The notes under the pieces are model-generated. The model was given only the letters and a program-made list of their open reading frames with translations. It was not told the DNA's origin and did not search any database. This document shows positions 1-64,000 of a stretch of DNA of 64,000 nucleotides, piece by piece. The DNA lies in contig CAVWNW010000018.1 of NCBI GenBank assembly GCA_963756425.1, forward strand, positions 23,281 to 87,280, given 5' to 3'. The stretch's first letter is position 1; each line of letters begins with the position of its first letter. Origin of the DNA: an uncultured bacterium (GTDB taxonomy: Bacteria; Actinomycetota; Acidimicrobiia; Acidimicrobiales; VFJN01). Position numbers and translations under genes: made by a program.

Positions 1-861
1 CGGAAGCTGGAGAACGAGTTCGAGCAACGCCTGGGCGACGCGGGGGTCACGGCGCCCGATGAGTCAGCCCAGGGACCAGCACCGACCCCGACGCCGAGCA
101 CGACCGGCCCGCCCCCGCCGCCCGCCGCCGAGGGCGATGCGGTGGCGCACCTCAACATCCCGGACATCGGCGTCGACAAGATCGTCATCCAGGGCGTGGC
201 GCTGGGCGATCTCAAGCGCGGGCCTGGCCACTATCCCGAGACGCCCCTGCCCGGGCAGCCTGGCAACGCCGCCATTGCCGGCCACCGAACCACATACGGC
301 GCACCGTTCAACCGGATCAACGAGCTCGACCGCGGCGACGAGATCCTCGTCACCACGGTCCAGGGCGCGTTCCGCTACGAGGTGAGCGACCAGCTCATCG
401 TGAGCCCCAGCGAGGTGGGCGTCCTCGACGACTTCGGCGACAACCGCCTCACCCTCACGGCCTGCCATCCGAAGTACTCCGCGCGGCAACGCATCATCGT
501 GGTGGCCGCGCTCGTGGGCGAGCCGGCGGCGGCATCCGGGACACCTGCGGGTCCGGCGACGGGTGCGATCCCCGGCGACGACGAGACCAGCGGGGGTGGC
601 GACAGCGGCGCCGGCGGCGACAGCAGCAACAACGACGAGCTGAGCGCCGGCACGATCGACGGCGGGCTGTCGGGCGAGCGGGCCGCGATCTGGCCGGCAA
701 TCGCGCTCGGGGTGGCCTGCGCCCTCGTCTGGGTCGCCGCCTGGCTGCTGGGCAAGCTCTGGACCAAGTGGCCGGCGTACCTGCTGTGCACACCACTGTT
801 CCTGCTCATGCTCTTCTTCTTCTTCGAGAACTTCTCGCGCGTGCTGCCGGCGAACTTCTGA
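1..861 (+). CDS. Class E-like sortase (transpeptidase), 5' end cut by window edge
   Basis: Frame 1 is open from base 1 (RKLENEFEQRLG...) and runs into listed ORF 142..861. It has a sortase core with HRTTYGAPF and the catalytic TLTACHP (TLxTC) motif, plus a C-terminal hydrophobic anchor. Confidence 0.85.
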   Translation, partial: RKLENEFEQRLGDAGVTAPDESAQGPAPTPTPSTTGPPPPPAAEGDAVAHLNIPDIGVDKIVIQGVALGDLKRGPGHYPETPLPGQPGNAAIAGHRTTYGAPFNRINELDRGDEILVTTVQGAFRYEVSDQLIVSPSEVGVLDDFGDNRLTLTACHPKYSARQRIIVVAALVGEPAAASGTPAGPATGAIPGDDETSGGGDSGAGGDSSNNDELSAGTIDGGLSGERAAIWPAIALGVACALVWVAAWLLGKLWTKWPAYLLCTPLFLLMLFFFFENFSRVLPANF

Positions 862-946
862 TGGGTCCGGCCGTGCCCTACGATCGCGGCCCCGGCGGGA
901 CCGTGCCCGCCGCGGCGGGGACTTCCCACACAAGGACGGCAGCTCC

Positions 947-1744
947 ATGAACTCACCCGCTCCCGGGTGGCACCCAGACCCCACGTCGCGCCACCAGTAC
1001 CGCTACTGGGACGGCGACCGCTGGACCGACGACGTCGCCGACGGCGGCGTGGCATCCACCGACGCCCTCCACGAGGGTCCCGCGGCCGCTGCCGACCCGA
1101 ACCCGACGGCGTCGGACGCCACGCAACGCGTCGATCCCACCCGCCAGTACCCGGTGACCGGCGAGCAGGCCCCGACATCGCCGCCTTACTACGGCGGCGA
1201 CCACGGCCCCGGCCAGCACGGCGACCACTACGGAACCGGCGATGCGCCGCCGGCGCCAGCGAGGAAGCGCCCTCCGACCGCCCTCATCGCCGCGCTCGCA
1301 GTGCTGGCGGTGGCGCTGGTCGGCGGGCTCGTGTACTTCCTCGTCCGGGACGACGACGACGGCTCGAGCGACAACGCCGCCACGGTCAGTGGCGAAGACA
1401 CGACGACCACCGAGGGCGAGAGTCAGGACGGCAGCGACACTGGGAGCGGCGGCGGTGGCGACGGCGAGACCACCCTGCCCGACGACGTCGACGGCGAGAA
1501 CGTCGACGAGTTGGTCGGGCTGATGGCCGAAGAGATGGCGGAGAGCTCGAACGGTGCCCTGACCCGCGAGGAGGCGACGTGCATCTCCCAGGGCATGCTC
1601 GACGAGCTGGGCCTGGAGCGGCTGGTCGACATCGGCGAATCCGCCGAGAACCCCTTCACCGATCCCGAGCTGACCTCACGACTGTTCAGCATCATGGAGG
1701 ACTGCGGCGTCACCCTCGAGGACTTGGCAGCTCTGCCGGATTGA
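947..1744 (+). CDS. DUF2510-domain membrane protein
   Basis: N-terminal GWHPDP...YRYWDGDRWT signature, a Pro-rich linker, one TM helix (ALIAALAVLAVALVGGLVYFLV) and an acidic C-terminal domain. ATG start. Confidence 0.8.
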   Translation: MNSPAPGWHPDPTSRHQYRYWDGDRWTDDVADGGVASTDALHEGPAAAADPNPTASDATQRVDPTRQYPVTGEQAPTSPPYYGGDHGPGQHGDHYGTGDAPPAPARKRPPTALIAALAVLAVALVGGLVYFLVRDDDDGSSDNAATVSGEDTTTTEGESQDGSDTGSGGGGDGETTLPDDVDGENVDELVGLMAEEMAESSNGALTREEATCISQGMLDELGLERLVDIGESAENPFTDPELTSRLFSIMEDCGVTLEDLAALPD

Positions 1745-1809
1745 GCCCTGCGGTCGGCCGCACCGGTGGCAGGAGCGAGGATGAACGGGCGCGGATCGAC
1801 GGGCGCGCC

Positions 1810-2079
1810 GTGACCGACCCGTCCAGCGACCCGGTGATCGTCCGCCGGCGGCGACTGGCCCGCTTGGCGGACCGCGGCCAGCGAGCGGGATACGCACTTT
1901 TCGGCGTCGCGATCGTCCTCTTCGTCGTCGGCTTCGCGGTCGGCTTCTCGTCGGGCATGGTCACCGCCGTGGTGGCGGCGCTGGTCGCCGGCTCGTTGGC
2001 CCTCGCGCCGGCGATCGTCATCGGATACGCGGTGCGGGCAGCGGACCGCGACGACCGCGATCGCGGCCTGCCCCACTAG
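1810..2079 (+). CDS. Small two-TM membrane protein (hypothetical)
   Basis: This is the C-terminal part of off-frame ORF 967..2079. From GTG 1810 the codons have high GC3 and encode two hydrophobic helices. No family recognised. Confidence 0.55.
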   Translation: MTDPSSDPVIVRRRRLARLADRGQRAGYALFGVAIVLFVVGFAVGFSSGMVTAVVAALVAGSLALAPAIVIGYAVRAADRDDRDRGLPH

Positions 2080-2129
2080 TGGGAGCGAGGGTTCACTAGG
2101 CGCACGCCCCGCGCTGGGGACGGGCGGCT

Positions 2130-2145
2130 GTTACCGTTAGGTAAC
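2130..2145. promoter_or_regulatory. Palindromic operator candidate GTTACC-GTTA-GGTAAC upstream of tetR
   Basis: Perfect 6-4-6 inverted repeat directly 5' of the GGAGGAAGG Shine-Dalgarno sequence and the GTG at 2170. The same half-sites recur at 10083-10098. Confidence 0.6.
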
Positions 2146-2169
2146 CCGGGAGGAAGGATTTCCGTCGTC

Positions 2170-2754
2170 GTGGCCACCCGCCTCTCCGCCGCTCACAGGC
2201 GCCGCCAGCTCGTCGAGGTCGCACTCCGGGTCTTCGCGGAACGGGGCTATCACGACGCCTCGATGAACGACATCGCCGAGGCGGCGGGGGTCACCAAGCC
2301 GGTCCTCTATCAGCACTTCACATCGAAGCGCGAGCTGTTCAGCGAGCTGCTCACCGACGTGGGCACCGAGCTCCAGGAGACGATCACCAAGGCGGTGGCG
2401 GCCGCCCAGAGCCCGCACGAGATGGTCGAGCTCGGCTTCGCTGCCTACTTTCGGTACGTCGACCAGCACCGCGACGCGTTCCAACTCTTCTATGGCGGCG
2501 GCCTGGGGCGCGACGCCGGCTTCTCCGAGGTGGTCAACCAGGTCGAGACCGCCCTGGCCAACCTGGTCGCCGACCTGATCGAGATCGAGGGGCTCACCCC
2601 CGGGCAGCGGCGCGTGCTGGGCCACGGCATCGTAGGCATGATCGAGGGCGCGAGCACCTACTGGCTGCGGAGCAACAGCGACGCGGACCCCGCGGCCCTT
2701 GCGCATCAGCTCGCCGAGCTGGCCTGGCGGGGCCTGCGCGGCGTGCGCCCCTGA
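2170..2754 (+). CDS. TetR/AcrR-family transcriptional regulator
   Basis: N-terminal HTH region RRRQLVEVALRVFAERGYHDASMNDIAEAAGVTKPVLYQHFTSKRELF is typical of TetR_N. Confidence 0.9.
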   Translation: MATRLSAAHRRRQLVEVALRVFAERGYHDASMNDIAEAAGVTKPVLYQHFTSKRELFSELLTDVGTELQETITKAVAAAQSPHEMVELGFAAYFRYVDQHRDAFQLFYGGGLGRDAGFSEVVNQVETALANLVADLIEIEGLTPGQRRVLGHGIVGMIEGASTYWLRSNSDADPAALAHQLAELAWRGLRGVRP

Positions 2755-3124
2755 CCCGCCGCGCACCCCGACTGCCTCCACTGCCGACGGCCGCCGGCCC
2801 GACGCGACAACGCCGCCCGCAGGGGGGGTGCGAGCGGCGCCATCGCGGCTGCGGAGAGAAGCGAGGGAGGGGGGATCTCGCCCCTCGATCCGCAGATGTT
2901 TTCGAGGATGCAGTGTACGGCCCCCGCGGCGCGCGCAAACGTCACCCCCGAGTGGCACTCGTCACGTCCGGCGGCGGCGGATGTGACCCATGACCACGTG
3001 CGAGCTGAGCGGCCTCCGAACAAGATGTCGCCCGGGCACCCCCAACCCGCGATGAGTTCTGCGCGGCTAAGGCGTCTAGCCGACCGAGAACCAGACCGAT
3101 CGATCCCTGCCAGGAGGCAAACGC

Positions 3125-5452
3125 GTGTTCTCCCGACTCGGCACCTGGTGCCATGACCGCCGGAAGCTCGTTCTTGGCCTCTGGGTGGGCGTGCTCGTCT
3201 TTGGATTCGCGGTCTCGGGAGCCGTGGGCAACGCCTTCCGCGATGAGTTCAACCTCCCCGACGTCGAGTCGAAGACCGGCTTCGACATCCTCGACGACAA
3301 CTTCGGCGGCCAGGGCACGGGCGTCATCGGGACCATCGTGTTTCACGCCGACCAGGGCGTCGAGGACCCCGAAGTCGAGGCCGCGATGCAGGCCCTGTTC
3401 GACGAGGCGGCGCAGCTCAACGACGTCACGGGCGTGGAGAGCCCCTATAGCGGTGAGGGCGCCCAGCAGATCGCGTCCGAGGGGCCGGAGGCGGGCCGGA
3501 TCGCCTACGCCAACGTGGAGATGCCCGACGACATCGAGTTCGCCCGGGCCGGAGAGATACGGGACGCGATCCTCGACGACGCGCCCCAGATCGACGGCCT
3601 CCGCATCGAGATGGGTGGGTTCATCTTCGGCGAGTTCGAGGAGCCGCAGTCCGAGGCCCTCGGGCTGGCGTTCGCCATCGTCATCCTGATCGTCGCCTTC
3701 GGCTCGGTCCTCGCCATGGGTCTGCCCGTCGGCGTCGCCCTGTTCGGCATCGGCCTCGGGACGGCGATCATCACCCTGCTGAGCCAGGTGCTCACGATCC
3801 CCGACTTCGCCACGTTCCTCGGCATCATGATCGGCCTCGGCGTCGGGATCGACTACGCGCTGCTCATCGTCACCCGCTACCGCGAGCAGCTCCACGCCGG
3901 CCACACCGTCCGGGAGTCGGTGGCGGTCGCCCTCGACACCGCCGGCCGCTCGGTCCTGTTCGCCGGAATCACGGTCGTGATCTCCCTGCTCGGCATGCTG
4001 CTGATGGGCGTCACGTTCATCCAGGGCCTCGCCGTCGGGGCGGCCGCCGTGGTGGCGGTCACCGTGGCGGCGTCGCTGACCCTGCTCCCGGCGCTGATCG
4101 GCTTCGCCGGCAACCGGATCGAGCTGACGCGCTGGCGGGGCCTGATCGCCGCCGGTCTGGTCGCGGTCTTCCTGGCTGGTGTCGGGCTCGACCTTCCGGT
4201 GCTGACGGTCTGCCTGCCCCTGGCGGCGATCGTCTTGATCGTCGGCCTCTTCTTCGCCCCGCTCAAGCGGGAGGTGGTCCACCGGCCGCCGAAGCCGCGC
4301 CACGAGACGATCGCCTACCGCTGGAGCCGCGTCATCCAGCGTCGGCCGTGGACCTCGGCCCTGGTGGGTGTGGTGGTGCTGGGCGTCCTGGCGATCCCGG
4401 TGTTCAGCCTCCGGCTGGGATTCTCCGACGAGTCCAACTTCGCCGACGACACCAGCACCAAGCAGGCCTACGACCTGCTGGTCGAGGGGTTCGGGCCCGG
4501 CTTCAACGGTCCGCTGATCCTGGCGGCCGAGCTGCCCGAGGGCACAAACCCCGGCGAGCTGGCGGCCATCACCGAAGCGGCGGCAGCCGATCCCGGGGTG
4601 GTGTTCGTCTCGGAGCCGCGCCCCAACGACCCCGACAACCCCACGGCCGTGATGTGGGAGCTCGTGCCGACCAGCGGGCCCCAGGACGAGGCGACGACCG
4701 ACCTGGTCAGGCGCCTCCGCGACGATGTTCTGCCACCCGCCGAGGACGCCGCCGGCGTCGACGTGGCCGTCACGGGCAACGTCGCCGTGAACGTCGACTT
4801 CTCGCACTACCTGTCATCGCGGCTGCCCTACTTCTTCACCGCGGTGCTCGCACTGTCGTTCCTGTTGCTGATGGTGGTGTTCCGCTCGCTGCTGGTGCCG
4901 CTGAAGGCGGTCATCATGAACCTGCTGTCCATCGGCGCCGCCTACGGGATCGTGGTTGCCCTGTTCCAGTGGGGCTGGTTGAGCGACCTGACCAACGTCG
5001 AACCGGCGCCGATCGAGCCGTGGGTGCCGATGATGCTGTTCGCCATCGTCTTCGGCTTGTCGATGGACTACGAGGTGTTCCTGCTGTCCCGGGTTCGCGA
5101 GGAGTGGCACCGCACCGGCGACAGCCGCACCTCGGTCGCCGACGGCCTGGCCGCGACCGCCAAGGTCATCACCGCGGCGGCGGCGATCATGGTGTTCGTA
5201 TTCGGCACGTTCATCCTCGAGAACGAGCGCACGGTGAAGCTCATGGGCACCGGCCTGGCGGCGGCGATCCTGCTCGACGCCACCATCGTCCGCCTCTTGC
5301 TGGTGCCGGCAACTATGGAGCTGCTCGGCGACCGCAACTGGTGGCTGCCCCGCTGGCTCGACCGGATCCTGCCCGACATCGACGTGGAGGGCCACGCCGA
5401 ACCGGTGGTCGAGGAGCCCGAGCCCGAGCGCACCCCGGCGGGTGTCGGATGA
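3125..5452 (+). CDS. MMPL-family (RND superfamily) membrane transporter
   Basis: 775 aa with two blocks of about 6 TM helices separated by soluble domains, and an MMPL-like N-terminus (RRKLVLGLWVGVLVFGFAVSG...FRDEF.LPD.ES). GTG start. Confidence 0.9.
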   Translation: MFSRLGTWCHDRRKLVLGLWVGVLVFGFAVSGAVGNAFRDEFNLPDVESKTGFDILDDNFGGQGTGVIGTIVFHADQGVEDPEVEAAMQALFDEAAQLNDVTGVESPYSGEGAQQIASEGPEAGRIAYANVEMPDDIEFARAGEIRDAILDDAPQIDGLRIEMGGFIFGEFEEPQSEALGLAFAIVILIVAFGSVLAMGLPVGVALFGIGLGTAIITLLSQVLTIPDFATFLGIMIGLGVGIDYALLIVTRYREQLHAGHTVRESVAVALDTAGRSVLFAGITVVISLLGMLLMGVTFIQGLAVGAAAVVAVTVAASLTLLPALIGFAGNRIELTRWRGLIAAGLVAVFLAGVGLDLPVLTVCLPLAAIVLIVGLFFAPLKREVVHRPPKPRHETIAYRWSRVIQRRPWTSALVGVVVLGVLAIPVFSLRLGFSDESNFADDTSTKQAYDLLVEGFGPGFNGPLILAAELPEGTNPGELAAITEAAAADPGVVFVSEPRPNDPDNPTAVMWELVPTSGPQDEATTDLVRRLRDDVLPPAEDAAGVDVAVTGNVAVNVDFSHYLSSRLPYFFTAVLALSFLLLMVVFRSLLVPLKAVIMNLLSIGAAYGIVVALFQWGWLSDLTNVEPAPIEPWVPMMLFAIVFGLSMDYEVFLLSRVREEWHRTGDSRTSVADGLAATAKVITAAAAIMVFVFGTFILENERTVKLMGTGLAAAILLDATIVRLLLVPATMELLGDRNWWLPRWLDRILPDIDVEGHAEPVVEEPEPERTPAGVG

Positions 5453-5502
5453 TCGGCAACCGCACCGGGCTCAACGCCGGGGGGATGCGCTAGAACGCGG
5501 GT

Positions 5503-5796
5503 ATGGCGTACTTCGTGGTCCTCCGTCGGACCGGCCCGCAGTGGGATCCGTCCCGGCCGATGGAGGAGCAATCGGACTGGCCGGCGCATGCGGCCTTCAT
5601 GGATGGGCTCGTGGCGAGTGGCTTCGTCGTGCTGGGCGGGCCGCTCGCCGACGAGCGGAGGGTGGTGTTGGCGATCGACGCCGAGTCGGAGGACACGGTG
5701 CGCGCCACGCTCGGCCGCGATCCCTGGAGCGGGACGCACCTGGAGCTCGACGCGGTCGAGCCCTGGACCATCCGGCTCGACGGGCGCCATCGCTAG
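5503..5796 (+). CDS. YCII-related domain protein
   Basis: 97 aa. MAYFVVLRRTGPQWD...H.AFMDGL...G.VVLGGPL pattern typical of the YciI-like fold. Confidence 0.7.
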   Translation: MAYFVVLRRTGPQWDPSRPMEEQSDWPAHAAFMDGLVASGFVVLGGPLADERRVVLAIDAESEDTVRATLGRDPWSGTHLELDAVEPWTIRLDGRHR

Positions 5797-5857
5797 CGAC
5801 AGCAGCGCCGCGGCCGCGTGCCGATGAGTTCGGCGGCACCGCGCCGTCTGAGTCCGC

Positions 5858-7055
5858 ATGAGCGGATTCGAACCTGGGCAGCTCGAGCGGCTGCGACGGC
5901 TCATGGCCGACCACGTCGAACGCGACACCGTCGGGGGCGTCGCCTGGATCGCGTCCCGCGACGACGACGTCGAGGTGGGGGTCGCGGGCACGCTGACCCG
6001 CGGCGAGGTCGACCCCGTCCGCCGGGACTCCATCTTCCGGATCTCGTCGATGACCAAGCCGATCGTCGCCGCCGGTGCGCTGGTGCTCGTCGAGGAATGC
6101 CGCCTCCGGCTCGAGGACCCCGTCGACGCGCTGCTGCCTGAGCTGGCCGGCAGGCGAGTGCTCGTCGACCCCCGGGGGCCGATCGACGGGGACACCGTCC
6201 CGGCCGATCGGCCGATCACGGTCGAGGATGTGCTCACCTTCCGGCTCGGGCTCGGCATGGACTTCTCGGCGCCGTGGCCGCAGCCACTGCTGGAGGCGAT
6301 GAGCGAGCTGGGCCTGGGCGCCGGCCCCCCGGAACCCCAGGTGCCGCCCGAGCCCGACGAGTGGATGCGCCGGCTCTCCACGTTGCCCTTGCTCTACCAG
6401 CCCGGGGAGCGGTGGCTGTACGACACCGGCGCGGACGTGCTCGGGGTGCTGATCGCCCGGGCATCCGATCAGGCACTCGACGTGTTCCTGCAGGAGCGGG
6501 TGTTCGAACCGCTGGGGATGGTCGACACGGGCTTCGCGACCCGCCACGTCGATCGCCTCGGCACCTCATACACGACCGACCCGGAGACCCACGAGCCGCG
6601 TCGTGTACGACGCCCCTCAGGGCCAGTGGGCCAAGCCGCCGGCCTTCCCCTCCGGCGCGGGCGGCCTGGTGTCGACCGTCGATGACTACCACGCCTTCGC
6701 CCGCTTGTTGCTGTCCGGCGGCCGCCTGCCCGACGCGTCGCGCCTGCTGTCCGGGGCATCGGTGGAGGCAATGGTCTCCGACCACCTCCACGTCGACCGG
6801 GGCGGGCGGTCACCGTCCCCGGATGGGTCGCAAGGCTGGGGGTACGGGGTCGGCGTCCAGCTCCGGCGTTCGGGTCTGACCCGCCCTGCCGGCAGCTACG
6901 GATGGGGTGGCGGCATGGGCAGCTCGTGGGCCAACGACCCCGACCGGCGCCTGGCCGGTGTCCTGCTCACGACCGACGCGTTCGCGGGCCCCTTCCCACC
7001 ACCGGCCGTCATCCAGGACTTCTGGACCTGCATCTACACCGCGCTCGCCGACTGA
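5858..7055 (+). pseudogene. Serine hydrolase / beta-lactamase-family gene split by a frameshift near 6595-6603
   Basis: ORF 5858..6685 carries the N-terminal half with the SxxK motif (SSMTKPIV). ORF 6603..7055, in a different frame, carries the C-terminal half (PAFPSGAGGLVSTVDDYHAF...YGWGGGMGSSW). The two frames join sensibly around ...DPETHEPR/VVYDAPQGQW. Confidence 0.8.
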
Positions 7056-7116
7056 AGCACGCGGCCGGGCGGTAAGTGGCTTGAGGCAGCCTCGCCCGGC
7101 CGGGCACGCTGCCGGG

Positions 7117-7957
7117 GTGGGCGACCTGGCGAACGACACGGAGGTGCGGCCGAGCGGCGAGGGCAGCTACGAGGCCACGCTCAGCGCCGACTGGGAGATC
7201 TGGGGACCGATGGGCGGGTACGTGGCCGCCTGTGCCCTGCGGGCGGCGGGGGCGTCGACGGATATGGCCCGGCCGGCCGCGTTCTCGTGCCACTACCTCG
7301 GCGTCGCCGACTTCGGACAGCGTCGACCTGCGGGTCGAGGCCCGCAGGAATGGCCGGACGGCTGCCTCGCAGCGGGTCGAGGTCACCCAGGGCGGCCGCC
7401 CGATCCTCGACGCCATGGTGTGGAGCGTCGGAGACGTCGCAGGGCTGGAACACGACGAGACGTCGGCTCCGGCCGTCCCCGATCCTGATGACCTCCCCGA
7501 GATCGGCGAGCTGCTGCCCGAGGACGCTGCGCCACCGTTCCCGTTCTGGAACAACCTCGAGGCCAAGCCCCTCGCGTTCGAGGCCCAGTGGCCACCGGAC
7601 GGCCCCCGGCCCGCGCGGTGGCAGGAGTGGCTGCGCTTCACGCCGACGGCGACCTTCGACGACCCCTGGGTCGACGCCGCCCGCTGCGTGATCCTGGTCG
7701 ACCTGCCGAGCTGGCCGTCGGCCCACCGCCCGCACGCGTGGAAGCAGCCCCCGTTCATGGCGCCGACCCTCGACCTCAACGTGGCCTTCCACCGGCCCAC
7801 CTCGGGGCGGGACTGGCTGCTGTGCGACGGCGCAGCGCCGCTGTCGACGGGCGGCCTCTTCGGCTGGAACGCCCGGGTCTGGTCCACGGGCGGCCAGCTC
7901 CACGCATCTGGCGGCGGGCAATGCCTGTACCGGCGCCTGCCGGCGTCAGGGGGCTGA
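7117..7957 (+). pseudogene. Acyl-CoA thioesterase (TesB-like, double hot-dog) gene split by a frameshift near 7310-7325
   Basis: The N-terminal part is in frame 1 from GTG 7117 (WEIWGPMGGYVAACALRAAG...FSCHYLGVADFG). The remainder is in frame 2 (SVDLRVEARRNGRTAASQRVEVTQGGRPILDAMVW...), listed as ORF 7232..7957. Confidence 0.75.
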
Positions 7958-7992
7958 CGGCGGGGTCGGGAGGCGTCTCGTAGTGTGAGGCG

Positions 7993-8256
7993 GTGCGCCA
8001 TGCACGCGCGCAAGCGCTCGACGAGTTGGAGCCGTTCCTGGAGCGGCTGCGGGCCGTTCCCGGCCTCGTCGAGAAGAACCGGGGTGTCTTCTACGTGCGG
8101 TCGACGGCGTTCCTCCACTTCCACGAGGACCCGTCCGGGCTGCACGCCGACGTGAGGCTCGGGTCCGAGTTCAGCCGCTTTCACGTGGAGACCGAGGAGG
8201 AACGCGACGAGCTCCTCACGCGCATCCAGGAGGTCCGGGCGCAGGCACGTCCGTGA
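7993..8256 (+). CDS. Hypothetical protein (87 aa)
   Basis: Clean ORF with GTG start, high GC3 and a non-repetitive sequence (GVFYVRSTAFLHFHEDPSGLHADV). No family recognised. Confidence 0.5.
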   Translation: MRHARAQALDELEPFLERLRAVPGLVEKNRGVFYVRSTAFLHFHEDPSGLHADVRLGSEFSRFHVETEEERDELLTRIQEVRAQARP

Positions 8257-8363
8257 CGACCACCGGGTCGACGTTCCTGGCGCAGGAATGGTTGCTGACC
8301 AACCAATCCCGCTTCAGGAACGGTGGATCTGCGGCCTTGCGCTCGTGAAATGCGCCGCCTGGC

Positions 8364-8792
8364 TCACGTACGAAGGCATTCAGGGAGCTCGGCCAGGGCT
8401 TCGTCGATCGATAGCAGCCGGCCGGCTCGTAGGTCGTCGTCGGGCACCCAGTCGGGGAAGGACTGTTCCTGCACCCGGTGGGCGCCGGTGCTCGTGTGCT
8501 CCTCGCGGATGGCGGCGAGGCGATCGGGCGGGAACCGGTCCGCAACCCTGACCAGCGCGGGCCAGACCCGGCGGTGCACCAGCGTCACCCGTCCGTTCAC
8601 GAGACGGGTCCTGACCACGTCGGGGGATCCTGTGAGGCGGTTGATCGCGTCGAAAATCGCGTGACTCTGGGGGTGCGACCACCAGCTCCCTCGGATCGAC
8701 TCACCGGCGACCATCTCGGCGACGTTCGGCAGCGGCCCACGCGCCGACTCGAGCAGCATGCCCTGCTCGGCGAGGGTTGCCAGGAGATCCAC
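8364..8792 (-). CDS. Conserved hypothetical protein (142 aa)
   Basis: ORF with globular composition (IRGSWWSHPQSHAIFDAINRL...RLVNGRVTLVHRRVWPALVRVA). I recall similar small proteins in actinomycetes but cannot name a family. Confidence 0.6.
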   Translation of the reverse strand: MDLLATLAEQGMLLESARGPLPNVAEMVAGESIRGSWWSHPQSHAIFDAINRLTGSPDVVRTRLVNGRVTLVHRRVWPALVRVADRFPPDRLAAIREEHTSTGAHRVQEQSFPDWVPDDDLRAGRLLSIDEALAELPECLRT

Positions 8793-8830
8793 GGCCGCGA
8801 TCCTGCGTGCCGGCTAGCTGCAGCTGCCGG

Positions 8831-10048
8831 CTACTCGATGCGCAGGCCGCTGATCGCCCGGGCGATGACGAGCTGCTGGATCTGCTCGGTGCCCTCGAAG
8901 ATGTCGTAGATCTTGGCGTCGCGGTGCATGCGCTCGACGGGGTACTCGCGCGTGTAGCCGTAGCCGCCGAGGATCTGGATGGCGCGCTCGGTGACCCACA
9001 CCGCCGTGCGTCCGGCCTTGAGCTTCGACATCGAGCCCTCGGCGTTCTTGTAGCCGCCGTTGCGGGCCAGCCACGCGGCCCGGTGGACGAGCAGCCGGGC
9101 GGCGTCGATCTCAGTCGCCATGTCGGCGAGCATGAACGCGATCGCCTGGTTCTCGATGATCGGCTTGCCGAACGCCTTGCGCTCCTTGGCGTAGTCGAGC
9201 GCGTACTCGTAGGCGGCCCGGGCGATGCCGACGGCCATGGCGCCGACGGCGGGCCGGGTGGCCTCGAAGGTGGCCATGGCCGGCTGCTTGGCGCCGGTCC
9301 TCTGTTGCTCGCGGGCCCGCGCCAGCTTCTCGTCCAGCTTCTCCTTGCCGCCGAGCAACAGCCGGCCGGGCAGGCGCACGTCCTCGAGGACGACCTCGGC
9401 CGTGTGCGATGCCTTGATCCCGTGCTTGAGGTACTTCTGGCCCTGCGACAGCCCCTTGGTCCCCGGCGGGACGACGAAGCTGGCCTGGCCCCGGCCCTTG
9501 AGCTTGGGATCGACCGTGGCCACGACGACGTGGACGTCGGCGATGCCCCCGTTGGTGATCCACGCCTTGGTGCCGTTGAGCACCCACTCGTCCGTCGCCT
9601 CGTCATACGTCGCCCGCGTCTTGAGCGAGCTGACGTCGGACCCCGCATCGGCCTCCGACACGCAGAAGGCGCCGAGCTGGATCTTGTCGGCGGTGCCGAA
9701 GCACTGCGGCACCCACTCCATCACCTGGTCGGGCAGGCCAGTGCCGGCGATGCCGGCGGCGGCGAGGCCCGAACCGAAGATGGACAGGCCGATGCCGGCG
9801 TCGCCCCAGAACAGTTCCTCCAGCGCCACCGGGAGGGTCAGGCCCGACGTGTCGCCGAGCGACGCCTGGGCGAAGAAGTCGAAGGAGTAGAGCCCGATCT
9901 TGGCCGCCTCCTCGACGATCGGCCAGGGGAACTCCTCGCGCTCGTCCCACTCGTGTGCCGCGGGGCGAACGACCTCCTCGGCGAAGTCGTGGACCCATTT
10001 CTGGATCTGTTGTTGATCTTCGCTCAGGTTCAACGAGAACTCAGCCAT
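8831..10048 (-). CDS. Acyl-CoA dehydrogenase
   Basis: 405 aa. The full-length ACAD pattern is present, from the N-terminal alpha domain through the middle beta domain to a C-terminal ...QILGGYGYTREYPVERMHRDAKIYDIFEGT. Confidence 0.92.
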   Translation of the reverse strand: MAEFSLNLSEDQQQIQKWVHDFAEEVVRPAAHEWDEREEFPWPIVEEAAKIGLYSFDFFAQASLGDTSGLTLPVALEELFWGDAGIGLSIFGSGLAAAGIAGTGLPDQVMEWVPQCFGTADKIQLGAFCVSEADAGSDVSSLKTRATYDEATDEWVLNGTKAWITNGGIADVHVVVATVDPKLKGRGQASFVVPPGTKGLSQGQKYLKHGIKASHTAEVVLEDVRLPGRLLLGGKEKLDEKLARAREQQRTGAKQPAMATFEATRPAVGAMAVGIARAAYEYALDYAKERKAFGKPIIENQAIAFMLADMATEIDAARLLVHRAAWLARNGGYKNAEGSMSKLKAGRTAVWVTERAIQILGGYGYTREYPVERMHRDAKIYDIFEGTEQIQQLVIARAISGLRIE

Positions 10049-10082
10049 CCCACTTGCCCTTGGTCATGCGGCGATCCGATGA

Positions 10083-10098
10083 GTTACCGGTCGGTAAC
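10083..10098. promoter_or_regulatory. Palindromic operator candidate GTTACC-GGTC-GGTAAC upstream of the acyl-CoA dehydrogenase
   Basis: Perfect 6-4-6 inverted repeat 35-50 nt upstream of the ATG at 10048 (minus strand). The half-sites are identical to the tetR site at 2130-2145. Confidence 0.55.
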
Positions 10099-10207
10099 AA
10101 AGACTACCAACCCATCCCCCTGTGTCGAAACGGGTGGGACAACCCCCACCCGTAAACGCCGGGGTCCCCCATCGGTGACGAGCGCACGCCTCGGCCCCTC
10201 GGCCCGG

Positions 10208-10255
10208 AACCTGCCGCCGAAATGGTGGCCATAGCCACCGATCCTGCGGCAAGAA
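10208..10255. repeat. 44-bp palindromic repeat (copy A, degenerate) with AA flanks, positioned as the cysS terminator
   Basis: AA-CCTGCCGCCGAAATGGTGGC-CATA-GCCACCGATCCTGCGGCAAG-AA begins 3 nt after the cysS stop on the minus strand. It is related to the copies at 20383 and 25889. Confidence 0.7.
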
Positions 10256-10257
10256 GC

Positions 10258-11613
10258 TCAGGCGGGCCGGACCTCGGTGCCCGCAGGCGTGTCCTCCACC
10301 ACGTAGCCGGCGGCCACGATCCGGTCGCGCAGGGCATCGGCGCGGGGCCAGTCCTTGGCGGCGCGAGCTTCGTCACGCTGGCGAGCCAGTTCGAGGATCT
10401 CCACGGGCACCGTGCCGCCCTGGCTGTGGAGCTCCAGGCCCAGGGCACCGGTGATCTCCAGCACCGCGGCACCCAGCGGAGCGGCCGGCTCGGCATCGCC
10501 GTCGTCGAGCAGCGCGTTGGCCCGGCGGACGAGGTCGAACACCAGCGCCATCGCCTTCGGCGTGTCGAGGTCGTCGTCCATCGCCGCCCGGAACCGCTCG
10601 AGCGCCTCAGCGTCGGGCTCGGCGGCGACTCCGAGCTCGGCAACGCGACGGGCGAAGCTGTCGAGCCGGTCCAGCGATCGCTCCGCGGCCCGCAGGTTGT
10701 CGTCGGTCACGTCGATCGGCGAGCGGTAGTGCGAGCCCAACACCAGCAGGCGATAGGCCCGCGCGTCGTACTGCTCCACCAGGTCGAGGAGGTTGGTCAC
10801 GTTGCCGAGGGACTTCGACATCTTCGTGCCCTCGACCTCGACGAAGCCGTTGTGCAGCCAGTAGCGGGCGAACCGCCGGCCGTCGGCCACCGCCTGTGCC
10901 CGCTCGTTCTCGTGGTGCGGGAACGCCAGGTCCTGGCCGCCACCGTGGATGTCGAAGCCGTCGCCCAGCAGGTCGAGCGACATCACCACGCACTCGGTGT
11001 GCCATCCCGGGCGGCCGGGGCCCCACGGGGACGGCCACGTCGGCTCGCCCGGCTTGGCCTTCTTCCACAACGCGAAGTCCACCGGCGACCGCTTCTCCTC
11101 GGCGCCCTCGACCCGGGCGCCCGCCTTCAGGCTCTCGAGCGGCTGGCGCGCCAGCAGGCCGTAGTCGTCCACCCGGTCCGCCTGGAAGTAGACGCCGTCG
11201 GTGGTCTCGTAGGCGGCGCCGTCATCGACGAGCCGTTCGATGAGCGCGACCATCCCGTCGACGTAGGCGGTGGCGTGGGGGTCGTAGTCGGGCCGCTCCA
11301 CGTTCAGCGCATCCATCGCCCGGTACCACACGCCCTCGCACCGCGAGGTGATGTCGCGCCAGTCGCGGTGCTCCCGCTGGGCGCGTTCGATGATCCGGTC
11401 GTCGATGTCGGTGATGTTGGAGACATAGGTGACGTCGTTGCCCGACCAGGCCAGGTACCGCCGCAGCACGTCGAACACGAGGGAGAACCGTCCGTGGCCC
11501 ACGTGTGGCGGGCCGTACACAGTGGGCCCGCACACGTACATCGACACCTTGCCCGGCTCGCGGGGCTCGAAGGGCACGACGCCCCCCTTGGCGGTGTCGA
11601 ACAGCCGCAACAT
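10258..11613 (-). CDS. cysS: Cysteine--tRNA ligase
   Basis: Class I aaRS with HVGHGR (HIGH) and KMSKSLGN motifs. The N-terminus MYVCGPTVYGPPHVGH is typical of CysRS. Confidence 0.95.
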   Translation of the reverse strand: MLRLFDTAKGGVVPFEPREPGKVSMYVCGPTVYGPPHVGHGRFSLVFDVLRRYLAWSGNDVTYVSNITDIDDRIIERAQREHRDWRDITSRCEGVWYRAMDALNVERPDYDPHATAYVDGMVALIERLVDDGAAYETTDGVYFQADRVDDYGLLARQPLESLKAGARVEGAEEKRSPVDFALWKKAKPGEPTWPSPWGPGRPGWHTECVVMSLDLLGDGFDIHGGGQDLAFPHHENERAQAVADGRRFARYWLHNGFVEVEGTKMSKSLGNVTNLLDLVEQYDARAYRLLVLGSHYRSPIDVTDDNLRAAERSLDRLDSFARRVAELGVAAEPDAEALERFRAAMDDDLDTPKAMALVFDLVRRANALLDDGDAEPAAPLGAAVLEITGALGLELHSQGGTVPVEILELARQRDEARAAKDWPRADALRDRIVAAGYVVEDTPAGTEVRPA

Positions 11614-11722
11614 GTCGAAAGAGTACGGGGTCGGTCGAAGACCGACGCCATCAGGGGCGGCGGCGGGGGTCGGGCCGGAGGGTACCGGCGCCCGCCAACC
11701 CGCCCCGAACGCGTTGGCACGC

Positions 11723-12658
11723 CTAGGCCGGGCCGACCGTCGTGGGCTCGAGGTACCCGAACTCGGCGAGCTTGGGCCCCATGACCTCGTGCATCACGTC
11801 ATGCTCCGCCGCGGTCAGGTTGTCTCGCCAGGCGCCGGGCGTCGCCGAGCGGATCTGCTTGTCGTCACCCTTGTCCGCCCGCGGCACCGCCGCGTACGTG
11901 TGGCGGGCGGCGACGCCGCCGAGCGCGTCAGCCGATGTGTGTATGGGGAGATGGGCGCAGATCCGAGCCAGCTCGCGGGCCGGGTCGGCCACGAGGTCCT
12001 CGTAGCGCACGAGCACGCGGCGGTCGGCGGGGTGCTCGGCGTAGACCCTCTGGACGACCGCGGTGCGAAAAGCCCAGACGGCGGACTGCCACCGCACCAG
12101 CGCCTCGCGGCCGGCGTCGGTCACGGGGAATGCGCCCTCGTCCAGCGCCCACGAGCCCTGGCGGTACGCGGCCAGCCACGAGTCGACCACGTCACGCCCG
12201 TCACGCAGCAGGAAGATCATGCGCGATTCGGGGAACAGCGCCATCAGCACGTCGGCGACGTGCGACCCCGGCTCCTTGACGACCACGACGGGCTCCGGCC
12301 CGGGTTGCCGGGTGTTCGCGACCTCGGCGTCGAACCGGGCGACGATGAGTCGACGCAGCGCCGGTTCCCAGGCCTCGCGGTAGCGGTCGCTGAAGAAGTA
12401 GCTGTCCTTGTCGTGCTTGACGCGGTCGAGGGTCGTGAGGTCCGGCGGGTACTCGGCCGTCGCCCAGGCCAGCGAGATCGGACGCCACACACCCAGGTGG
12501 TGCCCGAGGTGGGGGTCGTCGATCGATGCGATGCCGTCGAGCGAGGACAGCATGCGCAACAGCCATGTGCTGCCGCTGCGGGACGAGCCGAAGATCCACG
12601 CCAGGCGGTCGGGGGTGTCCTCCAACGAGAAGGCCACGGGGCGCTCGGTGGTATCCAT
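11723..12658 (-). CDS. Sulfotransferase-family protein
   Basis: PAPS-binding 5'-PSB-like motif (WIFGSSRSGSTWLLRML) near the N-terminus. Size and layout fit the sulfotransferase fold. Confidence 0.7.
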   Translation of the reverse strand: MDTTERPVAFSLEDTPDRLAWIFGSSRSGSTWLLRMLSSLDGIASIDDPHLGHHLGVWRPISLAWATAEYPPDLTTLDRVKHDKDSYFFSDRYREAWEPALRRLIVARFDAEVANTRQPGPEPVVVVKEPGSHVADVLMALFPESRMIFLLRDGRDVVDSWLAAYRQGSWALDEGAFPVTDAGREALVRWQSAVWAFRTAVVQRVYAEHPADRRVLVRYEDLVADPARELARICAHLPIHTSADALGGVAARHTYAAVPRADKGDDKQIRSATPGAWRDNLTAAEHDVMHEVMGPKLAEFGYLEPTTVGPA

Positions 12659-12760
12659 CGTCGGTACTCGGCCGGGGGCCGGCCGCCGCTTGGCATACCC
12701 GTCCGCCCCCGCTGTGAAACGCCGTTGGCCGCATCGCGCACCCTCGCGGACGCTCGCGGG

Positions 12761-13501
12761 CTAGCGCCTCCGCGGAAACAGGCCGGGCGGCACGTGGTCG
12801 GCGCCCGGCCTGGGATCGGTCGGGGGCGGCGGAAGGTCGCCGGGGGGCCGTGGCCACGCGATGGGCGTCACGGGGCTCTGGATGACGCCACCCGGCGGGA
12901 TCCCCGCCCGGTCCACCGACGGGTGCGTCTGCTTGCCGTTGCGGCGATGGCAGCCGTCGGCGAAGTAGATCACCGTGTGCACCGCCCGCGGGCGGCCGGT
13001 CCGGTTGGGCCTGGCGAGGTGGGCGGTCAGACCGTGGTGGTAGGCGACAGACCCCGCCGGGACCTCGACGAAGGCCGGCTCGGATCCCGCCAGCTCGGGG
13101 CGGGCCAGCAGGTCGTCGGGCTCGCCCCAGAAGATGTTGACGAACTCCCGGAGCCCCGACCGGTGCGAACCGGGCACGTAGCCCATCGCGCCCGATTCGA
13201 GCGTCGACCCCTCGAAGGGGATCCACGCCGTGATCGTGAGCGGCTCCTCGATCGGCCAGTAGGGATGGTCCTGGTGGGCATCGGTCTCCCGGCCGCCGGG
13301 CTCCTTGTAGAGCGCCTGGTCGTGCCACAGGCGGATCCGCGCGACCCCGAGCAGCTCCGCGGCCGCCCCGGCCACCCGGGCGTGGAAGTCCAGCGGCCGG
13401 ACGTCGGGATAGTCCTCCCACAGGTTCTGGCACTGGATGAACGACTGCTCATAGCGGGACTTCTCGGCCAGCGAGCGACGGTCTGGCTGCTTCCGCTCCA
13501 T
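12761..13501 (-). CDS. Phytanoyl-CoA dioxygenase (PhyH)-family Fe(II)/2-oxoglutarate oxygenase, N-terminally short
   Basis: HQDHPYWP (HxD) and a downstream His in ...AYHHGLTAH. It lacks the usual roughly 40-aa N-terminal segment seen in the second PhyH at 41992. Confidence 0.75.
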   Translation of the reverse strand: MERKQPDRRSLAEKSRYEQSFIQCQNLWEDYPDVRPLDFHARVAGAAAELLGVARIRLWHDQALYKEPGGRETDAHQDHPYWPIEEPLTITAWIPFEGSTLESGAMGYVPGSHRSGLREFVNIFWGEPDDLLARPELAGSEPAFVEVPAGSVAYHHGLTAHLARPNRTGRPRAVHTVIYFADGCHRRNGKQTHPSVDRAGIPPGGVIQSPVTPIAWPRPPGDLPPPPTDPRPGADHVPPGLFPRRR

Positions 13502-13881
13502 GACCGCCTGCGTGATCGCGGCGCCGACGGAGTCGCCAGCACCCCGGCCCCCGACACCAGCGCGTCGACGCCGCGCCGGGCCGCCGCCAGCGCCGTGTCC
13601 GCCGCCTCGAGCCGGGCACGCGACTGGCCCAGGGACCTGGCGGCCGCGGCCGCCTCGGCGCGCTCGGCCCGGATCCGTGCGCCGAGCGATCCGACGGCGG
13701 CGCCGAGATCGGCCCCGGTCGGGTCGTCAGGCAGCCCGTCCGTGCCGCCGGCGACGCCACCCCGGGCGTCGCCGGCCGAGGACGGGGCAGCCGCGACGGC
13801 GGCGGGCACGCAGACCAGCGTGGCCAGCATCAGGACGGCGGCGCAGCGCAGGCGCGCCCCACCGTGAAAGGGAATGGGCAT
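13502..13881 (-). CDS. Possible small secreted coiled-coil protein (reading frame has no stop until 13027)
   Basis: ATG 13881, signal-peptide-like N-terminus (RLRCAAVLMLATLVCVPAAVAAAPS), then an Ala/Arg/Glu coiled-coil-like stretch. Downstream of about 13500 the frame becomes low-complexity shadow sequence over the PhyH gene. Confidence 0.3.
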
Positions 13882-13939
13882 TCGTCCGGCTCCCCAGCGA
13901 TGGCGTGTGCGTCATCTCCCCGGGCCGGGGAGTCGACCT

Positions 13940-14110
13940 GACACCGTAAGGATGGCTTCGACGAATCGAAACCTCAGCGCCAAGAAACTGTTACTTTGGA
14001 GACACGAAAAGCCATCGAAGGATGGCTTAAATCACGGAGATCGAGCCGGCACCTCGGTGGGCTCGTTTCGACTCAGGCGGGCCGTGGGTGGACCACTACC
14101 CTTGGTCGCC
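13940..14110 (+). promoter_or_regulatory. Low-GC structured leader upstream of valS
   Basis: AAGCCATC (14009-14016) can pair with either GATGGCTT at 13951-13958 or GATGGCTT at 14021-14028. A further GC hairpin CGAGCC..GGCTCG lies at about 14042-14066. Composition is clearly non-coding. Confidence 0.35.
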
Positions 14111-16684
14111 GTGAGCACGATCCCCGAAAAGCCCAGCCTGGAGGGCCTGGAGGCCCGCTGGCGCGCCCACTGGGAGGCCGAGGGCACCTATCGCTTCGAC
14201 CGCACCAAGGACCGCGCCCAGGTGTTCTCCATCGACACGCCGCCGCCCACCGTGTCGGGCAGCCTCCATCCGGGGCACGTGTGCTCGTACGCCCACACCG
14301 ACATGGTCGCCCGCTACCAGCGCATGCGGGGGCGCGAGGTCTTCTATCCCATGGGCTGGGACGACAACGGCCTCAACGTGGAGCGCCGGGTCCAGATCCT
14401 GACCGGCACCCGCGTTGACCCGTCCCTGCCCTACGACCCGGACTTCCGGCCGCCCGCCGATCCCGGCAAGCGGGACCGCCCCATCGCCGTCAGCCGGCCC
14501 AACTTCCAGGAACTGTGCGGTCAGGTCGTCGAGCAACTCGAGAAGGCGTACTTCGAGCTGTGGTCGAACGTCGGCCTGTCGGTCGACTGGTCGCACACGT
14601 ACCGCACCGTTGGCCCGCGGGCCACGCACGCCAGCCAGCTGGGCCTGTTGCGGCTGCTGCGGCGCGACCTCGCCTACCGCGCCGAGTCACCCACGCTGTG
14701 GGACGTCGACTTCCAGACCGCCGTCGCGCAGGCCGAGATGCAGGATCGAGAGATCCCGGGCGCGTACCACAAGATTCGCTTCGAGGGCCCCGACGGCCAG
14801 CCGCTGTGGATCGACACCACGCGTCCCGAGCTGCTGCCGGCCTGCGTCGCCCTCGTCGCGCACCCCGACGACGACCGCTACCAGCCGCTGTTCCGGGCCC
14901 GAGCGACCACGCCGCTGTTCCACGCCGAGGTGCCGATCGTTGCGCACGACCTGGCCGACCCCGCAAAGGGCACCGGACTCGCCATGGTCTGCACGTTCGG
15001 CGACACCACCGACGTCACGTGGTGGCGGGAGCTCGGGCTGTGCCTGCGCACCGTCGTCCAACGCGACGGCCGCCTCCGCGCGGTTGCCTGGGGCGAGCCC
15101 GGGTGGGAGTCGGCCGATCCCCCGACGGCACAGCGCTACTACGACGAGCTCGCCGGCAAGACCGTCAAGCAGGCGCAGGCCCGCATCGTGGCGCTCCTGG
15201 CCGAGAACGGGCTCAGCGACGGCGAGCCACGGCCCATCACCCATCCCGTGAAGTTCTGGGAGAACGGCACCCGGCCGCTCGAGATCGTCACGTCGCACCA
15301 GTGGTTCATCCGCTACCCGGACACGGACATCCTGCTGGCGCGCGGCAAGGAGCTGGCCTGGTGGCCCGACTTCATGCGGGTCCGCTACGAGAACTGGGTC
15401 AACGGGCTCCAGGGCGACTGGAACATCACCCGCCAGCGCTTCTTCGGCGTCCCGTTCCCGGCGTGGTATCCCATCGACGACGAGGGCGACCTGGACTACC
15501 TGACCCCGATCCTCGCCGACGAGGAGTCGCTGCCGGTCGACCCCACGACCGACGTGCCGCCGGGCTTCACCCAGGGCCAGCGCAACCAGCCGGGCGGGTT
15601 CACTGCCGACCGCGACGTGATGGACACGTGGGCGACGTCGTCGCTGAGCGCGCAGATCGTCAGCGGCTGGGTCGACGACCCGGACCTATACGCCCGCACG
15701 TTCCCGATGGACCTGCGGCCGCAGGCCCACGAGATCATCCGCACCTGGCTCTTCTATTCGGTGGTCCGCTCGCACTACGAGCGCGACGGCCTGCCGTGGG
15801 CCAACGCCGCCATCTCCGGCTTCGTGTTCGATCCCGACCGCAAGAAGCTGTCGAAGTCGGCCGGCAACGCTCCGGACGATCCGACCGTGCTGATCGAGAC
15901 CTACGGGGCCGACGCCGTCCGGTACTGGGCGGCCGGAGGCCGCCCGGGCATGGATCTGGCGCTCGACCAGAAGCAGATGAAGATCGGCAAGCGGCTGGCG
16001 ACGAAGGTGCTCAACGCTTCGCGCTTCGCGCTGGGGACGGGCGCGACCACCGCCGGCGAGGTCACCGAGCCGCTCGACCGGTCGATGTTGGCGTCGCTCG
16101 CCGACCTGGTCGGGGTGTCGACGGAGGCGTTCGACCGCTTCGACTACGCGCGGGCGCTGGAACGGACCGAGGCGTTCTTCTGGTCGTTCTGCGATGACTA
16201 CCTCGAGCTCGTCAAGAACCGGGCGTACGGGGCGGACGGGGACGCCGCCCAGGCGTCGGCCCGAACCGCCCTGGGGCTGGCACTGCAAACCCAGCTCCAG
16301 CTGTTCGCGCCGTTCCTGCCCTTCGTCACCGAGGAGGTCTGGTCGTGGTGGCGTGAGGGTTCCATCCACCGCTCGTCCTGGCCCGACGCCGATGCGCTGC
16401 GCGACAGCGCGGAGGCCGACGCCGCGGGCGCAGCGGACGAACCGGAGCCCGAGGTGCTGGCCGTCGCCGCCGCCGTGCTGGGCGAGATCCGCCGGGCCAA
16501 GAGCGAGGCCAAACGGTCGATGCGGGCGCCGGTCGCGTCGGTGACCGTCACCGACAGCGCCGACCGCCTGACGCTGCTGGCGCTCGCCGCGGCCGACATC
16601 CGCAGCGCCGGCAACGTCGCATCGCTGGAGATGGTCGAGGGGGATGCGTTCTCGGTCGAGGTGACGTTGGCACCGGACCAGTAA
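14111..16684 (+). CDS. valS: Valine--tRNA ligase
   Basis: Class I aaRS with PPPTVSGSLHPGHV (HIGH-like) and KLSKSAGN (KMSKS). The N-terminus IPEKPSLEGLEARWRAHWEAEGTYRFD is typical of the short actinobacterial-type ValRS. Start is uncertain: GTG 14111 chosen, with in-frame GTG 14084 and ATG 13952 also possible. Confidence 0.92.
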   Translation: MSTIPEKPSLEGLEARWRAHWEAEGTYRFDRTKDRAQVFSIDTPPPTVSGSLHPGHVCSYAHTDMVARYQRMRGREVFYPMGWDDNGLNVERRVQILTGTRVDPSLPYDPDFRPPADPGKRDRPIAVSRPNFQELCGQVVEQLEKAYFELWSNVGLSVDWSHTYRTVGPRATHASQLGLLRLLRRDLAYRAESPTLWDVDFQTAVAQAEMQDREIPGAYHKIRFEGPDGQPLWIDTTRPELLPACVALVAHPDDDRYQPLFRARATTPLFHAEVPIVAHDLADPAKGTGLAMVCTFGDTTDVTWWRELGLCLRTVVQRDGRLRAVAWGEPGWESADPPTAQRYYDELAGKTVKQAQARIVALLAENGLSDGEPRPITHPVKFWENGTRPLEIVTSHQWFIRYPDTDILLARGKELAWWPDFMRVRYENWVNGLQGDWNITRQRFFGVPFPAWYPIDDEGDLDYLTPILADEESLPVDPTTDVPPGFTQGQRNQPGGFTADRDVMDTWATSSLSAQIVSGWVDDPDLYARTFPMDLRPQAHEIIRTWLFYSVVRSHYERDGLPWANAAISGFVFDPDRKKLSKSAGNAPDDPTVLIETYGADAVRYWAAGGRPGMDLALDQKQMKIGKRLATKVLNASRFALGTGATTAGEVTEPLDRSMLASLADLVGVSTEAFDRFDYARALERTEAFFWSFCDDYLELVKNRAYGADGDAAQASARTALGLALQTQLQLFAPFLPFVTEEVWSWWREGSIHRSSWPDADALRDSAEADAAGAADEPEPEVLAVAAAVLGEIRRAKSEAKRSMRAPVASVTVTDSADRLTLLALAAADIRSAGNVASLEMVEGDAFSVEVTLAPDQ

Positions 16685-16688
16685 CGCC

Positions 16689-17711
16689 TCACTCCGGCGT
16701 CGCCTCCGACTCCTGCGACGTGCCGGGGTCGCGCTCGACCCACACCACGCGCCCGGGATCGGGCAGCTCGACGCCCTCGACGGCGAACGCCTCCAGCAGC
16801 CGGCGGCGCAGCTCGCGCATCACCGTGAACTGCTCGGCCGGCTTGGTCTTCACGACCAGGCGGATGACGATGGCATCAGGGCCCAGCCGCTCGACGCCCC
16901 ACACCTCGGGCTCCTCCAGGATCTCGCCGTGCCACCCGGCGTCGTTCCACACGCTGTCGGCCACCCGCTTGATCACGTTCTGGGCGTGGTCGACGTCGGT
17001 GTCGGTGGCCAGGCTGACGTCCAGCAGCGCTCGGGCCCATTGCTGCGACATGTTGCCGATCCGGAGGATGTTGCCGTTGGGGATGTGCCACACGGTGCCG
17101 TTCACGTCCCGCAGCCGGGTGGTGCGCAGGCTCACGGCCTCGACGGTGCCGCTCGCCTCACCGGCGTCGATGATGTCGCCGACCCCGTACTGGTCCTCGA
17201 TCAGCATGAAGGTCCCGGAGATGAAGTCCTTGACCAGGCTCTGCGCGCCGAAGCCGAGGGCAACCCCGGCGATGCCCGCGCCGGCGATCAGGGGGCCGAG
17301 GGCGACGCCCAGCTCCCCCAGGATCATGACGCCGGCGATGGTCCACACGACGACGCTGGTTGCCGACCGCAGCAGGTGGGACAGGGTGGTGGCCCGGGCC
17401 GCCGACCTCAACGACTCGGGGCCATGGGACTGGAGCGCGTCGGGAGCGTGGCGCCGCAGACGCTGGATCCGTTCCTGTGCCTCGGGGTTGGCGATGCGCT
17501 CCGTGAACCGGCGGATCGCCCGGTGAAGGAGTTGGTTGGCCACCCAGGCCACGACCAGGATCAGCAGGATGTGGGCGGGCTTTGCCACGAGGACGTCGGA
17601 GGCGCGGGCCCAGCCCTCGCTGTCGGTCGACTCGAGCACCTGGCGGCAGATCCACGTCGGGTCGTTGCCGCAGGCGTCGGCGACCTGCTCGGGCGTCTGC
17701 AGCAGCGCCAT
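16689..17711 (-). CDS. Mechanosensitive ion channel (MscS family)
   Basis: TM helices followed by the conserved MscS beta domain (FMLIEDQYGVGDIIDAGEASGTVEAVSLRTTRLRDVNGTVWHIPNGNI). Confidence 0.9.
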   Translation of the reverse strand: MALLQTPEQVADACGNDPTWICRQVLESTDSEGWARASDVLVAKPAHILLILVVAWVANQLLHRAIRRFTERIANPEAQERIQRLRRHAPDALQSHGPESLRSAARATTLSHLLRSATSVVVWTIAGVMILGELGVALGPLIAGAGIAGVALGFGAQSLVKDFISGTFMLIEDQYGVGDIIDAGEASGTVEAVSLRTTRLRDVNGTVWHIPNGNILRIGNMSQQWARALLDVSLATDTDVDHAQNVIKRVADSVWNDAGWHGEILEEPEVWGVERLGPDAIVIRLVVKTKPAEQFTVMRELRRRLLEAFAVEGVELPDPGRVVWVERDPGTSQESEATPE

Positions 17712-17777
17712 GGCCGCAAAGGTACCGAGGTTCGTCGGTCCGGGTCGTGAACTGCCCTTCGGGCCCTAGACTCAAAA

Positions 17778-17798
17778 CTTGAGCATGAGGCACTTAAG
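17778..17798. promoter_or_regulatory. HAIR-like (HspR-associated inverted repeat) operator upstream of lon
   Basis: CTTGAGC-ATGAGGC-ACTTAAG matches the CTTGAGT-N7-ACTCAAG consensus at 12 of 14 positions, about 90 nt upstream of the lon ATG. An additional ACTCAA half-site lies immediately 5'. Confidence 0.6.
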
Positions 17799-17886
17799 GT
17801 TCTTGGCGTGGGGAATGCACGATGCGCCCCTAACGTTTACCGAACTGCTCGACTTTGTGAGTGCTCAGATTTGAGGAACCCCCAAC

Positions 17887-20376
17887 ATGGCTGATCTCGA
17901 CACGTTGACTCTCCCGGTCCTCCCCCTCACCAACGACGTCGTGCTCCCGCACATGGTCGTGACTCTGGCCCTCGAGACCGACGAGGCCCGCGCCGCCGCT
18001 GACGCCGCCGCCCGGGCCGACGACACACTGTTGCTCGTCCCCCGCCAGGCCGACGGCCGCTACGCGCGCGTTGGCACGATCGCCCGGATCGAGAACCGTG
18101 GCAACCTCCCCGGCGGCATGTCCGCGCTGGTCATCCGCGCCACGACCCGCGCCGAAGTGGGTGTGGGCGTCATCGGCCAAACCAGCGCGCTGTGGGTGCA
18201 CGTCACCCCGCTGCCCGACGGCGAGGTCACCGAGGAGGTCGATGAGCTTGCGACCGAGCTCCGGGCCGCGCTCCGCGCGCTGTTCGAGAGCCTCGGTGGC
18301 CGGCGGCTGACCGAGGTGCTGCGCGGGGTCGACGACCCGTCGGCCCTGGCCGACATCGTCGGCTGGTGGCCCGACCTGGCCGTCGAGCGGAAGGTCGAGC
18401 TGCTCGAGACACCCGAGCTGGTCGGGCGCCTGCGCCTGGTGCTGGGCTGGGTCAAAGAGGCGCTGGCCGAGCACGAGCTGGCCGACAAGATCCGTCACGA
18501 CGTCTCCGAGGGGCTGGAGTCCCGGCAGCGCGAGTTCCTGCTGCGCCAGCAGATGGACGCGATCCGCAAGGAGCTGGGCGAGGACGGCGGCGACGACCTC
18601 GTCGGCGGCTACCGCGAGCGCCTGGCGAAGCTGGCCGAGGCCAAGGCCGTGACCGATGACACCCGCAAGGCAATCGAGCGCGAGGTCGATCGGCTGGAGC
18701 GCACGCCCGAACAGAACACCGAGCACGGCTGGATCCGTAACTGGCTCGACACCGTGTTCGAGATCCCTTGGGGCGAGCGCAGCGTGGACGACTACGACAT
18801 GGACCGCGCCCGCCAGGTCCTCGACGAGGACCACACCGGCCTCGACGAGGTGAAGGACCGCATCGTCGAGATGCTGGCCGTGCGCAAGCTGCTGGCCGAA
18901 CGCGCCGCGGAGTCGGTGGATGACGATGCCGACACCCCCGACACCAACGCCGATGGCAGTGCGACCGATGGCAACGGGAGCGACGGCGACGCCAACGACG
19001 GCGACGCCGGCGAGCGGCCGCGGCCCCACACGGTGCCCGATGTCGACGCCTCGGGCCGCAAGCCTGGCGCCATCCTGGCCCTTGCCGGCCCTCCCGGCGT
19101 GGGCAAGACCTCGCTTGGGGCCTCAGTGGCGCGCGCCCTGGGCCGCCGCTTCACCCGTGTCGCCCTGGGCGGCATCCGGGACGAGGCGGAGATCCGGGGT
19201 CACCGGCGCACCTACGTCGGTGCCCAGCCGGGGCGCGTCGTGAGAGCCCTGCAGGAGGCCGGGACCATGAACCCCGTCGTCCTGCTCGACGAGGTCGACA
19301 AGCTCGGCGCCGACTGGCGCGGCGATCCCTCATCGGCACTGCTCGAGGTCCTCGACCCCGCGCAGAACCACACGTTCCGTGACCACTACCTGGAGGTTGA
19401 CCTCGACCTGTCGGACGTGCTGTTCATCGCCACGGCCAACATGCTCGAGCAGATCCCCGGGCCGCTCCTGGACCGGCTGGAGGTCATCCGTCTCGACGGT
19501 TACACCGAGGCCGAGAAGGTCGTCATCGCACGTGACCACCTGTTCCGGCGCCAGCTGCGCCGCAACGGGCTCCGCGACGACGAGGTCGACGTCACCGATG
19601 CCGCCCTCGGCGAGATCGTTGACGGCTACACCCGGGAAGCCGGGGTCCGAAACCTCGAGCGTGAGCTCGGCAAGGTGCTGCGCAAGGTGGCCACCGAGGT
19701 CGCCAAGGGCAGCGAGACGCCCATCGTGGTCGGCATCGACGACCTGCCCAACTACCTGGGCCGGCGTCGGTTCTTCGACGAGGCTGCCGACCGGACCGTC
19801 GTGCCCGGCGTGGCCACCGGCCTTGCGGTCACCGGCGTGGGCGGCGACGTCCTGTTCGTCGAGGCGACATCGATGCCGGGCGAGTCGGGCAACGGCCTCA
19901 CGGTCACCGGCCAGCTCGGCGACGTCATGAAGGAGTCGGCGCAAATCGCCTTGTCCTACGTGCGTTCCAAGGCGCACGCGCTGGGCATCGAGCCCTCCGC
20001 CCTCGAGGACAAGCGCTTCCACGTCCACTTCCCCGCCGGCGCCATCCCCAAGGACGGCCCGTCGGCCGGTGTCACGATGACCACCGCGCTGGTGAGCCTG
20101 TTGCGGGACACCCCGATGCGTCCCACCGTGGCGATGACCGGCGAGGTCACGCTGTCGGGACGGGTGCTGCCCATCGGCGGCGTCAAGCAGAAGGTGCTGG
20201 CCGCCCACCGGGCCGGGCTACGCGAGGTGATCTTGCCGCTCCGCAACGAGCCCGACCTGGACGACGTGCCGGAAGCCGTGCGCCAGGAGATGACGTTCCA
20301 CCCCGTGGCCGACGTCTCCCGCGTGCTCGAGCTGGCGCTCGAGCCCGCGCCGGTGCCGGAGACGCTGGCGGCCTAA
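17887..20376 (+). CDS. lon: ATP-dependent Lon protease (endopeptidase La)
   Basis: LON N-domain, Walker [12 protein letters not shown] and the protease-domain catalytic-Ser motif [15 protein letters not shown]. Contains an unusual acidic insert upstream of the Walker A motif. Confidence 0.95.
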
Positions 20377-20382
20377 CGCATT

Positions 20383-20431
20383 CCTGCCGCGGGATTGGTG
20401 GCCATCGCCACCAATCCCGCGGCAGGTTTTT
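20383..20431 (+). terminator. Perfect 20-bp-arm palindromic repeat (copy B) plus T5; intrinsic terminator of lon
   Basis: CCTGCCGCGGGATTGGTGGC-CATC-GCCACCAATCCCGCGGCAGG followed by TTTTT, starting 7 nt after the lon stop. Flanked by TT...TT. Confidence 0.8.
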
Positions 20432-20446
20432 CGTAATGTCGGAGCA

Positions 20447-22804
20447 ATGACATCGGAGCTCGACACGCGGCCCGGCGCGACGGCGTACCGGGCACCGGAG
20501 CCACCGCCGTCGGAGCCGAGCGTTCACCTGCCGCCCGACGGGCCCGGGTACCGGCTCAAGCGCAAGCTGCTCGGCAAGCCGATGCACTCGGAGCAGCTCG
20601 AGCACGAGCGCCTGGGTAAGCCCACGGCCCTGGCGGTCTTCGCCTCCGACAACCTGTCGTCGTCGGCGTACGCCACCGAGGAGATCCTCCACGTCCTCGT
20701 GCCCGCGGTCGGGATCGCGGCCTTCTCGCTGGTCCTCCCGATCACGGGGGCCATGCTGGTCGTGCTCGGCCTGCTGATCATCAGCTACCGCGAGACGATC
20801 AAGGAGTACCCGTCGGCGGGCGGCGCCTACCTGGTCACGCGCGACAACTTCGGCATCGTCACCGCCCAGGTGGCGGGTGCCGCGCTGCTGATCGGCTACA
20901 TCCTCACGGTGGCGGTGTCGGTCGCAGCGGGCAGCGCCGCGCTGAGCTCGTCGATCGGGGCCCTGGCGCCGTGGCGGGTGCCGATCTCGCTGGGTTTCAT
21001 CGCCCTCATTGCCTTCGGGAACCTGCGCGGGGTCCGGGAGTCGGGGCGCATATTCGCCGCGCCCACGTTCTTCTTCATGGCCAACATGGCCGTGCTGCTG
21101 GTCCTCGGCCTGGTGCGGTACCTCACGGGCGATCTCGAGGTCGTCGGCCGCCACCTGCCGGGCATGGTCGAGTTCGGCGACGAGGGCACGGGCGTGCTGC
21201 TGGGGGCGTCCGCCTTCGTGATCGCCAAGGCGTTCGCTTCGGGTGGTGCCGCGGTCACCGGCGTCGAGGCCATCTCCAACGGCGTTCCCGCCTTCCGCAA
21301 GCCCGAGTGGCGCAACGCGCGCCAGACCCTGGTCGTCATGGGCAGCGGACTGGCGGTGATGTTCCTCGGCCTGTCGTTCCTGGCGTCCAAGGTCGAGGTG
21401 GCCCCGTTCGAGGACGGCACGCCCACGGTGCTCGCGCAGATCGGCGAGGTGGTGTACGGCAACGGGTCGGTGGGCGAGGCGATGTCCGGCGTCCTCAACA
21501 TCGCCACGATGCTCATCCTGGTGCTGGCGGCCAACACCGGATTCGCCGACTTCCCGCGGCTGGCGAGCCTGCAGGCCGGCGACAACTTCCTGCCCCGGCA
21601 ACTCACCAAGCGCGGCCACCGCCTGGTGTTCTCCAACGGCATCCTCGCCCTTGCCGGCGCTGCCGCCGTCCTCGTGGTCCTCACCGGCGCGGAGGTCACG
21701 CGGCTGATCCCGCTCTACGCCATCTCGGTGTTCACCGGGTTCACCCTGTCGCAGTCGGGGATGACCAAGCACCACCTGCGCAAGCGCGAAACGGGATGGG
21801 TGGCCGGCCTGCTCGCCAACGGCGTGGGCGCCATCTTGTCGGGCCTGATCGTGCTGATCGTGGTGGTCACCCGGTTCAACGACGCCTGGCCGATCCTGCC
21901 GATCATGCCGGTGTTCGTGATCATCCTGCTCCGGCTCAACCGCCAATACGAGCGGGAGCGCAGCGCGCTCGAGCACGACGTGCCGGCCGCGGCCACCGCG
22001 CCGATCCTCCACCGGCATGTCGTGATGGTCTTCGTCGACCGGCTCGACCTGGCCGCGGCCCGAGCCATCCAGTACGCGCGCACGCTCACACCCGACGAGC
22101 TGCGGGCGGTGCATTTCGTCGTGGACGACGACGCCGCGGCCCGCCTGGCCGCGGAGTGGCGGCGGCTGGGCCTGTCACGGGTCCCGCTGGAGCTGGTCGC
22201 GTGCCCCGACCGGCGCCTGACCCGCGGGGCCGTCGAGCACGTCGCCCGCGAGCTGTCGGACGGCGAGACCGAGGTGTCGGTGCTCCTCCCCGATCGCAAG
22301 TACAACGGGCTGTGGCACCGCATCCTCCACGACCGGACGGCAGAGGCCATTCAGTCCGAGGTGTCGAAACTGCCCCACGCCAACGTCACGACCGTGCCCT
22401 TCCACTTCGACGTGTGGCTATCGGAGGAGTCCCTTGCGATGGTGCCGCCGGTGCACCGCGGCCGCATCGCCGAGGGTACCGACGGGCCGGGAGCGGCGGC
22501 GCAGCGACCCCCGCACGACGACGTCTCGACGGTGACGGCCATCGACGCGGTCCGCTGGCGCGATCGGGTCCGGGTCCGGGGCCAGGTGCGTTCCATGCGG
22601 GTGGCGCCCCAACGCGACGTCGCCACACTCGAGTGCGTGATCGACGACGGCACCGGGACGCTGCTGGCGGTGTTCCTCGGCCGGCGGGAGCTCGCCGGGG
22701 TGAACGTCGGCAGCCGCATCGAGTTGGTGGGCACGGCCGGCGTGCACCAGAACCGCCTGGCCATCCTCAACCCCAGCTACCGGCTCCTCACCACTATCGC
22801 CTGA
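20447..22804 (+). CDS. APC-superfamily permease fused to a cytosolic domain and a C-terminal OB-fold domain
   Basis: 785 aa. The N-terminal region (LKRKLLGKPMHSEQLEHERLGKPTALAVFASDNLSSSAYATEE) plus about 12 TM helices is typical of actinobacterial APC-like permeases. The C-terminal part (VRVRGQVRSMRVAPQ...ATLECVIDDGTGTLLAVFLGRRELAGVNVGSRIELVGTAG) looks like an OB-fold. Confidence 0.85.
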   Translation: MTSELDTRPGATAYRAPEPPPSEPSVHLPPDGPGYRLKRKLLGKPMHSEQLEHERLGKPTALAVFASDNLSSSAYATEEILHVLVPAVGIAAFSLVLPITGAMLVVLGLLIISYRETIKEYPSAGGAYLVTRDNFGIVTAQVAGAALLIGYILTVAVSVAAGSAALSSSIGALAPWRVPISLGFIALIAFGNLRGVRESGRIFAAPTFFFMANMAVLLVLGLVRYLTGDLEVVGRHLPGMVEFGDEGTGVLLGASAFVIAKAFASGGAAVTGVEAISNGVPAFRKPEWRNARQTLVVMGSGLAVMFLGLSFLASKVEVAPFEDGTPTVLAQIGEVVYGNGSVGEAMSGVLNIATMLILVLAANTGFADFPRLASLQAGDNFLPRQLTKRGHRLVFSNGILALAGAAAVLVVLTGAEVTRLIPLYAISVFTGFTLSQSGMTKHHLRKRETGWVAGLLANGVGAILSGLIVLIVVVTRFNDAWPILPIMPVFVIILLRLNRQYERERSALEHDVPAAATAPILHRHVVMVFVDRLDLAAARAIQYARTLTPDELRAVHFVVDDDAAARLAAEWRRLGLSRVPLELVACPDRRLTRGAVEHVARELSDGETEVSVLLPDRKYNGLWHRILHDRTAEAIQSEVSKLPHANVTTVPFHFDVWLSEESLAMVPPVHRGRIAEGTDGPGAAAQRPPHDDVSTVTAIDAVRWRDRVRVRGQVRSMRVAPQRDVATLECVIDDGTGTLLAVFLGRRELAGVNVGSRIELVGTAGVHQNRLAILNPSYRLLTTIA

Positions 22805-23069
22805 CGCGGTCCTGCCGCAGGTTTCGCGTCGAAGTGCGTCAGGCGGTGGGGACGTACTTCCGGCAGTTCGAGTTCGCCACGTTGGTGCTGAAGTCGACCG
22901 CCGACGTGTCGAGCGGCCGGAAACCGACCGCCGCTGCTCGCGGTCCTGGCCATCCCGCCCCTGGTCGTCGGCGTCGTGCGCTGGCTCCGGCGACCCCGCT
23001 TCTGACCGCCAGACCGGGCAGGGCCGCCCTCGATTGCAGCCACGCCTCGGCGGCAAGAGACTGCTGAGT

Positions 23070-24509
23070 GTGGAGGACCACGTAGGCGACCTCGCCGCCC
23101 TCGCCGCCGACCTGCGCGCGGCGCTGGCGCCCGACCGGGTGCGGACCGAGGCCGTCGAGCTCGGCCTGTACGGGCGGGACGCCTCGGTGATGACCGGGGC
23201 GGCGGCGGTGGTCTGCTTCCCGCTCACGACCGACGAGGTGGCCGCCGCCGTCCGCACCGCCTGCCGCCACGGGCGCCCGTTCGTGGCCCGGGGATCGGGG
23301 ACGGGCCTCGCCGGCGGGGCGGTGCCCGTGGGCGACCCGGTCGTGATCGTCACCACCAAGATGGACCGGATCCTGGAGGTCGACCCCGTGGACCGGGTCG
23401 CGTGGGTGCAGCCCGGCGTGATCAACCTGGACCTCACCCGGGCCCTGGCCCCGCACGGGCTCCACTTCGCACCCGACCCGTCGAGCCAGCAGGCGTGCAC
23501 CATCGGCGGCAACGTGGCCAACAACTCCGGGGGGCCGCACTGCCTGGCGTACGGCGTGACCAGCGCCCACGTCCTGGCACTCGAGGTGGTGCTGCCCGAC
23601 GGGTCGGTCACCCTGCTCGGGGGCCTCGATCCCGAGCCCGCCGGGCTCGACCTGCGGGGCGTGTTCGTGGGAAGCGAGGGCACGCTCGGCATCGCGACGC
23701 GCATCGCCGTGCGCCTGACGCCCGACCCGCCGGCGGTGGCGACCCTGCTGCTCGACTTCGATTCCGTCGATGACGCCGCCGAGACGGTGAGCGCCATCAT
23801 CGCCGGGGGGTTGTTGCCCGCGGCTCTCGAGATGATGGACAGGCGCATCACGCAGGCGGCCGAGGACTTCGTCCACGCCGGGTACCCGACCGACGCCGCC
23901 GCCGTACTGCTCGTGGAGCTCGACGGCCTCCCGGCGGGCGTGGACGCCGGCGTCGAGCAGGTGCGGACGGTCGGACTGGCCCACGGCGCCCGGACAGTGC
24001 GGGTGGCCGCCGACGACGCCGAGCGGGCCCTGCTGTGGAAGGGCCGGAAGTCCGCCTTCGGCGCGGTCGCTCGGCTGGCGCCCAACTACTACCTACACGA
24101 CACCGTCGTCCCCCGCACCCGCCTGTGCGAGGTGCTCACGCAGGTCTACGCCATTGCCGAACGCCACGACCTCGGCGTGATGAACGTGTTCCACGCCGGC
24201 GACGGCAACCTCCACCCGCTGCTGCTGTTCGACGCTCGCGAGCCGGGCGTGATGGAGCGCGTCCATGCCGCCGGCGAGGAGATCGTCCGGGTGTCGCTGG
24301 ATGCCGGCGGTGTGCTGTCCGGCGAGCACGGGATCGGCCTCGAGAAGCGCGACCTGATGCCCCTGCTCTTCGGGCCCGATGACCTCGACGCCCAGGCCCG
24401 GCTGCGCGAGGCGTTCGATCCCGACGGCGTGGCGAACCCCACCAAGATCCTGCCGGCGGGCAGTCGCTGCGGCGACTTGCAGAGCGTGCCGGAGGGCGTG
24501 TGGGTATGA
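23070..24509 (+). CDS. glcD: FAD-linked oxidase, glycolate oxidase subunit GlcD-like
   Basis: FAD_binding_4 pattern (VVCFPLTTDEVAAAVRTACRHGRPFVARGSGTGLAGGAVP) and a C-terminal GEHGIGLEKRD. GTG 23070 chosen; TTG 23034 is the ORF-track start. Confidence 0.9.
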   Translation: MEDHVGDLAALAADLRAALAPDRVRTEAVELGLYGRDASVMTGAAAVVCFPLTTDEVAAAVRTACRHGRPFVARGSGTGLAGGAVPVGDPVVIVTTKMDRILEVDPVDRVAWVQPGVINLDLTRALAPHGLHFAPDPSSQQACTIGGNVANNSGGPHCLAYGVTSAHVLALEVVLPDGSVTLLGGLDPEPAGLDLRGVFVGSEGTLGIATRIAVRLTPDPPAVATLLLDFDSVDDAAETVSAIIAGGLLPAALEMMDRRITQAAEDFVHAGYPTDAAAVLLVELDGLPAGVDAGVEQVRTVGLAHGARTVRVAADDAERALLWKGRKSAFGAVARLAPNYYLHDTVVPRTRLCEVLTQVYAIAERHDLGVMNVFHAGDGNLHPLLLFDAREPGVMERVHAAGEEIVRVSLDAGGVLSGEHGIGLEKRDLMPLLFGPDDLDAQARLREAFDPDGVANPTKILPAGSRCGDLQSVPEGVWV

Positions 24510-25456
24510 GCGCCGCGACGACCGGGGCGGTTGAGGCCTTCGCCGCCGAGGTGGGCCCGGCGGACGCCGGACCGGTCAGCGCCGTCGGCGGGCGGACGCA
24601 GTGGGGCGTCGGCGGCGGGGTCTCCCCGGACGCGCGCGAGCTGCGGGCCCCGGCGGGCATCGTCGCCGTCGAGGCCGCCGACATGACCGTGCGGGTGCGC
24701 GCCGCGACGACGGTGGCGGAGCTCGACGCCGCCCTCGCCGAGGTAGGCCAGACCGTGGCGCTGCCGGCGTGGGACGGCGCCACTGTGGGCGGCGTCCTGG
24801 CCGTGGGCCACAGCGGGCTGCGGCGGCTCGGCTGGGGACCGGTCCGGGACACGCTCCTCGAGGCCCGGGTGGTGACCGCGGACGGCCGCGTCGTGAAGGC
24901 GGGCGGGCCGACGGTCAAGAACGTCTCCGGGTACGACCTGTGCCGGTTGCTCGTGGGCTCGCTGGGCACACTGGCGTTCACCGCCGAGGTGGTGCTGCGG
25001 ACGCGCCCGCTACCGCCGGCCGAACGCTGGCTGGCGGGCGACGCCGACCCGTTCGCCCTGGTCGAACGGCTCTACCGGCCGGCGGCGATCCTGTGGGACG
25101 GGACCACGACGTGGGTGCTGCTCGACGGCCATCCGGATGACGTGGCGGCGCAGTCGGCGCTCGCCGGCCTGGCGGACGCCGACGGCCCGCCGGCTCTGCC
25201 GGGCCCGCACCGCTGGTCGCTGCGCCCGTCCGAGCTGCCCGCCCTCGGCGGTGACGGATCAGGCGACGGGCCGGGGCGGTTCGTGGCCGAGGTGGGCGTC
25301 GGCGTCGTCCACGCCGAGCGGCCGCCGCCGGCCCGCCCGATCGACCCCCAGGTCGCCGAGCTGCACCGCCGGCTCAAGGCGGTCTTCGATCCCGGCGGCC
25401 GACTCAACCCCGGCCGGGACCCGTTGGCCGGGACGGCTGCGGAGGCGGCGGCATGA
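24506..25456 (+). CDS. glcE: Glycolate oxidase FAD-binding subunit GlcE-like
   Basis: FAD-binding PCMH-type domain (GGRTQWGVGG...VKNVSGYDLCRLLVGSLGTLAF). ATG 24506 overlaps the glcD stop as ATGA. The ORF-track start is GTG 24500. Confidence 0.85.
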   Translation: MSAATTGAVEAFAAEVGPADAGPVSAVGGRTQWGVGGGVSPDARELRAPAGIVAVEAADMTVRVRAATTVAELDAALAEVGQTVALPAWDGATVGGVLAVGHSGLRRLGWGPVRDTLLEARVVTADGRVVKAGGPTVKNVSGYDLCRLLVGSLGTLAFTAEVVLRTRPLPPAERWLAGDADPFALVERLYRPAAILWDGTTTWVLLDGHPDDVAAQSALAGLADADGPPALPGPHRWSLRPSELPALGGDGSGDGPGRFVAEVGVGVVHAERPPPARPIDPQVAELHRRLKAVFDPGGRLNPGRDPLAGTAAEAAA

Positions 25457-25597
25457 CCGCCAACCGGCGTCCCAAAGCGCCGGAATCCGTCACATCCGAA
25501 CGCCGGTACGAGACCTCGTCGCGCACCACAGCCAAGCGGCGTCCCCAACCGCCGGAATCCGTCACATCCGAACGCCGGAACGGTTGGCCGGCATGAC
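25449..25597. mobile_element. MITE-like 131-bp insertion with 9-bp direct target duplication CGGCATGAC at the glcE/glcF junction
   Basis: CGGCATGAC occurs at 25449-25457 and 25589-25597. The insert ends carry the inverted repeat GCCAACCG...CGGTTGGC. Internally there are two 41-nt direct repeats (25466-25506 and 25538-25578). Confidence 0.65.
25453..25596 (+). CDS. Possible 47-codon coupling ORF created by the insertion (MTANRRPKAPESVTSERRYETSSRTTAKRRPQPPESVTSERRNGWPA)
   Basis: Its ATG overlaps the glcE stop (ATGA) and its TGA overlaps the glcF ATG (ATGA). Too short for the ORF track. GC3 is lower than in neighbouring genes, so translation is uncertain. Confidence 0.3.
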   Translation: MTANRRPKAPESVTSERRYETSSRTTAKRRPQPPESVTSERRNGWPA

Positions 25598-26864
25598 GGA
25601 AGGCGCCGCGCCCTTCCGCGTCGACCTCGGCGTCGCCGACGACGAGCTGGCGTGCTGCGTCGCCTGCGGGCTGTGCCTGCCGCACTGCCCGACGTACCGG
25701 GTGACCGGCGAGGAGGCGCTGTCGCCGCGGGGCCGGATCGCCGCCATGCGCCAGGTGCAGTGGGAGGGCGCCGAGATCGACGGCGCCTTCCTGCGCTCGA
25801 TGGCCACCTGCGTCCAGTGCCGCGGCTGCGAGACCGCCTGCCCATCGGGGGTGCCGTTCGGCCACCTGATCGAGGACACCAAGGCGAACCTGCCGCGGGA
25901 TCGGTGGCCCCGGCAACCGATCCCGCGGCAGGAAGCGCTGTTGGGCCTCGGACTCCGAGCCCTCGCCCACCACCGGCTCCTGCTGGCGGGCTCGTCGCTC
26001 CTGGGGCTGGCCCAGCGCGTGCGGCTGCTGCCGCGGCGTCTGTCGCGCCGGCTCGGCCTGCCCGACCGGGTGCCGGTCCGCCGGACGGCCCGCCTGCGTG
26101 CGTCGGGCCGCGACGTCTGGCTGTTCACCGGCTGCGTCATGGACGCCTGGATGCGCGACGTCCATGCCGACGTCCAACGCGTGATCGAGGCGACGGGGGC
26201 CGGCGTCGCGCTGCCGGGCGGCGACGCCGCCTGCTGCGGCGCCCTGGCGCTCCACGCCGGGCTGCGGCCGGATGCTCGGGCACTCGCGGAGCGCACCATG
26301 CGGGCGTTCCCCGGCGACGCCCCGATCCTGGTCGACGCCGCCGGCTGCGGCGCGATGCTCAAGGACTACGGCCATCTGCTCGGCACGCCCGAGGCGGAGG
26401 CATTCGGCGCCAGGGTGCGGGACGTCCACGAATGGCTGGCCGAGCGCGTCGAGCGGCTGCCGCCGCCGTCCGAGGTTGGCGAGCGCCCGACGGTCGCCCT
26501 GCAGGACCCCTGCCATCTGCGCCACGTCCAGCGCGTCCACCAGGCGGTGCGGACCGTGCTGTCCCCCTACGTGGACATCGTCGAGCTCGACGACGAGGGC
26601 CTGTGCTGCGGCGCCGGCGGTGCCTACGCCCTGAGCCAGCCCGAGCTGGCGAGCGCCATTCGCGAGCGCAAGGTCGCCGCCATCGCCCGCTCCGGCGCTC
26701 CCATGGTCGCCTCGGCCAACCCGGGCTGCGCCCTGCACCTCGCGGCCGCCGGCGTCGAGGCGGTCCACCCCTGCCAGCTCGTGGCGCGGCGGCTGGCAAC
26801 CCGGCGGCCTCAGCCGGTGGCGGCCGCCGGTTCGTCCCGCACGGCCGGCTCGCCGAGCTCGTAG
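25593..26864 (+). CDS. glcF: Glycolate oxidase iron-sulfur subunit GlcF-like ((Fe-S)-binding protein)
   Basis: Two 4Fe-4S ferredoxin motifs (CVACGLCLPHCP and CVQCRGCETACP) followed by CCG-type Cys-rich domains. ATG 25593 is the first start in frame after glcE. Confidence 0.9.
   Translation: MTEGAAPFRVDLGVADDELACCVACGLCLPHCPTYRVTGEEALSPRGRIAAMRQVQWEGAEIDGAFLRSMATCVQCRGCETACPSGVPFGHLIEDTKANLPRDRWPRQPIPRQEALLGLGLRALAHHRLLLAGSSLLGLAQRVRLLPRRLSRRLGLPDRVPVRRTARLRASGRDVWLFTGCVMDAWMRDVHADVQRVIEATGAGVALPGGDAACCGALALHAGLRPDARALAERTMRAFPGDAPILVDAAGCGAMLKDYGHLLGTPEAEAFGARVRDVHEWLAERVERLPPPSEVGERPTVALQDPCHLRHVQRVHQAVRTVLSPYVDIVELDDEGLCCGAGGAYALSQPELASAIRERKVAAIARSGAPMVASANPGCALHLAAAGVEAVHPCQLVARRLATRRPQPVAAAGSSRTAGSPSS
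25889..25932. repeat. 44-bp palindromic repeat (copy C) embedded in frame in glcF
   Basis: CCTGCCGCGGGATCGGTGGC-CCCG-GCAACCGATCCCGCGGCAGG, flanked by AA...AA. It is translated as ...NLPRDRWPRQPIPRQE... in the linker after the second Fe-S motif. Confidence 0.8.
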
Positions 26865-27565
26865 ATCCGGTAGGCCCGCTGAATGACCGGCTGTGCCACG
26901 TTGCGCACGCGGATCCCGCCCGGGGTCACGCCCCGCTCGCTGCCGTTGTGGGCGTGGCCGTGGACGACAAGGTCGGCGCCGGCGGTGTCGATGGCCTCGG
27001 CCAGCAGGTGGCTGCCGAGGAACGGATAGATCTCCAGGCGCTCGCCCCGCAGTGTCTCGGGCACCGGCGCGTAGTGCAGCAAGGCGATGACCCGATCGGC
27101 GTGTGGCCGGACCGCCACCAGGGCGTCGTGCAGGCGGGCGGCCTCGCGCTTGGTCTCCCCCACGAACGCCTTCATGGCCGGCTCGCCGAACGCGGTGGCG
27201 TTGGCGCCGGCGAACCCGCCGCCGAAACCCTTCGCCCCGGCGATCCCGACGGTGGTGCCGTCGACGCCGACCGTGGTGGCGGCGCCGTCGAGCACGACGA
27301 CCCCGCCGTCCTCGAGGAGCCCGACCACCTCGGCGGCCCTCCCGGCGTGGTGGTCGTGGTTCCCCAGCACCGCCACGACCGGGATCTTCACGCCGGCGAG
27401 CTCGCTGGCCACGGCCCGGGCCTCGACCGGCTCGCCGCAACGGGTGAGGTCGCCGGCGAGCAGCAGCAGGTCCGCGCGCTCGTTGACGTGCCGGAGCCCG
27501 GCGGCGACCCGACCCACCGAGTCGACGCCCACGTGGATGTCGGCGACGGCTGCCACGCGCATCAT
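26810..27565 (-). CDS. Metallophosphoesterase
   Basis: DIHVG, GDLT, GNHDHH and HGHAH motifs in the canonical order. Its start overlaps the upstream BON gene stop (ATGA). Confidence 0.88.
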   Translation of the reverse strand: MMRVAAVADIHVGVDSVGRVAAGLRHVNERADLLLLAGDLTRCGEPVEARAVASELAGVKIPVVAVLGNHDHHAGRAAEVVGLLEDGGVVVLDGAATTVGVDGTTVGIAGAKGFGGGFAGANATAFGEPAMKAFVGETKREAARLHDALVAVRPHADRVIALLHYAPVPETLRGERLEIYPFLGSHLLAEAIDTAGADLVVHGHAHNGSERGVTPGGIRVRNVAQPVIQRAYRIYELGEPAVRDEPAAATG

Positions 27566-27888
27566 GAGCGAGCGTCCCGGAGGGCGCCAGAGTGAGCGTG
27601 GCCCGAGCGGCCCGGCCGCAGGCCATGAGCGGGGAACATGTTGAGCTCCTCGATCGTCCCGTCCTCGGCGGCCGAAAGGACGGTCATCTCGTTCACGACG
27701 TCGTACCCCTCGGCGAGCTCGGCCACCACCTCCGCGATCGACGTCCGTTGTGCGGGCGTGGCGGCCGTACCCGTCAGCACCACGCGGTCGCCGGCCACCT
27801 GCACGTCGACGCCCAGTTCGCGAGCTCGGGGGTCGGTCGCGAGCGCGTCCTGGATGTGATGGACCAGGTACTCGTGGGGCTCGGCCAT
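27562..27888 (-). CDS. BON-domain protein
   Basis: 108 aa with a GVDVQVAGDRVVLTGTAATPAQRTSIAEVVAEL..GYDVVNEMTV pattern typical of BON. Confidence 0.6.
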   Translation of the reverse strand: MAEPHEYLVHHIQDALATDPRARELGVDVQVAGDRVVLTGTAATPAQRTSIAEVVAELAEGYDVVNEMTVLSAAEDGTIEELNMFPAHGLRPGRSGHAHSGALRDARS

Positions 27889-27934
27889 GCCCGCGGCTTC
27901 CCCGCCGCGCGGCCGGTAACCCGGCCCGGCCGGC

Positions 27935-28786
27935 TCAGCCGCCGCCGAGCCAGCGCTGCCGCGCCTCGTCGTCGTACGTGGAGAAGAACCGGGTCAGGTC
28001 CTCGACCATGCGGTCGAACGATTCGGCTGCGAACAAGACGGGCTGGTAGCGGGTGATGTCGTACTCCAAAGTGCCCATTCGAGCGATGTCCCACGGCCGG
28101 ATCTCGGCGTTGCGGAACTCCTCGATCTCGCCGTACGACGACAGGAGGCCGGCACCGTAGGCCTTGAGCTCACCGTCCTCGTGCACCACGCCGAACTCGA
28201 GCGTGAACCAGAAGACCTTGGAGAAGAAGTCGAGCGCAGGGTCGCTGGATGCCCTGACCGACGCCTTGCCGGCCTCCTCGTAGAGGTCGGCGAAGACGGG
28301 GTTGGCCAGCATGTTGGCGTGCCCGATGATCTCGTGCACGATGTCGGGCTCGGGAGTGTAGAAGGGCGCCGAATGATGGCGGATGTACTGGGTGGACAGG
28401 AACGTCCGCCGCGCCAGCGCGCCGTAGAACACGCGCGTGGGTACCAGCCCCGGTACCGGCTCGATGTGGAACCGCCCGAGGGCGTGCACGCGCTCGTCGA
28501 CCTCGCGCAGCTGCGGCATCCGGTCTGTGGGCAACGTCAGCGCCGCCGCGCCCTCGAGGTAGGCGCGGCACGCGTACCGCTTGTGCTTGCGCGCGAGCTC
28601 GTGGGAGACGAGGCGCCACACCTCGTCCTCCTCGGGCGTGTAGGTGACATCGGGGATGGGGTCACCGCTGTGGTAGTGGGCGCCCACGTCGGCGATCGCC
28701 CCGCGGCGAGCCCGGTACTCGGGATCTGAGAATCCGGGATGGTCCTCGGGCAGCTCCGCCGGCGCCGTTGCCGTCACGTCGCTCAT
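27935..28786 (-). CDS. phhA: Phenylalanine 4-monooxygenase (aromatic amino acid hydroxylase)
   Basis: Biopterin-dependent hydroxylase signature (FLSTQYIRHHSAPFYTPEPDIVHEIIGHANMLA...EFGVV) with the 2-His iron ligands. Confidence 0.9.
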   Translation of the reverse strand: MSDVTATAPAELPEDHPGFSDPEYRARRGAIADVGAHYHSGDPIPDVTYTPEEDEVWRLVSHELARKHKRYACRAYLEGAAALTLPTDRMPQLREVDERVHALGRFHIEPVPGLVPTRVFYGALARRTFLSTQYIRHHSAPFYTPEPDIVHEIIGHANMLANPVFADLYEEAGKASVRASSDPALDFFSKVFWFTLEFGVVHEDGELKAYGAGLLSSYGEIEEFRNAEIRPWDIARMGTLEYDITRYQPVLFAAESFDRMVEDLTRFFSTYDDEARQRWLGGG

Positions 28787-28975
28787 GAGTTCATGCTCCT
28801 CCTCGGTACTGCGATCTTCAACGCGCGCGCGGATACGGCGACGGTCAGTGGTGGCGGCCGCATCTGCTCACCGCGGCCAGATCGACACACTCCGTAATCG
28901 AATCGTCGCAACCTCGTCGCCTTGCCATGAGTGAATGTCCCGTACTCCCCAACGGCGGAAAGGTGACAACACGCA

Positions 28976-29095
28976 ATGAGCGAGATCCTGATCATCGGGC
29001 TGGTGGCGGTCGTCGTGGTGATCGCAATGGCCGGGCTCCTCGGACGGCTGGTTGGGCTCGACGACCTCCCGGCGGTCGGCGAGAGCGACCTATAG
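28976..29095 (+). CDS. Candidate 39-aa single-TM peptide (MSEILIIGLVAVVVVIAMAGLLGRLVGLDDLPAVGESDL)
   Basis: Not in the ORF track because it is under 60 aa. Strong GC3 bias (about 35 of 39 codons end in G or C) in an otherwise lower-GC intergenic region. Only a weak SD is present. Confidence 0.4.
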   Translation: MSEILIIGLVAVVVVIAMAGLLGRLVGLDDLPAVGESDL

Positions 29096-29198
29096 AGGGG
29101 GAACGAGGCCCCGGCACCCCGCCGGCGGTTCTGGTGGTGAAACCAGATCCGTCGGCGGGTTCGCGTCTGAGCCCCCGTCAGCGGCACGCCCCGTCCCC

Positions 29199-31541
<2,343 letters not shown>

Positions 31542-31703
31542 GCCTCACCCCCTGGGCGATCAGTCGAGTGTCACCGTCCGATGGTCTCACATCTGCACAG
31601 CCCAAGGGGGACATGGGTGCGCGATCTGCACGCCGACGTCGATCCTGCACGGTGGGCGCCGACCGGGCCCGGGGGGAGCCGGACCCGGCCTCGGAGCCTT
31701 GCG

Positions 31704-34700
31704 CTAGACGTTGCGGCGGTAGCGGCCGCCGACCTCGAAGAGGGCGTCGCTGATCTCACCCAGCGAGCAGACGCGCACGGCGTCCATGAGCACGGCGAAC
31801 AGGTTGTCGCCGGCCAACGCCGCGCGCCGCAGGCGATCGAGCATGGCCGGCCGCTCCTGGGCGTGGCGGGACTTGAAGTCGGCGAGCCGGCCGAGCTGGC
31901 GCTGCTTCTCCTCCTCGGTCGATCGAGCGAGCTGGAGGGGCCGGCCGCCGCCCCCGGAGGGCTCGCCCGGGGTGGCATCGGGCGCCAGGAAGGTGTTGAC
32001 CCCCACGATGGGCAGAGATCCGTCGTGCTTGCGCTGCTCGTACAGGATCGACTCGTCCTGGATCCGGCCGCGCTGGTAGCCGGTCTCCATGGCGCCGAGG
32101 ACGCCGCCCCGCTCGGCCAGGCGGTCGAACTCGGCCAGAACGGCCTCCTCCACCAGGTCGGTGAGCTGCTCGATGACGAAGGAGCCCTGGTTGGGGTTCT
32201 GGTTCCGCGCCAGCCCCCACTCGTGGTTGATGATCTGCTGTATCGCCATCGCCCGTCGGACGGAATCGGCGGTGGGGGTCGTGATCGCCTCGTCGTACGC
32301 GTTCGTGTGCAGGCTGTTGCAGTTGTCGTAGACGGCGATGAGTGCCTGGAGCGTGGTCCGGATGTCGTTGAACGACATCTCCTGGGCGTGCAGCGAACGA
32401 CCCGAGGTCTGGATGTGGTACTTGAGCTTCTGGCTGCGCGCGTCGCCGCCGTAGAGGTCCCGCACGGCGATTGCCCAGATCCGCCGGGCCACCCGGCCCA
32501 TGACGGCGTACTCGGGATCCATCCCGTTGGAGAAGAAGAAGCTGAGGTTGGGCGCGAACTCGTCGACGCGCATGCCCCGCGCCAGGTACGCCTCGACGTA
32601 CGTGAAGGCGTTGGCCAGTGTGAACGCCAGCTGGCTGATGGGGTTCGCCCCGGCCTCGGCGATGTGGTACCCGGAGATCGACACCGAGTAGAAGTTGCGG
32701 ACCCGGTGCTCGACGAACCACTCCTGGATGTCGGCCATCATCCGCAGGGCGAACTCGGTGGAGAAGATGCAGGTGTTCTGGCCTTGGTCCTCCTTGAGGA
32801 TGTCGGCCTGCACCGTGCCCCGCACGTTGGCCAGCACCCGGGCGCGGATGTCGGCGGCCTCCTCGTCGTCGGGCGGCCGCCCGTGCTCGGATTCGAACGC
32901 CGCCAGCTGTTGGTCGATGGCGGTGTTGAAGAACATGGCGAGGATGGCGGGTGCCGGCCCGTTGATCGTCATCGACACGGAGGTGGCCGGGTCGGTGAGG
33001 TCGAACCCGTCGTAGAGGACCTCCATGTCGTCGAGCGTCGCGATGGAGACGCCCGAGTTGCCCACCTTGCCGTAGATGTCGGGTCGCTCGTCGGGGTCGA
33101 AGCCGTAGAGGGTCACCGAATCGAACGCCGTCGACAGGCGCGTCGCCGGCTGCCCAGCGGACAGCAGGTGGAAGCGGCGGTTGGTGCGGAAGGCGTCGCC
33201 CTCGCCGGCAAACATCCGTGTGGGGTCTTCGCCTTCGCGCTTGAAGGCGAAGACCCCACCGGTGAACGGGAACCGTCCGGGAAGGTTCTCGTTCCTCAAC
33301 CAGCGAAGCAGCGTGCCCTCGTCGTCTTCGAGGCTTCGAGGGAGCGCCACCCGCGGGACGTGCGTGCCCGACAGCGATACGTCCGAGACCGCCGTGCGGA
33401 TCTCGCGGTCGCGCACGGTCACCACGTGCTCGTCGCCCGAGTACGTCTCGACCGCGGTCGGCCAGGAGTCGAGCAGGCCGTGCGACTCGGGGTCGAGGGC
33501 CCGCTCGGCGTCGGCGAGCAGGGACTCGACCAGGCCCAGTGCGCCACTCACGTCGTCTCCGGTTGCCGGGCCGTGCTGCCCGCTCCTGGCGCCTGCGGCG
33601 CCGGGCCGCTCGGGCCCCGGCTGCGCTGCTCGCGCAGCCTCAGGCTCGGAGGTGGCTGAGCCGGCATCGGCCAGCAGCTCGCGAGTGGTGCGGAGCGCCT
33701 GGCGGCGGCGGGCCGCGTCGACCTGTTCCCCGGTGTGGCGGTGGTACGCCCGCACCGTCTCCGCCACGTCGGCCAGGTAGCGGCTGCGGGCGGGCGGCAC
33801 GATGGCCGCGATCCCGGTGGGCACCCGCGTGTCGACGGGCGCGAGCCCTCCGCCGCCGGTGGCCAGCCCGTGCTCGCCGAGCAGGCCCCGCAGGTGCTGG
33901 TAGAGGGCGGTCACGCCGTCGTCGTTGAAGCGCGCGGCGATGGTGCCGAACACCGGCAGTTCCTCGAGCGGGGCGCCAAAGGACTCGAGGTTGCGCTGGA
34001 GCTGGCGACGCACGTCGCGCAGGGCGTCCTCGGCGCCCCGACGCTCGAACTTGTTGATCGCGACGGCGTCGGCGAAGTCGAGCATGTCGATCTTCTCGAG
34101 CTGGCTGGGCGCGCCGAACTCCGGGGTCATCACGTACAGCGACACGTCGACGACCTCGACGATGCCCGTGTCCCCCTGCCCGATGCCCGGCGTCTCGACG
34201 ATCACCAGGTCGTGACCGGCGGCCTTGCACGCGACGATCACGTCCTCCACGTGCTCGGGGACCTCGGCCACCGCCCCACGCGTGGCGAGCGACCGCATGA
34301 ACACGTGGGGATGGTCGATGGCGTTCATGCGGATCCGGTCGCCGAGCAGCGCGCCACCGGCGCGCCGGCGTGTGGGATCGATGGCCACCACGGCGATGTG
34401 GAGCTTGTCCTCGTAGTCGAGGCGGAAGCGCCGCACCAGCTCGTCGGTGAGCGAGGACTTGCCGGACCCACCCGTGCCGGTGATGCCGAGCACTGGTACG
34501 GCACGCCGGGTGCCGGCCCGACGCAGGTCCATGAGGTCGTCACGCCCGAGGGTGCCGCCCTGGATGGCGGTGATCACTCGAGCCAGCGCCTGATGGTCGC
34601 CCCCCGCGACGTTGGCGACCGCGTCCGACGCGAGCTGCGTGGCGAGGTCGATGTCGCACGCCTCGACCATGGTGTTGACCATGCGGCCCAGACCGAGGCG

Positions 34701-35096
34701 CTGGCCGTCCTCGGGCGAGAACACGTGGGTCACGCCGTAGTCCTGCAGCTCGGCGATCTCGTCCGGCACGATCACACCGCCGCCCCCGCCGTACACCTTG
34801 GCGTCCGGGCGGCCCTCGGCCCGGAGACGATCGACCAGGTAGCGGAAGAACTCGATGTGTCCCCCCTGGTAGGAGCTGACTGCGACGCCCTGGACGTCCT
34901 CCTCGACCGCCGCCCGCACGATCTCGTCGACCGAGCGGTTGTGGCCCAGGTGGATCACCTCGGCACCCTGCGATTGGAGGATCCGCCGCATGACGTTGAT
35001 GGCCGCGTCGTGCCCGTCGAAGAGGCTGGCGGCCGTGACCAGGCGGATGGGATGAACCGGCCGGTGAATCTCCGCGACAGCTTCCCCAGTGCTCAC
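31704..35096 (-). CDS. icmF: Fused isobutyryl-CoA mutase (B12-binding domain + MeaB-like GTPase + mutase catalytic domain)
   Basis: 1130 aa. The N-terminal B12-binding domain has DGHDAAINVMRRIL, a G3E P-loop GITGTGGSGKSSL follows, and the C-terminal part is an acyl-CoA mutase TIM barrel. GTG start. Confidence 0.9.
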   Translation of the reverse strand: MSTGEAVAEIHRPVHPIRLVTAASLFDGHDAAINVMRRILQSQGAEVIHLGHNRSVDEIVRAAVEEDVQGVAVSSYQGGHIEFFRYLVDRLRAEGRPDAKVYGGGGGVIVPDEIAELQDYGVTHVFSPEDGQRLGLGRMVNTMVEACDIDLATQLASDAVANVAGGDHQALARVITAIQGGTLGRDDLMDLRRAGTRRAVPVLGITGTGGSGKSSLTDELVRRFRLDYEDKLHIAVVAIDPTRRRAGGALLGDRIRMNAIDHPHVFMRSLATRGAVAEVPEHVEDVIVACKAAGHDLVIVETPGIGQGDTGIVEVVDVSLYVMTPEFGAPSQLEKIDMLDFADAVAINKFERRGAEDALRDVRRQLQRNLESFGAPLEELPVFGTIAARFNDDGVTALYQHLRGLLGEHGLATGGGGLAPVDTRVPTGIAAIVPPARSRYLADVAETVRAYHRHTGEQVDAARRRQALRTTRELLADAGSATSEPEAARAAQPGPERPGAAGARSGQHGPATGDDVSGALGLVESLLADAERALDPESHGLLDSWPTAVETYSGDEHVVTVRDREIRTAVSDVSLSGTHVPRVALPRSLEDDEGTLLRWLRNENLPGRFPFTGGVFAFKREGEDPTRMFAGEGDAFRTNRRFHLLSAGQPATRLSTAFDSVTLYGFDPDERPDIYGKVGNSGVSIATLDDMEVLYDGFDLTDPATSVSMTINGPAPAILAMFFNTAIDQQLAAFESEHGRPPDDEEAADIRARVLANVRGTVQADILKEDQGQNTCIFSTEFALRMMADIQEWFVEHRVRNFYSVSISGYHIAEAGANPISQLAFTLANAFTYVEAYLARGMRVDEFAPNLSFFFSNGMDPEYAVMGRVARRIWAIAVRDLYGGDARSQKLKYHIQTSGRSLHAQEMSFNDIRTTLQALIAVYDNCNSLHTNAYDEAITTPTADSVRRAMAIQQIINHEWGLARNQNPNQGSFVIEQLTDLVEEAVLAEFDRLAERGGVLGAMETGYQRGRIQDESILYEQRKHDGSLPIVGVNTFLAPDATPGEPSGGGGRPLQLARSTEEEKQRQLGRLADFKSRHAQERPAMLDRLRRAALAGDNLFAVLMDAVRVCSLGEISDALFEVGGRYRRNV

Positions 35097-35109
35097 AGGC
35101 TCAGGGTAG

Positions 35110-35121
35110 TTGGAAGTCCAA
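35110..35121. promoter_or_regulatory. Short palindrome TTGGA-AG-TCCAA between icmF and marR
   Basis: Perfect 5-2-5 inverted repeat 14-25 nt upstream of the icmF GTG. Possible MarR-type site. Weak evidence. Confidence 0.25.
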
Positions 35122-35124
35122 GAT

Positions 35125-35214
35125 TCCGTCTACCGAGAGTCTGTCTACCGAGAGTCCGGCTACCGAGCGTCGGCCGGCCGAGAGTTTGTCGCCCGAGCAT
35201 CGGTCATCCGACAT
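35125..35214. repeat. Six tandem, progressively degenerating 15-bp repeats (consensus TCYGTCTACCGAGAG)
   Basis: tccgtctaccgagag / tctgtctaccgagag / tccggctaccgagcg / tcggccggccgagag / tttgtcgcccgagca / tcggtcatccgacat, in the divergent icmF-marR intergenic region. Confidence 0.85.
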
Positions 35215-35227
35215 AGGATCAGGTGCC

Positions 35228-35737
35228 GTGGGGAGCCAGCGTCCGCTCGACTTCGACGCCATCGCGGAGGCCCGGCGGCAATGGGAGTCGCACGACTGGG
35301 CCGCGCCGGCCCAGATGTCCGCCATCACGTCGATCATGCGGGCGCAACAGATCCTGATCGCCAAGGTCGACGATGCCCTGAAGCCCTTCGACCTGACCTT
35401 CGCCCGCTACGAGGCGCTGGTCCTGCTGTACTTCAGCCGCCACGGCGAGCTGCCCATGGGCAAGATGGGCGACCGACTCATGCTGCACCCCACCAGCGTC
35501 ACCAACATCATCGACCGGCTGGAACAGCAGGACCTGGTGCGGCGGATTCCCCATCCCACCGACCGCCGCACGGTGCTGGCGCAGATCACCGAGGACGGTC
35601 GCCAGGTGGTCGAGAAGGCGACGGAGGCCGTGAGCTCCATCCGCTTCGGGGTGGACGGCCTGACAGTCGCCGAGCTCGACCAGCTCACCGCCCTGCTCCG
35701 CAAGCTCCGCATCGCGGCCGGCGACTTCCCCGGGTAA
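35228..35737 (+). CDS. MarR-family transcriptional regulator
   Basis: Winged-helix core (FARYEALVLLYFSRHGELPMGKMGDRLMLHPTSVTNIIDRLEQQDLVRRIPHPTDRR). GTG 35228 is preceded by AGGATCAGG. The ORF-track start is TTG 35186. Confidence 0.88.
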   Translation: MGSQRPLDFDAIAEARRQWESHDWAAPAQMSAITSIMRAQQILIAKVDDALKPFDLTFARYEALVLLYFSRHGELPMGKMGDRLMLHPTSVTNIIDRLEQQDLVRRIPHPTDRRTVLAQITEDGRQVVEKATEAVSSIRFGVDGLTVAELDQLTALLRKLRIAAGDFPG

Positions 35738-35778
35738 GTACTCCGGACTCCCGGCCGTTTTGGGGCAGGCTGGGGCAC

Positions 35779-36582
35779 GTGGCCGTGGGCGGCGACCGTG
35801 AGCGTTTGGCGGCGATGTTCGATCGCGCCGCAGACCGGTATCAGCGGGCTCGACCCGAATACCCGAGCGAGCTCTATGACCACCTCATCGATGTCACGCG
35901 CCTGTCGCCCGGAGCGCGCCTGCTGGAGGGCGGATGCGGGCCGGGCAAGGCGACGCTTCCGCTCGCGCAGCGGGGGTTCCGCATCACATGCGTCGAGCCG
36001 GGTGCAGCCCTGGCGGCGGCTGCACGCTTGAACCTGGCGGCGTTCGATGTCGCCGTGGCGGAGGCGCACTTCGAGGACTGGACCCCAGTTGGCGAACCGT
36101 ACGCACTGGTCTTCGCGGCGACCGCCTGGCACTGGGTCGACCCCGCTGTGCGCTATCGCAGGGCGGCGGAGGCGCTGGAGCCCAGCGGCCATCTGGCGGT
36201 GTGGGGCGCGGGCCATGTCATCCCCTACGACGGCGATCCGTTCTTCGACGAGCTACAGGAGGTCTATGACGAGATCGGCGAGTCGCGTGTGCCGGACGCC
36301 AAGCTGCCGCGACCTCAGGAGCTGGACGACGACCGCGCCGAGATCGACGGCAGCGGGCTCTTCGAAGTGATCGACATCAGCCAGTACGACTGGGAGACCG
36401 TCCACGACGCCGACGGCTACATCGACCTGCTGAACACCTTCTCTGGCCACATCGCCATGCAGGATTGGCAACGCGACCGGCTGTTCGCGGAGATCCGCCG
36501 ACGTCTCGCCAGGCGGCACGACGGCCTCCTGCGTCGACACTGGGGCGGCGTCCTGCACATCGCTAGACGCCTCGCGGTGTAA
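35779..36582 (+). CDS. Class I SAM-dependent methyltransferase
   Basis: Motif I LLEGGCGPGKATLPLA. It is the C-terminal part of listed ORF 35110..36582. Start uncertain between GTG 35779 and ATG 35815. Confidence 0.85.
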   Translation: MAVGGDRERLAAMFDRAADRYQRARPEYPSELYDHLIDVTRLSPGARLLEGGCGPGKATLPLAQRGFRITCVEPGAALAAAARLNLAAFDVAVAEAHFEDWTPVGEPYALVFAATAWHWVDPAVRYRRAAEALEPSGHLAVWGAGHVIPYDGDPFFDELQEVYDEIGESRVPDAKLPRPQELDDDRAEIDGSGLFEVIDISQYDWETVHDADGYIDLLNTFSGHIAMQDWQRDRLFAEIRRRLARRHDGLLRRHWGGVLHIARRLAV

Positions 36583-36667
36583 CGCTCAGACGCGGTGCTT
36601 CCACGCCCGTTGATGCCGACGTGGCCTGATTGACTTCGAGTACACCAGGACACGCCGGGCGCACTGA

Positions 36668-37063
36668 TCAGCAGAAGAAGGATTCGTACGCCTCGGGGTC
36701 GCCGTGGATGTTCCACCAGTCGGTGGCGCGGCCGTCGGGATCGAGGTGGAAGACGTGCGCCTCGCGGACGTCGAGGCGGGCGCCGTCGGCACGGGTGGCC
36801 GTCTCGCGGACGTTGGCGACGGCATGGTGGTCGTCAGCGAAGACGTCCAGCACGTTCAACAGGAGCGTGCCCTCGGTGAAGCGCGTCAGCTCCTGGAAGT
36901 GGGCGGCGACCTCGTCCCGACCCTTGTGATCTCCGGCGAAGCGGCCGCCGGAGACGTGCCAGACGACGTCATCCGACAGCAGGCGCAGGACGACGTCCAC
37001 GTCACGGGCGGCGAACCGTTCGTATCCCTGGAGGATTCGGGCGACGTTGGGGTGCTCGGACAT
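36668..37063 (-). CDS. SnoaL-like / NTF2-family protein
   Basis: About 131 aa from ATG 37063 (MSEHPNVARILQGYERFAARDVDVVLRLLSDDVVWHV...). The earlier start at 37132 would overlap the upstream gene. Confidence 0.7.
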   Translation of the reverse strand: MSEHPNVARILQGYERFAARDVDVVLRLLSDDVVWHVSGGRFAGDHKGRDEVAAHFQELTRFTEGTLLLNVLDVFADDHHAVANVRETATRADGARLDVREAHVFHLDPDGRATDWWNIHGDPEAYESFFC

Positions 37064-37118
37064 TGCGTCCCCCTCAACGGAGTCGTCATTGACGAGGGTC
37101 CATTGTCCCCCGCCCGGG

Positions 37119-38215
37119 TCAGCTTTGGCCACCGCCTGCGACCAGGGGATGCTGCTCGAAGAACTCCCACATGACCTCGTTAGCCGAGATCGACATCGTC
37201 GTGTGACCGACTAGGTTCTCGACGTTGGCCAGGAGCTCGGAGCCTGGCCAGGTGTGACCGCCGCCCTCCACGCGGTAGAGCTCGGCCTCGGCGCCTGCCG
37301 GGCAGGCGAAGGACAGCAGGGTGACGTCGTCGGCGACCGCCTCCTCCTCGGGGGCGGTGTCGTCACAGCCGTTGCGCCCGGCCCAGTCGGCCATCACCTC
37401 GGGAACTGACGGGCCCCCGGCCGCCCGCGCCCCATCGGGTTGGTCCGCCACGTCGCCGAGGGTGCCCTGGCCATCGGGCGAGGGCAGGCTGGCGACCTGG
37501 GGACCGAACCCCCCGTCGTAAGCTAAGAAGCCGTCATCGGTGCCGTGGAAGGCAACCACCGGGACCGAGCGTTCGGGAGTGCAGCCGGCGACCTCGGTCA
37601 CGCCCGCCACGGGCGCGGCCGCGGCGAAGCGATCGGAGAGCGCGCACGCCAGCGTGGAGGTCATCATGGCTCCGTTCGACAGGCCGGTGACGTAGACCCG
37701 GGCGGTGTCGACGCACAGCGACGCCTCGACGTCGTCCAGCATCCCCTCCAGAAACACCTGGTCGGGTCCCCCCGGCCTGGTATCCCACAGCGGGACCGGC
37801 CCCTGGCCCTGACCGTGCGGCGTGAGCGTGACGAACCCCTGCTCGTCGCCGTACGCGCCCAGGCCGGACACCGTGGCATGCACCTCGGCCCCCTCGCTGT
37901 AGCCGTGGAGGTCGACCACCACCGGCACGGGGGTGGTGCCGTCGTGCGCCGGCGGCACGTGCCTCAGGTACCAGCGCTCGACTCCGCCGGAGTCGAGCGT
38001 CACCTTCACCTGCCCGGCACCGACGGTGCGGCGCTGGCACCGCACCCGGCGGAGGGGCGCGGGTCCACGTCCTCCGGTGCGGCCGGCGCCGCGGCGCCAT
38101 CGGCCCCCGACGCACCAGCCTCGGCGCCACCAGCGTCGTCGTCCCCGCCCGAGCAGGCGCCCAGGAGCACACCGCACATGAGCACCGCCGTGATCCGGCG
38201 CAGAGATCTCGCCAT
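37119..38215 (-). pseudogene. LpqC-like lipoprotein esterase (PHB-depolymerase-family) with a frameshift near 38008-38015
   Basis: A lipoprotein signal peptide with lipobox (MARSLRRITAVLMCGVLLGAC) and PSAGCG lie in ORF 38006..38254. The catalytic domain with GLSNGAMM (GxSxG) lies in ORF 37119..38177 in another frame. The junction reads ...SVPG/QVKVTLDSGGVERWY. Confidence 0.75.
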
Positions 38216-38270
38216 CACCGTTCCCCTCCGCGTCCCTCCGCGCCCGGCGCGCACCAGGGTGCCACAGGCC

Positions 38271-40127
<1,857 letters not shown>

Positions 40128-40170
40128 AGGCGCCGAGGCTACGTTCCGATCCGTTCGCGAGAATCCCTCC

Positions 40171-40352
40171 GTGCGCGGGGCGATCGCCTTCACCACGACC
40201 GTGACCACCGACGGACGGCGCTGGCGCAGTTCCACCGGCGGGCGTACCTCCGTTGGATCGACGCCACCAAGCGGCGGCCCGACCTCCGGGCCGCCCGCAT
40301 CGCCGAGATGGTCGAGCTCCTGCAGGCCGGCCACAAGCAACGTCCCGGCTGA
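40171..40352 (+). pseudogene. Remnant of a DUF1905/YdeI-like gene (N-terminal start fused out of frame to the C-terminal tail)
   Basis: GTG 40171 gives [17 protein letters not shown] different frame with no start codon encodes ...[37 protein letters not shown], resembling the C-terminus of YdeI/OmpD-associated proteins. Confidence 0.35.
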
Positions 40353-40474
40353 GGCGCGCTCGCTTCCGTTGACAACGACGCGCTGTTAGGGTTACCTAAC
40401 CAGTCCCGCCTGATGGCGAGCTGATCGAGTCGGCCGGGAGGGCGCGGCGGCCCTCTCGGCCGGCCGCCACGCCG

Positions 40475-41965
40475 TCAGGTCGTGCGCCACCCCCGCTCGA
40501 ACGGCAGCCGCCAGGCATGGGGGGCGATCAGCTGGTGGATCGCGTTCGGTCCCCAGGACCCGGCGGGGTAGGCCCGCACCGGCGGCGGGTCCTCGAGCAG
40601 CGGGGTCGAGAGCGCCCACAGCCGCTCGATGCCCTCGGCGGTCGTGAACAGGGTGTGGTCGCCGACCATCGCGTCGTAGACCAGCCGCTCGTAGGCCTCC
40701 AGGATGTCGTCCTCCCGTCCGGTCTCGTGGAGCGCGAACTGCAGGCTCAGCTTGTCGAGTTTCATGCCGGGGCCGGGTCGCTTGCCGTAGAACGACAGCG
40801 AGAGCTTGGCGGAGTCGGCGAGGTCGAACGTCAGGTGATCAGGGCCCTGCCTGCCCACACCGGATCCGTGCGGGAACATGCTCTTCGGTGGCTCCCGGAA
40901 CGCGATGGAGATGATGCGCGCCCCCTCCGCCATGCGCTTGCCCGTCCGCAAGAAGAACGGCACGCCCGCCCAGCGCCAGTTGTCGATGTCGCAGCGCAGC
41001 GCGACGAACGTCTCGGTCTCGGAGTCCGGCGCCACGCCCGGCTCGTCGCGATAGCCCTGGTACTGGCCCCGCACCACCATCTCCGGATGGATCGGCCGCA
41101 GCGAGCGGAAGACCTTGTTCTTCTCCTCGCTGATCGCTCCCGGCGCCAGCTCGGTCGGGGGCTCCATGGCCATGAACGCCAGCACCTGGAACAGGTGCGT
41201 CACCACCATGTCCCTATAGGCGCCGGTCTGCTCGTAGAAGGCGATGCGAGGGCCGATCGAGAGCGTCTCCGGTACGTCGATCTGCACGTGATCGATGTGG
41301 ACCCGGTTCCAGATCGGCTCGAACAGGCCGTTGGCGAAGCGGAACGCGAGGATGTTCAGCGCCGCTTCCTTGCCCAAGAAGTGGTCGATCCGGAAGATCT
41401 GCTCCTCGGTGAACGTCTCGTGCAGCGAATTGTTGAGCTCCTGCGCGCTGGCGAGGTCGGTGCCGAACGGCTTCTCCATGATGATCCGAGCCCGATCGAC
41501 GAGCCCCGCCTCGCCCAGCAGCCGCACCACCGGCAGGGCCGAGGCAGGAGGAACGCTCAGGTAGTGAAGCAGTCGGCAGGCCCCACCCAGCTCCGCCTCG
41601 GCCGCCGCCACCGCCCGCGCCAAACCCTCGGCCCCCGCGGACTGGCTGACGTAACTGAGCTGACTCTGGAACGCCGCCCACCGGTCGTCGCTGATCTCGT
41701 GGCGCGAGAACTTCTCACAGGACCGGTGCGCGAGGTCCCGGAACGCGTCGTCGTCGAGCTCGTCGAGCGAGGTCCCCACGATCCGGCACTCGGGCACCAG
41801 GCCAGCCATCGACAAGTGGAGCAGCCCCGGCAGAAGCTTGCGCCGCGCCAGGTCACCCGTAGCACCGAACAGCACGATCACGTGCGGCCGCAACGGCGAC
41901 ATCAACTCCGAGTCGATGTCATGCGGTTCCGCGCGGATGGACACCTTGGCCTCCCGTACCCGCAC
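40475..41965 (-). CDS. zwf: Glucose-6-phosphate 1-dehydrogenase
   Basis: NADP-binding FGATGDLARRKL and the active-site RIDHFLGKE motif. Alternative start ATG 41902. Confidence 0.95.
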   Translation of the reverse strand: MRVREAKVSIRAEPHDIDSELMSPLRPHVIVLFGATGDLARRKLLPGLLHLSMAGLVPECRIVGTSLDELDDDAFRDLAHRSCEKFSRHEISDDRWAAFQSQLSYVSQSAGAEGLARAVAAAEAELGGACRLLHYLSVPPASALPVVRLLGEAGLVDRARIIMEKPFGTDLASAQELNNSLHETFTEEQIFRIDHFLGKEAALNILAFRFANGLFEPIWNRVHIDHVQIDVPETLSIGPRIAFYEQTGAYRDMVVTHLFQVLAFMAMEPPTELAPGAISEEKNKVFRSLRPIHPEMVVRGQYQGYRDEPGVAPDSETETFVALRCDIDNWRWAGVPFFLRTGKRMAEGARIISIAFREPPKSMFPHGSGVGRQGPDHLTFDLADSAKLSLSFYGKRPGPGMKLDKLSLQFALHETGREDDILEAYERLVYDAMVGDHTLFTTAEGIERLWALSTPLLEDPPPVRAYPAGSWGPNAIHQLIAPHAWRLPFERGWRTT

Positions 41966-41991
41966 GCGAGGGTAGACGTCGGCCGTGGCCC

Positions 41992-42861
41992 GTGCGTGAG
42001 CTGGACGTGAACGGTGGGGCTACCGTCCTGGACGTGACCCTGCAACGCCTAGGGCCGGATGCCACCGTGGACGACCTGGGCGGGTCGCTCGACGAGCACG
42101 GCTACGCGCTGGTCGAGGACGTTCTGTCACCGGATGACGTCGAGGCCCGGCGGGCCGCCCTGGCCGACCTCTTCACCGCCACGCCCAGGGGCCGGAACTT
42201 CTTCGAGGGCTTCCACACCCAGCGCGTCTACGCCGTGTTCGCCAAGACCCGTGCGTTCGACGACCTCGCCCTCCATCCCCTGCTGCGCACGGCGCTAGAC
42301 CGGGCCCTGGGCGAGCACTACCAGCTCTCGGCGCCGGTGGCGCTGCAGATCGGGCCCGGCGAGAAGGCGCAGGTCCTCCATCGCGACGAGGACATCTATC
42401 CCCTGCCGCGCCCTCACGCGCCCGTGGTGGTGAACAGCATGTGGGCGCTGTGCGATTTCACCGAGGCGAACGGCGCCACGCGCCTGATTCCGGGTAGCCA
42501 CCGCTGGGATCCCGACCGTCGGCCCGATGAACACGAGGTCGTGCAGGCCACGATGCCCGCGGGCTCGATGCTCGTCTACCTCGGTGGGCTGGTCCACGGT
42601 GGCGGGGCCAACACGACCGGCTCCCCCCGCCCGGCCATGCTCCTGGAGTACGTCGTCTCGTGGTTGCGGCCCCAGGAGACGCAGCTGGTCGCGGTGCCGC
42701 CGCAGATCGTGCGCACCCTGCCGGAACGCCTCCAGGAACTGCTGGGCTACAACGTCTACCCGCCGTTCCTCGGCTACGTCGACGGGCGCCACCCGCGCCG
42801 GATCCTCGACGGGGAGGCGGAACCCACGGTCGACCCATTGCGCCAAATCACGCCCAACTGA
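41992..42861 (+). CDS. Phytanoyl-CoA dioxygenase (PhyH)-family oxygenase
   Basis: Full-length PhyH layout (EHGYALVEDVLSPDDV...LHRDEDIYP...GATRLIPGSHRW...). Confidence 0.85.
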   Translation: MRELDVNGGATVLDVTLQRLGPDATVDDLGGSLDEHGYALVEDVLSPDDVEARRAALADLFTATPRGRNFFEGFHTQRVYAVFAKTRAFDDLALHPLLRTALDRALGEHYQLSAPVALQIGPGEKAQVLHRDEDIYPLPRPHAPVVVNSMWALCDFTEANGATRLIPGSHRWDPDRRPDEHEVVQATMPAGSMLVYLGGLVHGGGANTTGSPRPAMLLEYVVSWLRPQETQLVAVPPQIVRTLPERLQELLGYNVYPPFLGYVDGRHPRRILDGEAEPTVDPLRQITPN

Positions 42862-42888
42862 TCCACGAATGTCGGGCAGCATGGGCGG

Positions 42889-44610
42889 GTGACCGACACC
42901 ATCCGCTCCATCGCCGACGAGTACTGGGAGGCCAAGCTCGAGGCCAGCCCGCTGTTCGCCTCGTTCCTCGGCGATCATCGCTACGACGACCGCGCCGACG
43001 ACCTGTCGGCCGAGGAGGAGCGCCGGCTGCGATCGGTGTGGGCCGGGCTGCGCGAGCGAGCCGCCGCCGTCTCCAGCGGGAACGGCGAGCTCGACGAGAC
43101 CGACCGCGCGTCACGCGACCTCCTGGTCCAGGAGCTCGACGACTCCGTGCGCGCCATCGACCTGCGTCTCGCCGAGCTGACGTCCGACCAGATGCAGGGG
43201 ATCCACGCCGACCTGCTGATCACGGCGGCGCAACTGCAGGCTCCCGACCCCGAGCACGCCGACATGGCGCTGACGCGCGCCCGCCTGTTCGGGCGCATGC
43301 TCGACCAGGCCACCGACCGTTACCGGGAGGGGCTGGCCGCAGGGCGCACGCCCGTCCGCATCAACGTCGAGCGATCGATCAACCAGGTGGACGGCTACCT
43401 GGCCTCGCCCCTCGCGTCCGATCCCTTCGCCAACCTCGCCGGTCCGGACGGCTGGGACGGCCTCGATTCCTGGCGGGGCCAGCTCACCGACATCGTCCGC
43501 GATGACCTACGGCCGGCCTTCGCCCGATACCGGGATGCCCTGCGCGACGAGCTCTTGCCGGCCGCCCGCCCCGACGACCGCCCCGGGCTCCGGTGGCTCG
43601 ACGACGGCGCCGAGCTGTACCAGGCGCTGATCGAGCTCCATACCGGCTTGCCGCTCTCGCCCGACGAGCTGCACGCCATCGGCATGGCCGAGGCCACCGA
43701 GTCGCTGCCGGCCGAGTACGCAGAGGTGGGTAGCCGCGAGTTCGGCACCGGCGATCTGGCCGAGATCTTCGGGCGCCTGCTCGACGATCCGGACCTGCGC
43801 TACCGCGACGCCGACCAGATCATGGGCCACGCCACCGGGTGCTTCGATGCTGCTCGGGCCGCGATGGGCGACTGGTTCGGCATCCTCCCGGAGGCGCCGT
43901 GCGTGCTGGAGCCGGTGCCGGAGTACCTGGCGGCCGACTCCCCCGCCGCGTACTACTCGCCCCCGGCGCCCGACGGCAGCCGCCCCGGCGAGTACTTCGT
44001 GAACCTGTACGAGCCGACCAAGCGCGGCCGGGCCGAGACGGCGTCGATCGCGTACCACGAAGCCATCCCCGGCCATCACCTCCAGCTCGCCATCGCCTCG
44101 GAGCGCACTGACCTCCCGGCGTTCCGCCGACTGTCGTGGGGCCACACCGCGTTCGTCGAGGGTTGGGCGCTCTACACGGAGCGGCTGGCAGACGAGATGG
44201 GCCTCTACGGGAGCGACCTCGACCGGCTCGGCATGCTGGCCAGCGACTCGTGGCGGGCCTGCCGCCTGGTCGTCGACACCGGGCTGCACGCGATGGGCTG
44301 GACCCGCCAGCAGGCCATCGACTTCATGAACGCCCATGCTCCGGTGAGTCGTGAGGAGATCGTCGTCGAGGTGGACCGCTACATCGGCATGCCCGGGCAG
44401 GCGCTGGCCTACAAGGTGGGCCAGCGCGAGATCCTCCGGCTGCGCGACCAGGCCCGGGCTGCGTGGGGCCCGGACTTCGACATCAAGGCCTTCCACGACA
44501 CTGTGCTCGGCGGCGCCACCATCAGCCTGCGGGTGTTGCGCGAGCGCGTGGGCGCGTGGTCCGCGGGCGGTCAGGCTCCGGGGGCCGTACCGGGCACGGC
44601 CTCGCCATAG
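42889..44610 (+). CDS. DUF885-family protein
   Basis: 573 aa. N-terminal [18 protein letters not shown] and a conserved [12 protein letters not shown] segment. Confidence 0.8.
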
Positions 44611-45332
44611 CCGGTCTCGGTCTCCGCCCGCTCCTCGATCACGTAGTGGTGGACCAGGCCGGCGATCACGCCGCCGAGGATGGGCGCGACCCAGAACATC
44701 CACAGCTGCGTGAGCGCCCAGTCGCCCACGAACACGGCCGGGCCGGTGGAGCGGGCGGGGTTCACCGACGTGTTCGTGACCGGGATGCTGATCAGGTGGA
44801 CCAGCGTGAGGGCCAGCCCGATCGCCAACGGGGCGAAGCTCCTCAGCGCATCCCGGCCGGTCACGCCGAGCACGATCAGCACGAAGAAGAACGTCATCAC
44901 CACCTCGGTGAGGAAGCACGCGCCCCAGTTGTAGAGACCGGGTGAGTGGTCGGCGAAGCCGTTGGCGGCGAGGCCGCTCTCGTCGACGCTGAAGCCGTCG
45001 ACGCCGTTGGCGATGACGACGACGATGGCGGCGGCCACGATGGCGCCGATGACCTGGGCGACGATGTAGATCACCGCGACGCGGCCGTCGATGCGCCGGG
45101 CGGTGAGGACGCCGAGCGTGATGGCGGGGTTGAAGTGGCCGCCGCTGATGTGCCCCAGGGCGTAGGCGCCGGTGACCACCGTGAGGCCGAAGGCCAGCGA
45201 CACGCCGACGAGCCCGATGCCGAGGTTGGTGTCGGGCATGAAGTTGGAGGCAAGGACCGCGCTGCCGACCCCACCCAGGACCAGCCACAGGGTCCCGAGG
45301 AACTCGGCGATCACCTCGCGGGAGAGATCCAT
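44571..45332 (-). CDS. aqpZ: Aquaporin (MIP family, AqpZ-like)
   Basis: Two NPA boxes (HISGGHFNPAITL and SVNPARSTGPA) and six TM helices. Confidence 0.93.
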   Translation of the reverse strand: MDLSREVIAEFLGTLWLVLGGVGSAVLASNFMPDTNLGIGLVGVSLAFGLTVVTGAYALGHISGGHFNPAITLGVLTARRIDGRVAVIYIVAQVIGAIVAAAIVVVIANGVDGFSVDESGLAANGFADHSPGLYNWGACFLTEVVMTFFFVLIVLGVTGRDALRSFAPLAIGLALTLVHLISIPVTNTSVNPARSTGPAVFVGDWALTQLWMFWVAPILGGVIAGLVHHYVIEERAETETGYGEAVPGTAPGA

Positions 45333-45425
45333 CTGCGCCTCCGTTGGTCACTCGTGAGGACTTCGGCGGAGCGTAGGGCCACCGTCCACGCCGGACGGGG
45401 ATGCCCATCTGTACTGTCGGGACGG

Positions 45426-46688
45426 ATGAAGACCCGCGCCCGGGCCCGTGCGGCGCGCTGGCTGACCCTCGCCGTGGTCGTCGCCGGCGCCCTTGCCGTG
45501 CTGGGTCTCGTCACCTACTGGCCGACCGGCGACGCGCCCGAACTGCCGCCACAACCCAACACCTACGTCGACGCCACCGTCACGGGCGTCGCCACCGAGG
45601 GCTGTGACGACTTCGAGACCGGTGCCACGACGTCGTGCCAGGTCGTCAGCGCCCGGCTCACTTCCGGGCCCGACGACGGCGACCAGATCGAGTTCCAGGT
45701 GCGCTCGACCGAGTTCAGCGTGCCGGAGCTCGAGGAGGGCGACGAGGTCGTCCTCCTCGACGTGGCCACGTCCCCGCCCGAGTTCCGCTACTCGTTCTCC
45801 GACTTCCAGCGTCGGACGCCCCTGCTGTTGCTGGTCGCCGCCTTCGTCGTGGTGGTCATCCTCTTCGGCCGCTTCCAAGGTGTGCGCGCCCTGCTGGGCT
45901 TGGTGGCCAGTGGCGCCGTGCTCCTGGCATTTGTCGTGCCAGCCCTGCTGCGGGACTCGCCGGCGTTTGGGGTGGCGCTCACGGGGGCGGCGGCCATCGC
46001 CTTCATCGCCCTGTACCTGGCGCATGGCTTCAGACTCGGCACCACGGTGGCGCTGGCGGGCACGCTCGTCGCGCTGGCGATCACCAGCGCGCTGGCCCTT
46101 CTGGTGGTGACCGTCACCCACCTCACGGGCCTGGCCGACAACAGCGCCCAGGTGCTGCGGGTGACCGCCTCGGCCCTCGACCTGCGTGGCCTGCTGGTGG
46201 CCGGGATCGTGGTCGGCGCGCTGGGTGTATTGGACGACGTCACGGTGAGCCAGGTCTCGATCGTCGCTGCGCTGCGGCGGGCCAATCCGGGCCTGGGCTC
46301 GCGGCTGCTCTACCGCGAGGCGATGAGCGTCGGGCGGGACCACGTCGCCTCGACGGTCAACACGCTCGTGCTGGCGTACGCCGGCGCCTCGCTGCCGCTG
46401 CTGCTGTTCTTCACGCAGGGAGACCAGCCCGTGGAGCGGCTGCTCACGAGCGAGCTGATCGCCGTCGAGATCGTGCGCATGCTGGTGGGGTCCATCGGAC
46501 TGGTGGCGTCCGTGCCGATCACGACCGCCCTCGCCGCACTGGTGATGGGGGCCGGCCGCGCGGAAGCGGACGACGACCTCCTCTGGCCGACCGACGGCGA
46601 CACGTTCGACCGCCCGACACCCGTACCCGCCGGGCCGCATGCTCCGTCGGGGGACGGCGGAGCCGACGACGACGACGCTTCTGGCTGA
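45426..46688 (+). CDS. YibE/F-family membrane protein
   Basis: ATG 45426 (MKTRARARAARWL...). Multi-TM protein with GALGVLDDVTVSQVSIVAAL, characteristic of YibE/F. Confidence 0.8.
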   Translation: MKTRARARAARWLTLAVVVAGALAVLGLVTYWPTGDAPELPPQPNTYVDATVTGVATEGCDDFETGATTSCQVVSARLTSGPDDGDQIEFQVRSTEFSVPELEEGDEVVLLDVATSPPEFRYSFSDFQRRTPLLLLVAAFVVVVILFGRFQGVRALLGLVASGAVLLAFVVPALLRDSPAFGVALTGAAAIAFIALYLAHGFRLGTTVALAGTLVALAITSALALLVVTVTHLTGLADNSAQVLRVTASALDLRGLLVAGIVVGALGVLDDVTVSQVSIVAALRRANPGLGSRLLYREAMSVGRDHVASTVNTLVLAYAGASLPLLLFFTQGDQPVERLLTSELIAVEIVRMLVGSIGLVASVPITTALAALVMGAGRAEADDDLLWPTDGDTFDRPTPVPAGPHAPSGDGGADDDDASG

Positions 46689-47085
46689 GGCGGCCGCGGG
46701 CGGGCGGGGCCGTATCCTCCGGCCGGTGCCCCCACGACACCCGCTGCTCTCCGCACTGGAGCCGGTCGCCGAAGCCCTCGGCGCCACGCTGGTGCCGCCG
46801 TCGCGCCTGGCGGCCGGGGACATCCCGCTGCGCTGGGACGACCAACTCCTCGGGGGCCTCCGCCTTCCGGGTGTGCGCGGCGCACTCGATCGGATGATCG
46901 CCGCGGTGGAGTCGGAGCTCGGGGCTCCGCTGGCCAGCCTGTCGCGGGTGGACAAGCAGCGGGCGGTCCGGCTGCTCGACGATCGCGGTGCGTTCCAGCT
47001 GCGCCGGTCCGTCGAGGAGGTCGCCGACGCCCTAGGGGTGAGCCGCTTCACCGTGTACAACTACCTGAATGCCGAGGGGCGCTGA
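46639..47085 (+). CDS. YheO/DauR-like HTH transcriptional regulator
   Basis: C-terminal DKQRAVRLLDDRGAFQLRRSVEEVADALGVSRFTVYNYLN matches the HTH_22 pattern. Start uncertain because it overlaps the upstream gene by 50 nt. Confidence 0.65.
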   Translation: MLRRGTAEPTTTTLLAEAAAGGRGRILRPVPPRHPLLSALEPVAEALGATLVPPSRLAAGDIPLRWDDQLLGGLRLPGVRGALDRMIAAVESELGAPLASLSRVDKQRAVRLLDDRGAFQLRRSVEEVADALGVSRFTVYNYLNAEGR

Positions 47086-47091
47086 CCTCCG

Positions 47092-47325
47092 ATGGCGCTG
47101 ACGGTCGAGTTCACGGTCGAACCCTTCGTGGCGGGCGAGCCGGGGCCCCACGTGCAGGCGGCGATCGAGGCCGCTCGCCGGTCGGGCCTCGTCGTCGACG
47201 TCGGCCCGTTCGGCACCTCGGTGTCCGGTGACGACGACCGGGTGCTCGACGCCGTCGATGCCGTTGTGCGCGCCGCCGTCCGGGCCGGCGCGTCACGGGT
47301 CTCCCTGCAGCTCGCGCGCGCCTAG
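47092..47325 (+). CDS. MTH1187/YkoF-like (DUF77) thiamine-binding-family protein
   Basis: 77 aa. The MALTVEFTVEPF...GPHV..AIEAARRSGL...GPFGTSV.G pattern is typical of this small family. Confidence 0.65.
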   Translation: MALTVEFTVEPFVAGEPGPHVQAAIEAARRSGLVVDVGPFGTSVSGDDDRVLDAVDAVVRAAVRAGASRVSLQLARA

Positions 47326-47373
47326 CGCCTCGCAGGTGACGGCGCAGCAGCGCCGGCGGGCTCGCGCTCGTCG

Positions 47374-48726
47374 CTACTCGTCGGCGAGCAAACGCTCCCG
47401 GCGCTCGAAGAGCTCCTCGGCCGCCGCCTGGGCCTCGGCCCTCACCGCGTCGGCGTCGAACGTGGCCGGCCGCCCCTGAGCCACCAGCCGCCGGCCGTCG
47501 ACCCAGACGTCGCGCACATCACGACCCGAGGCCGAGAACACGAGGTGGGCGGCGACGTTGAAGTGGCGGCCCTGGAGGACCGGCGTCGTGTGCAGGCCCC
47601 CGAGCCACACCGTCACGAGATCCGCGCGCTTGCCCGGTTCGAGCGAGCCGGTCGTGCCGGCCAGCCCCAGTGCCAGGGCACCATCGATCGTCGCCATGCT
47701 CAGGACGTCCCACGGGTCGCCGCTCGTGGCGTCGAGCGTGGCCACCTTCTCCAGCAGCGCTGCGAACTTGGTCTCCTCGAGCAGGTCGAGGTTGTTGTTC
47801 TCCTTCTCACCGTCGGTCCCCAGGCCCACGACCACGCCGGCGGCGCGCAGGTCCGCGACGCGTGCCGCTCCGGACGCCAGCTTCATGTTGGAGCACGGGC
47901 AGTGCGCCACCGCCGTTCCCGTGCTCGCCAGCAGCTCGATCTCGGGGTCGTCGAGCCAGACGCAGTGGGCGATCACCGTGCGCGGCCCGAGGATCCCCCG
48001 CTGCTCGAACAGCTCGACTGGCCGGAGGCCCCACCGTGCCAGCGACTGCTCGACCTCCCACGTCGTCTCCGACGAGTGGGTGTGCAGCCCGGCATCGAAC
48101 TCCTCGGCCAGCGCCCGCGCCGCCGCGAAGCACGCCTCGGTGCAGTAGAGCAGGTGCTCGAGGCCGACCCAGGCCCGCACCCGCCCCGCGGCGCGGTCGC
48201 TGCCTACGGACTCGAGCAGCGCGCGGTTGGAGTCGATCGACTCGAAGTAGTCGTAGCCGGCCTCGTCGGCGACGTAGGGCACCAGCGTGGCGCGGATGCC
48301 GAGCCGCTCGGCGCTCGCCGCCGACCCCTCCATGAACCGCCACATGTCCATCACCGACGTCGTGCCGGCCAGCAACCCCTCGGCGTAGCAATGCAGTGAG
48401 GCCACCCGGGCGATCTCGGGCGTCAGCGCCCGGTGTGCCGGGTCGACGTGGGTGCGCAGCCAGTCCCACAGGGAGAGCGACTCCGCGGTGCCGCGCAGGA
48501 GCCCGGAATGCATGTGGCAGTTGTGCAGGCCGGGGATGACGGCGTGCCCGGTGGCGTCGACGACTTCGACGCCGTCGGAGGCCGCCCGCGGATCGGCGTC
48601 CACCGCATCGACCGGGCCCACGGCGACGATCGTGTCCCCGTCGATCAGCACCGAGCCGGGATCGTGGACGGCGGCCCCGCCGGTCATGGGCAGGACGATG
48701 CCGTTGCGGATCAGGGTTCTGGCCAC
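47374..48726 (-). CDS. Amidohydrolase-superfamily deaminase/chlorohydrolase-like enzyme (MtaD/SsnA/TrzA-like)
   Basis: From GTG 48726 (VARTLIRNGIVLPM...). Metal ligands in HNCHMH, HTHSSE, and GTDGEKENN with the DG ligand. The upstream part of ORF 47374..49302 is shadow sequence. Confidence 0.85.
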   Translation of the reverse strand: MARTLIRNGIVLPMTGGAAVHDPGSVLIDGDTIVAVGPVDAVDADPRAASDGVEVVDATGHAVIPGLHNCHMHSGLLRGTAESLSLWDWLRTHVDPAHRALTPEIARVASLHCYAEGLLAGTTSVMDMWRFMEGSAASAERLGIRATLVPYVADEAGYDYFESIDSNRALLESVGSDRAAGRVRAWVGLEHLLYCTEACFAAARALAEEFDAGLHTHSSETTWEVEQSLARWGLRPVELFEQRGILGPRTVIAHCVWLDDPEIELLASTGTAVAHCPCSNMKLASGAARVADLRAAGVVVGLGTDGEKENNNLDLLEETKFAALLEKVATLDATSGDPWDVLSMATIDGALALGLAGTTGSLEPGKRADLVTVWLGGLHTTPVLQGRHFNVAAHLVFSASGRDVRDVWVDGRRLVAQGRPATFDADAVRAEAQAAAEELFERRERLLADE

Positions 48727-48810
48727 GGCGCAAGGCAATGACCGCCGGGTCGGCTTGTCAACGTGGCCCCGGAGGCCGGCCGCTCGCCGCGCACCTGTAG
48801 GGTCGCCGCG

Positions 48811-50214
48811 GTGACCGTGGACGCGCCGGAATCCGCACAGGGCCCCGTCGACCTGCTGGTGGCCGGAGCCGACCTCGTCGTCACGATGGACGACGACCGG
48901 CGCGAGCTGCCGGGTGGCTGGGTGGCATGCCACGGCGGGTCGGTCGTGGCGGTGGGCAGCGGGTCGGAACCTGCCCCCGACGCATCCCGGCTGCTGCGGG
49001 CCGACGGCTGCCTGATCACGCCCGGCCTCGTCAACACGCATCACCACATCTACCAGAACCTCACCCGCGCCCACCTGCCCGCCACCAGCAGCTCCCTGTT
49101 CGACTGGCTCACGGCGCTCTACCCGCGCTGGGCGCGGCTCGACGAGGAGGGGGCATATGTGTCGGCGTGGGTGGGACTGGCCGAGCTGGCGATCGGCGGC
49201 TGCACCACGTCGACCGATCACCTCTACGTGCACCCGGCCGGGGCTGGCGACCTGCTCAGCGCGGAGATAGCGGCGGCGCGAGACGTCGGGATGCGCTTCC
49301 ACCCCACCCGCGGATCGATGTCGCTGTCACAGAAGGACGGCGGACTGCCGCCGGATTCGGTGGTGCAGGACGACGACGCGATCCTGGCCGAGTCCGAGGC
49401 CGCGGTCGCTGCGCATCACGACCCGACGCCGGGCGCGATGGTGCGCATCGCGCTGGCGCCGTGCTCGCCGTTCTCGGTGACCACCGACCTGATGCGCCGC
49501 ACCGCCGAGCTGGCGGAGCGCCTCGACGTGCGGCTGCACACGCACCTGGCCGAGGACCCCGACGAGGACGCCTTCTGCCTCGAGACCCACGGCTGCCGGC
49601 CCATCGAGCTGTTCGAGGACGTCGGCTGGGGCTCGGCGCGCTCGTGGGTGGCCCACTGCATCTACCCCAACGAGGCCGAGATCGCCCGCATGGGCGGGTG
49701 GGGCACCGGGGTCGCACATTGTCCCACCTCCAACATGATGATCGGCGGCGGCGGCATCGCCCCGGTGACCGACTTCCGCGCCGCCGGGGTCCCGGTGGGA
49801 CTGGGTTGCGACGGATCGGCGTCCACGGACTCCGCCTCCCTGTGGCTGGAGGCCAGGGGTGCCCTGCTGCTCGGGCGCCAGCGAGGTGGGCCCACGGCGT
49901 TCACGGCCCGGGATGCGCTCGAGGTCGCCACCCGCGGCTCGGCGGCATGCCTGGGCAGGCTGGGCGAGATCGGGGTGCTGGCTCCGGGGGCGTGCGCCGA
50001 CCTGGTGGCGTGGAGGCTGGACGGGCTGACGTTCGCCGGCGCCCTCACCGACCCGGTGGAGGCGCTGCTGCGGTGTGGACCGACGCAGGCGCACCACACG
50101 GTGGTTGCCGGGCGTCCGATCGTGGAGGACGGCGAGCTCCGGGTCGAAGGTGTGGACGGGATGCTCACCCGCCACCGGGCGGCCGCCGCCCGCCTGCAGG
50201 ACGTCGAAGGCTGA
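48811..50214 (+). CDS. Amidohydrolase-superfamily enzyme, 8-oxoguanine deaminase/AtzB-like
   Basis: ITPGLVNTHHHIYQNLTRA...LFDWLTALYPRW, HTHLAEDPDE and GCDGSASTDS. I recall this N-terminal signature from the 8-oxoguanine deaminase group. GTG 48811 chosen; ATG 48763 is possible. Confidence 0.8.
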   Translation: MTVDAPESAQGPVDLLVAGADLVVTMDDDRRELPGGWVACHGGSVVAVGSGSEPAPDASRLLRADGCLITPGLVNTHHHIYQNLTRAHLPATSSSLFDWLTALYPRWARLDEEGAYVSAWVGLAELAIGGCTTSTDHLYVHPAGAGDLLSAEIAAARDVGMRFHPTRGSMSLSQKDGGLPPDSVVQDDDAILAESEAAVAAHHDPTPGAMVRIALAPCSPFSVTTDLMRRTAELAERLDVRLHTHLAEDPDEDAFCLETHGCRPIELFEDVGWGSARSWVAHCIYPNEAEIARMGGWGTGVAHCPTSNMMIGGGGIAPVTDFRAAGVPVGLGCDGSASTDSASLWLEARGALLLGRQRGGPTAFTARDALEVATRGSAACLGRLGEIGVLAPGACADLVAWRLDGLTFAGALTDPVEALLRCGPTQAHHTVVAGRPIVEDGELRVEGVDGMLTRHRAAAARLQDVEG

Positions 50215-50240
50215 GAGGCCCCGCCCCGAGTGCCCTACGG

Positions 50241-50410
50241 CCTCGGGGACCCCGAGGATCCCGAGGTCATAGGTTCCGGCCATCAGCGCCCGAGGTCATA
50301 GGTTCCGGAGCCGGAACCCATGACCTCGCCCTCCCGGTCACGGAACCCATGACCTCGGGTAGGTGGGGCGATCGGAACACGGGGGCGATCGGAAGGCGGG
50401 GCGATCGGGG
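50241..50410. repeat. Nested direct/inverted repeat cluster between convergent genes
   Basis: CCCGAGGTCATAGGTTCCGG occurs at 50260 and 50289. Inverted copies CCGGAACCCATGACCTCG occur at 50311 and 50341. Three copies of GGGGCGATCGG follow at about 50365, 50382 and 50398. Confidence 0.85.
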
Positions 50411-50416
50411 TTGCGC

Positions 50417-51853
50417 TCAAGTGCGCTCCACGTAGCGGCCCCAGCCGGGCTCACCCTCGAACCGCCCGTCGCGTGCCACCACCCGACCACGTGACAGCAC
50501 CAGCTCCGGCCAACCCCGGACCACGCGGCCCTCGTAGGGCGAGTGGTCGGTGCGCATGTGCAGTGCAGAGGCGTCGAGCGCCTGTGGCCGCTCGGGGTCC
50601 CACACCACGACGTCAGCGTCGCTGCCCGCACGTAGGCAGCCCTTGCGGGGAAACAGCCCGAACGTGCGGGCGGGCGCCTCGGCGCAGAGCCGCACCCAGT
50701 CGGCGGCGCCGATCCGTCCCGCCCGCACGCCCTGCCACACCAGGGTCATGCGGGTCTCGATGCCGGGCAGCCCGCCGGGGATCTCGGTGAAGTCGGCGAA
50801 GCCGTCGTCGCGGCCCGCCGTCCCGCGGTGCCGGTCGGCCTGCCAGAACGGGCAGTGGTCGGTGGCGACGGTCTGGACCCACCCCCGGGCGAGCCCCTCC
50901 CAGAGCTCCTCACGGTGCCAGGGGTCGCGCAGCGGCGGCGTGCAGACGAAGTTCTCGCCCGCGGGACCATCCAGGACGGCCGCGTCGAGGTGCAGGTACT
51001 GCGGGCAGGTCTCGGCCTCCAGCGCGACGCCCCGTTCCTGGGCGGCCCGCACCTCGGCCAGGCCCGGTGCCGACGAGAGGTGCACGACGTACACGCGGGC
51101 GCCGGCGGCCTCGGCCAGCCGCCCCACCCGGTGCACGGCCTCGGCCTCCAGAACCGCAGGCCGGGTGGCAGCGTGCTCGACGACGCCGGTTCGGCCCTCG
51201 GCCAGCGCCCGACGCCGCAGCGCCTCGATGGCGCCCCCGTTCTCGCAGTGCACCGTGACCAGCCCGCCGTGGCGGGTGGCGGCCCGGAGCACGTCGAACA
51301 CGACGTCGTCGTCGACCTGCAGCAGCCGGGGATAGGCCAGGTAGAGCTTGAAGCTGGTGACGCCCCGCTCGACGCAGTCGGCGACCACGCCTTCGCCCAC
51401 CGCCTCGGTGAACGTCATGTGCAGCCCGTAGTCGACGGCGGCGGGCTCGGCGAGCGCCCGCCAGGTGGCGAGCGCGGCGAGCGGATCCTCGCCCCGGTAG
51501 GCGGTGACGTAGTCGATGACCGTGGTGGTGCCCCCGATCGCGGCTGCCACCGTGCCGCTGGCGAAGTCGTCGGACACGCGCACCGCCCCGACCGGCAAGT
51601 GCAGGTGGGTGTGCGCATCGATGCCGCCCGGCACCACCAGCCGTCCGGAGACGTCGACGACCGCGGTGGCGGGGTCCAACCCGGGCGCCGACGAGAGGTC
51701 GGGGCCCACGGCGGCGATGCGGCCGTCGGTGCCGACGAGCACATCGGCGGGCCGCTCACCGTCGAGGTCGACGACCGTCCCACCGCGCAGCAGCACGCGT
51801 CCCAGCCAAGCAGACGGAGAACCGGCCGGCCCCAACCGACCGGGTGACCCCAT
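50417..51853 (-). CDS. D-hydantoinase / dihydropyrimidinase
   Basis: Cyclic amidohydrolase pattern (VVPGGIDAHTHLHLP...GGTTTVIDY...SFKLYLAY...VHCENG...HLSS...TDHCPF). Confidence 0.9.
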   Translation of the reverse strand: MGSPGRLGPAGSPSAWLGRVLLRGGTVVDLDGERPADVLVGTDGRIAAVGPDLSSAPGLDPATAVVDVSGRLVVPGGIDAHTHLHLPVGAVRVSDDFASGTVAAAIGGTTTVIDYVTAYRGEDPLAALATWRALAEPAAVDYGLHMTFTEAVGEGVVADCVERGVTSFKLYLAYPRLLQVDDDVVFDVLRAATRHGGLVTVHCENGGAIEALRRRALAEGRTGVVEHAATRPAVLEAEAVHRVGRLAEAAGARVYVVHLSSAPGLAEVRAAQERGVALEAETCPQYLHLDAAVLDGPAGENFVCTPPLRDPWHREELWEGLARGWVQTVATDHCPFWQADRHRGTAGRDDGFADFTEIPGGLPGIETRMTLVWQGVRAGRIGAADWVRLCAEAPARTFGLFPRKGCLRAGSDADVVVWDPERPQALDASALHMRTDHSPYEGRVVRGWPELVLSRGRVVARDGRFEGEPGWGRYVERT

Positions 51854-51879
51854 GGGCGCGGCTGGCTAACATCTCAGCC

Positions 51880-51896
51880 TTCAACATTTCGTTGAA
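51880..51896. promoter_or_regulatory. AT-rich palindrome TTCAAC-ATTTC-GTTGAA, 20 nt upstream of the Mo-hydroxylase operon start and inside the divergent hydantoinase promoter region
   Basis: Perfect 6-5-6 inverted repeat. A near-identical copy at 62141-62157 has the same 19-nt spacing to a GTG start. Confidence 0.65.
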
Positions 51897-51915
51897 ACCG
51901 GCCAGAATCGCCGTC

Positions 51916-52776
51916 GTGACCGTCCTCGCCCCCACCCGACTCGACGATGCCGTGGCCGCACTGGCCGCCGATCCGTCGCTCACGGTGCTCGCGGGGGGCA
52001 CCGACCTCATGGTCGCCGTGAACTACGGCCAGTACCGCCCCACCGGGGTGCTCAGCCTGCGACGCGTGCCCGAGCTGCACGACTGGCACGTCGAGGGAGA
52101 GGGTTCCGCAGCTCAGGTCGTCCTCGGCGCCGCCACCAGCTACACGACCCTGCTGGACCCGCCGCTCGCCGCCCTGCTGCCCGCGCTGGCCCAGGCATCG
52201 CGGACGGTCGGCAGCCCCCAGATCCGCAACACCGGCACCGTCGGAGGCAACCTCGGCACGGCGTCGCCGGCGGGCGACACGCTCCCGGTGCTGGTGGCGC
52301 TGGACGCCACCGTCGAGCTCGCGTCTGCCTCCGGGCGCCGGAGCATGCCGGTGTCCGAGTTCGTCACCGGGCCCAAGCGGACGGCGCTCGCGCCGGGGGA
52401 GCTGGTGACGGCGGTGCGGGTGCCGGCGGCGCACGGACCCCAGGAGTTCCTCAAGATCGGCGTGCGCAACGCCATGGTCATCGCCGTGGCCAACTGCGCG
52501 CTCGTCCTCGACCTCGGCCGCCGGCGCCTCGCGTGCGCGCTGGGGTCGGTGGGGCCGGTCCCCATCCGCGACCGCGACGCCGAACGATGGGCCGAGGCCC
52601 GCCTCGACTGGGACGGCCGCCCGGCGCTGGACCAGGCACTGGTCGACGACTTCGGGCGCCGGATGGCCGCCGCCAGCCGGCCCATCGACGACCACCGGGC
52701 CACGGCCGCATACCGGCGCCACGCCGTCGAGGTGCTGGCCCGTCGCGCGCTGGGACGGGCCTGGGCGGCGACGTGA
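51916..52776 (+). CDS. Molybdenum hydroxylase FAD-binding subunit (CoxM/XdhB-like)
   Basis: FAD_binding_5 pattern (LAGGTDLMVAVNYG...GSPQIRNTGTVGGNLGTASPAGD). GTG 51916 chosen; the ORF-track start is 51844. Confidence 0.88.
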   Translation: MTVLAPTRLDDAVAALAADPSLTVLAGGTDLMVAVNYGQYRPTGVLSLRRVPELHDWHVEGEGSAAQVVLGAATSYTTLLDPPLAALLPALAQASRTVGSPQIRNTGTVGGNLGTASPAGDTLPVLVALDATVELASASGRRSMPVSEFVTGPKRTALAPGELVTAVRVPAAHGPQEFLKIGVRNAMVIAVANCALVLDLGRRRLACALGSVGPVPIRDRDAERWAEARLDWDGRPALDQALVDDFGRRMAAASRPIDDHRATAAYRRHAVEVLARRALGRAWAAT

Positions 52777-53330
52777 CCGGCACGACGCCCACGTCTGCGG
52801 CGGCACCCGATGCCGACGCCGACGCCGCCTACCAGCTGACGGTGAACGGCGCCGCCCACACCGTCGAGGGAGCCCGGCCCACCGACAGCCTGTTGCACGT
52901 GCTGCGCGACCGGCTCGGGCTGCCCGGCGCCAAGAACGCCTGCGAGCAGGGTGAGTGCGGCTCGTGCTCGGTACTGGTCGACGGGGTGCTCGTGTGCGCG
53001 TGCCTCGAGCTGGCCGAGGCGGCGGTCGGCTGCGAGATCACCACCGTCGAGGGGCTTACGCCGATGGGCGCCGAGCCCGGCGACGCCGCACTCACCGACG
53101 CTGTCCTCACCGATGTCCAGCAGGCGATGATCGAGGCGGGCGGCGTCCAGTGCGGCTTCTGCACGCCCGGTTTCATCGTCGCCATCCACGACCTGCTGGA
53201 CCGGGTGCCCGAGCCTGGGCCGCTCGAGGTCCGCGAGGCGTTGGCCGGCAACCTCTGCCGCTGCACCGGCTACGGGCGCATCCTCGCCGCCATCGAGCGG
53301 GTGGTGGCGGTGCGGGGGAACGGGCGATGA
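52773..53330 (+). CDS. Molybdenum hydroxylase [2Fe-2S] small subunit
   Basis: CEQGECGSCSV and QCGFCTPG...CRCTGY cluster motifs. GTG 52773 overlaps the upstream stop (GTGA). Confidence 0.9.
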   Translation: MTGTTPTSAAAPDADADAAYQLTVNGAAHTVEGARPTDSLLHVLRDRLGLPGAKNACEQGECGSCSVLVDGVLVCACLELAEAAVGCEITTVEGLTPMGAEPGDAALTDAVLTDVQQAMIEAGGVQCGFCTPGFIVAIHDLLDRVPEPGPLEVREALAGNLCRCTGYGRILAAIERVVAVRGNGR

Positions 53331-55645
53331 CGCCGCCCCTCGCGTCGACGGGCGTCGAGGCACCCCCGGCCAGGGGTCGGGTCGCGTCGGGTGCCGGGAT
53401 CGGCGACAGCCCGGTACGACCCGACGGCACGCCCAAGGTCCAGGGCGGGTTCGCCTTCGCCTCCGACCTGGAGGCGGATGGCATGCTCTGGGGCCGCACG
53501 CTGCGTTCCCCCCACGCTCACGCCCGCGTCCGCTCGGTCGAGATCGGCCCGGCGCTGGCCATACCTGGCGTGTCGTGCGTGCTCAGCGCCGACGACGTCC
53601 CCGGCACCGCCACGTACGGCCTGATCTCCCCAGACCAGCCCGTGTTCGCCCGCGACGTGGTCCGGTACGTGGGCGAATCGGTGGCGGCGGTGGCGGCCGA
53701 TCACCCGGACACCGCCCGACGGGCGCTGGCGGCCATTGCCGTCGACTACGAGCCGCTCGATCCCCTCGTCGACCCGGCCCGGGCGGCCTCGGCGAAGACA
53801 CCGCCCATCCACCCCGACGGCAACGTGATCCGCCACATCCGCGTCGAGCACGGTGACGTGGCTGCCACCGGCGAGGTGGTCGTCGAGGGCGTCTACGAGG
53901 TCGGCATGCAGGACCAGGCGTTCCTCGGTCCCGAGTCGGGACTGGCCATTCCCGACGGCGACGGCGGGGTCGACTTGTGGGTCGCAACCCAGTCGCTCCA
54001 CGAGGACCGCGACCAGCTCGCCGCCTGCCTCGGGCTCCCCCACGAGCAGGTGCGCCTGCACCTCGGCGGGGTGGGGGGCGCGTTCGGCGGGCGTGAGGAC
54101 CTGAGCATCCACGTGCACGCCTGCCTGCTGGCGCTGCGCACCGGGCGCCCGGTGAAGATGAGCTACCTGCGGGACGAGTCGTTCGTCGGTCACGTGCACC
54201 GCCACCCGGCTCGGATGCGCTACCGGCACCACGCCACGACCGCCGGCGACCTCGTCAAGGTGGAGGCCGAGGTGCTGCTCGACGGGGGCGCCTACGCATC
54301 GTCGTCGTGGGCGGTCGTCAGCAACGCCGCCCGCTTCGCCTGCGGGCCCTACCGCGTGCCCAACGCATTGGTCGACGCCACCGTGGTCCGCACCAACAAC
54401 CCGCCGTGCGGTGCCATGCGTGGCTTCGGTGCCGTCCAGGTGTGCTTCGGCCACGAATCGCAGATGGACAAGCTGGCGGCCCGGCTCGGCATGGACCCCG
54501 TCGAGCTGCGCTTGCGCAACGCCCTCGAAACGGGCGACGTGCTCCCGACCGGGCAGCGGCTGACCGGTGCGGTGCCGGTCGCCGAGTGCATCCGGGCGGC
54601 CGTCGACCACCCGCTGCCGCCGCCGGTCGGCGACGGCTGGCTGGAACGTCCCGGCGGCGCCGGGCGGACCGCCGAACCGTCGCGGGTCCGTCGGGGCCTG
54701 GGCGTGGCCGCGGGCTTCAAGAACCTCATGTACTCCGAGGGTGCCGAGGACGACTCCGAGGCCCGCGTCCGGCTGTCCGGGGGCGTCGCGTCGATCACGT
54801 GCGCGGTGGCGGAGGTGGGCCAGGGATTCGTGACCATCGCCTCGCAGATCGCCCGCACTGTCCTGGGCTGCGATGCCGTCGTCGAGCCGGCCGGCACCGT
54901 GGGCATCGACTCGGCGGGCTCGTCGTCGGCATCGCGCCAGACGTGGATGTCGGGCGGCGCAGTGCTCGAGGCGGCCCGACAGGTGGCGGCCCAGGTTCGT
55001 GATGCCGTGGCGGAAGGCCTCGGTGTTGCGCCGGGGTCGCTCGCACTGACCGAGGGTGGGCGGATCGTCGCGGCAGCCGGCGGCGGGGTGGCCGGGGCCG
55101 TCGGGGCACTCGACATGACGGTGGCCGACGCGGCCGGCGACGGAATCTTCGAGGCGACGGCTGTACAGCGGCACCGGCGCACGTACCAGCTCGACGAACG
55201 GGGGCAGGGCGACGCCGACGTGAGCTTCGTCTTCGCTGCCCACCGGGCCGTGGTAGACGTCGACACCGACCTCGGCTTGGTGCGGGTCGTCCAGGTCACC
55301 ACGGGTCAGGACGTGGGGCGGATCCTGCACCCGACGCAGGTGATCGGCCAGATCGAGGGCGGGATCGCCCAAGGCGTGGGCCTGGCCGTGATGGAGGAGA
55401 TCGTCGTCGAGGACGGCGTGGTGCGGAACCCGAGCTTCACCGACTACCTCATCCCCACCGTGGCCGACACCCCCGAGGTCCTGGCCACCTGCATCGAGGA
55501 GCCCGAGCCCGAGGCGCCCTTAGGGGCCAAGGGCGCCGGCGAGCCGCCCACGATCTCGTCCACGGCGGCGGTGGCGGCCGCCATCCGGTCGGCGACCGGC
55601 GTGGACGTGACGCGGGTTCCCGTGCGCCCGTGGGACCTGGTCTGA
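53327..55645 (+). CDS. Molybdenum hydroxylase large (molybdopterin-binding) subunit, xanthine dehydrogenase family
   Basis: a/b-hammerhead N-terminus, GGVGGAFGGRED, GAMRGFG, and the catalytic Glu context AKGAGEPP. ATG 53327 overlaps the upstream stop (ATGA). Confidence 0.9.
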   Translation: MTPPLASTGVEAPPARGRVASGAGIGDSPVRPDGTPKVQGGFAFASDLEADGMLWGRTLRSPHAHARVRSVEIGPALAIPGVSCVLSADDVPGTATYGLISPDQPVFARDVVRYVGESVAAVAADHPDTARRALAAIAVDYEPLDPLVDPARAASAKTPPIHPDGNVIRHIRVEHGDVAATGEVVVEGVYEVGMQDQAFLGPESGLAIPDGDGGVDLWVATQSLHEDRDQLAACLGLPHEQVRLHLGGVGGAFGGREDLSIHVHACLLALRTGRPVKMSYLRDESFVGHVHRHPARMRYRHHATTAGDLVKVEAEVLLDGGAYASSSWAVVSNAARFACGPYRVPNALVDATVVRTNNPPCGAMRGFGAVQVCFGHESQMDKLAARLGMDPVELRLRNALETGDVLPTGQRLTGAVPVAECIRAAVDHPLPPPVGDGWLERPGGAGRTAEPSRVRRGLGVAAGFKNLMYSEGAEDDSEARVRLSGGVASITCAVAEVGQGFVTIASQIARTVLGCDAVVEPAGTVGIDSAGSSSASRQTWMSGGAVLEAARQVAAQVRDAVAEGLGVAPGSLALTEGGRIVAAAGGGVAGAVGALDMTVADAAGDGIFEATAVQRHRRTYQLDERGQGDADVSFVFAAHRAVVDVDTDLGLVRVVQVTTGQDVGRILHPTQVIGQIEGGIAQGVGLAVMEEIVVEDGVVRNPSFTDYLIPTVADTPEVLATCIEEPEPEAPLGAKGAGEPPTISSTAAVAAAIRSATGVDVTRVPVRPWDLV

Positions 55646-56523
55646 CGGAGCGGCTCCCCGTCCGTCCCCCGCTCGCGTGGGACACCATGCTCCGCTACCT
55701 CGCCCTGCGGGCCACTCCCGGGATCGAGGTCGTGGCCGGGGGCGTCTACCGGCGCACGGTCGTGGTCGATGGCGGCCCCGGCATGATCGAGGTGGCCAGG
55801 GGTGGCGACGACCACCTGCTGCTGCGGGCGTGGCTGCCCGACCGGGACCGGCTCGCCGAGGTCGCCCGGCGGGTCCGCGGCGTCTTCGGGCTCGACACCG
55901 ATCTCGAAGCCGCCGGCGCGGCCCTCGCCGGCGACCCGGTCATCGGTCCGCTGCTGGCGGCCAGGCCGGGCCTGCGGGTGCCCGGTACCTGGGACCCGTA
56001 CGAGATCGGCGTGCGCGCCATCGTCGGCCAGCAGGTCACGGTGGCCGGGGCGAGCACGCTCGCCGGCCGGCTCGTCGAGCGGCACGGGAAGCGGCTGCCG
56101 GCCCCGGCGGCGCCGGGATTGACCCACACCTTCCCGCCGCCGGCGACGCTCGCGGAGCGCGATCTCGACGGCATCGGCCTGACCCGCACCCGGGCGCGGG
56201 CCGTGGGCGCGTTCGCGGCCGCGGTGGCTGCGGACCGGGTGCGGCTCGACGCGAGCGTTCCGCTCGACCAGCTCGTCGGCTCCATCGAGGGCGTTCCCGG
56301 CGTCGGTCCGTGGACCGCCCAGTACGTCGCGCTGCGCATGGGACAGCCCGACGCGCTGCCGGCCTCCGACCTCGGCCTGCGCCGCGCGTTGGCCGATCCG
56401 GCCGCCGGCTCGGCGCTCCCCTCCGCCGCCGAGGTCTCCGTGCGGGCCTGCGCCTGGCGACCCTGGCGGGCGCTGGCGGCCGTCCACCTGTGGACCAGCG
56501 GCCACGGCGCCGCCGCTGCGTGA
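55630..56523 (+). CDS. alkA: DNA-3-methyladenine glycosylase II (AlkA-like, HhH-GPD)
   Basis: AlkA N-domain followed by HhH-GPD (GVRAIVGQQVTVAGASTLAGRLV...IEGVPGVGPWTAQYVALRMG.PDALPASDLGLRRAL). GTG start overlaps the end of the Mo subunit by 16 nt. Confidence 0.85.
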   Translation: MGPGLTERLPVRPPLAWDTMLRYLALRATPGIEVVAGGVYRRTVVVDGGPGMIEVARGGDDHLLLRAWLPDRDRLAEVARRVRGVFGLDTDLEAAGAALAGDPVIGPLLAARPGLRVPGTWDPYEIGVRAIVGQQVTVAGASTLAGRLVERHGKRLPAPAAPGLTHTFPPPATLAERDLDGIGLTRTRARAVGAFAAAVAADRVRLDASVPLDQLVGSIEGVPGVGPWTAQYVALRMGQPDALPASDLGLRRALADPAAGSALPSAAEVSVRACAWRPWRALAAVHLWTSGHGAAAA

Positions 56524-56560
56524 GCTGTTCAACCCGCGGCCCAACGGCCACGATGGCCGG

Positions 56561-57802
56561 GTGAAGATCCAGCCCGACCGCCTGCTGGCGGACATCGAGG
56601 CCTTGGCGGCGATCGGCGACACCGGCGACGGCGGGAACTGCCGCCTGGCGCTCACCGACGAGGACGCCGGCGGCCGCGAGCTCGTGGTCGGGTGGATGCG
56701 CGCCCTGGGCCTCGACGTCCGGGTGGACCGGATCGGCAACGTGGTCGCCACCCGGGCCGGTGTGGGCGGGGACGGCGCCGGCGACGGCGCGGCCGTCATG
56801 ACCGGGAGCCACATCGACACCGTCGGCACCGGCGGGCGCTACGACGGCACCCTCGGAGTGCTGGCCGGGCTCGAGGTCGTGCGGGCGCTCGACGACGCCG
56901 GCGTCCGCACCCGGAGGCCGGTGGCGGTGGCCTTCTTCACCGACGAGGAGGGCAGCCGGTTCCCGCCCGACATGCTCGGAAGCCTCGTCTATGCCGGGGG
57001 CATGCCGCTGGAGGACGCCCTCGACGTCATCGCCATCGACGGCGCCGCCCTCGGCGACGAGCTCGAGCGCATCGGCTGGGCGGGCGACGCCGCCGTGCCC
57101 GGTCCGGCGCCGCATGCCTACGTCGAGCTGCACATCGAGCAGGGGCCGGTGCTCGAGGAGGCCGGCGTCGCGATCGGCGCGGTCACCGGGGTCCAAGGCA
57201 TCTCATGGCAGGAGCTGACGCTCACCGGGCAGTCGAACCACGCCGGCACCACGCCCATGCGACTGCGGCGCGACCCCACGTACGTCGCCGCCGAGACGAT
57301 CGGGTTCGTGCGCCGGCTGGCCACCCAGCTCGGCGGCCACCAGGTGGGCACGGTCGGCCGCGTCGACCTCCACCCCGACCTGGTGAATGTTGTGGCCGCT
57401 CGGGCGACGCTGACGGTCGACCTCCGCAACACCGACGAGGCGGTGCTGGCACGCGCCGAGCGCCGGCTGCGTGAGCACGTGGCGGCGGTCGCGTCCGCCG
57501 AGGGCTGCGAGCCGGCGTGGCGAGGGCTGGCCCGCTTCGAGCCCGTCGCCTTCGATCCGGCGGTGATCGACCTGGTGCAGGCCACAGCCGAGCGGCTGGG
57601 CCACTCCGTCATGCGGCTGCCCTCGGGCGCCGGCCACGACGCCCAGATGCTCGCCCGGGTGTGCCCGACGGGCATGGTGTTCGTCCCCAGCCGCGGCGGC
57701 GTGAGCCACAACCCGGCGGAGTTCACCGAGCCCGAGCACCTCGCGGCGGGCGCGCAGGTGCTCGCCGAGGTCGTCACCGAGCTCGCGGGAATCGCAGAGT
57801 GA
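56561..57802 (+). CDS. M20-family amidohydrolase, AmaB/AllC type (N-carbamoyl-L-amino acid hydrolase / allantoate amidohydrolase family)
   Basis: L.ADIEALAAIG....GG..RLALTDEDAGGRELVVGWMRALGLDVRVDRIGNV, GSHIDTV, and a C-terminal SGAGHDAQ...VPSRGGVSHNP.E. Confidence 0.88.
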   Translation: MKIQPDRLLADIEALAAIGDTGDGGNCRLALTDEDAGGRELVVGWMRALGLDVRVDRIGNVVATRAGVGGDGAGDGAAVMTGSHIDTVGTGGRYDGTLGVLAGLEVVRALDDAGVRTRRPVAVAFFTDEEGSRFPPDMLGSLVYAGGMPLEDALDVIAIDGAALGDELERIGWAGDAAVPGPAPHAYVELHIEQGPVLEEAGVAIGAVTGVQGISWQELTLTGQSNHAGTTPMRLRRDPTYVAAETIGFVRRLATQLGGHQVGTVGRVDLHPDLVNVVAARATLTVDLRNTDEAVLARAERRLREHVAAVASAEGCEPAWRGLARFEPVAFDPAVIDLVQATAERLGHSVMRLPSGAGHDAQMLARVCPTGMVFVPSRGGVSHNPAEFTEPEHLAAGAQVLAEVVTELAGIAE

Positions 57803-57887
57803 GCGCAGCGACGCCGCCGACCCGAGGTAATGGCGACCGCTCGAAACCCGGACCGTGTTGCCTCGCCGCTCGCCCGGGGATTACGGC

Positions 57888-58802
57888 GTGAGCCGGGTCG
57901 TCACCGTCGCCGCCGCCCAGCTCGGGCCGATCCAGCGTGACCACACCCGTGCCGACACCGTCGAGCGACTGCTGGCGCACCTGCGGGGCGCGGCCGAGCG
58001 CGGGGCGGACCTGGTCGTGTTTCCGGAGCTGGCGCTCACCACCTTCTTCCCCCGCTGGTGGTACGAGGACGGCTCCCCCGAGCTGGCCGCCTGGTACGAG
58101 ACCGAGCTGCCGGGCGCCGACACGAAGCCGCTGTGGGACGAGGCGCGCCGGCTCGGGGTCGGCTTCTGCCTGGGGTTCGCCGAGGAGACGCCCGACGGCC
58201 ACCGGTTCAACACGTCGGTGCTCGTGGGGGCCGACGGCGCCGAGATCGGCCGCTATCGCAAGATCCACCTGCCCGGCCATCGCGAGCACGAGCCGTGGCG
58301 GGCGTTCCAGCACCTCGAGAAGCGCTACTTCGAGACCGGGGACCTCGGGTTCCCCGTGTACGCGGCGTTCGGCGGGACCGTCGGCATGCTCATCTGCAAC
58401 GACCGGCGTTGGCCGGAGGCCTACCGCATGCTCGGCCTGCAGGGCGTCGAGCTCGTGTGCATCGGCTACAACACGCCGGTCCACAACCCGCCGGCACCCG
58501 AGCACGACCGCTTCGGCGACTTCCACAATCGGCTGGTCATGCAGGCCGGCGCGTATCAGAACGGCACGTTCGTGGTGGCCACGGCGAAGGCGGGCACCGA
58601 GGAGGGCGTGGACCACATCGGCGGGTCGTGCGTCATCCACCCGTCCGGGGCCGTCATCGCGCAGTGCACGGGGCTAGGCGACGAGCTCGCCGTGGCCGCC
58701 TGCGACCTCGACGACTGCACGTCCTACAAGACCACGGTCTTCGACTTCGCCGCCCACCGCCGCCCCGACCAGTACGGCCGGCTGACCGAGACCGAGCCGT
58801 AG
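57888..58802 (+). CDS. N-carbamoyl-D-amino-acid hydrolase (nitrilase superfamily)
   Basis: Extended identity with the D-carbamoylase sequence I remember from Agrobacterium (FPELALTTFFPRW...RFNTS.L....G.I.G.YRKIHLPGH.E.....FQHLEKRYFE.GDLGFPVY...MLICNDRRWPEA.R..GL.G.E....GYNTP.HNPP.P). The Glu-Lys-Cys triad is present. Confidence 0.92.
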   Translation: MSRVVTVAAAQLGPIQRDHTRADTVERLLAHLRGAAERGADLVVFPELALTTFFPRWWYEDGSPELAAWYETELPGADTKPLWDEARRLGVGFCLGFAEETPDGHRFNTSVLVGADGAEIGRYRKIHLPGHREHEPWRAFQHLEKRYFETGDLGFPVYAAFGGTVGMLICNDRRWPEAYRMLGLQGVELVCIGYNTPVHNPPAPEHDRFGDFHNRLVMQAGAYQNGTFVVATAKAGTEEGVDHIGGSCVIHPSGAVIAQCTGLGDELAVAACDLDDCTSYKTTVFDFAAHRRPDQYGRLTETEP

Positions 58803-58824
58803 CCGTAGCACCTACGCCAACCCC

Positions 58825-58874
58825 GAACTTGCCGCAGATAGGGCTGCCATGACGTCGGTTACTGCGGCAAGTTC
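58825..58874. repeat. 13-bp-arm inverted repeat GAACTTGCCGCAG...CTGCGGCAAGTTC between convergent genes (variant of the palindromic family; likely bidirectional terminator)
   Basis: Perfect arms with a 24-nt loop. It shares the TGCCGC/GCGGCA termini with the copies at 10210, 20383 and 25889. Confidence 0.6.
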
Positions 58875-58890
58875 GATCAGTGGGGAGCCG

Positions 58891-60042
58891 TCAGCGGGGC
58901 GGGCGACCGACGATCCGCTCGAAGTTGACCGGGTCGGTCACGCCCTCGGTGACCAGTAGCAGGACGGTGGCCTCGCCCGGGATCGGCAGCTCGGCACCGT
59001 GCTCGGCACGCAGGGCCAGGAGCCCGCCCAGGGCCGCGGCCCCCGTCTCGCCCGCGTCGAGGCCGGCGACGGCCAGCGACCGGATGGCGTCCCGGCAGCG
59101 GTCGTCGTCGATGGTCACGAACGCGTCGAACCCCGCCGCCACCGTGGGGAGGGCCAGCATCGACGCGAGCCCGCAGTTGAGCCCGGCCATGATCGACCGG
59201 TGGGGCCCGGGCACCTCCACGATGTGGCCAGCCCGTACCCCCTCCGCGACGCACGCCGCGGAGTCGGGCTCGACACCCACGAGCACCGGCCCCTCCCCCG
59301 GTTCGAGCCCCGCCCGGAGCCAGGAGGCGGCCGCCGCCCCCAGGGCCCCCACCCCCAACGGGACCATGACCAGGTCGGGTGCCGGCGCGTCGAGCGCCGC
59401 GAGCTGGTCCTCGAGCTCGGCGAAGATCGTGGCATAGCCCTCGATCACCCGGCGCGGCGGATCCTCGTACCCGGGCCACGAGGTATCGGAGATGACCAGG
59501 TCGCGTTCGCCCGCCATCGCGGCCGACTCGGCCACGGCGTCGTCGTAGGTGCCCGGCACGACCGTCACCTCGGCACCCTCGGCGGCGATGCCGCCGATGC
59601 GGGCGGGGGCGGTGCCGTCGGGCACCAGGATGGTCGCGGAGAGTCCGAGGAGCTTGGCCATCCGCGCCACCGCCCGGCCGTGGTTGCCGTCGGTGGCGGC
59701 CACGAGCCGCAGCGGTCCCAGGTACTGGGCCACGATCGCCGCGAGGTCGGGGAGCGTGTCCCACTGTGGGTCGGCCGCCCCGCCGGCCGCCGCCAGCCGG
59801 TCGCACAGGACCCGGTACGTCGCCCACGAGGCGCCGAGGATCTTGAAGGCCGGCAGGCCCATGCGGCTCGACTCGTCCTTGACCAGCACCCGGGCCACGG
59901 CGGCGGCCTCGGCCAAGGCCGGCATGTCGCGTACCGGCGTGGGCCCGTACCCCGGGAGCCGGCGGTGGAAGGCGGTGACCTCGGGGCCCGGGCGTGCGTC
60001 GGCCGGCAGCGGCTTGGTCTCGTGGTTCACGAGCAGCGACAT
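58891..60042 (-). CDS. dpaL: Diaminopropionate ammonia-lyase (PLP-dependent)
   Basis: YGPTP...VLVKDESSRMGLPAFKILGASWA, ATDGNHGRAVA, W.GYED.P..VIEGYAT and IMAGLNCG match the YgeX/DpaL pattern. Confidence 0.88.
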   Translation of the reverse strand: MSLLVNHETKPLPADARPGPEVTAFHRRLPGYGPTPVRDMPALAEAAAVARVLVKDESSRMGLPAFKILGASWATYRVLCDRLAAAGGAADPQWDTLPDLAAIVAQYLGPLRLVAATDGNHGRAVARMAKLLGLSATILVPDGTAPARIGGIAAEGAEVTVVPGTYDDAVAESAAMAGERDLVISDTSWPGYEDPPRRVIEGYATIFAELEDQLAALDAPAPDLVMVPLGVGALGAAAASWLRAGLEPGEGPVLVGVEPDSAACVAEGVRAGHIVEVPGPHRSIMAGLNCGLASMLALPTVAAGFDAFVTIDDDRCRDAIRSLAVAGLDAGETGAAALGGLLALRAEHGAELPIPGEATVLLLVTEGVTDPVNFERIVGRPPR

Positions 60043-60118
60043 GTCCGCGGTTCTACCCGCGCCGGCAACCCGCCACGGAGCGCTAGGTCGGGCAGGCCCG
60101 GATGGTTACGTTGACGCG

Positions 60119-61339
60119 GTGAGCGACGGGACCCGTGGCCCCCTCAGGCAGTGGCTGTGGAGCCCACCGCGAGCCCACGGCGAGGTCATCGCCGACCGCA
60201 CGGTGAGCTCCCTGGAGCTGTTCTACGACCTGGTGTACGTGGCGGTCATCAGCCAGGCGGCGCACCACCTTGCCGAGCACGTCACGGCTCGTGGGTTCGT
60301 GGAGTTCACGATCGTCTTCGGGTTGATCTGGACTGCGTGGGTCAACGGGTCCCTCTATCTCGAGCTCCACGGCCGCGAGGACGGCCGGACTCGCAGCGCC
60401 GTCTTCCTCCAGATGGGCGTCCTGGTCCTGCTCGCCGTGTTCACCGCCGATGCTGCAGGCGACAGCGGCACCGCCTTCGCGTTGGTCTACGCCGGGTTCC
60501 TCGCCGTCATGACGTGGCTCTGGTACAGCGTCCGACGCCAGGACCGCTTCGGCCACCCCGAGTTCGTGGCCCCTGCCGGCCGCTACGTGCTCGGCATGGC
60601 GGTGGCGGTGCTGGTGATCGTCGCCAGCGCGTTCCTCCCCGACGGGCCGCGGCTCGTCGTGTGGGCGGGCTTCTGCATCGCCTGGCTCGTGGGCATCGCC
60701 CTGATCGGCCGGTTGGCGGTGGTCCACGACGGCCTGCCGCCCACCGACTCGCTGGTTGAGCGGTTCGGGCTGTTCACGATCATCGTCCTCGGCGAGGTGA
60801 TCTTCGGCGTGGTCGACGGCCTGTCGTCGGCCGACCGTGACGGGCTCGTCATCGTGACCGGGCTGGTCGCCCTCGGGATCGGCTTCGGCTTCTGGTGGAT
60901 CTACTTCGACCTGGTCGGGCGGCGGCGGCCCCGGAACGACGGCGGGCCACTCGTCACGTGGATGCTGAGCCACCTACCGATCACGCTGTCAATCGCCGCC
61001 GCCGGGGCCGCGATGGTCAGCCTGATCAGCCACGCCGCTGACGCGAGGACACCGGCGAGTACAGGCTGGCTTCTCGCCGGTTCCGTCGCCCTTGGCCTGC
61101 TCGCGCTGTCCTTCGCCGAGCAGACGCTCGCCGACGCGGATCGCTTCGCGGTCGTCTACAGACCCCTCAGGATCGCCGGCGCCGCGGCCACGGCGCTCGC
61201 CGTCGGCTGGGCCCGGCCTGCGCCCTGGCTCCTGGCCCTCCTGCTCGTGCTGATCCTGTCGGTGCTCTGGGGCTTCGCGGTCAGCCGCTTCCTGCAAGGC
61301 GGCGTCTGGACGAGGCCGGAGTCGTCCCGCACCGACTGA
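60119..61339 (+). CDS. ltrA: Low-temperature-requirement protein A (LtrA)-family membrane protein
   Basis: From GTG 60119. Has SSLELFYDLVYVAVISQ and multiple TM helices. Confidence 0.8.
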   Translation: MSDGTRGPLRQWLWSPPRAHGEVIADRTVSSLELFYDLVYVAVISQAAHHLAEHVTARGFVEFTIVFGLIWTAWVNGSLYLELHGREDGRTRSAVFLQMGVLVLLAVFTADAAGDSGTAFALVYAGFLAVMTWLWYSVRRQDRFGHPEFVAPAGRYVLGMAVAVLVIVASAFLPDGPRLVVWAGFCIAWLVGIALIGRLAVVHDGLPPTDSLVERFGLFTIIVLGEVIFGVVDGLSSADRDGLVIVTGLVALGIGFGFWWIYFDLVGRRRPRNDGGPLVTWMLSHLPITLSIAAAGAAMVSLISHAADARTPASTGWLLAGSVALGLLALSFAEQTLADADRFAVVYRPLRIAGAAATALAVGWARPAPWLLALLLVLILSVLWGFAVSRFLQGGVWTRPESSRTD

Positions 61340-61474
61340 CACGCGCCGCCGTCCCAACGCAATCTCGCTCACCGCTTGCGCCCGGCCGGCGCTCTGGATT
61401 CGGTGGGCGTTTCGGGATCCGGGCGGGTTCATTTCGTCCAAGACCGCAGGCCCCGTGGGTGCGACGCTGCGGGC

Positions 61475-61891
61475 ATGAAGCTCGTGACCGAACCTCGTGG
61501 CGCGATCGATCTCATTGCCACGCCCGTCCACCTCAGCCTCGGGTCGCGCGCGCTGGCCGTCGACGGCTTCGACTGGGACGCGGCGGTGCTGGAGGCCTAC
61601 GCGGCGGCGGTCGCCGAGGACGGCGCGGAGGGCCGGATCGTCATGGTCTTCGAGGGCAGCCGATCATGGGACATCTGGGAGCGCCACCCCGCCGGCGACG
61701 AGGTCGTGATCTGCCTCTCAGGTCGGATGACGGTCATCCGCGAGGTCGACGGCCAGCCCGACCCTGTAGGGCTCGGTCCGTGCCAGGCGATGATCAACCC
61801 CGCCGGCGTGTGGCACACGGCGGACGTCCACGAACCGGTCCGGTTCATGACGATCACGCCGGGCCTGGGAACCGAGCATCGGGCACGCTGA
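61475..61891 (+). CDS. Cupin-domain protein
   Basis: From ATG 61475. Small beta-barrel pattern (WERHPAGDEVVICLSGRMTV...NPAGVWHTADV). Confidence 0.65.
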   Translation: MKLVTEPRGAIDLIATPVHLSLGSRALAVDGFDWDAAVLEAYAAAVAEDGAEGRIVMVFEGSRSWDIWERHPAGDEVVICLSGRMTVIREVDGQPDPVGLGPCQAMINPAGVWHTADVHEPVRFMTITPGLGTEHRAR

Positions 61892-61921
61892 CGACCCTCT
61901 AGGCGGGCGCGCCCGCAGCGA

Positions 61922-62091
61922 GCACTATGGATCCGTGGTGACGAAGTGATCCCGCCCGACGCCGAGCGGCTGTTTGCACAGCGGATGGGGCGACGGTGAA
62001 GGAGTTCGCGTCGAGCCACGTCGTGTTGGTCTCCCACCCCGACGAGATTGCGGACCTGATCGAGGCGGCGGTCCGAGACGTGGCCGACTAG
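61922..62091 (+). pseudogene. Remnant of the C-terminus of an alpha/beta-hydrolase gene, internally frameshifted
   Basis: ALWIRGDEVIPPDAERLFAQRMG then, after a frame change at about 61996, VKEFASSHVVLVSHPDEIADLIEAAVRDVAD stop. This is the typical C-terminal layout of alpha/beta hydrolases. No start codon or N-terminal domain is present. Confidence 0.35.
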
Positions 62092-62140
62092 CACCGAAGC
62101 TGCCGACGTCCTCGCGTCCTGCGCCACAGCGACACAGGGC

Positions 62141-62157
62141 TTCAACATTTTGTTGAA
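62141..62157. promoter_or_regulatory. Second copy of the AT-rich palindrome: TTCAAC-ATTTT-GTTGAA, 20 nt upstream of the fused Mo-hydroxylase gene
   Basis: It shares 16 of 17 positions with 51880-51896, has the same spacing to a GTG start, and the 19-nt spacer is also partly conserved. Confidence 0.65.
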
Positions 62158-62176
62158 CTCTGTCAGTCTGGACGGC

Positions 62177-64000
62177 GTGGCGGTGTCCTTCATTCTCAAC
62201 GGCGGCGAGGTCGAGGTCGGCGACCATCCCCACCTCCTCTCGGCCCTGCGGGAGGAGCTCGACGTCACGAGCCCAAAGGACGGCTGCTCACCGTCGGGCC
62301 AATGCGGCTGCTGCACGGTGCTCATCGACGGCAAGCCCATGATCGCCTGCTCGCTGGGCCTCGAGCGCGTGGCCGGCCGGGCGGTCACCACGCTCGAGGG
62401 GATCGATCCGGCCGAGCGCGACCGCCTGGCCGGCGCGTTTTCCGCCACGGGCGCGCTCCAGTGCGGTTTCTGCACACCCGGCATCGTCGTGCGCGCCAAG
62501 TACCTGCTCGACAAGGAGGGGCCGGCCCTCACCCGCGACAAGGCGGCCCGCCACCTCGGGGGCCACCTGTGCCGGTGCACCGGGTACCACTCCATCCTCG
62601 ACGCGGTCGAGCTGCTGGCGTCGGGGGCGGAGACCCCGGTGTCGCTGCCGGCCGGCAACGGCAATGCCAACGGCCACGACCGAGACGGCCGGCCGGGGGG
62701 CATCGGCAGTGACAGCGCCAAGTACCAGGCCACGGAGATGGCCCTCGGCGATAAGCCCTACATCGACGACCTTCGGGTGCCCGGCATGCTCCACGCCGCC
62801 GTGGTGCTGTCCGAGCACGCCCGCGCCGACATCCTGGCGATCGACATCACCGCCGCGGCCGCGACGCCCGGCGTGGTCCGGGTGTTCACGGCCGCCGACG
62901 TGCCCGGCGACCTCCGGATCGGCCTGATCCACCGCGACTGGCCCGTCTTCATCCCCGTCGGCGGGCGCACCGCCTATACGGGCGACGTGCTGGCCCTGGT
63001 GGTGGCGGGAGATCGGGCCACCGCCCGGGCCGCCGCAGAACGGGTGGCCGTGGAGTACCGACCCTTGCCCCCGTTCACCGATCCGCTGCGGGCGGTCGAC
63101 TCGACCGAGCCCGCCGTGTGGCGGGTGGGCGAGGCCGACGCCCCCAACGTCCTGTCCCGCACCGCCTACGCCCGTGGCCATGCCGATATCGACGCCGCCC
63201 TGGGCGACAGCGCCCACGTCGTCCACGAGGTGTTCCAGACCCAGCGCATCGAGCACGCGTTCCTCGAGCCCGAGGCCACCCTCGCGGTCCCCCTCGACGA
63301 CGGCCGGCTGGAGGTGTTCTCGGGCGGCCAGGGGGTGTGGGACGACCGGCGCCAGATCGCCGACGTGCTCGGCGTGGACGAGGACCGGGTCCTTGTCCAC
63401 CTGGTTGCCAACGGCGGCGCCTTCGGCGGCAAGGAGGACTGCGGCAACCAGACCCAGACCGCGCTCGCCGCCCACGTGCTGGGACGACCGGTGAAGTGCG
63501 TGTTCAGCCGGGAGGAATCGCTGCACGTCCACCCCAAACGCCATCCCGTGCGGATCGAAGCGTGGGCCGGGTGCGACGCCGACGGCCGGCTCACGGCGCT
63601 GAAGGCCCGCATCGTGGGCGACTCCGGCCCGTACGCCTCCGTGGGCATGAAGGTGTTGGAGCGCGCTGCGGGCCACGCCGGCGGCCCGTACTCCTGGCCG
63701 GCCATCGACGTCGACGCCGTCGCCGTCCGCACCAACAACCCGGTGTGCGGCGCCTTCCGGGGCTTCGGCGCCAACCAGGCCCAGTTCGCGAGCGAGGGGG
63801 TGATCGACCGGCTGGCGGCGGCCACCGGCATCGATCCATGGGAGATGCGGGCCCGGAATGCGGTCACACCCGGCTGCACCTGGGGCCCCGGCCAGGTCAT
63901 GGACGACGGCTGCCTCGGCGCCCGGGACTGCCTCGACGCCCTGAAGCCCCATTACGACGACGCCGTGGCCGCCGGCAAGGCGGTCGGCCTCGGGCTCGGC
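62177..64000 (+). CDS. Fused [2Fe-2S] + molybdopterin-binding hydroxylase (XdhD / aldehyde oxidoreductase-like), 3' end beyond window
   Basis: Not in the ORF track because it has no stop inside the window. My translation from GTG 62177 reads VAVSFILNGGEVEVG...GCSPSGQCGCCTV...QCGFCTPG...CRCTGY, then a hammerhead domain, NGGAFGGKED and GAFRGFG. The frame is open for 608 codons to base 64000. Confidence 0.88.
   Translation, partial: MAVSFILNGGEVEVGDHPHLLSALREELDVTSPKDGCSPSGQCGCCTVLIDGKPMIACSLGLERVAGRAVTTLEGIDPAERDRLAGAFSATGALQCGFCTPGIVVRAKYLLDKEGPALTRDKAARHLGGHLCRCTGYHSILDAVELLASGAETPVSLPAGNGNANGHDRDGRPGGIGSDSAKYQATEMALGDKPYIDDLRVPGMLHAAVVLSEHARADILAIDITAAAATPGVVRVFTAADVPGDLRIGLIHRDWPVFIPVGGRTAYTGDVLALVVAGDRATARAAAERVAVEYRPLPPFTDPLRAVDSTEPAVWRVGEADAPNVLSRTAYARGHADIDAALGDSAHVVHEVFQTQRIEHAFLEPEATLAVPLDDGRLEVFSGGQGVWDDRRQIADVLGVDEDRVLVHLVANGGAFGGKEDCGNQTQTALAAHVLGRPVKCVFSREESLHVHPKRHPVRIEAWAGCDADGRLTALKARIVGDSGPYASVGMKVLERAAGHAGGPYSWPAIDVDAVAVRTNNPVCGAFRGFGANQAQFASEGVIDRLAAATGIDPWEMRARNAVTPGCTWGPGQVMDDGCLGARDCLDALKPHYDDAVAAGKAVGLGLG

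What the first reader, a model, noticed from the sequence alone, without database searches (positions are those of the whole stretch)
47374..64000. Composite N-heterocycle (purine/hydantoin) catabolic island resembling a hydrolytic version of the E. coli ygeV-ygfT locus
Seen in sequence, within about 16.6 kb:
- two divergently arranged amidohydrolase-superfamily deaminase-like genes, one with the 8-oxoguanine-deaminase-like PGLVNTHHH.YQ.LTR signature
- a D-hydantoinase
- a three-subunit FAD/2Fe-2S/MoCo hydroxylase
- an AlkA glycosylase
- an M20 AmaB/AllC-type amidohydrolase
- a nitrilase-type D-carbamoylase
- diaminopropionate ammonia-lyase
- a second, FeS-MoCo fused hydroxylase

Established knowledge: the E. 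coli ygeV-ygfT region co-locates xdhABC, xdhD (an FeS+Mo fusion), ssnA (amidohydrolase), hyuA (D-hydantoinase), ygeY (M20 peptidase) and ygeX (DpaL), together with ygeW, yqeA and ygfK. That locus has been linked genetically to anaerobic urate/purine breakdown, and its enzymology is only partly resolved.

Inference: this window holds family-level counterparts of six of those functions. The carbamoyltransferase, carbamate kinase and YgfK-like parts are missing. Two hydrolytic decarbamoylases are present instead, and no canonical uricase or allantoinase genes are visible. This would fit an oxygen-tolerant, ATP-non-conserving variant that funnels ring-opened purines or hydantoins to 2,3-diaminopropionate and then to pyruvate plus ammonia. 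An alternative reading is a D-hydantoin/dihydropyrimidine utilisation cluster that sits next to xanthine dehydrogenases only by coincidence.
Basis: partly seen in the sequence, partly recalled or inferred. Interest (0 to 1): 0.72.

Follow-up and report, generated by a model that had tools for sequence, protein, structure and literature searches.

The report
Soil-bacterium variant of reductive urate breakdown
This gene cluster from a soil actinobacterium looks like a rebuilt version of the urate-degrading pathway recently discovered in anaerobic gut bacteria, with several enzymes swapped for unrelated ones, which suggests the pathway also works outside the gut and gives the industrial enzyme D-carbamoylase a possible natural job.

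Summary
The cluster starts earlier than stated (46639) and continues past the window end.

Comparison with 118 related loci shows most of a variant of the reductive urate (2,8-dioxopurine) pathway, whose enzymology was worked out in E. coli and Clostridia in 2025.

In the window:
- feeder enzymes: a three-subunit xanthine dehydrogenase, an 8-oxoguanine deaminase and an unassigned deaminase
- the entry enzyme: an FeS-Mo fusion resembling Clostridial XdhAC, cut by the window end
- the lower half: D-hydantoinase, D-carbamoylase, an AmaB-type M20 amidase and diaminopropionate ammonia-lyase.

The two middle steps are absent from the window. In 14 of 14 close relatives they directly follow the FeS-Mo gene: a shortened SsnA, then an F420-type luciferase-like reductase. 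Across metagenome loci, that reductase and YgfK homologs sit next to mini-SsnA in a mutually exclusive way (27 versus 21, never both).

A palindrome, TTCAAC-N5-GTTGAA, lies 19 nt upstream of two operons here and of three in relatives.

The SsnA assignment is wrong, and oxygen tolerance is untested. No enzyme has been assayed. I rate this a new variant of a known kind.

The parts
46639..47085 (+). g0: HTH_22-domain transcriptional regulator, the candidate cluster regulator
   Evidence: Pfam HTH_22, 79.9 bits. Homologs at 48-76% identity sit next to the pathway genes in L011, L016, L017, L077, L078, L084, L103, L113 and L117.
47092..47325 (+). g0b: small Thiamine_BP (YkoF/MTH1187-like) protein, role unknown
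   Evidence: Pfam PF01910, 40.5 bits. It co-travels with HTH_22 in L011, L016, L017, L077, L078 and L117.
47374..48726 (-). g1: amidohydrolase-superfamily deaminase of the MTA/SAH-deaminase clade. Substrate unassigned, not SsnA. Presumed purine feeder.
   Evidence: No NCBIfam cutoff is passed (best 323 against 522; SsnA 191 against 444). Best PDB hit 4f0r, 218 bits. E. coli SsnA matches at only 27% identity, E 2e-21.
48811..50214 (+). g2: 8-oxoguanine deaminase family (8-oxoguanine to urate). Start codon uncertain: 48763 or 48811.
   Evidence: NF006055, 603 against 532. PDB 3hpa 431 bits and 7ww2 402 bits. Homologs recur in L057, L062, L066, L071, L103, L115 and L117.
50417..51853 (-). g3: D-hydantoinase/dihydropyrimidinase, the HyuA counterpart. 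Proposed to open ureidomethylhydantoin to 2,3-diureidopropionate.
   Evidence: TIGR02033, 481 against 393. 40.6% identity to E. coli HyuA, E 9e-101. It is the last gene of the seven-gene operon in L103.
51880..51896 (.). Operator-like palindrome 1, TTCAACATTTCGTTGAA, in the 62-nt divergent g3|g4 intergenic region
   Evidence: One of only two exact matches in the 64-kb window. 0.21 matches are expected by chance even with up to 2 mismatches. It ends 19 nt upstream of the g4 GTG at 51916. It is conserved at the same position in L002, L005, L007, L010 and L011.
51916..52776 (+). g4: FAD-binding subunit of the three-subunit xanthine dehydrogenase
   Evidence: XdhB-like, 183 bits, below the 310 cutoff. 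Operon with g5 and g6, with 4-nt start/stop overlaps.
52773..53330 (+). g5: 2Fe-2S subunit of the xanthine dehydrogenase
   Evidence: pucE/XdhC-like, 146 bits, below the 254 cutoff. 44.5% identity to E. coli XdhC.
53327..55645 (+). g6: molybdopterin subunit of the xanthine dehydrogenase (hypoxanthine/xanthine to urate)
   Evidence: pucD TIGR03196, 841 against 784, passes. CO-dehydrogenase and aldehyde-oxidoreductase models score far lower (194-278 bits).
55630..56523 (+). g7: AlkA-like HhH-GPD glycosylase. A lineage-specific insertion in the XDH operon, not part of the conserved core.
   Evidence: AlkA_N 110 bits plus HhH-GPD. E. coli AlkA E 3e-29, with the Asp aligned to D238 retained. Present only in the closest relatives L002-L009 and L041 and absent from all more distant loci.
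56528..56544 (.). Eroded third operator copy, TTCAACCCGCGGCCCAA, 16 nt upstream of g8
   Evidence: Read directly from the sequence. Intact copies occupy the same position, 17 nt upstream of g8, in L001, L003, L004, L006, L008 and L009.
56561..57802 (+). g8: M20 amidase of the hydantoinase/carbamoylase (AmaB/beta-ureidopropionase) family. Proposed to cleave the 3-ureido group to give diaminopropionate.
   Evidence: NF006769 462 against 452 and TIGR01879 407 against 204. PDB N-carbamoyl-L-amino-acid hydrolase 321 bits and N-carbamoyl-beta-alanine amidohydrolase 319 bits. No similarity to E. coli YgeY. Forms an operon with DpaL and DCase in Cupriavidus and Rhizobium.
57888..58802 (+). g9: N-carbamoyl-D-amino-acid hydrolase (nitrilase-fold D-carbamoylase). 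Proposed to cleave the 2-ureido group of D-2,3-diureidopropionate.
   Evidence: 379 bits, E 1e-112, full length, to solved DCases. CN_hydrolase 189 bits. Homologs at 57-64% identity sit beside the DOPDH-like gene in L016, L084, L088, L090, L103, L109 and L117.
58824..58875 (.). Perfect 14-nt inverted repeat between the convergent g9 and g10 genes, probably a shared terminator hairpin
   Evidence: Arms 58824-58837 and 58862-58875, 100% complementary, 24 nt between the arms.
58891..60042 (-). g10: 2,3-diaminopropionate ammonia-lyase (DpaL/YgeX counterpart), giving pyruvate plus ammonia
   Evidence: NF006058, 296 against 276. PDB DpaL E 6e-51 against threonine dehydratases at E ~1e-13. The K77, D120 and D189 motifs are conserved in the alignment. 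32% identity to E. coli YgeX.
60119..61339 (+). g11: LtrA-family membrane protein, a lineage-specific insertion between DpaL and g13
   Evidence: Pfam LtrA, 204 bits. Present only in L001, L002, L006, L008 and L041. DpaL and g13 are directly divergent in L004, L005, L007, L009, L013 and L025.
61475..61891 (+). g12: small cupin_2 protein, a lineage-specific insertion
   Evidence: Pfam Cupin_2, 28 bits. Found only in L041 among the related loci.
62141..62157 (.). Operator-like palindrome 2, TTCAACATTTTGTTGAA, 19 nt upstream of g13
   Evidence: The second of only two exact matches in the window. Conserved 19-26 nt upstream of the g13 ortholog in L002, L003, L004, L007, L009, L010, L013, L041, L047, L049, L050 and L051.
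62177..64000 (+). g13: [2Fe-2S]+molybdopterin fusion without a FAD domain, cut by the window end (607 of about 867 aa). Proposed urate 6-dehydroxylase (2,8-dioxopurine dehydrogenase-like). First gene of the module g13 -> mini-SsnA -> F420-type LLM reductase, which continues beyond the window in relatives.
   Evidence: TIGR03311, 591 bits over 580 of 848 profile positions. The full-length ortholog L002:6009-8612 scores 808 against 830, the XdhD model 194 and the aldehyde oxidoreductase model 442. Mini-SsnA lies immediately downstream in 14 of 14 close relatives, and LLM follows in 11 of 11.

Best explanation
The region is a purine/urate catabolic cluster of a soil Acidimicrobiales bacterium. 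It encodes most of a variant of the reductive 2,8-dioxopurine pathway.

Proposed flow:
1. Feeders make urate. The xanthine dehydrogenase g4-g6 oxidises hypoxanthine and xanthine. g2 deaminates 8-oxoguanine. g1 deaminates some other purine.
2. The FeS-Mo fusion g13 removes the C6 oxygen of urate, giving 2,8-dioxopurine.
3. An F420H2-dependent luciferase-like reductase dearomatises 2,8-dioxopurine.
4. A shortened SsnA opens the pyrimidine ring, giving ureidomethylhydantoin.
5. The D-hydantoinase g3 opens the hydantoin ring, giving D-2,3-diureidopropionate.
6. The D-carbamoylase g9 hydrolyses the 2-ureido group.
7. The M20 amidase g8 hydrolyses the 3-ureido group, giving 2,3-diaminopropionate.
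8. DpaL (g10) converts that to pyruvate and ammonia.

Both decarbamoylations are hydrolytic, so no ATP is recovered through carbamoyl phosphate. A shared palindromic operator, probably bound by the HTH_22 regulator g0, co-regulates the units.

Shown: the family assignments, the synteny, the reductase displacement and the operator.
Inferred: the substrates, the reaction order, and that the window's own genome carries the genes for steps 3 and 4 just past position 64000. No enzyme activity was measured.
For: - Family assignments pass curated cutoffs for g2, g3, g6, g8 and g10. g9 is about 60% identical to solved D-carbamoylases.
- The characterised pathway is XdhD/XdhAC -> YgfK/UacX -> SsnA -> HyuA -> YgeW+YqeA or UacY -> YgeY -> YgeX (PMC12507026; PMC12990295; bioRxiv 10.1101/2025.04.24.650524).
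- In relatives, g13 is followed by an amidohydrolase whose best family by far is SsnA (250 bits; the next family scores 74). It matches E. coli SsnA at E 1e-48 to 1e-56 and keeps SsnA-specific motifs. Next comes a PF00296 enzyme whose ten solved relatives are all F420-dependent.
- This order holds in 14 of 14 close relatives, and LLM follows in 11 of 11.
- Among 55 metagenome loci with enough flank, mini-SsnA has LLM adjacent in 27 and a YgfK homolog adjacent in 21, never both. Five of the other seven carry one of the two within 2-7 kb.
- The YgfK homologs of L016 and L017 are 37-39% identical to the E. coli YgfK N-terminal domain (E 1e-86 to 1e-90).
- L103 carries M20 -> DCase -> DOPDH-like -> mini-SsnA -> LLM -> DpaL -> hydantoinase as one tight operon. 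HTH_22, the XDH and the 8-oxoG deaminase lie divergently beside it. L066, L084, L090 and L117 are similar.
- DpaL -> M20 -> DCase is a three-gene operon in Cupriavidus necator N-1, Cupriavidus sp. KK10 and Rhizobium sp. ACO-34A. This ties both decarbamoylases to diaminopropionate.
- Stereochemistry is consistent: a D-hydantoinase, a D-specific carbamoylase, and the proposed R (D) configuration of the intermediates.
- Other recurrent neighbours are purine-related: a Bmp-type ABC transporter and adenine and adenosine deaminases.
- The palindrome TTCAAC-N5-GTTGAA occurs exactly twice in 64 kb, 19 nt upstream of g4 and of g13. 24 of 26 sites in relatives lie 17-26 nt upstream of g13, g4 or g8.
Against: - The two central steps (mini-SsnA and LLM) are not in the window. 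Their presence in this genome is inferred from relatives that are at most about 92% identical.
- Mini-SsnA (250 against 444) and the g13 ortholog (808 against 830) fall below their curated cutoffs.
- g13 lacks the XdhD E606 insertion. The proposed DOPDH specificity positions could not be mapped reliably.
- Clostridial DOPDH needs selenium and works only anaerobically. No YqeB/YqeC genes occur in any LLM-type locus, and the electron donor for g13 is unknown.
- Most mini-SsnA loci have no hydantoinase within 10 kb. The ring-opening chemistry may therefore differ from that of E. coli.
- The lower module occurs without the upper module in Cupriavidus, Rhizobium and Deinococcus. It can therefore serve other substrates.
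- F420 use is inferred from homology only. No F420 biosynthesis gene is in the window.
Confidence: 0.68

Rival explanations
1. The pathway has the same architecture but a different physiological substrate. It would degrade another N-heterocycle or ureido compound that yields diaminopropionate. Candidates are oxidised purine lesions (8-oxoguanine and its hydantoin products), 2- or 8-hydroxypurines entering oxidatively through g13, pterins, or plant albizziin and hydantoins. Urate itself would not be the main input.
For: - An 8-oxoguanine deaminase recurs in these clusters.
- An AlkA-like glycosylase is embedded in the operon in the closest relatives.
- Clostridial DOPDH is reversible.
- The lower module exists alone in plant-associated Rhizobium and in Cupriavidus.
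- g13 falls just below the TIGR03311 cutoff.
- No urate transporter lies in the window. A UacT-like permease was seen only in L088.
Against: - 8-oxoguanine deaminase makes urate, and the XDH (which passes the pucD model) also makes urate. Both feeders therefore converge on urate.
- The AlkA-like gene is absent from all but the closest relatives.
- The upper module matches, step for step, the one shown to act on urate.
Confidence: 0.17
2. The cluster is a generic D-hydantoin/dihydropyrimidine utilisation system (D-hydantoinase, D-carbamoylase, L-carbamoylase or beta-ureidopropionase). It would lie next to xanthine dehydrogenases and DpaL by coincidence.
For: - g3 passes the dihydropyrimidinase model, g9 is a classical DCase, and g8 resembles beta-ureidopropionases.
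- Such pairs exist elsewhere without purine genes, for example the Roseomonas DCase context.
Against: - There is no dihydropyrimidine dehydrogenase, hydantoin racemase or hydantoin permease among the annotated genes.
- DCase and M20 recur directly beside the DOPDH-like gene, mini-SsnA, the reductase and DpaL in many independent loci, most of which lack a hydantoinase.
- DpaL, M20 and DCase are organised as one operon in three cultured genera.
- The same operator precedes the XDH/hydantoinase, M20-DCase and g13 units.
Confidence: 0.07
3. The pathway in this lineage is a decaying remnant or a mosaic. The genes would be neighbours through shared ancestry among close relatives but no longer form a working route, for example because the window's genome lacks the middle genes.
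For: - L011 shows fragmented, frameshift-like matches for g13, mini-SsnA and LLM.
- The third operator copy is eroded in the window.
- LtrA, cupin and AlkA insertions have broken up the ancestral arrangement.
Against: - All 15 window genes have intact reading frames with strong GC3 coding signal.
- Two operator copies are perfect.
- 14 of 14 close relatives keep the module intact.
Confidence: 0.05

Closest known systems
E. coli ygeW-xdhD uricolytic cluster (reductive urate / 2,8-dioxopurine pathway; Li et al. 2025, PMC12507026)
   Same: - The overall logic is the same: a Mo enzyme, a dearomatising reductase, SsnA-type ring opening, a D-hydantoinase, two ureido cleavages, then DpaL to pyruvate.
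- HyuA and g3 are 40.6% identical, and YgeX and g10 32%.
- Both clusters sit next to a conventional XDH and purine deaminases.
   Different: - No YgfK: an F420-type LLM stands in its place in relatives.
- SsnA is shortened by about 50 N-terminal residues and scores below the cutoff.
- No YgeW or YqeA, so there is no ATP recovery through carbamoyl phosphate. A nitrilase-fold DCase replaces them.
- YgeY is replaced by an unrelated M20 subfamily.
- The Mo enzyme is not XdhD-type, and there is no dedicated YgfM FAD subunit.
- No YqeB, YqeC or MocA nearby.
- An HTH_22 regulator replaces the sigma-54 activator YgeV.
Clostridial variant (C. sporogenes XdhAC/DOPDH; C. difficile UacX and UacY)
   Same: - g13 has the FeS+MoCo, no-FAD architecture described for XdhAC. 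It aligns end to end with TIGR03311, which NCBI names the selenium-dependent xanthine dehydrogenase model (808 against 830).
- C. difficile also uses a hydrolytic enzyme (UacY) for the 2-ureido group, on a D-configured substrate.
   Different: - UacY is an amidohydrolase-fold D-aminoacylase homolog, whereas g9 is a nitrilase-fold DCase.
- UacX is PydA-like, whereas the reductase here is an LLM.
- Selenium-trait genes accompany the gut clusters and are absent here.
- I could not obtain the XdhAC sequence, so it was not compared directly.
[quoted passage not shown]
   Same: A PF00296 enzyme occupies the YgfK/UacX slot next to SsnA. The authors propose it as an F420-dependent yanthine reductase.
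   Different: - That variant was reported for Chloroflexota, in one sentence and a network figure. No displacement statistics, lower-module composition or regulation were given.
- Here the host is Acidimicrobiales.
- The SsnA homolog here would probably fall outside the IPR017700/TIGR03314 set they used, since it scores 234 against 455.
- The downstream enzymes here are DCase plus an AmaB-type M20.
Industrial D-hydantoinase / D-carbamoylase pairs (Agrobacterium, Pseudomonas, Ensifer)
   Same: g9 is about 60% identical to the solved enzymes over their full length. g3 is a D-hydantoinase.
   Different: [quoted passage not shown] Here the genes are embedded in a purine pathway that ends in DpaL.

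Membership tests
Reductive urate (2,8-dioxopurine) pathway cluster | Mo-dependent urate 6-dehydroxylase (XdhD-YgfM or XdhAC/DOPDH) | tested here: inconclusive
   g13 is an FeS-Mo fusion, and TIGR03311 is its best family. The window fragment scores 591 bits over 580 of 848 positions. The full-length ortholog scores 808 against an 830 cutoff. The XdhD model TIGR03313 scores 194 against 1102. It lacks the XdhD E606 insertion. Genomic position supports the role: the gene lies directly upstream of mini-SsnA in 36 of 40 loci.
Reductive urate (2,8-dioxopurine) pathway cluster | Dearomatising reductase YgfK or UacX | tested here: not met
   The window and the LLM-type loci have no YgfK homolog. A PF00296 F420-type LLM occupies the slot in relatives, and it is mutually exclusive with YgfK homologs (27 versus 21, none with both). 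UacX (PF01180) was not searched for, since I had no UacX sequence; no gene in the window or downstream of g13 in L002 matched that family in the Pfam scans. The LLM is a functional analog by inference, not a family member.
Reductive urate (2,8-dioxopurine) pathway cluster | SsnA ring-opening amidohydrolase | tested here: inconclusive
   The window has none: g1 scores 191 and g2 121 against 444. In relatives, the gene directly after g13 has SsnA as its best family (250 against 444; next family 74). It matches E. coli SsnA at E 1e-48 to 1e-56, keeps the SsnA motifs, and lacks about 50 N-terminal residues.
Reductive urate (2,8-dioxopurine) pathway cluster | HyuA D-hydantoinase | tested here: met
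   g3 scores 481 against 393 on TIGR02033. It is 40.6% identical to E. coli HyuA, E 9e-101.
Reductive urate (2,8-dioxopurine) pathway cluster | 2-ureido cleavage by YgeW plus YqeA (phosphorolytic) or UacY (hydrolytic) | tested here: not met
   YgeW and YqeA give no hit in the window. UacY was not searched for directly, but no gene in the window resembles an amidohydrolase-fold D-aminoacylase. The nitrilase-fold DCase g9 is proposed as the replacement. YgeW plus YqeA do occur in other LLM-type loci (L057-L071).
Reductive urate (2,8-dioxopurine) pathway cluster | YgeY M20 peptidase for the second ureido group | tested here: not met
   E. coli YgeY has no BLAST hit to g8 at E<1e-3. g8 belongs to the hydantoinase/carbamoylase M20 subfamily.
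Reductive urate (2,8-dioxopurine) pathway cluster | YgeX diaminopropionate ammonia-lyase | tested here: met
   g10 scores 296 against 276 on NF006058. Solved DpaL matches at E 6e-51 against about 1e-13 for threonine dehydratases, and the catalytic Lys and Asp motifs are conserved.
Reductive urate (2,8-dioxopurine) pathway cluster | Linked selenium-cofactor trait genes (YqeB, YqeC) | tested here: not met
   tblastn over 1.38 Mb of loci plus the window finds YqeB/YqeC only in YgfK/XdhD-type loci (L017, L069, L107, L116, and partly L018). LLM-type loci have none. Presence elsewhere in the genome cannot be tested with these tools.
Xanthine dehydrogenase, PucCDE/XdhABC type | Mo subunit of the purine-hydroxylating clade, with separate FAD and 2Fe-2S subunits | tested here: met
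   g6 scores 841 against 784 on pucD TIGR03196. The CO-dehydrogenase, aldehyde oxidoreductase and 4-hydroxybenzoyl-CoA reductase models score 194-402. g4 and g5 have the right families but fall below the equivalog cutoffs.
8-oxoguanine deaminase | Passes the curated equivalog model and is close to the solved enzyme | tested here: met
   g2 scores 603 against 532 on NF006055. PDB 7ww2 '8-oxoguanine deaminase' gives 402 bits.
N-carbamoyl-D-amino-acid hydrolase (DCase) | Full-length, high-identity match to the characterised enzymes of the nitrilase superfamily | tested here: met
   g9 gives 365-379 bits to 11 solved DCase sequences and 84 bits to the next family, N-carbamoylputrescine amidase.
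D-hydantoin utilisation (hyu) system | Hydantoin racemase and hydantoin permease accompanying the hydantoinase and carbamoylase | tested here: not met
   No racemase or NCS1 permease is among the 15 annotated genes of the region.

The most novel reading that the evidence does not exclude
An oxygen-compatible, selenium-independent, F420-driven version of the 'anaerobic' reductive urate pathway is widespread in soil, peat and sediment bacteria.

In this reading:
- An F420H2-dependent luciferase-like enzyme replaces the Fe-S flavoenzyme YgfK.
- A nitrilase-fold D-carbamoylase and an AmaB-type amidase replace YgeW, YqeA and YgeY. D-carbamoylase would then have a natural substrate, D-2,3-diureidopropionate.
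- The co-located xanthine dehydrogenase and the FAD-less DOPDH-like enzyme are redox-coupled. Xanthine would then be converted to 2,8-dioxopurine with no net electron input.
Probability: 0.35. Interest if true: 0.8.

Novelty: new variant of a known kind. Interest (0 to 1): 0.64.

Why it matters
- **Ecological reach.** The reductive urate pathway was described in 2025 as a speciality of obligate or facultative anaerobes, mainly gut bacteria. This cluster, together with at least 533 related metagenome stretches, indicates that a rebuilt version is common in environmental bacteria, including Actinomycetota.
- **D-carbamoylase.** The physiological role of D-carbamoylases, used industrially for decades, is still called unclear in a 2026 paper. 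This cluster gives a concrete hypothesis that can be tested in culturable bacteria.
- **Engineering parts.** The variant offers an Fe-S-free reductase and irreversible hydrolases. These could serve in urate-lowering strains or enzyme cascades.
- **Regulation.** The conserved operator defines a regulon that can be followed experimentally.

Tried and rejected
- An exact-protein look-up of the window's DpaL found no record, so the source contig could not be extended. None of the 80 metagenome loci is the window's own contig; the best, L041, is 90-92% identical at nucleotide level.
- I treated g1 or g2 as the SsnA counterpart and rejected both on HMM scores and BLAST.
- I treated g8 as a YgeY ortholog and rejected it.
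- I tested the XdhD-type assignment of g13 through E606. The residue lies in an insertion that g13 lacks.
- I tried to map the DOPDH signature positions (bovine F1009 and A1078) without a bovine or Clostridial reference sequence. g13 has 'TTGS' and g6 has 'SSAS' at the second motif, which does not discriminate. I report this as inconclusive.
- The sigma-70 promoter and intrinsic terminator scans were uninformative in this GC-rich DNA.
- A k-mer search across promoter regions found only GC-rich noise. The operator was first seen by eye and then tested statistically.
- An unbiased neighbour clustering looked for an alternative ring-opening enzyme in loci without a hydantoinase and found none.
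- The rest of the window was scanned for uricase, allantoin-route or F420-biosynthesis genes. None was found.
- Deinococcus plasmid DpaL contexts show only the lower module.
- I did not use the large protein homology searches or structure prediction. Context evidence already decided the main questions.

Full report
**1. The observation**

The window is about 72% GC, so plain ORF lists are swamped by spurious frames. Codon-position GC analysis resolves 15 intact genes between 46.6 kb and the window end.
- g1 (47374-48726, -) and g2 (~48811-50214, +) are divergent amidohydrolases.
- g3 (50417-51853, -) is a D-hydantoinase.
- g4, g5 and g6 (51916-55645, +) are the FAD, 2Fe-2S and Mo subunits of a hydroxylase, with 4-nt start/stop overlaps.
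- g7 (55630-56523, +) is AlkA-like and overlaps the end of g6 by 16 nt.
- g8 (56561-57802, +) is an M20 amidase.
- g9 (57888-58802, +) is a nitrilase-fold hydrolase.
- g10 (58891-60042, -) is DpaL-like.
- g13 (62177-64000, +) is an FeS-Mo fusion cut by the window end.

It also missed an HTH_22 regulator (g0, 46639-47085) and a small Thiamine_BP-like protein (g0b) just upstream. Genes further upstream are unrelated housekeeping. The window contains no uricase, allantoinase or F420-biosynthesis gene.

**2. Subfamily assignments**

These curated NCBIfam cutoffs are passed:
- g2: 8-oxoguanine deaminase, 603 against 532
- g3: D-hydantoinase, 481 against 393
- g6: pucD xanthine dehydrogenase, 841 against 784
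- g8: allantoate-amidohydrolase/hydantase subfamily, 462 against 452
- g10: diaminopropionate ammonia-lyase, 296 against 276.

Comparison with solved structures adds the following.
- g9 is about 60% identical over its full length to N-carbamoyl-D-amino-acid hydrolases (379 bits).
- g8 groups with L-carbamoylases and N-carbamoyl-beta-alanine amidohydrolase.
- g10 matches DpaL at E 6e-51, against about 1e-13 for threonine dehydratases, and keeps the catalytic Lys and Asp motifs.
- g2 matches 8-oxoguanine deaminase.
- g1 is a generic member of the MTA/SAH-deaminase clade. It passes no cutoff and is not SsnA (191 against 444).
- g13's best model is TIGR03311. The E. coli XdhD model scores far lower.

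The Mo enzymes do not cluster with CO dehydrogenases or aldehyde oxidoreductases, and DpaL does not fall among the dehydratases.

**3. What is now known about the reference locus**

Two 2025 studies resolved it.
- Urate is reduced to 2,8-dioxopurine by XdhD-YgfM in E. coli or by XdhAC/DOPDH in C. sporogenes.
- The ring is dearomatised by YgfK, or by UacX in C. difficile.
- SsnA opens it to ureidomethylhydantoin.
- HyuA opens that to 2,3-diureidopropionate.
- One ureido group is removed by YgeW (with YqeA) or hydrolytically by UacY.
- The other is removed by YgeY, giving diaminopropionate.
- YgeX splits diaminopropionate to pyruvate and ammonia.

**4. Relatives supply the missing middle of the pathway**

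A scan of species-representative genomes with the DpaL protein returned 38 loci. The closest are soil Acidimicrobiales MAGs, with DpaL 83-91% identical.

The window has no SsnA, YgfK or LLM gene. In relatives, the full-length g13 ortholog (867 aa; TIGR03311 808 against 830) is followed directly by two genes.
- The first is a 341-aa amidohydrolase whose best family by a wide margin is SsnA (250 bits; the next family scores 74). It matches E. coli SsnA at E 1e-48 to 1e-56, keeps the metal ligands and SsnA-specific motifs, and lacks about 50 N-terminal residues.
- The second is a PF00296 oxidoreductase. All ten of its solved relatives are F420-dependent, and the closest is Mer.

This order holds in 14 of 14 relatives with a g13 at least 78% identical and enough sequence. 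LLM follows in 11 of 11. The nearest locus, L041, is 90-92% identical to the window at nucleotide level and colinear from g6 through g13 into these genes.

**5. The reductase step shows non-orthologous displacement**

In L016 (an alphaproteobacterium) and L017, the slot next to mini-SsnA holds a protein of about 600 aa. It is 37-39% identical to the N-terminal substrate domain of E. coli YgfK (E 1e-86 to 1e-90) and also has the Fer4 segment.

A metagenome scan with a mini-SsnA alignment confirmed at least 533 stretches, and 80 loci were kept. Among the 55 loci with enough 3' flank:
- LLM is adjacent in 27
- a YgfK homolog is adjacent in 21
- none has both
- five of the other seven carry one of the two within 2-7 kb.

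A g13-type gene lies directly upstream of mini-SsnA in 36 of 40 loci. This is the strongest evidence that the LLM enzyme performs the YgfK step, and that g13 begins the same pathway.

**6. The whole gene set recurs as a unit**

L103 carries M20 -> DCase -> DOPDH-like -> mini-SsnA -> LLM -> DpaL -> hydantoinase as one co-directional operon. The gaps between matched segments run from a few to a few tens of nucleotides. HTH_22, the three XDH subunits and the 8-oxoguanine deaminase lie divergently beside it. Identity to the window proteins is 49-72%.

L066, L084, L090 and L117 hold the same set in other orders. Other LLM-type loci use YgeW plus YqeA in place of the hydrolases (L057-L071). L016 and L017 use two CN-hydrolases. 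The decarbamoylation module is therefore interchangeable.

Other recurrent neighbours are a Bmp-type ABC transporter and adenine and adenosine deaminases.

The AlkA-like gene, LtrA and the cupin occur only in the closest relatives. I treat them as insertions and not as core.

**7. The lower module stands on its own**

DpaL -> M20 (56-61% identical to g8) -> DCase (55-65% identical to g9) is a three-gene operon on plasmids of Rhizobium sp. ACO-34A, Cupriavidus sp. KK10 and C. necator N-1. This ties both decarbamoylases to the production of diaminopropionate.

It also fits the chemistry. DCase acts on N-carbamoyl-D-alpha-amino acids, which corresponds to the 2-ureido group. The g8 family acts on beta-ureido acids, which corresponds to the 3-ureido group. 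The D preference of both the hydantoinase and DCase agrees with the proposed R configuration of the intermediates.

The same finding is a caution. The lower module can work without the upper one, and in Deinococcus DpaL pairs only with M20 enzymes. Alone, it does not prove purine breakdown.

A 2026 paper still calls the physiological role of carbamoylase unclear.

**8. Regulation**

The palindrome TTCAAC-N5-GTTGAA occurs exactly twice in the 64-kb window. About 0.21 matches are expected by chance even with up to two mismatches, and none of 100 shuffles reached the observed count.
- One copy lies in the g3|g4 divergent region and ends 19 nt upstream of g4.
- The other ends 19 nt upstream of g13.
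- A third, eroded copy sits 16 nt upstream of g8.

In relatives, 24 of 26 exact or one-mismatch sites across 1.3 Mb lie 17-26 nt upstream of g13, g4 or g8. This is in-silico evidence that the XDH/hydantoinase, M20-DCase and g13/DpaL units form one regulon. The HTH_22 protein is the candidate regulator, based only on co-occurrence.

**9. What remains uncertain**

- The middle genes are inferred for this genome and not seen in it.
- Mini-SsnA and g13 score below their curated cutoffs.
- g13 lacks the XdhD E606 insertion, and the proposed DOPDH specificity residues could not be mapped.
- The electron donor of g13 is unknown. No selenium-trait genes accompany LLM-type loci. That fits a selenium-independent enzyme but does not prove one.
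- Most mini-SsnA loci lack a nearby hydantoinase.
- F420 use rests on homology.

**10. Verdict**

The cluster is a new variant of a known kind of system. The combination has not been described: mini-SsnA, an F420-type LLM, a nitrilase-fold DCase, an AmaB-type M20 and an HTH_22/operator regulon, in soil Acidimicrobiales. Two of its ideas have precedents: an F420 reductase in Chloroflexota and hydrolytic ureido cleavage by UacY.

Noticed in passing
window 58824-58875: A perfect 14-nt inverted repeat (CGAACTTGCCGCAG / CTGCGGCAAGTTCG, 24 nt between the arms) lies between the convergent g9 and g10 genes. It is probably a shared bidirectional terminator. It has no T-run, so the terminator scan did not report it.
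   Followed up: partly
window 47092-47325; also L011, L016, L017, L077, L078, L117: A 77-aa Thiamine_BP (YkoF/MTH1187-like) protein travels with the HTH_22 regulator next to the pathway genes in phylogenetically distant loci. Its role is unknown. It might bind a ligand, such as a pathway intermediate.
   Followed up: partly
L113:323-1843 and 10 other YgfK-type loci: A roughly 506-aa protein that looks PLP-dependent (PALP-like, judged by eye and not scanned against Pfam) recurs in mini-SsnA loci of the YgfK type. It could be an alternative to DpaL or act on a different end product.
   Followed up: no
L002:2367-3788 (-) and orthologs in L005, L009, L010, L011, L040-L042, L047, L050: A fusion of an AAA_33 kinase-like domain (weak similarity to polynucleotide kinase) with a second F420-type LLM domain (passes TIGR03560) follows the LLM reductase in the Acidimicrobiales relatives. 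Its function is unknown.
   Followed up: partly
L011:5100-9900: In this relative, the matches to g13, mini-SsnA and LLM are broken into several pieces in different frames. This suggests either pseudogenes or assembly and frameshift errors.
   Followed up: no
L016 (whole 10.3-kb contig), L066, L084, L090, L117: Most mini-SsnA loci have no hydantoinase within 10 kb, although the E. coli pathway needs HyuA after SsnA. Either the hydantoinase is encoded elsewhere or the shortened SsnA gives a different ring-opening product.
   Followed up: partly
L120, L124, L125 (Rhizobium sp. ACO-34A pRACO34Ab; Cupriavidus sp. KK10 p1; C. necator N-1 pBB1): DpaL -> M20 -> D-carbamoylase is a conserved three-gene operon on megaplasmids of cultured aerobes. 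In Rhizobium it lies beside a dihydropyrimidinase, an ABC transporter and a three-component Mo-hydroxylase. These strains are tractable models for finding the natural substrate of D-carbamoylase.
   Followed up: partly
window 55630-55645: The AlkA-like gene starts 16 nt inside the end of the XDH Mo-subunit gene, which suggests translational coupling of a DNA-glycosylase homolog to a purine-oxidising enzyme. It keeps the Asp aligned to the catalytic D238 of AlkA but occurs only in the closest relatives.
   Followed up: partly
window 23034-26864 and 27935-28786: A GlcD/GlcE/GlcF-like FAD/Fe-S oxidase trio and a biopterin-dependent aromatic amino-acid hydroxylase lie upstream. They appear unrelated to the cluster.
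   Followed up: no
L088:1786-3138: An NCS2 permease 27% identical to the E. coli urate and xanthine transporters UacT and XanQ lies beside an LLM-type cluster. It is the only urate-type transporter seen in any locus. L017 and 12 other loci carry a Bmp-type ABC transporter.
   Followed up: no
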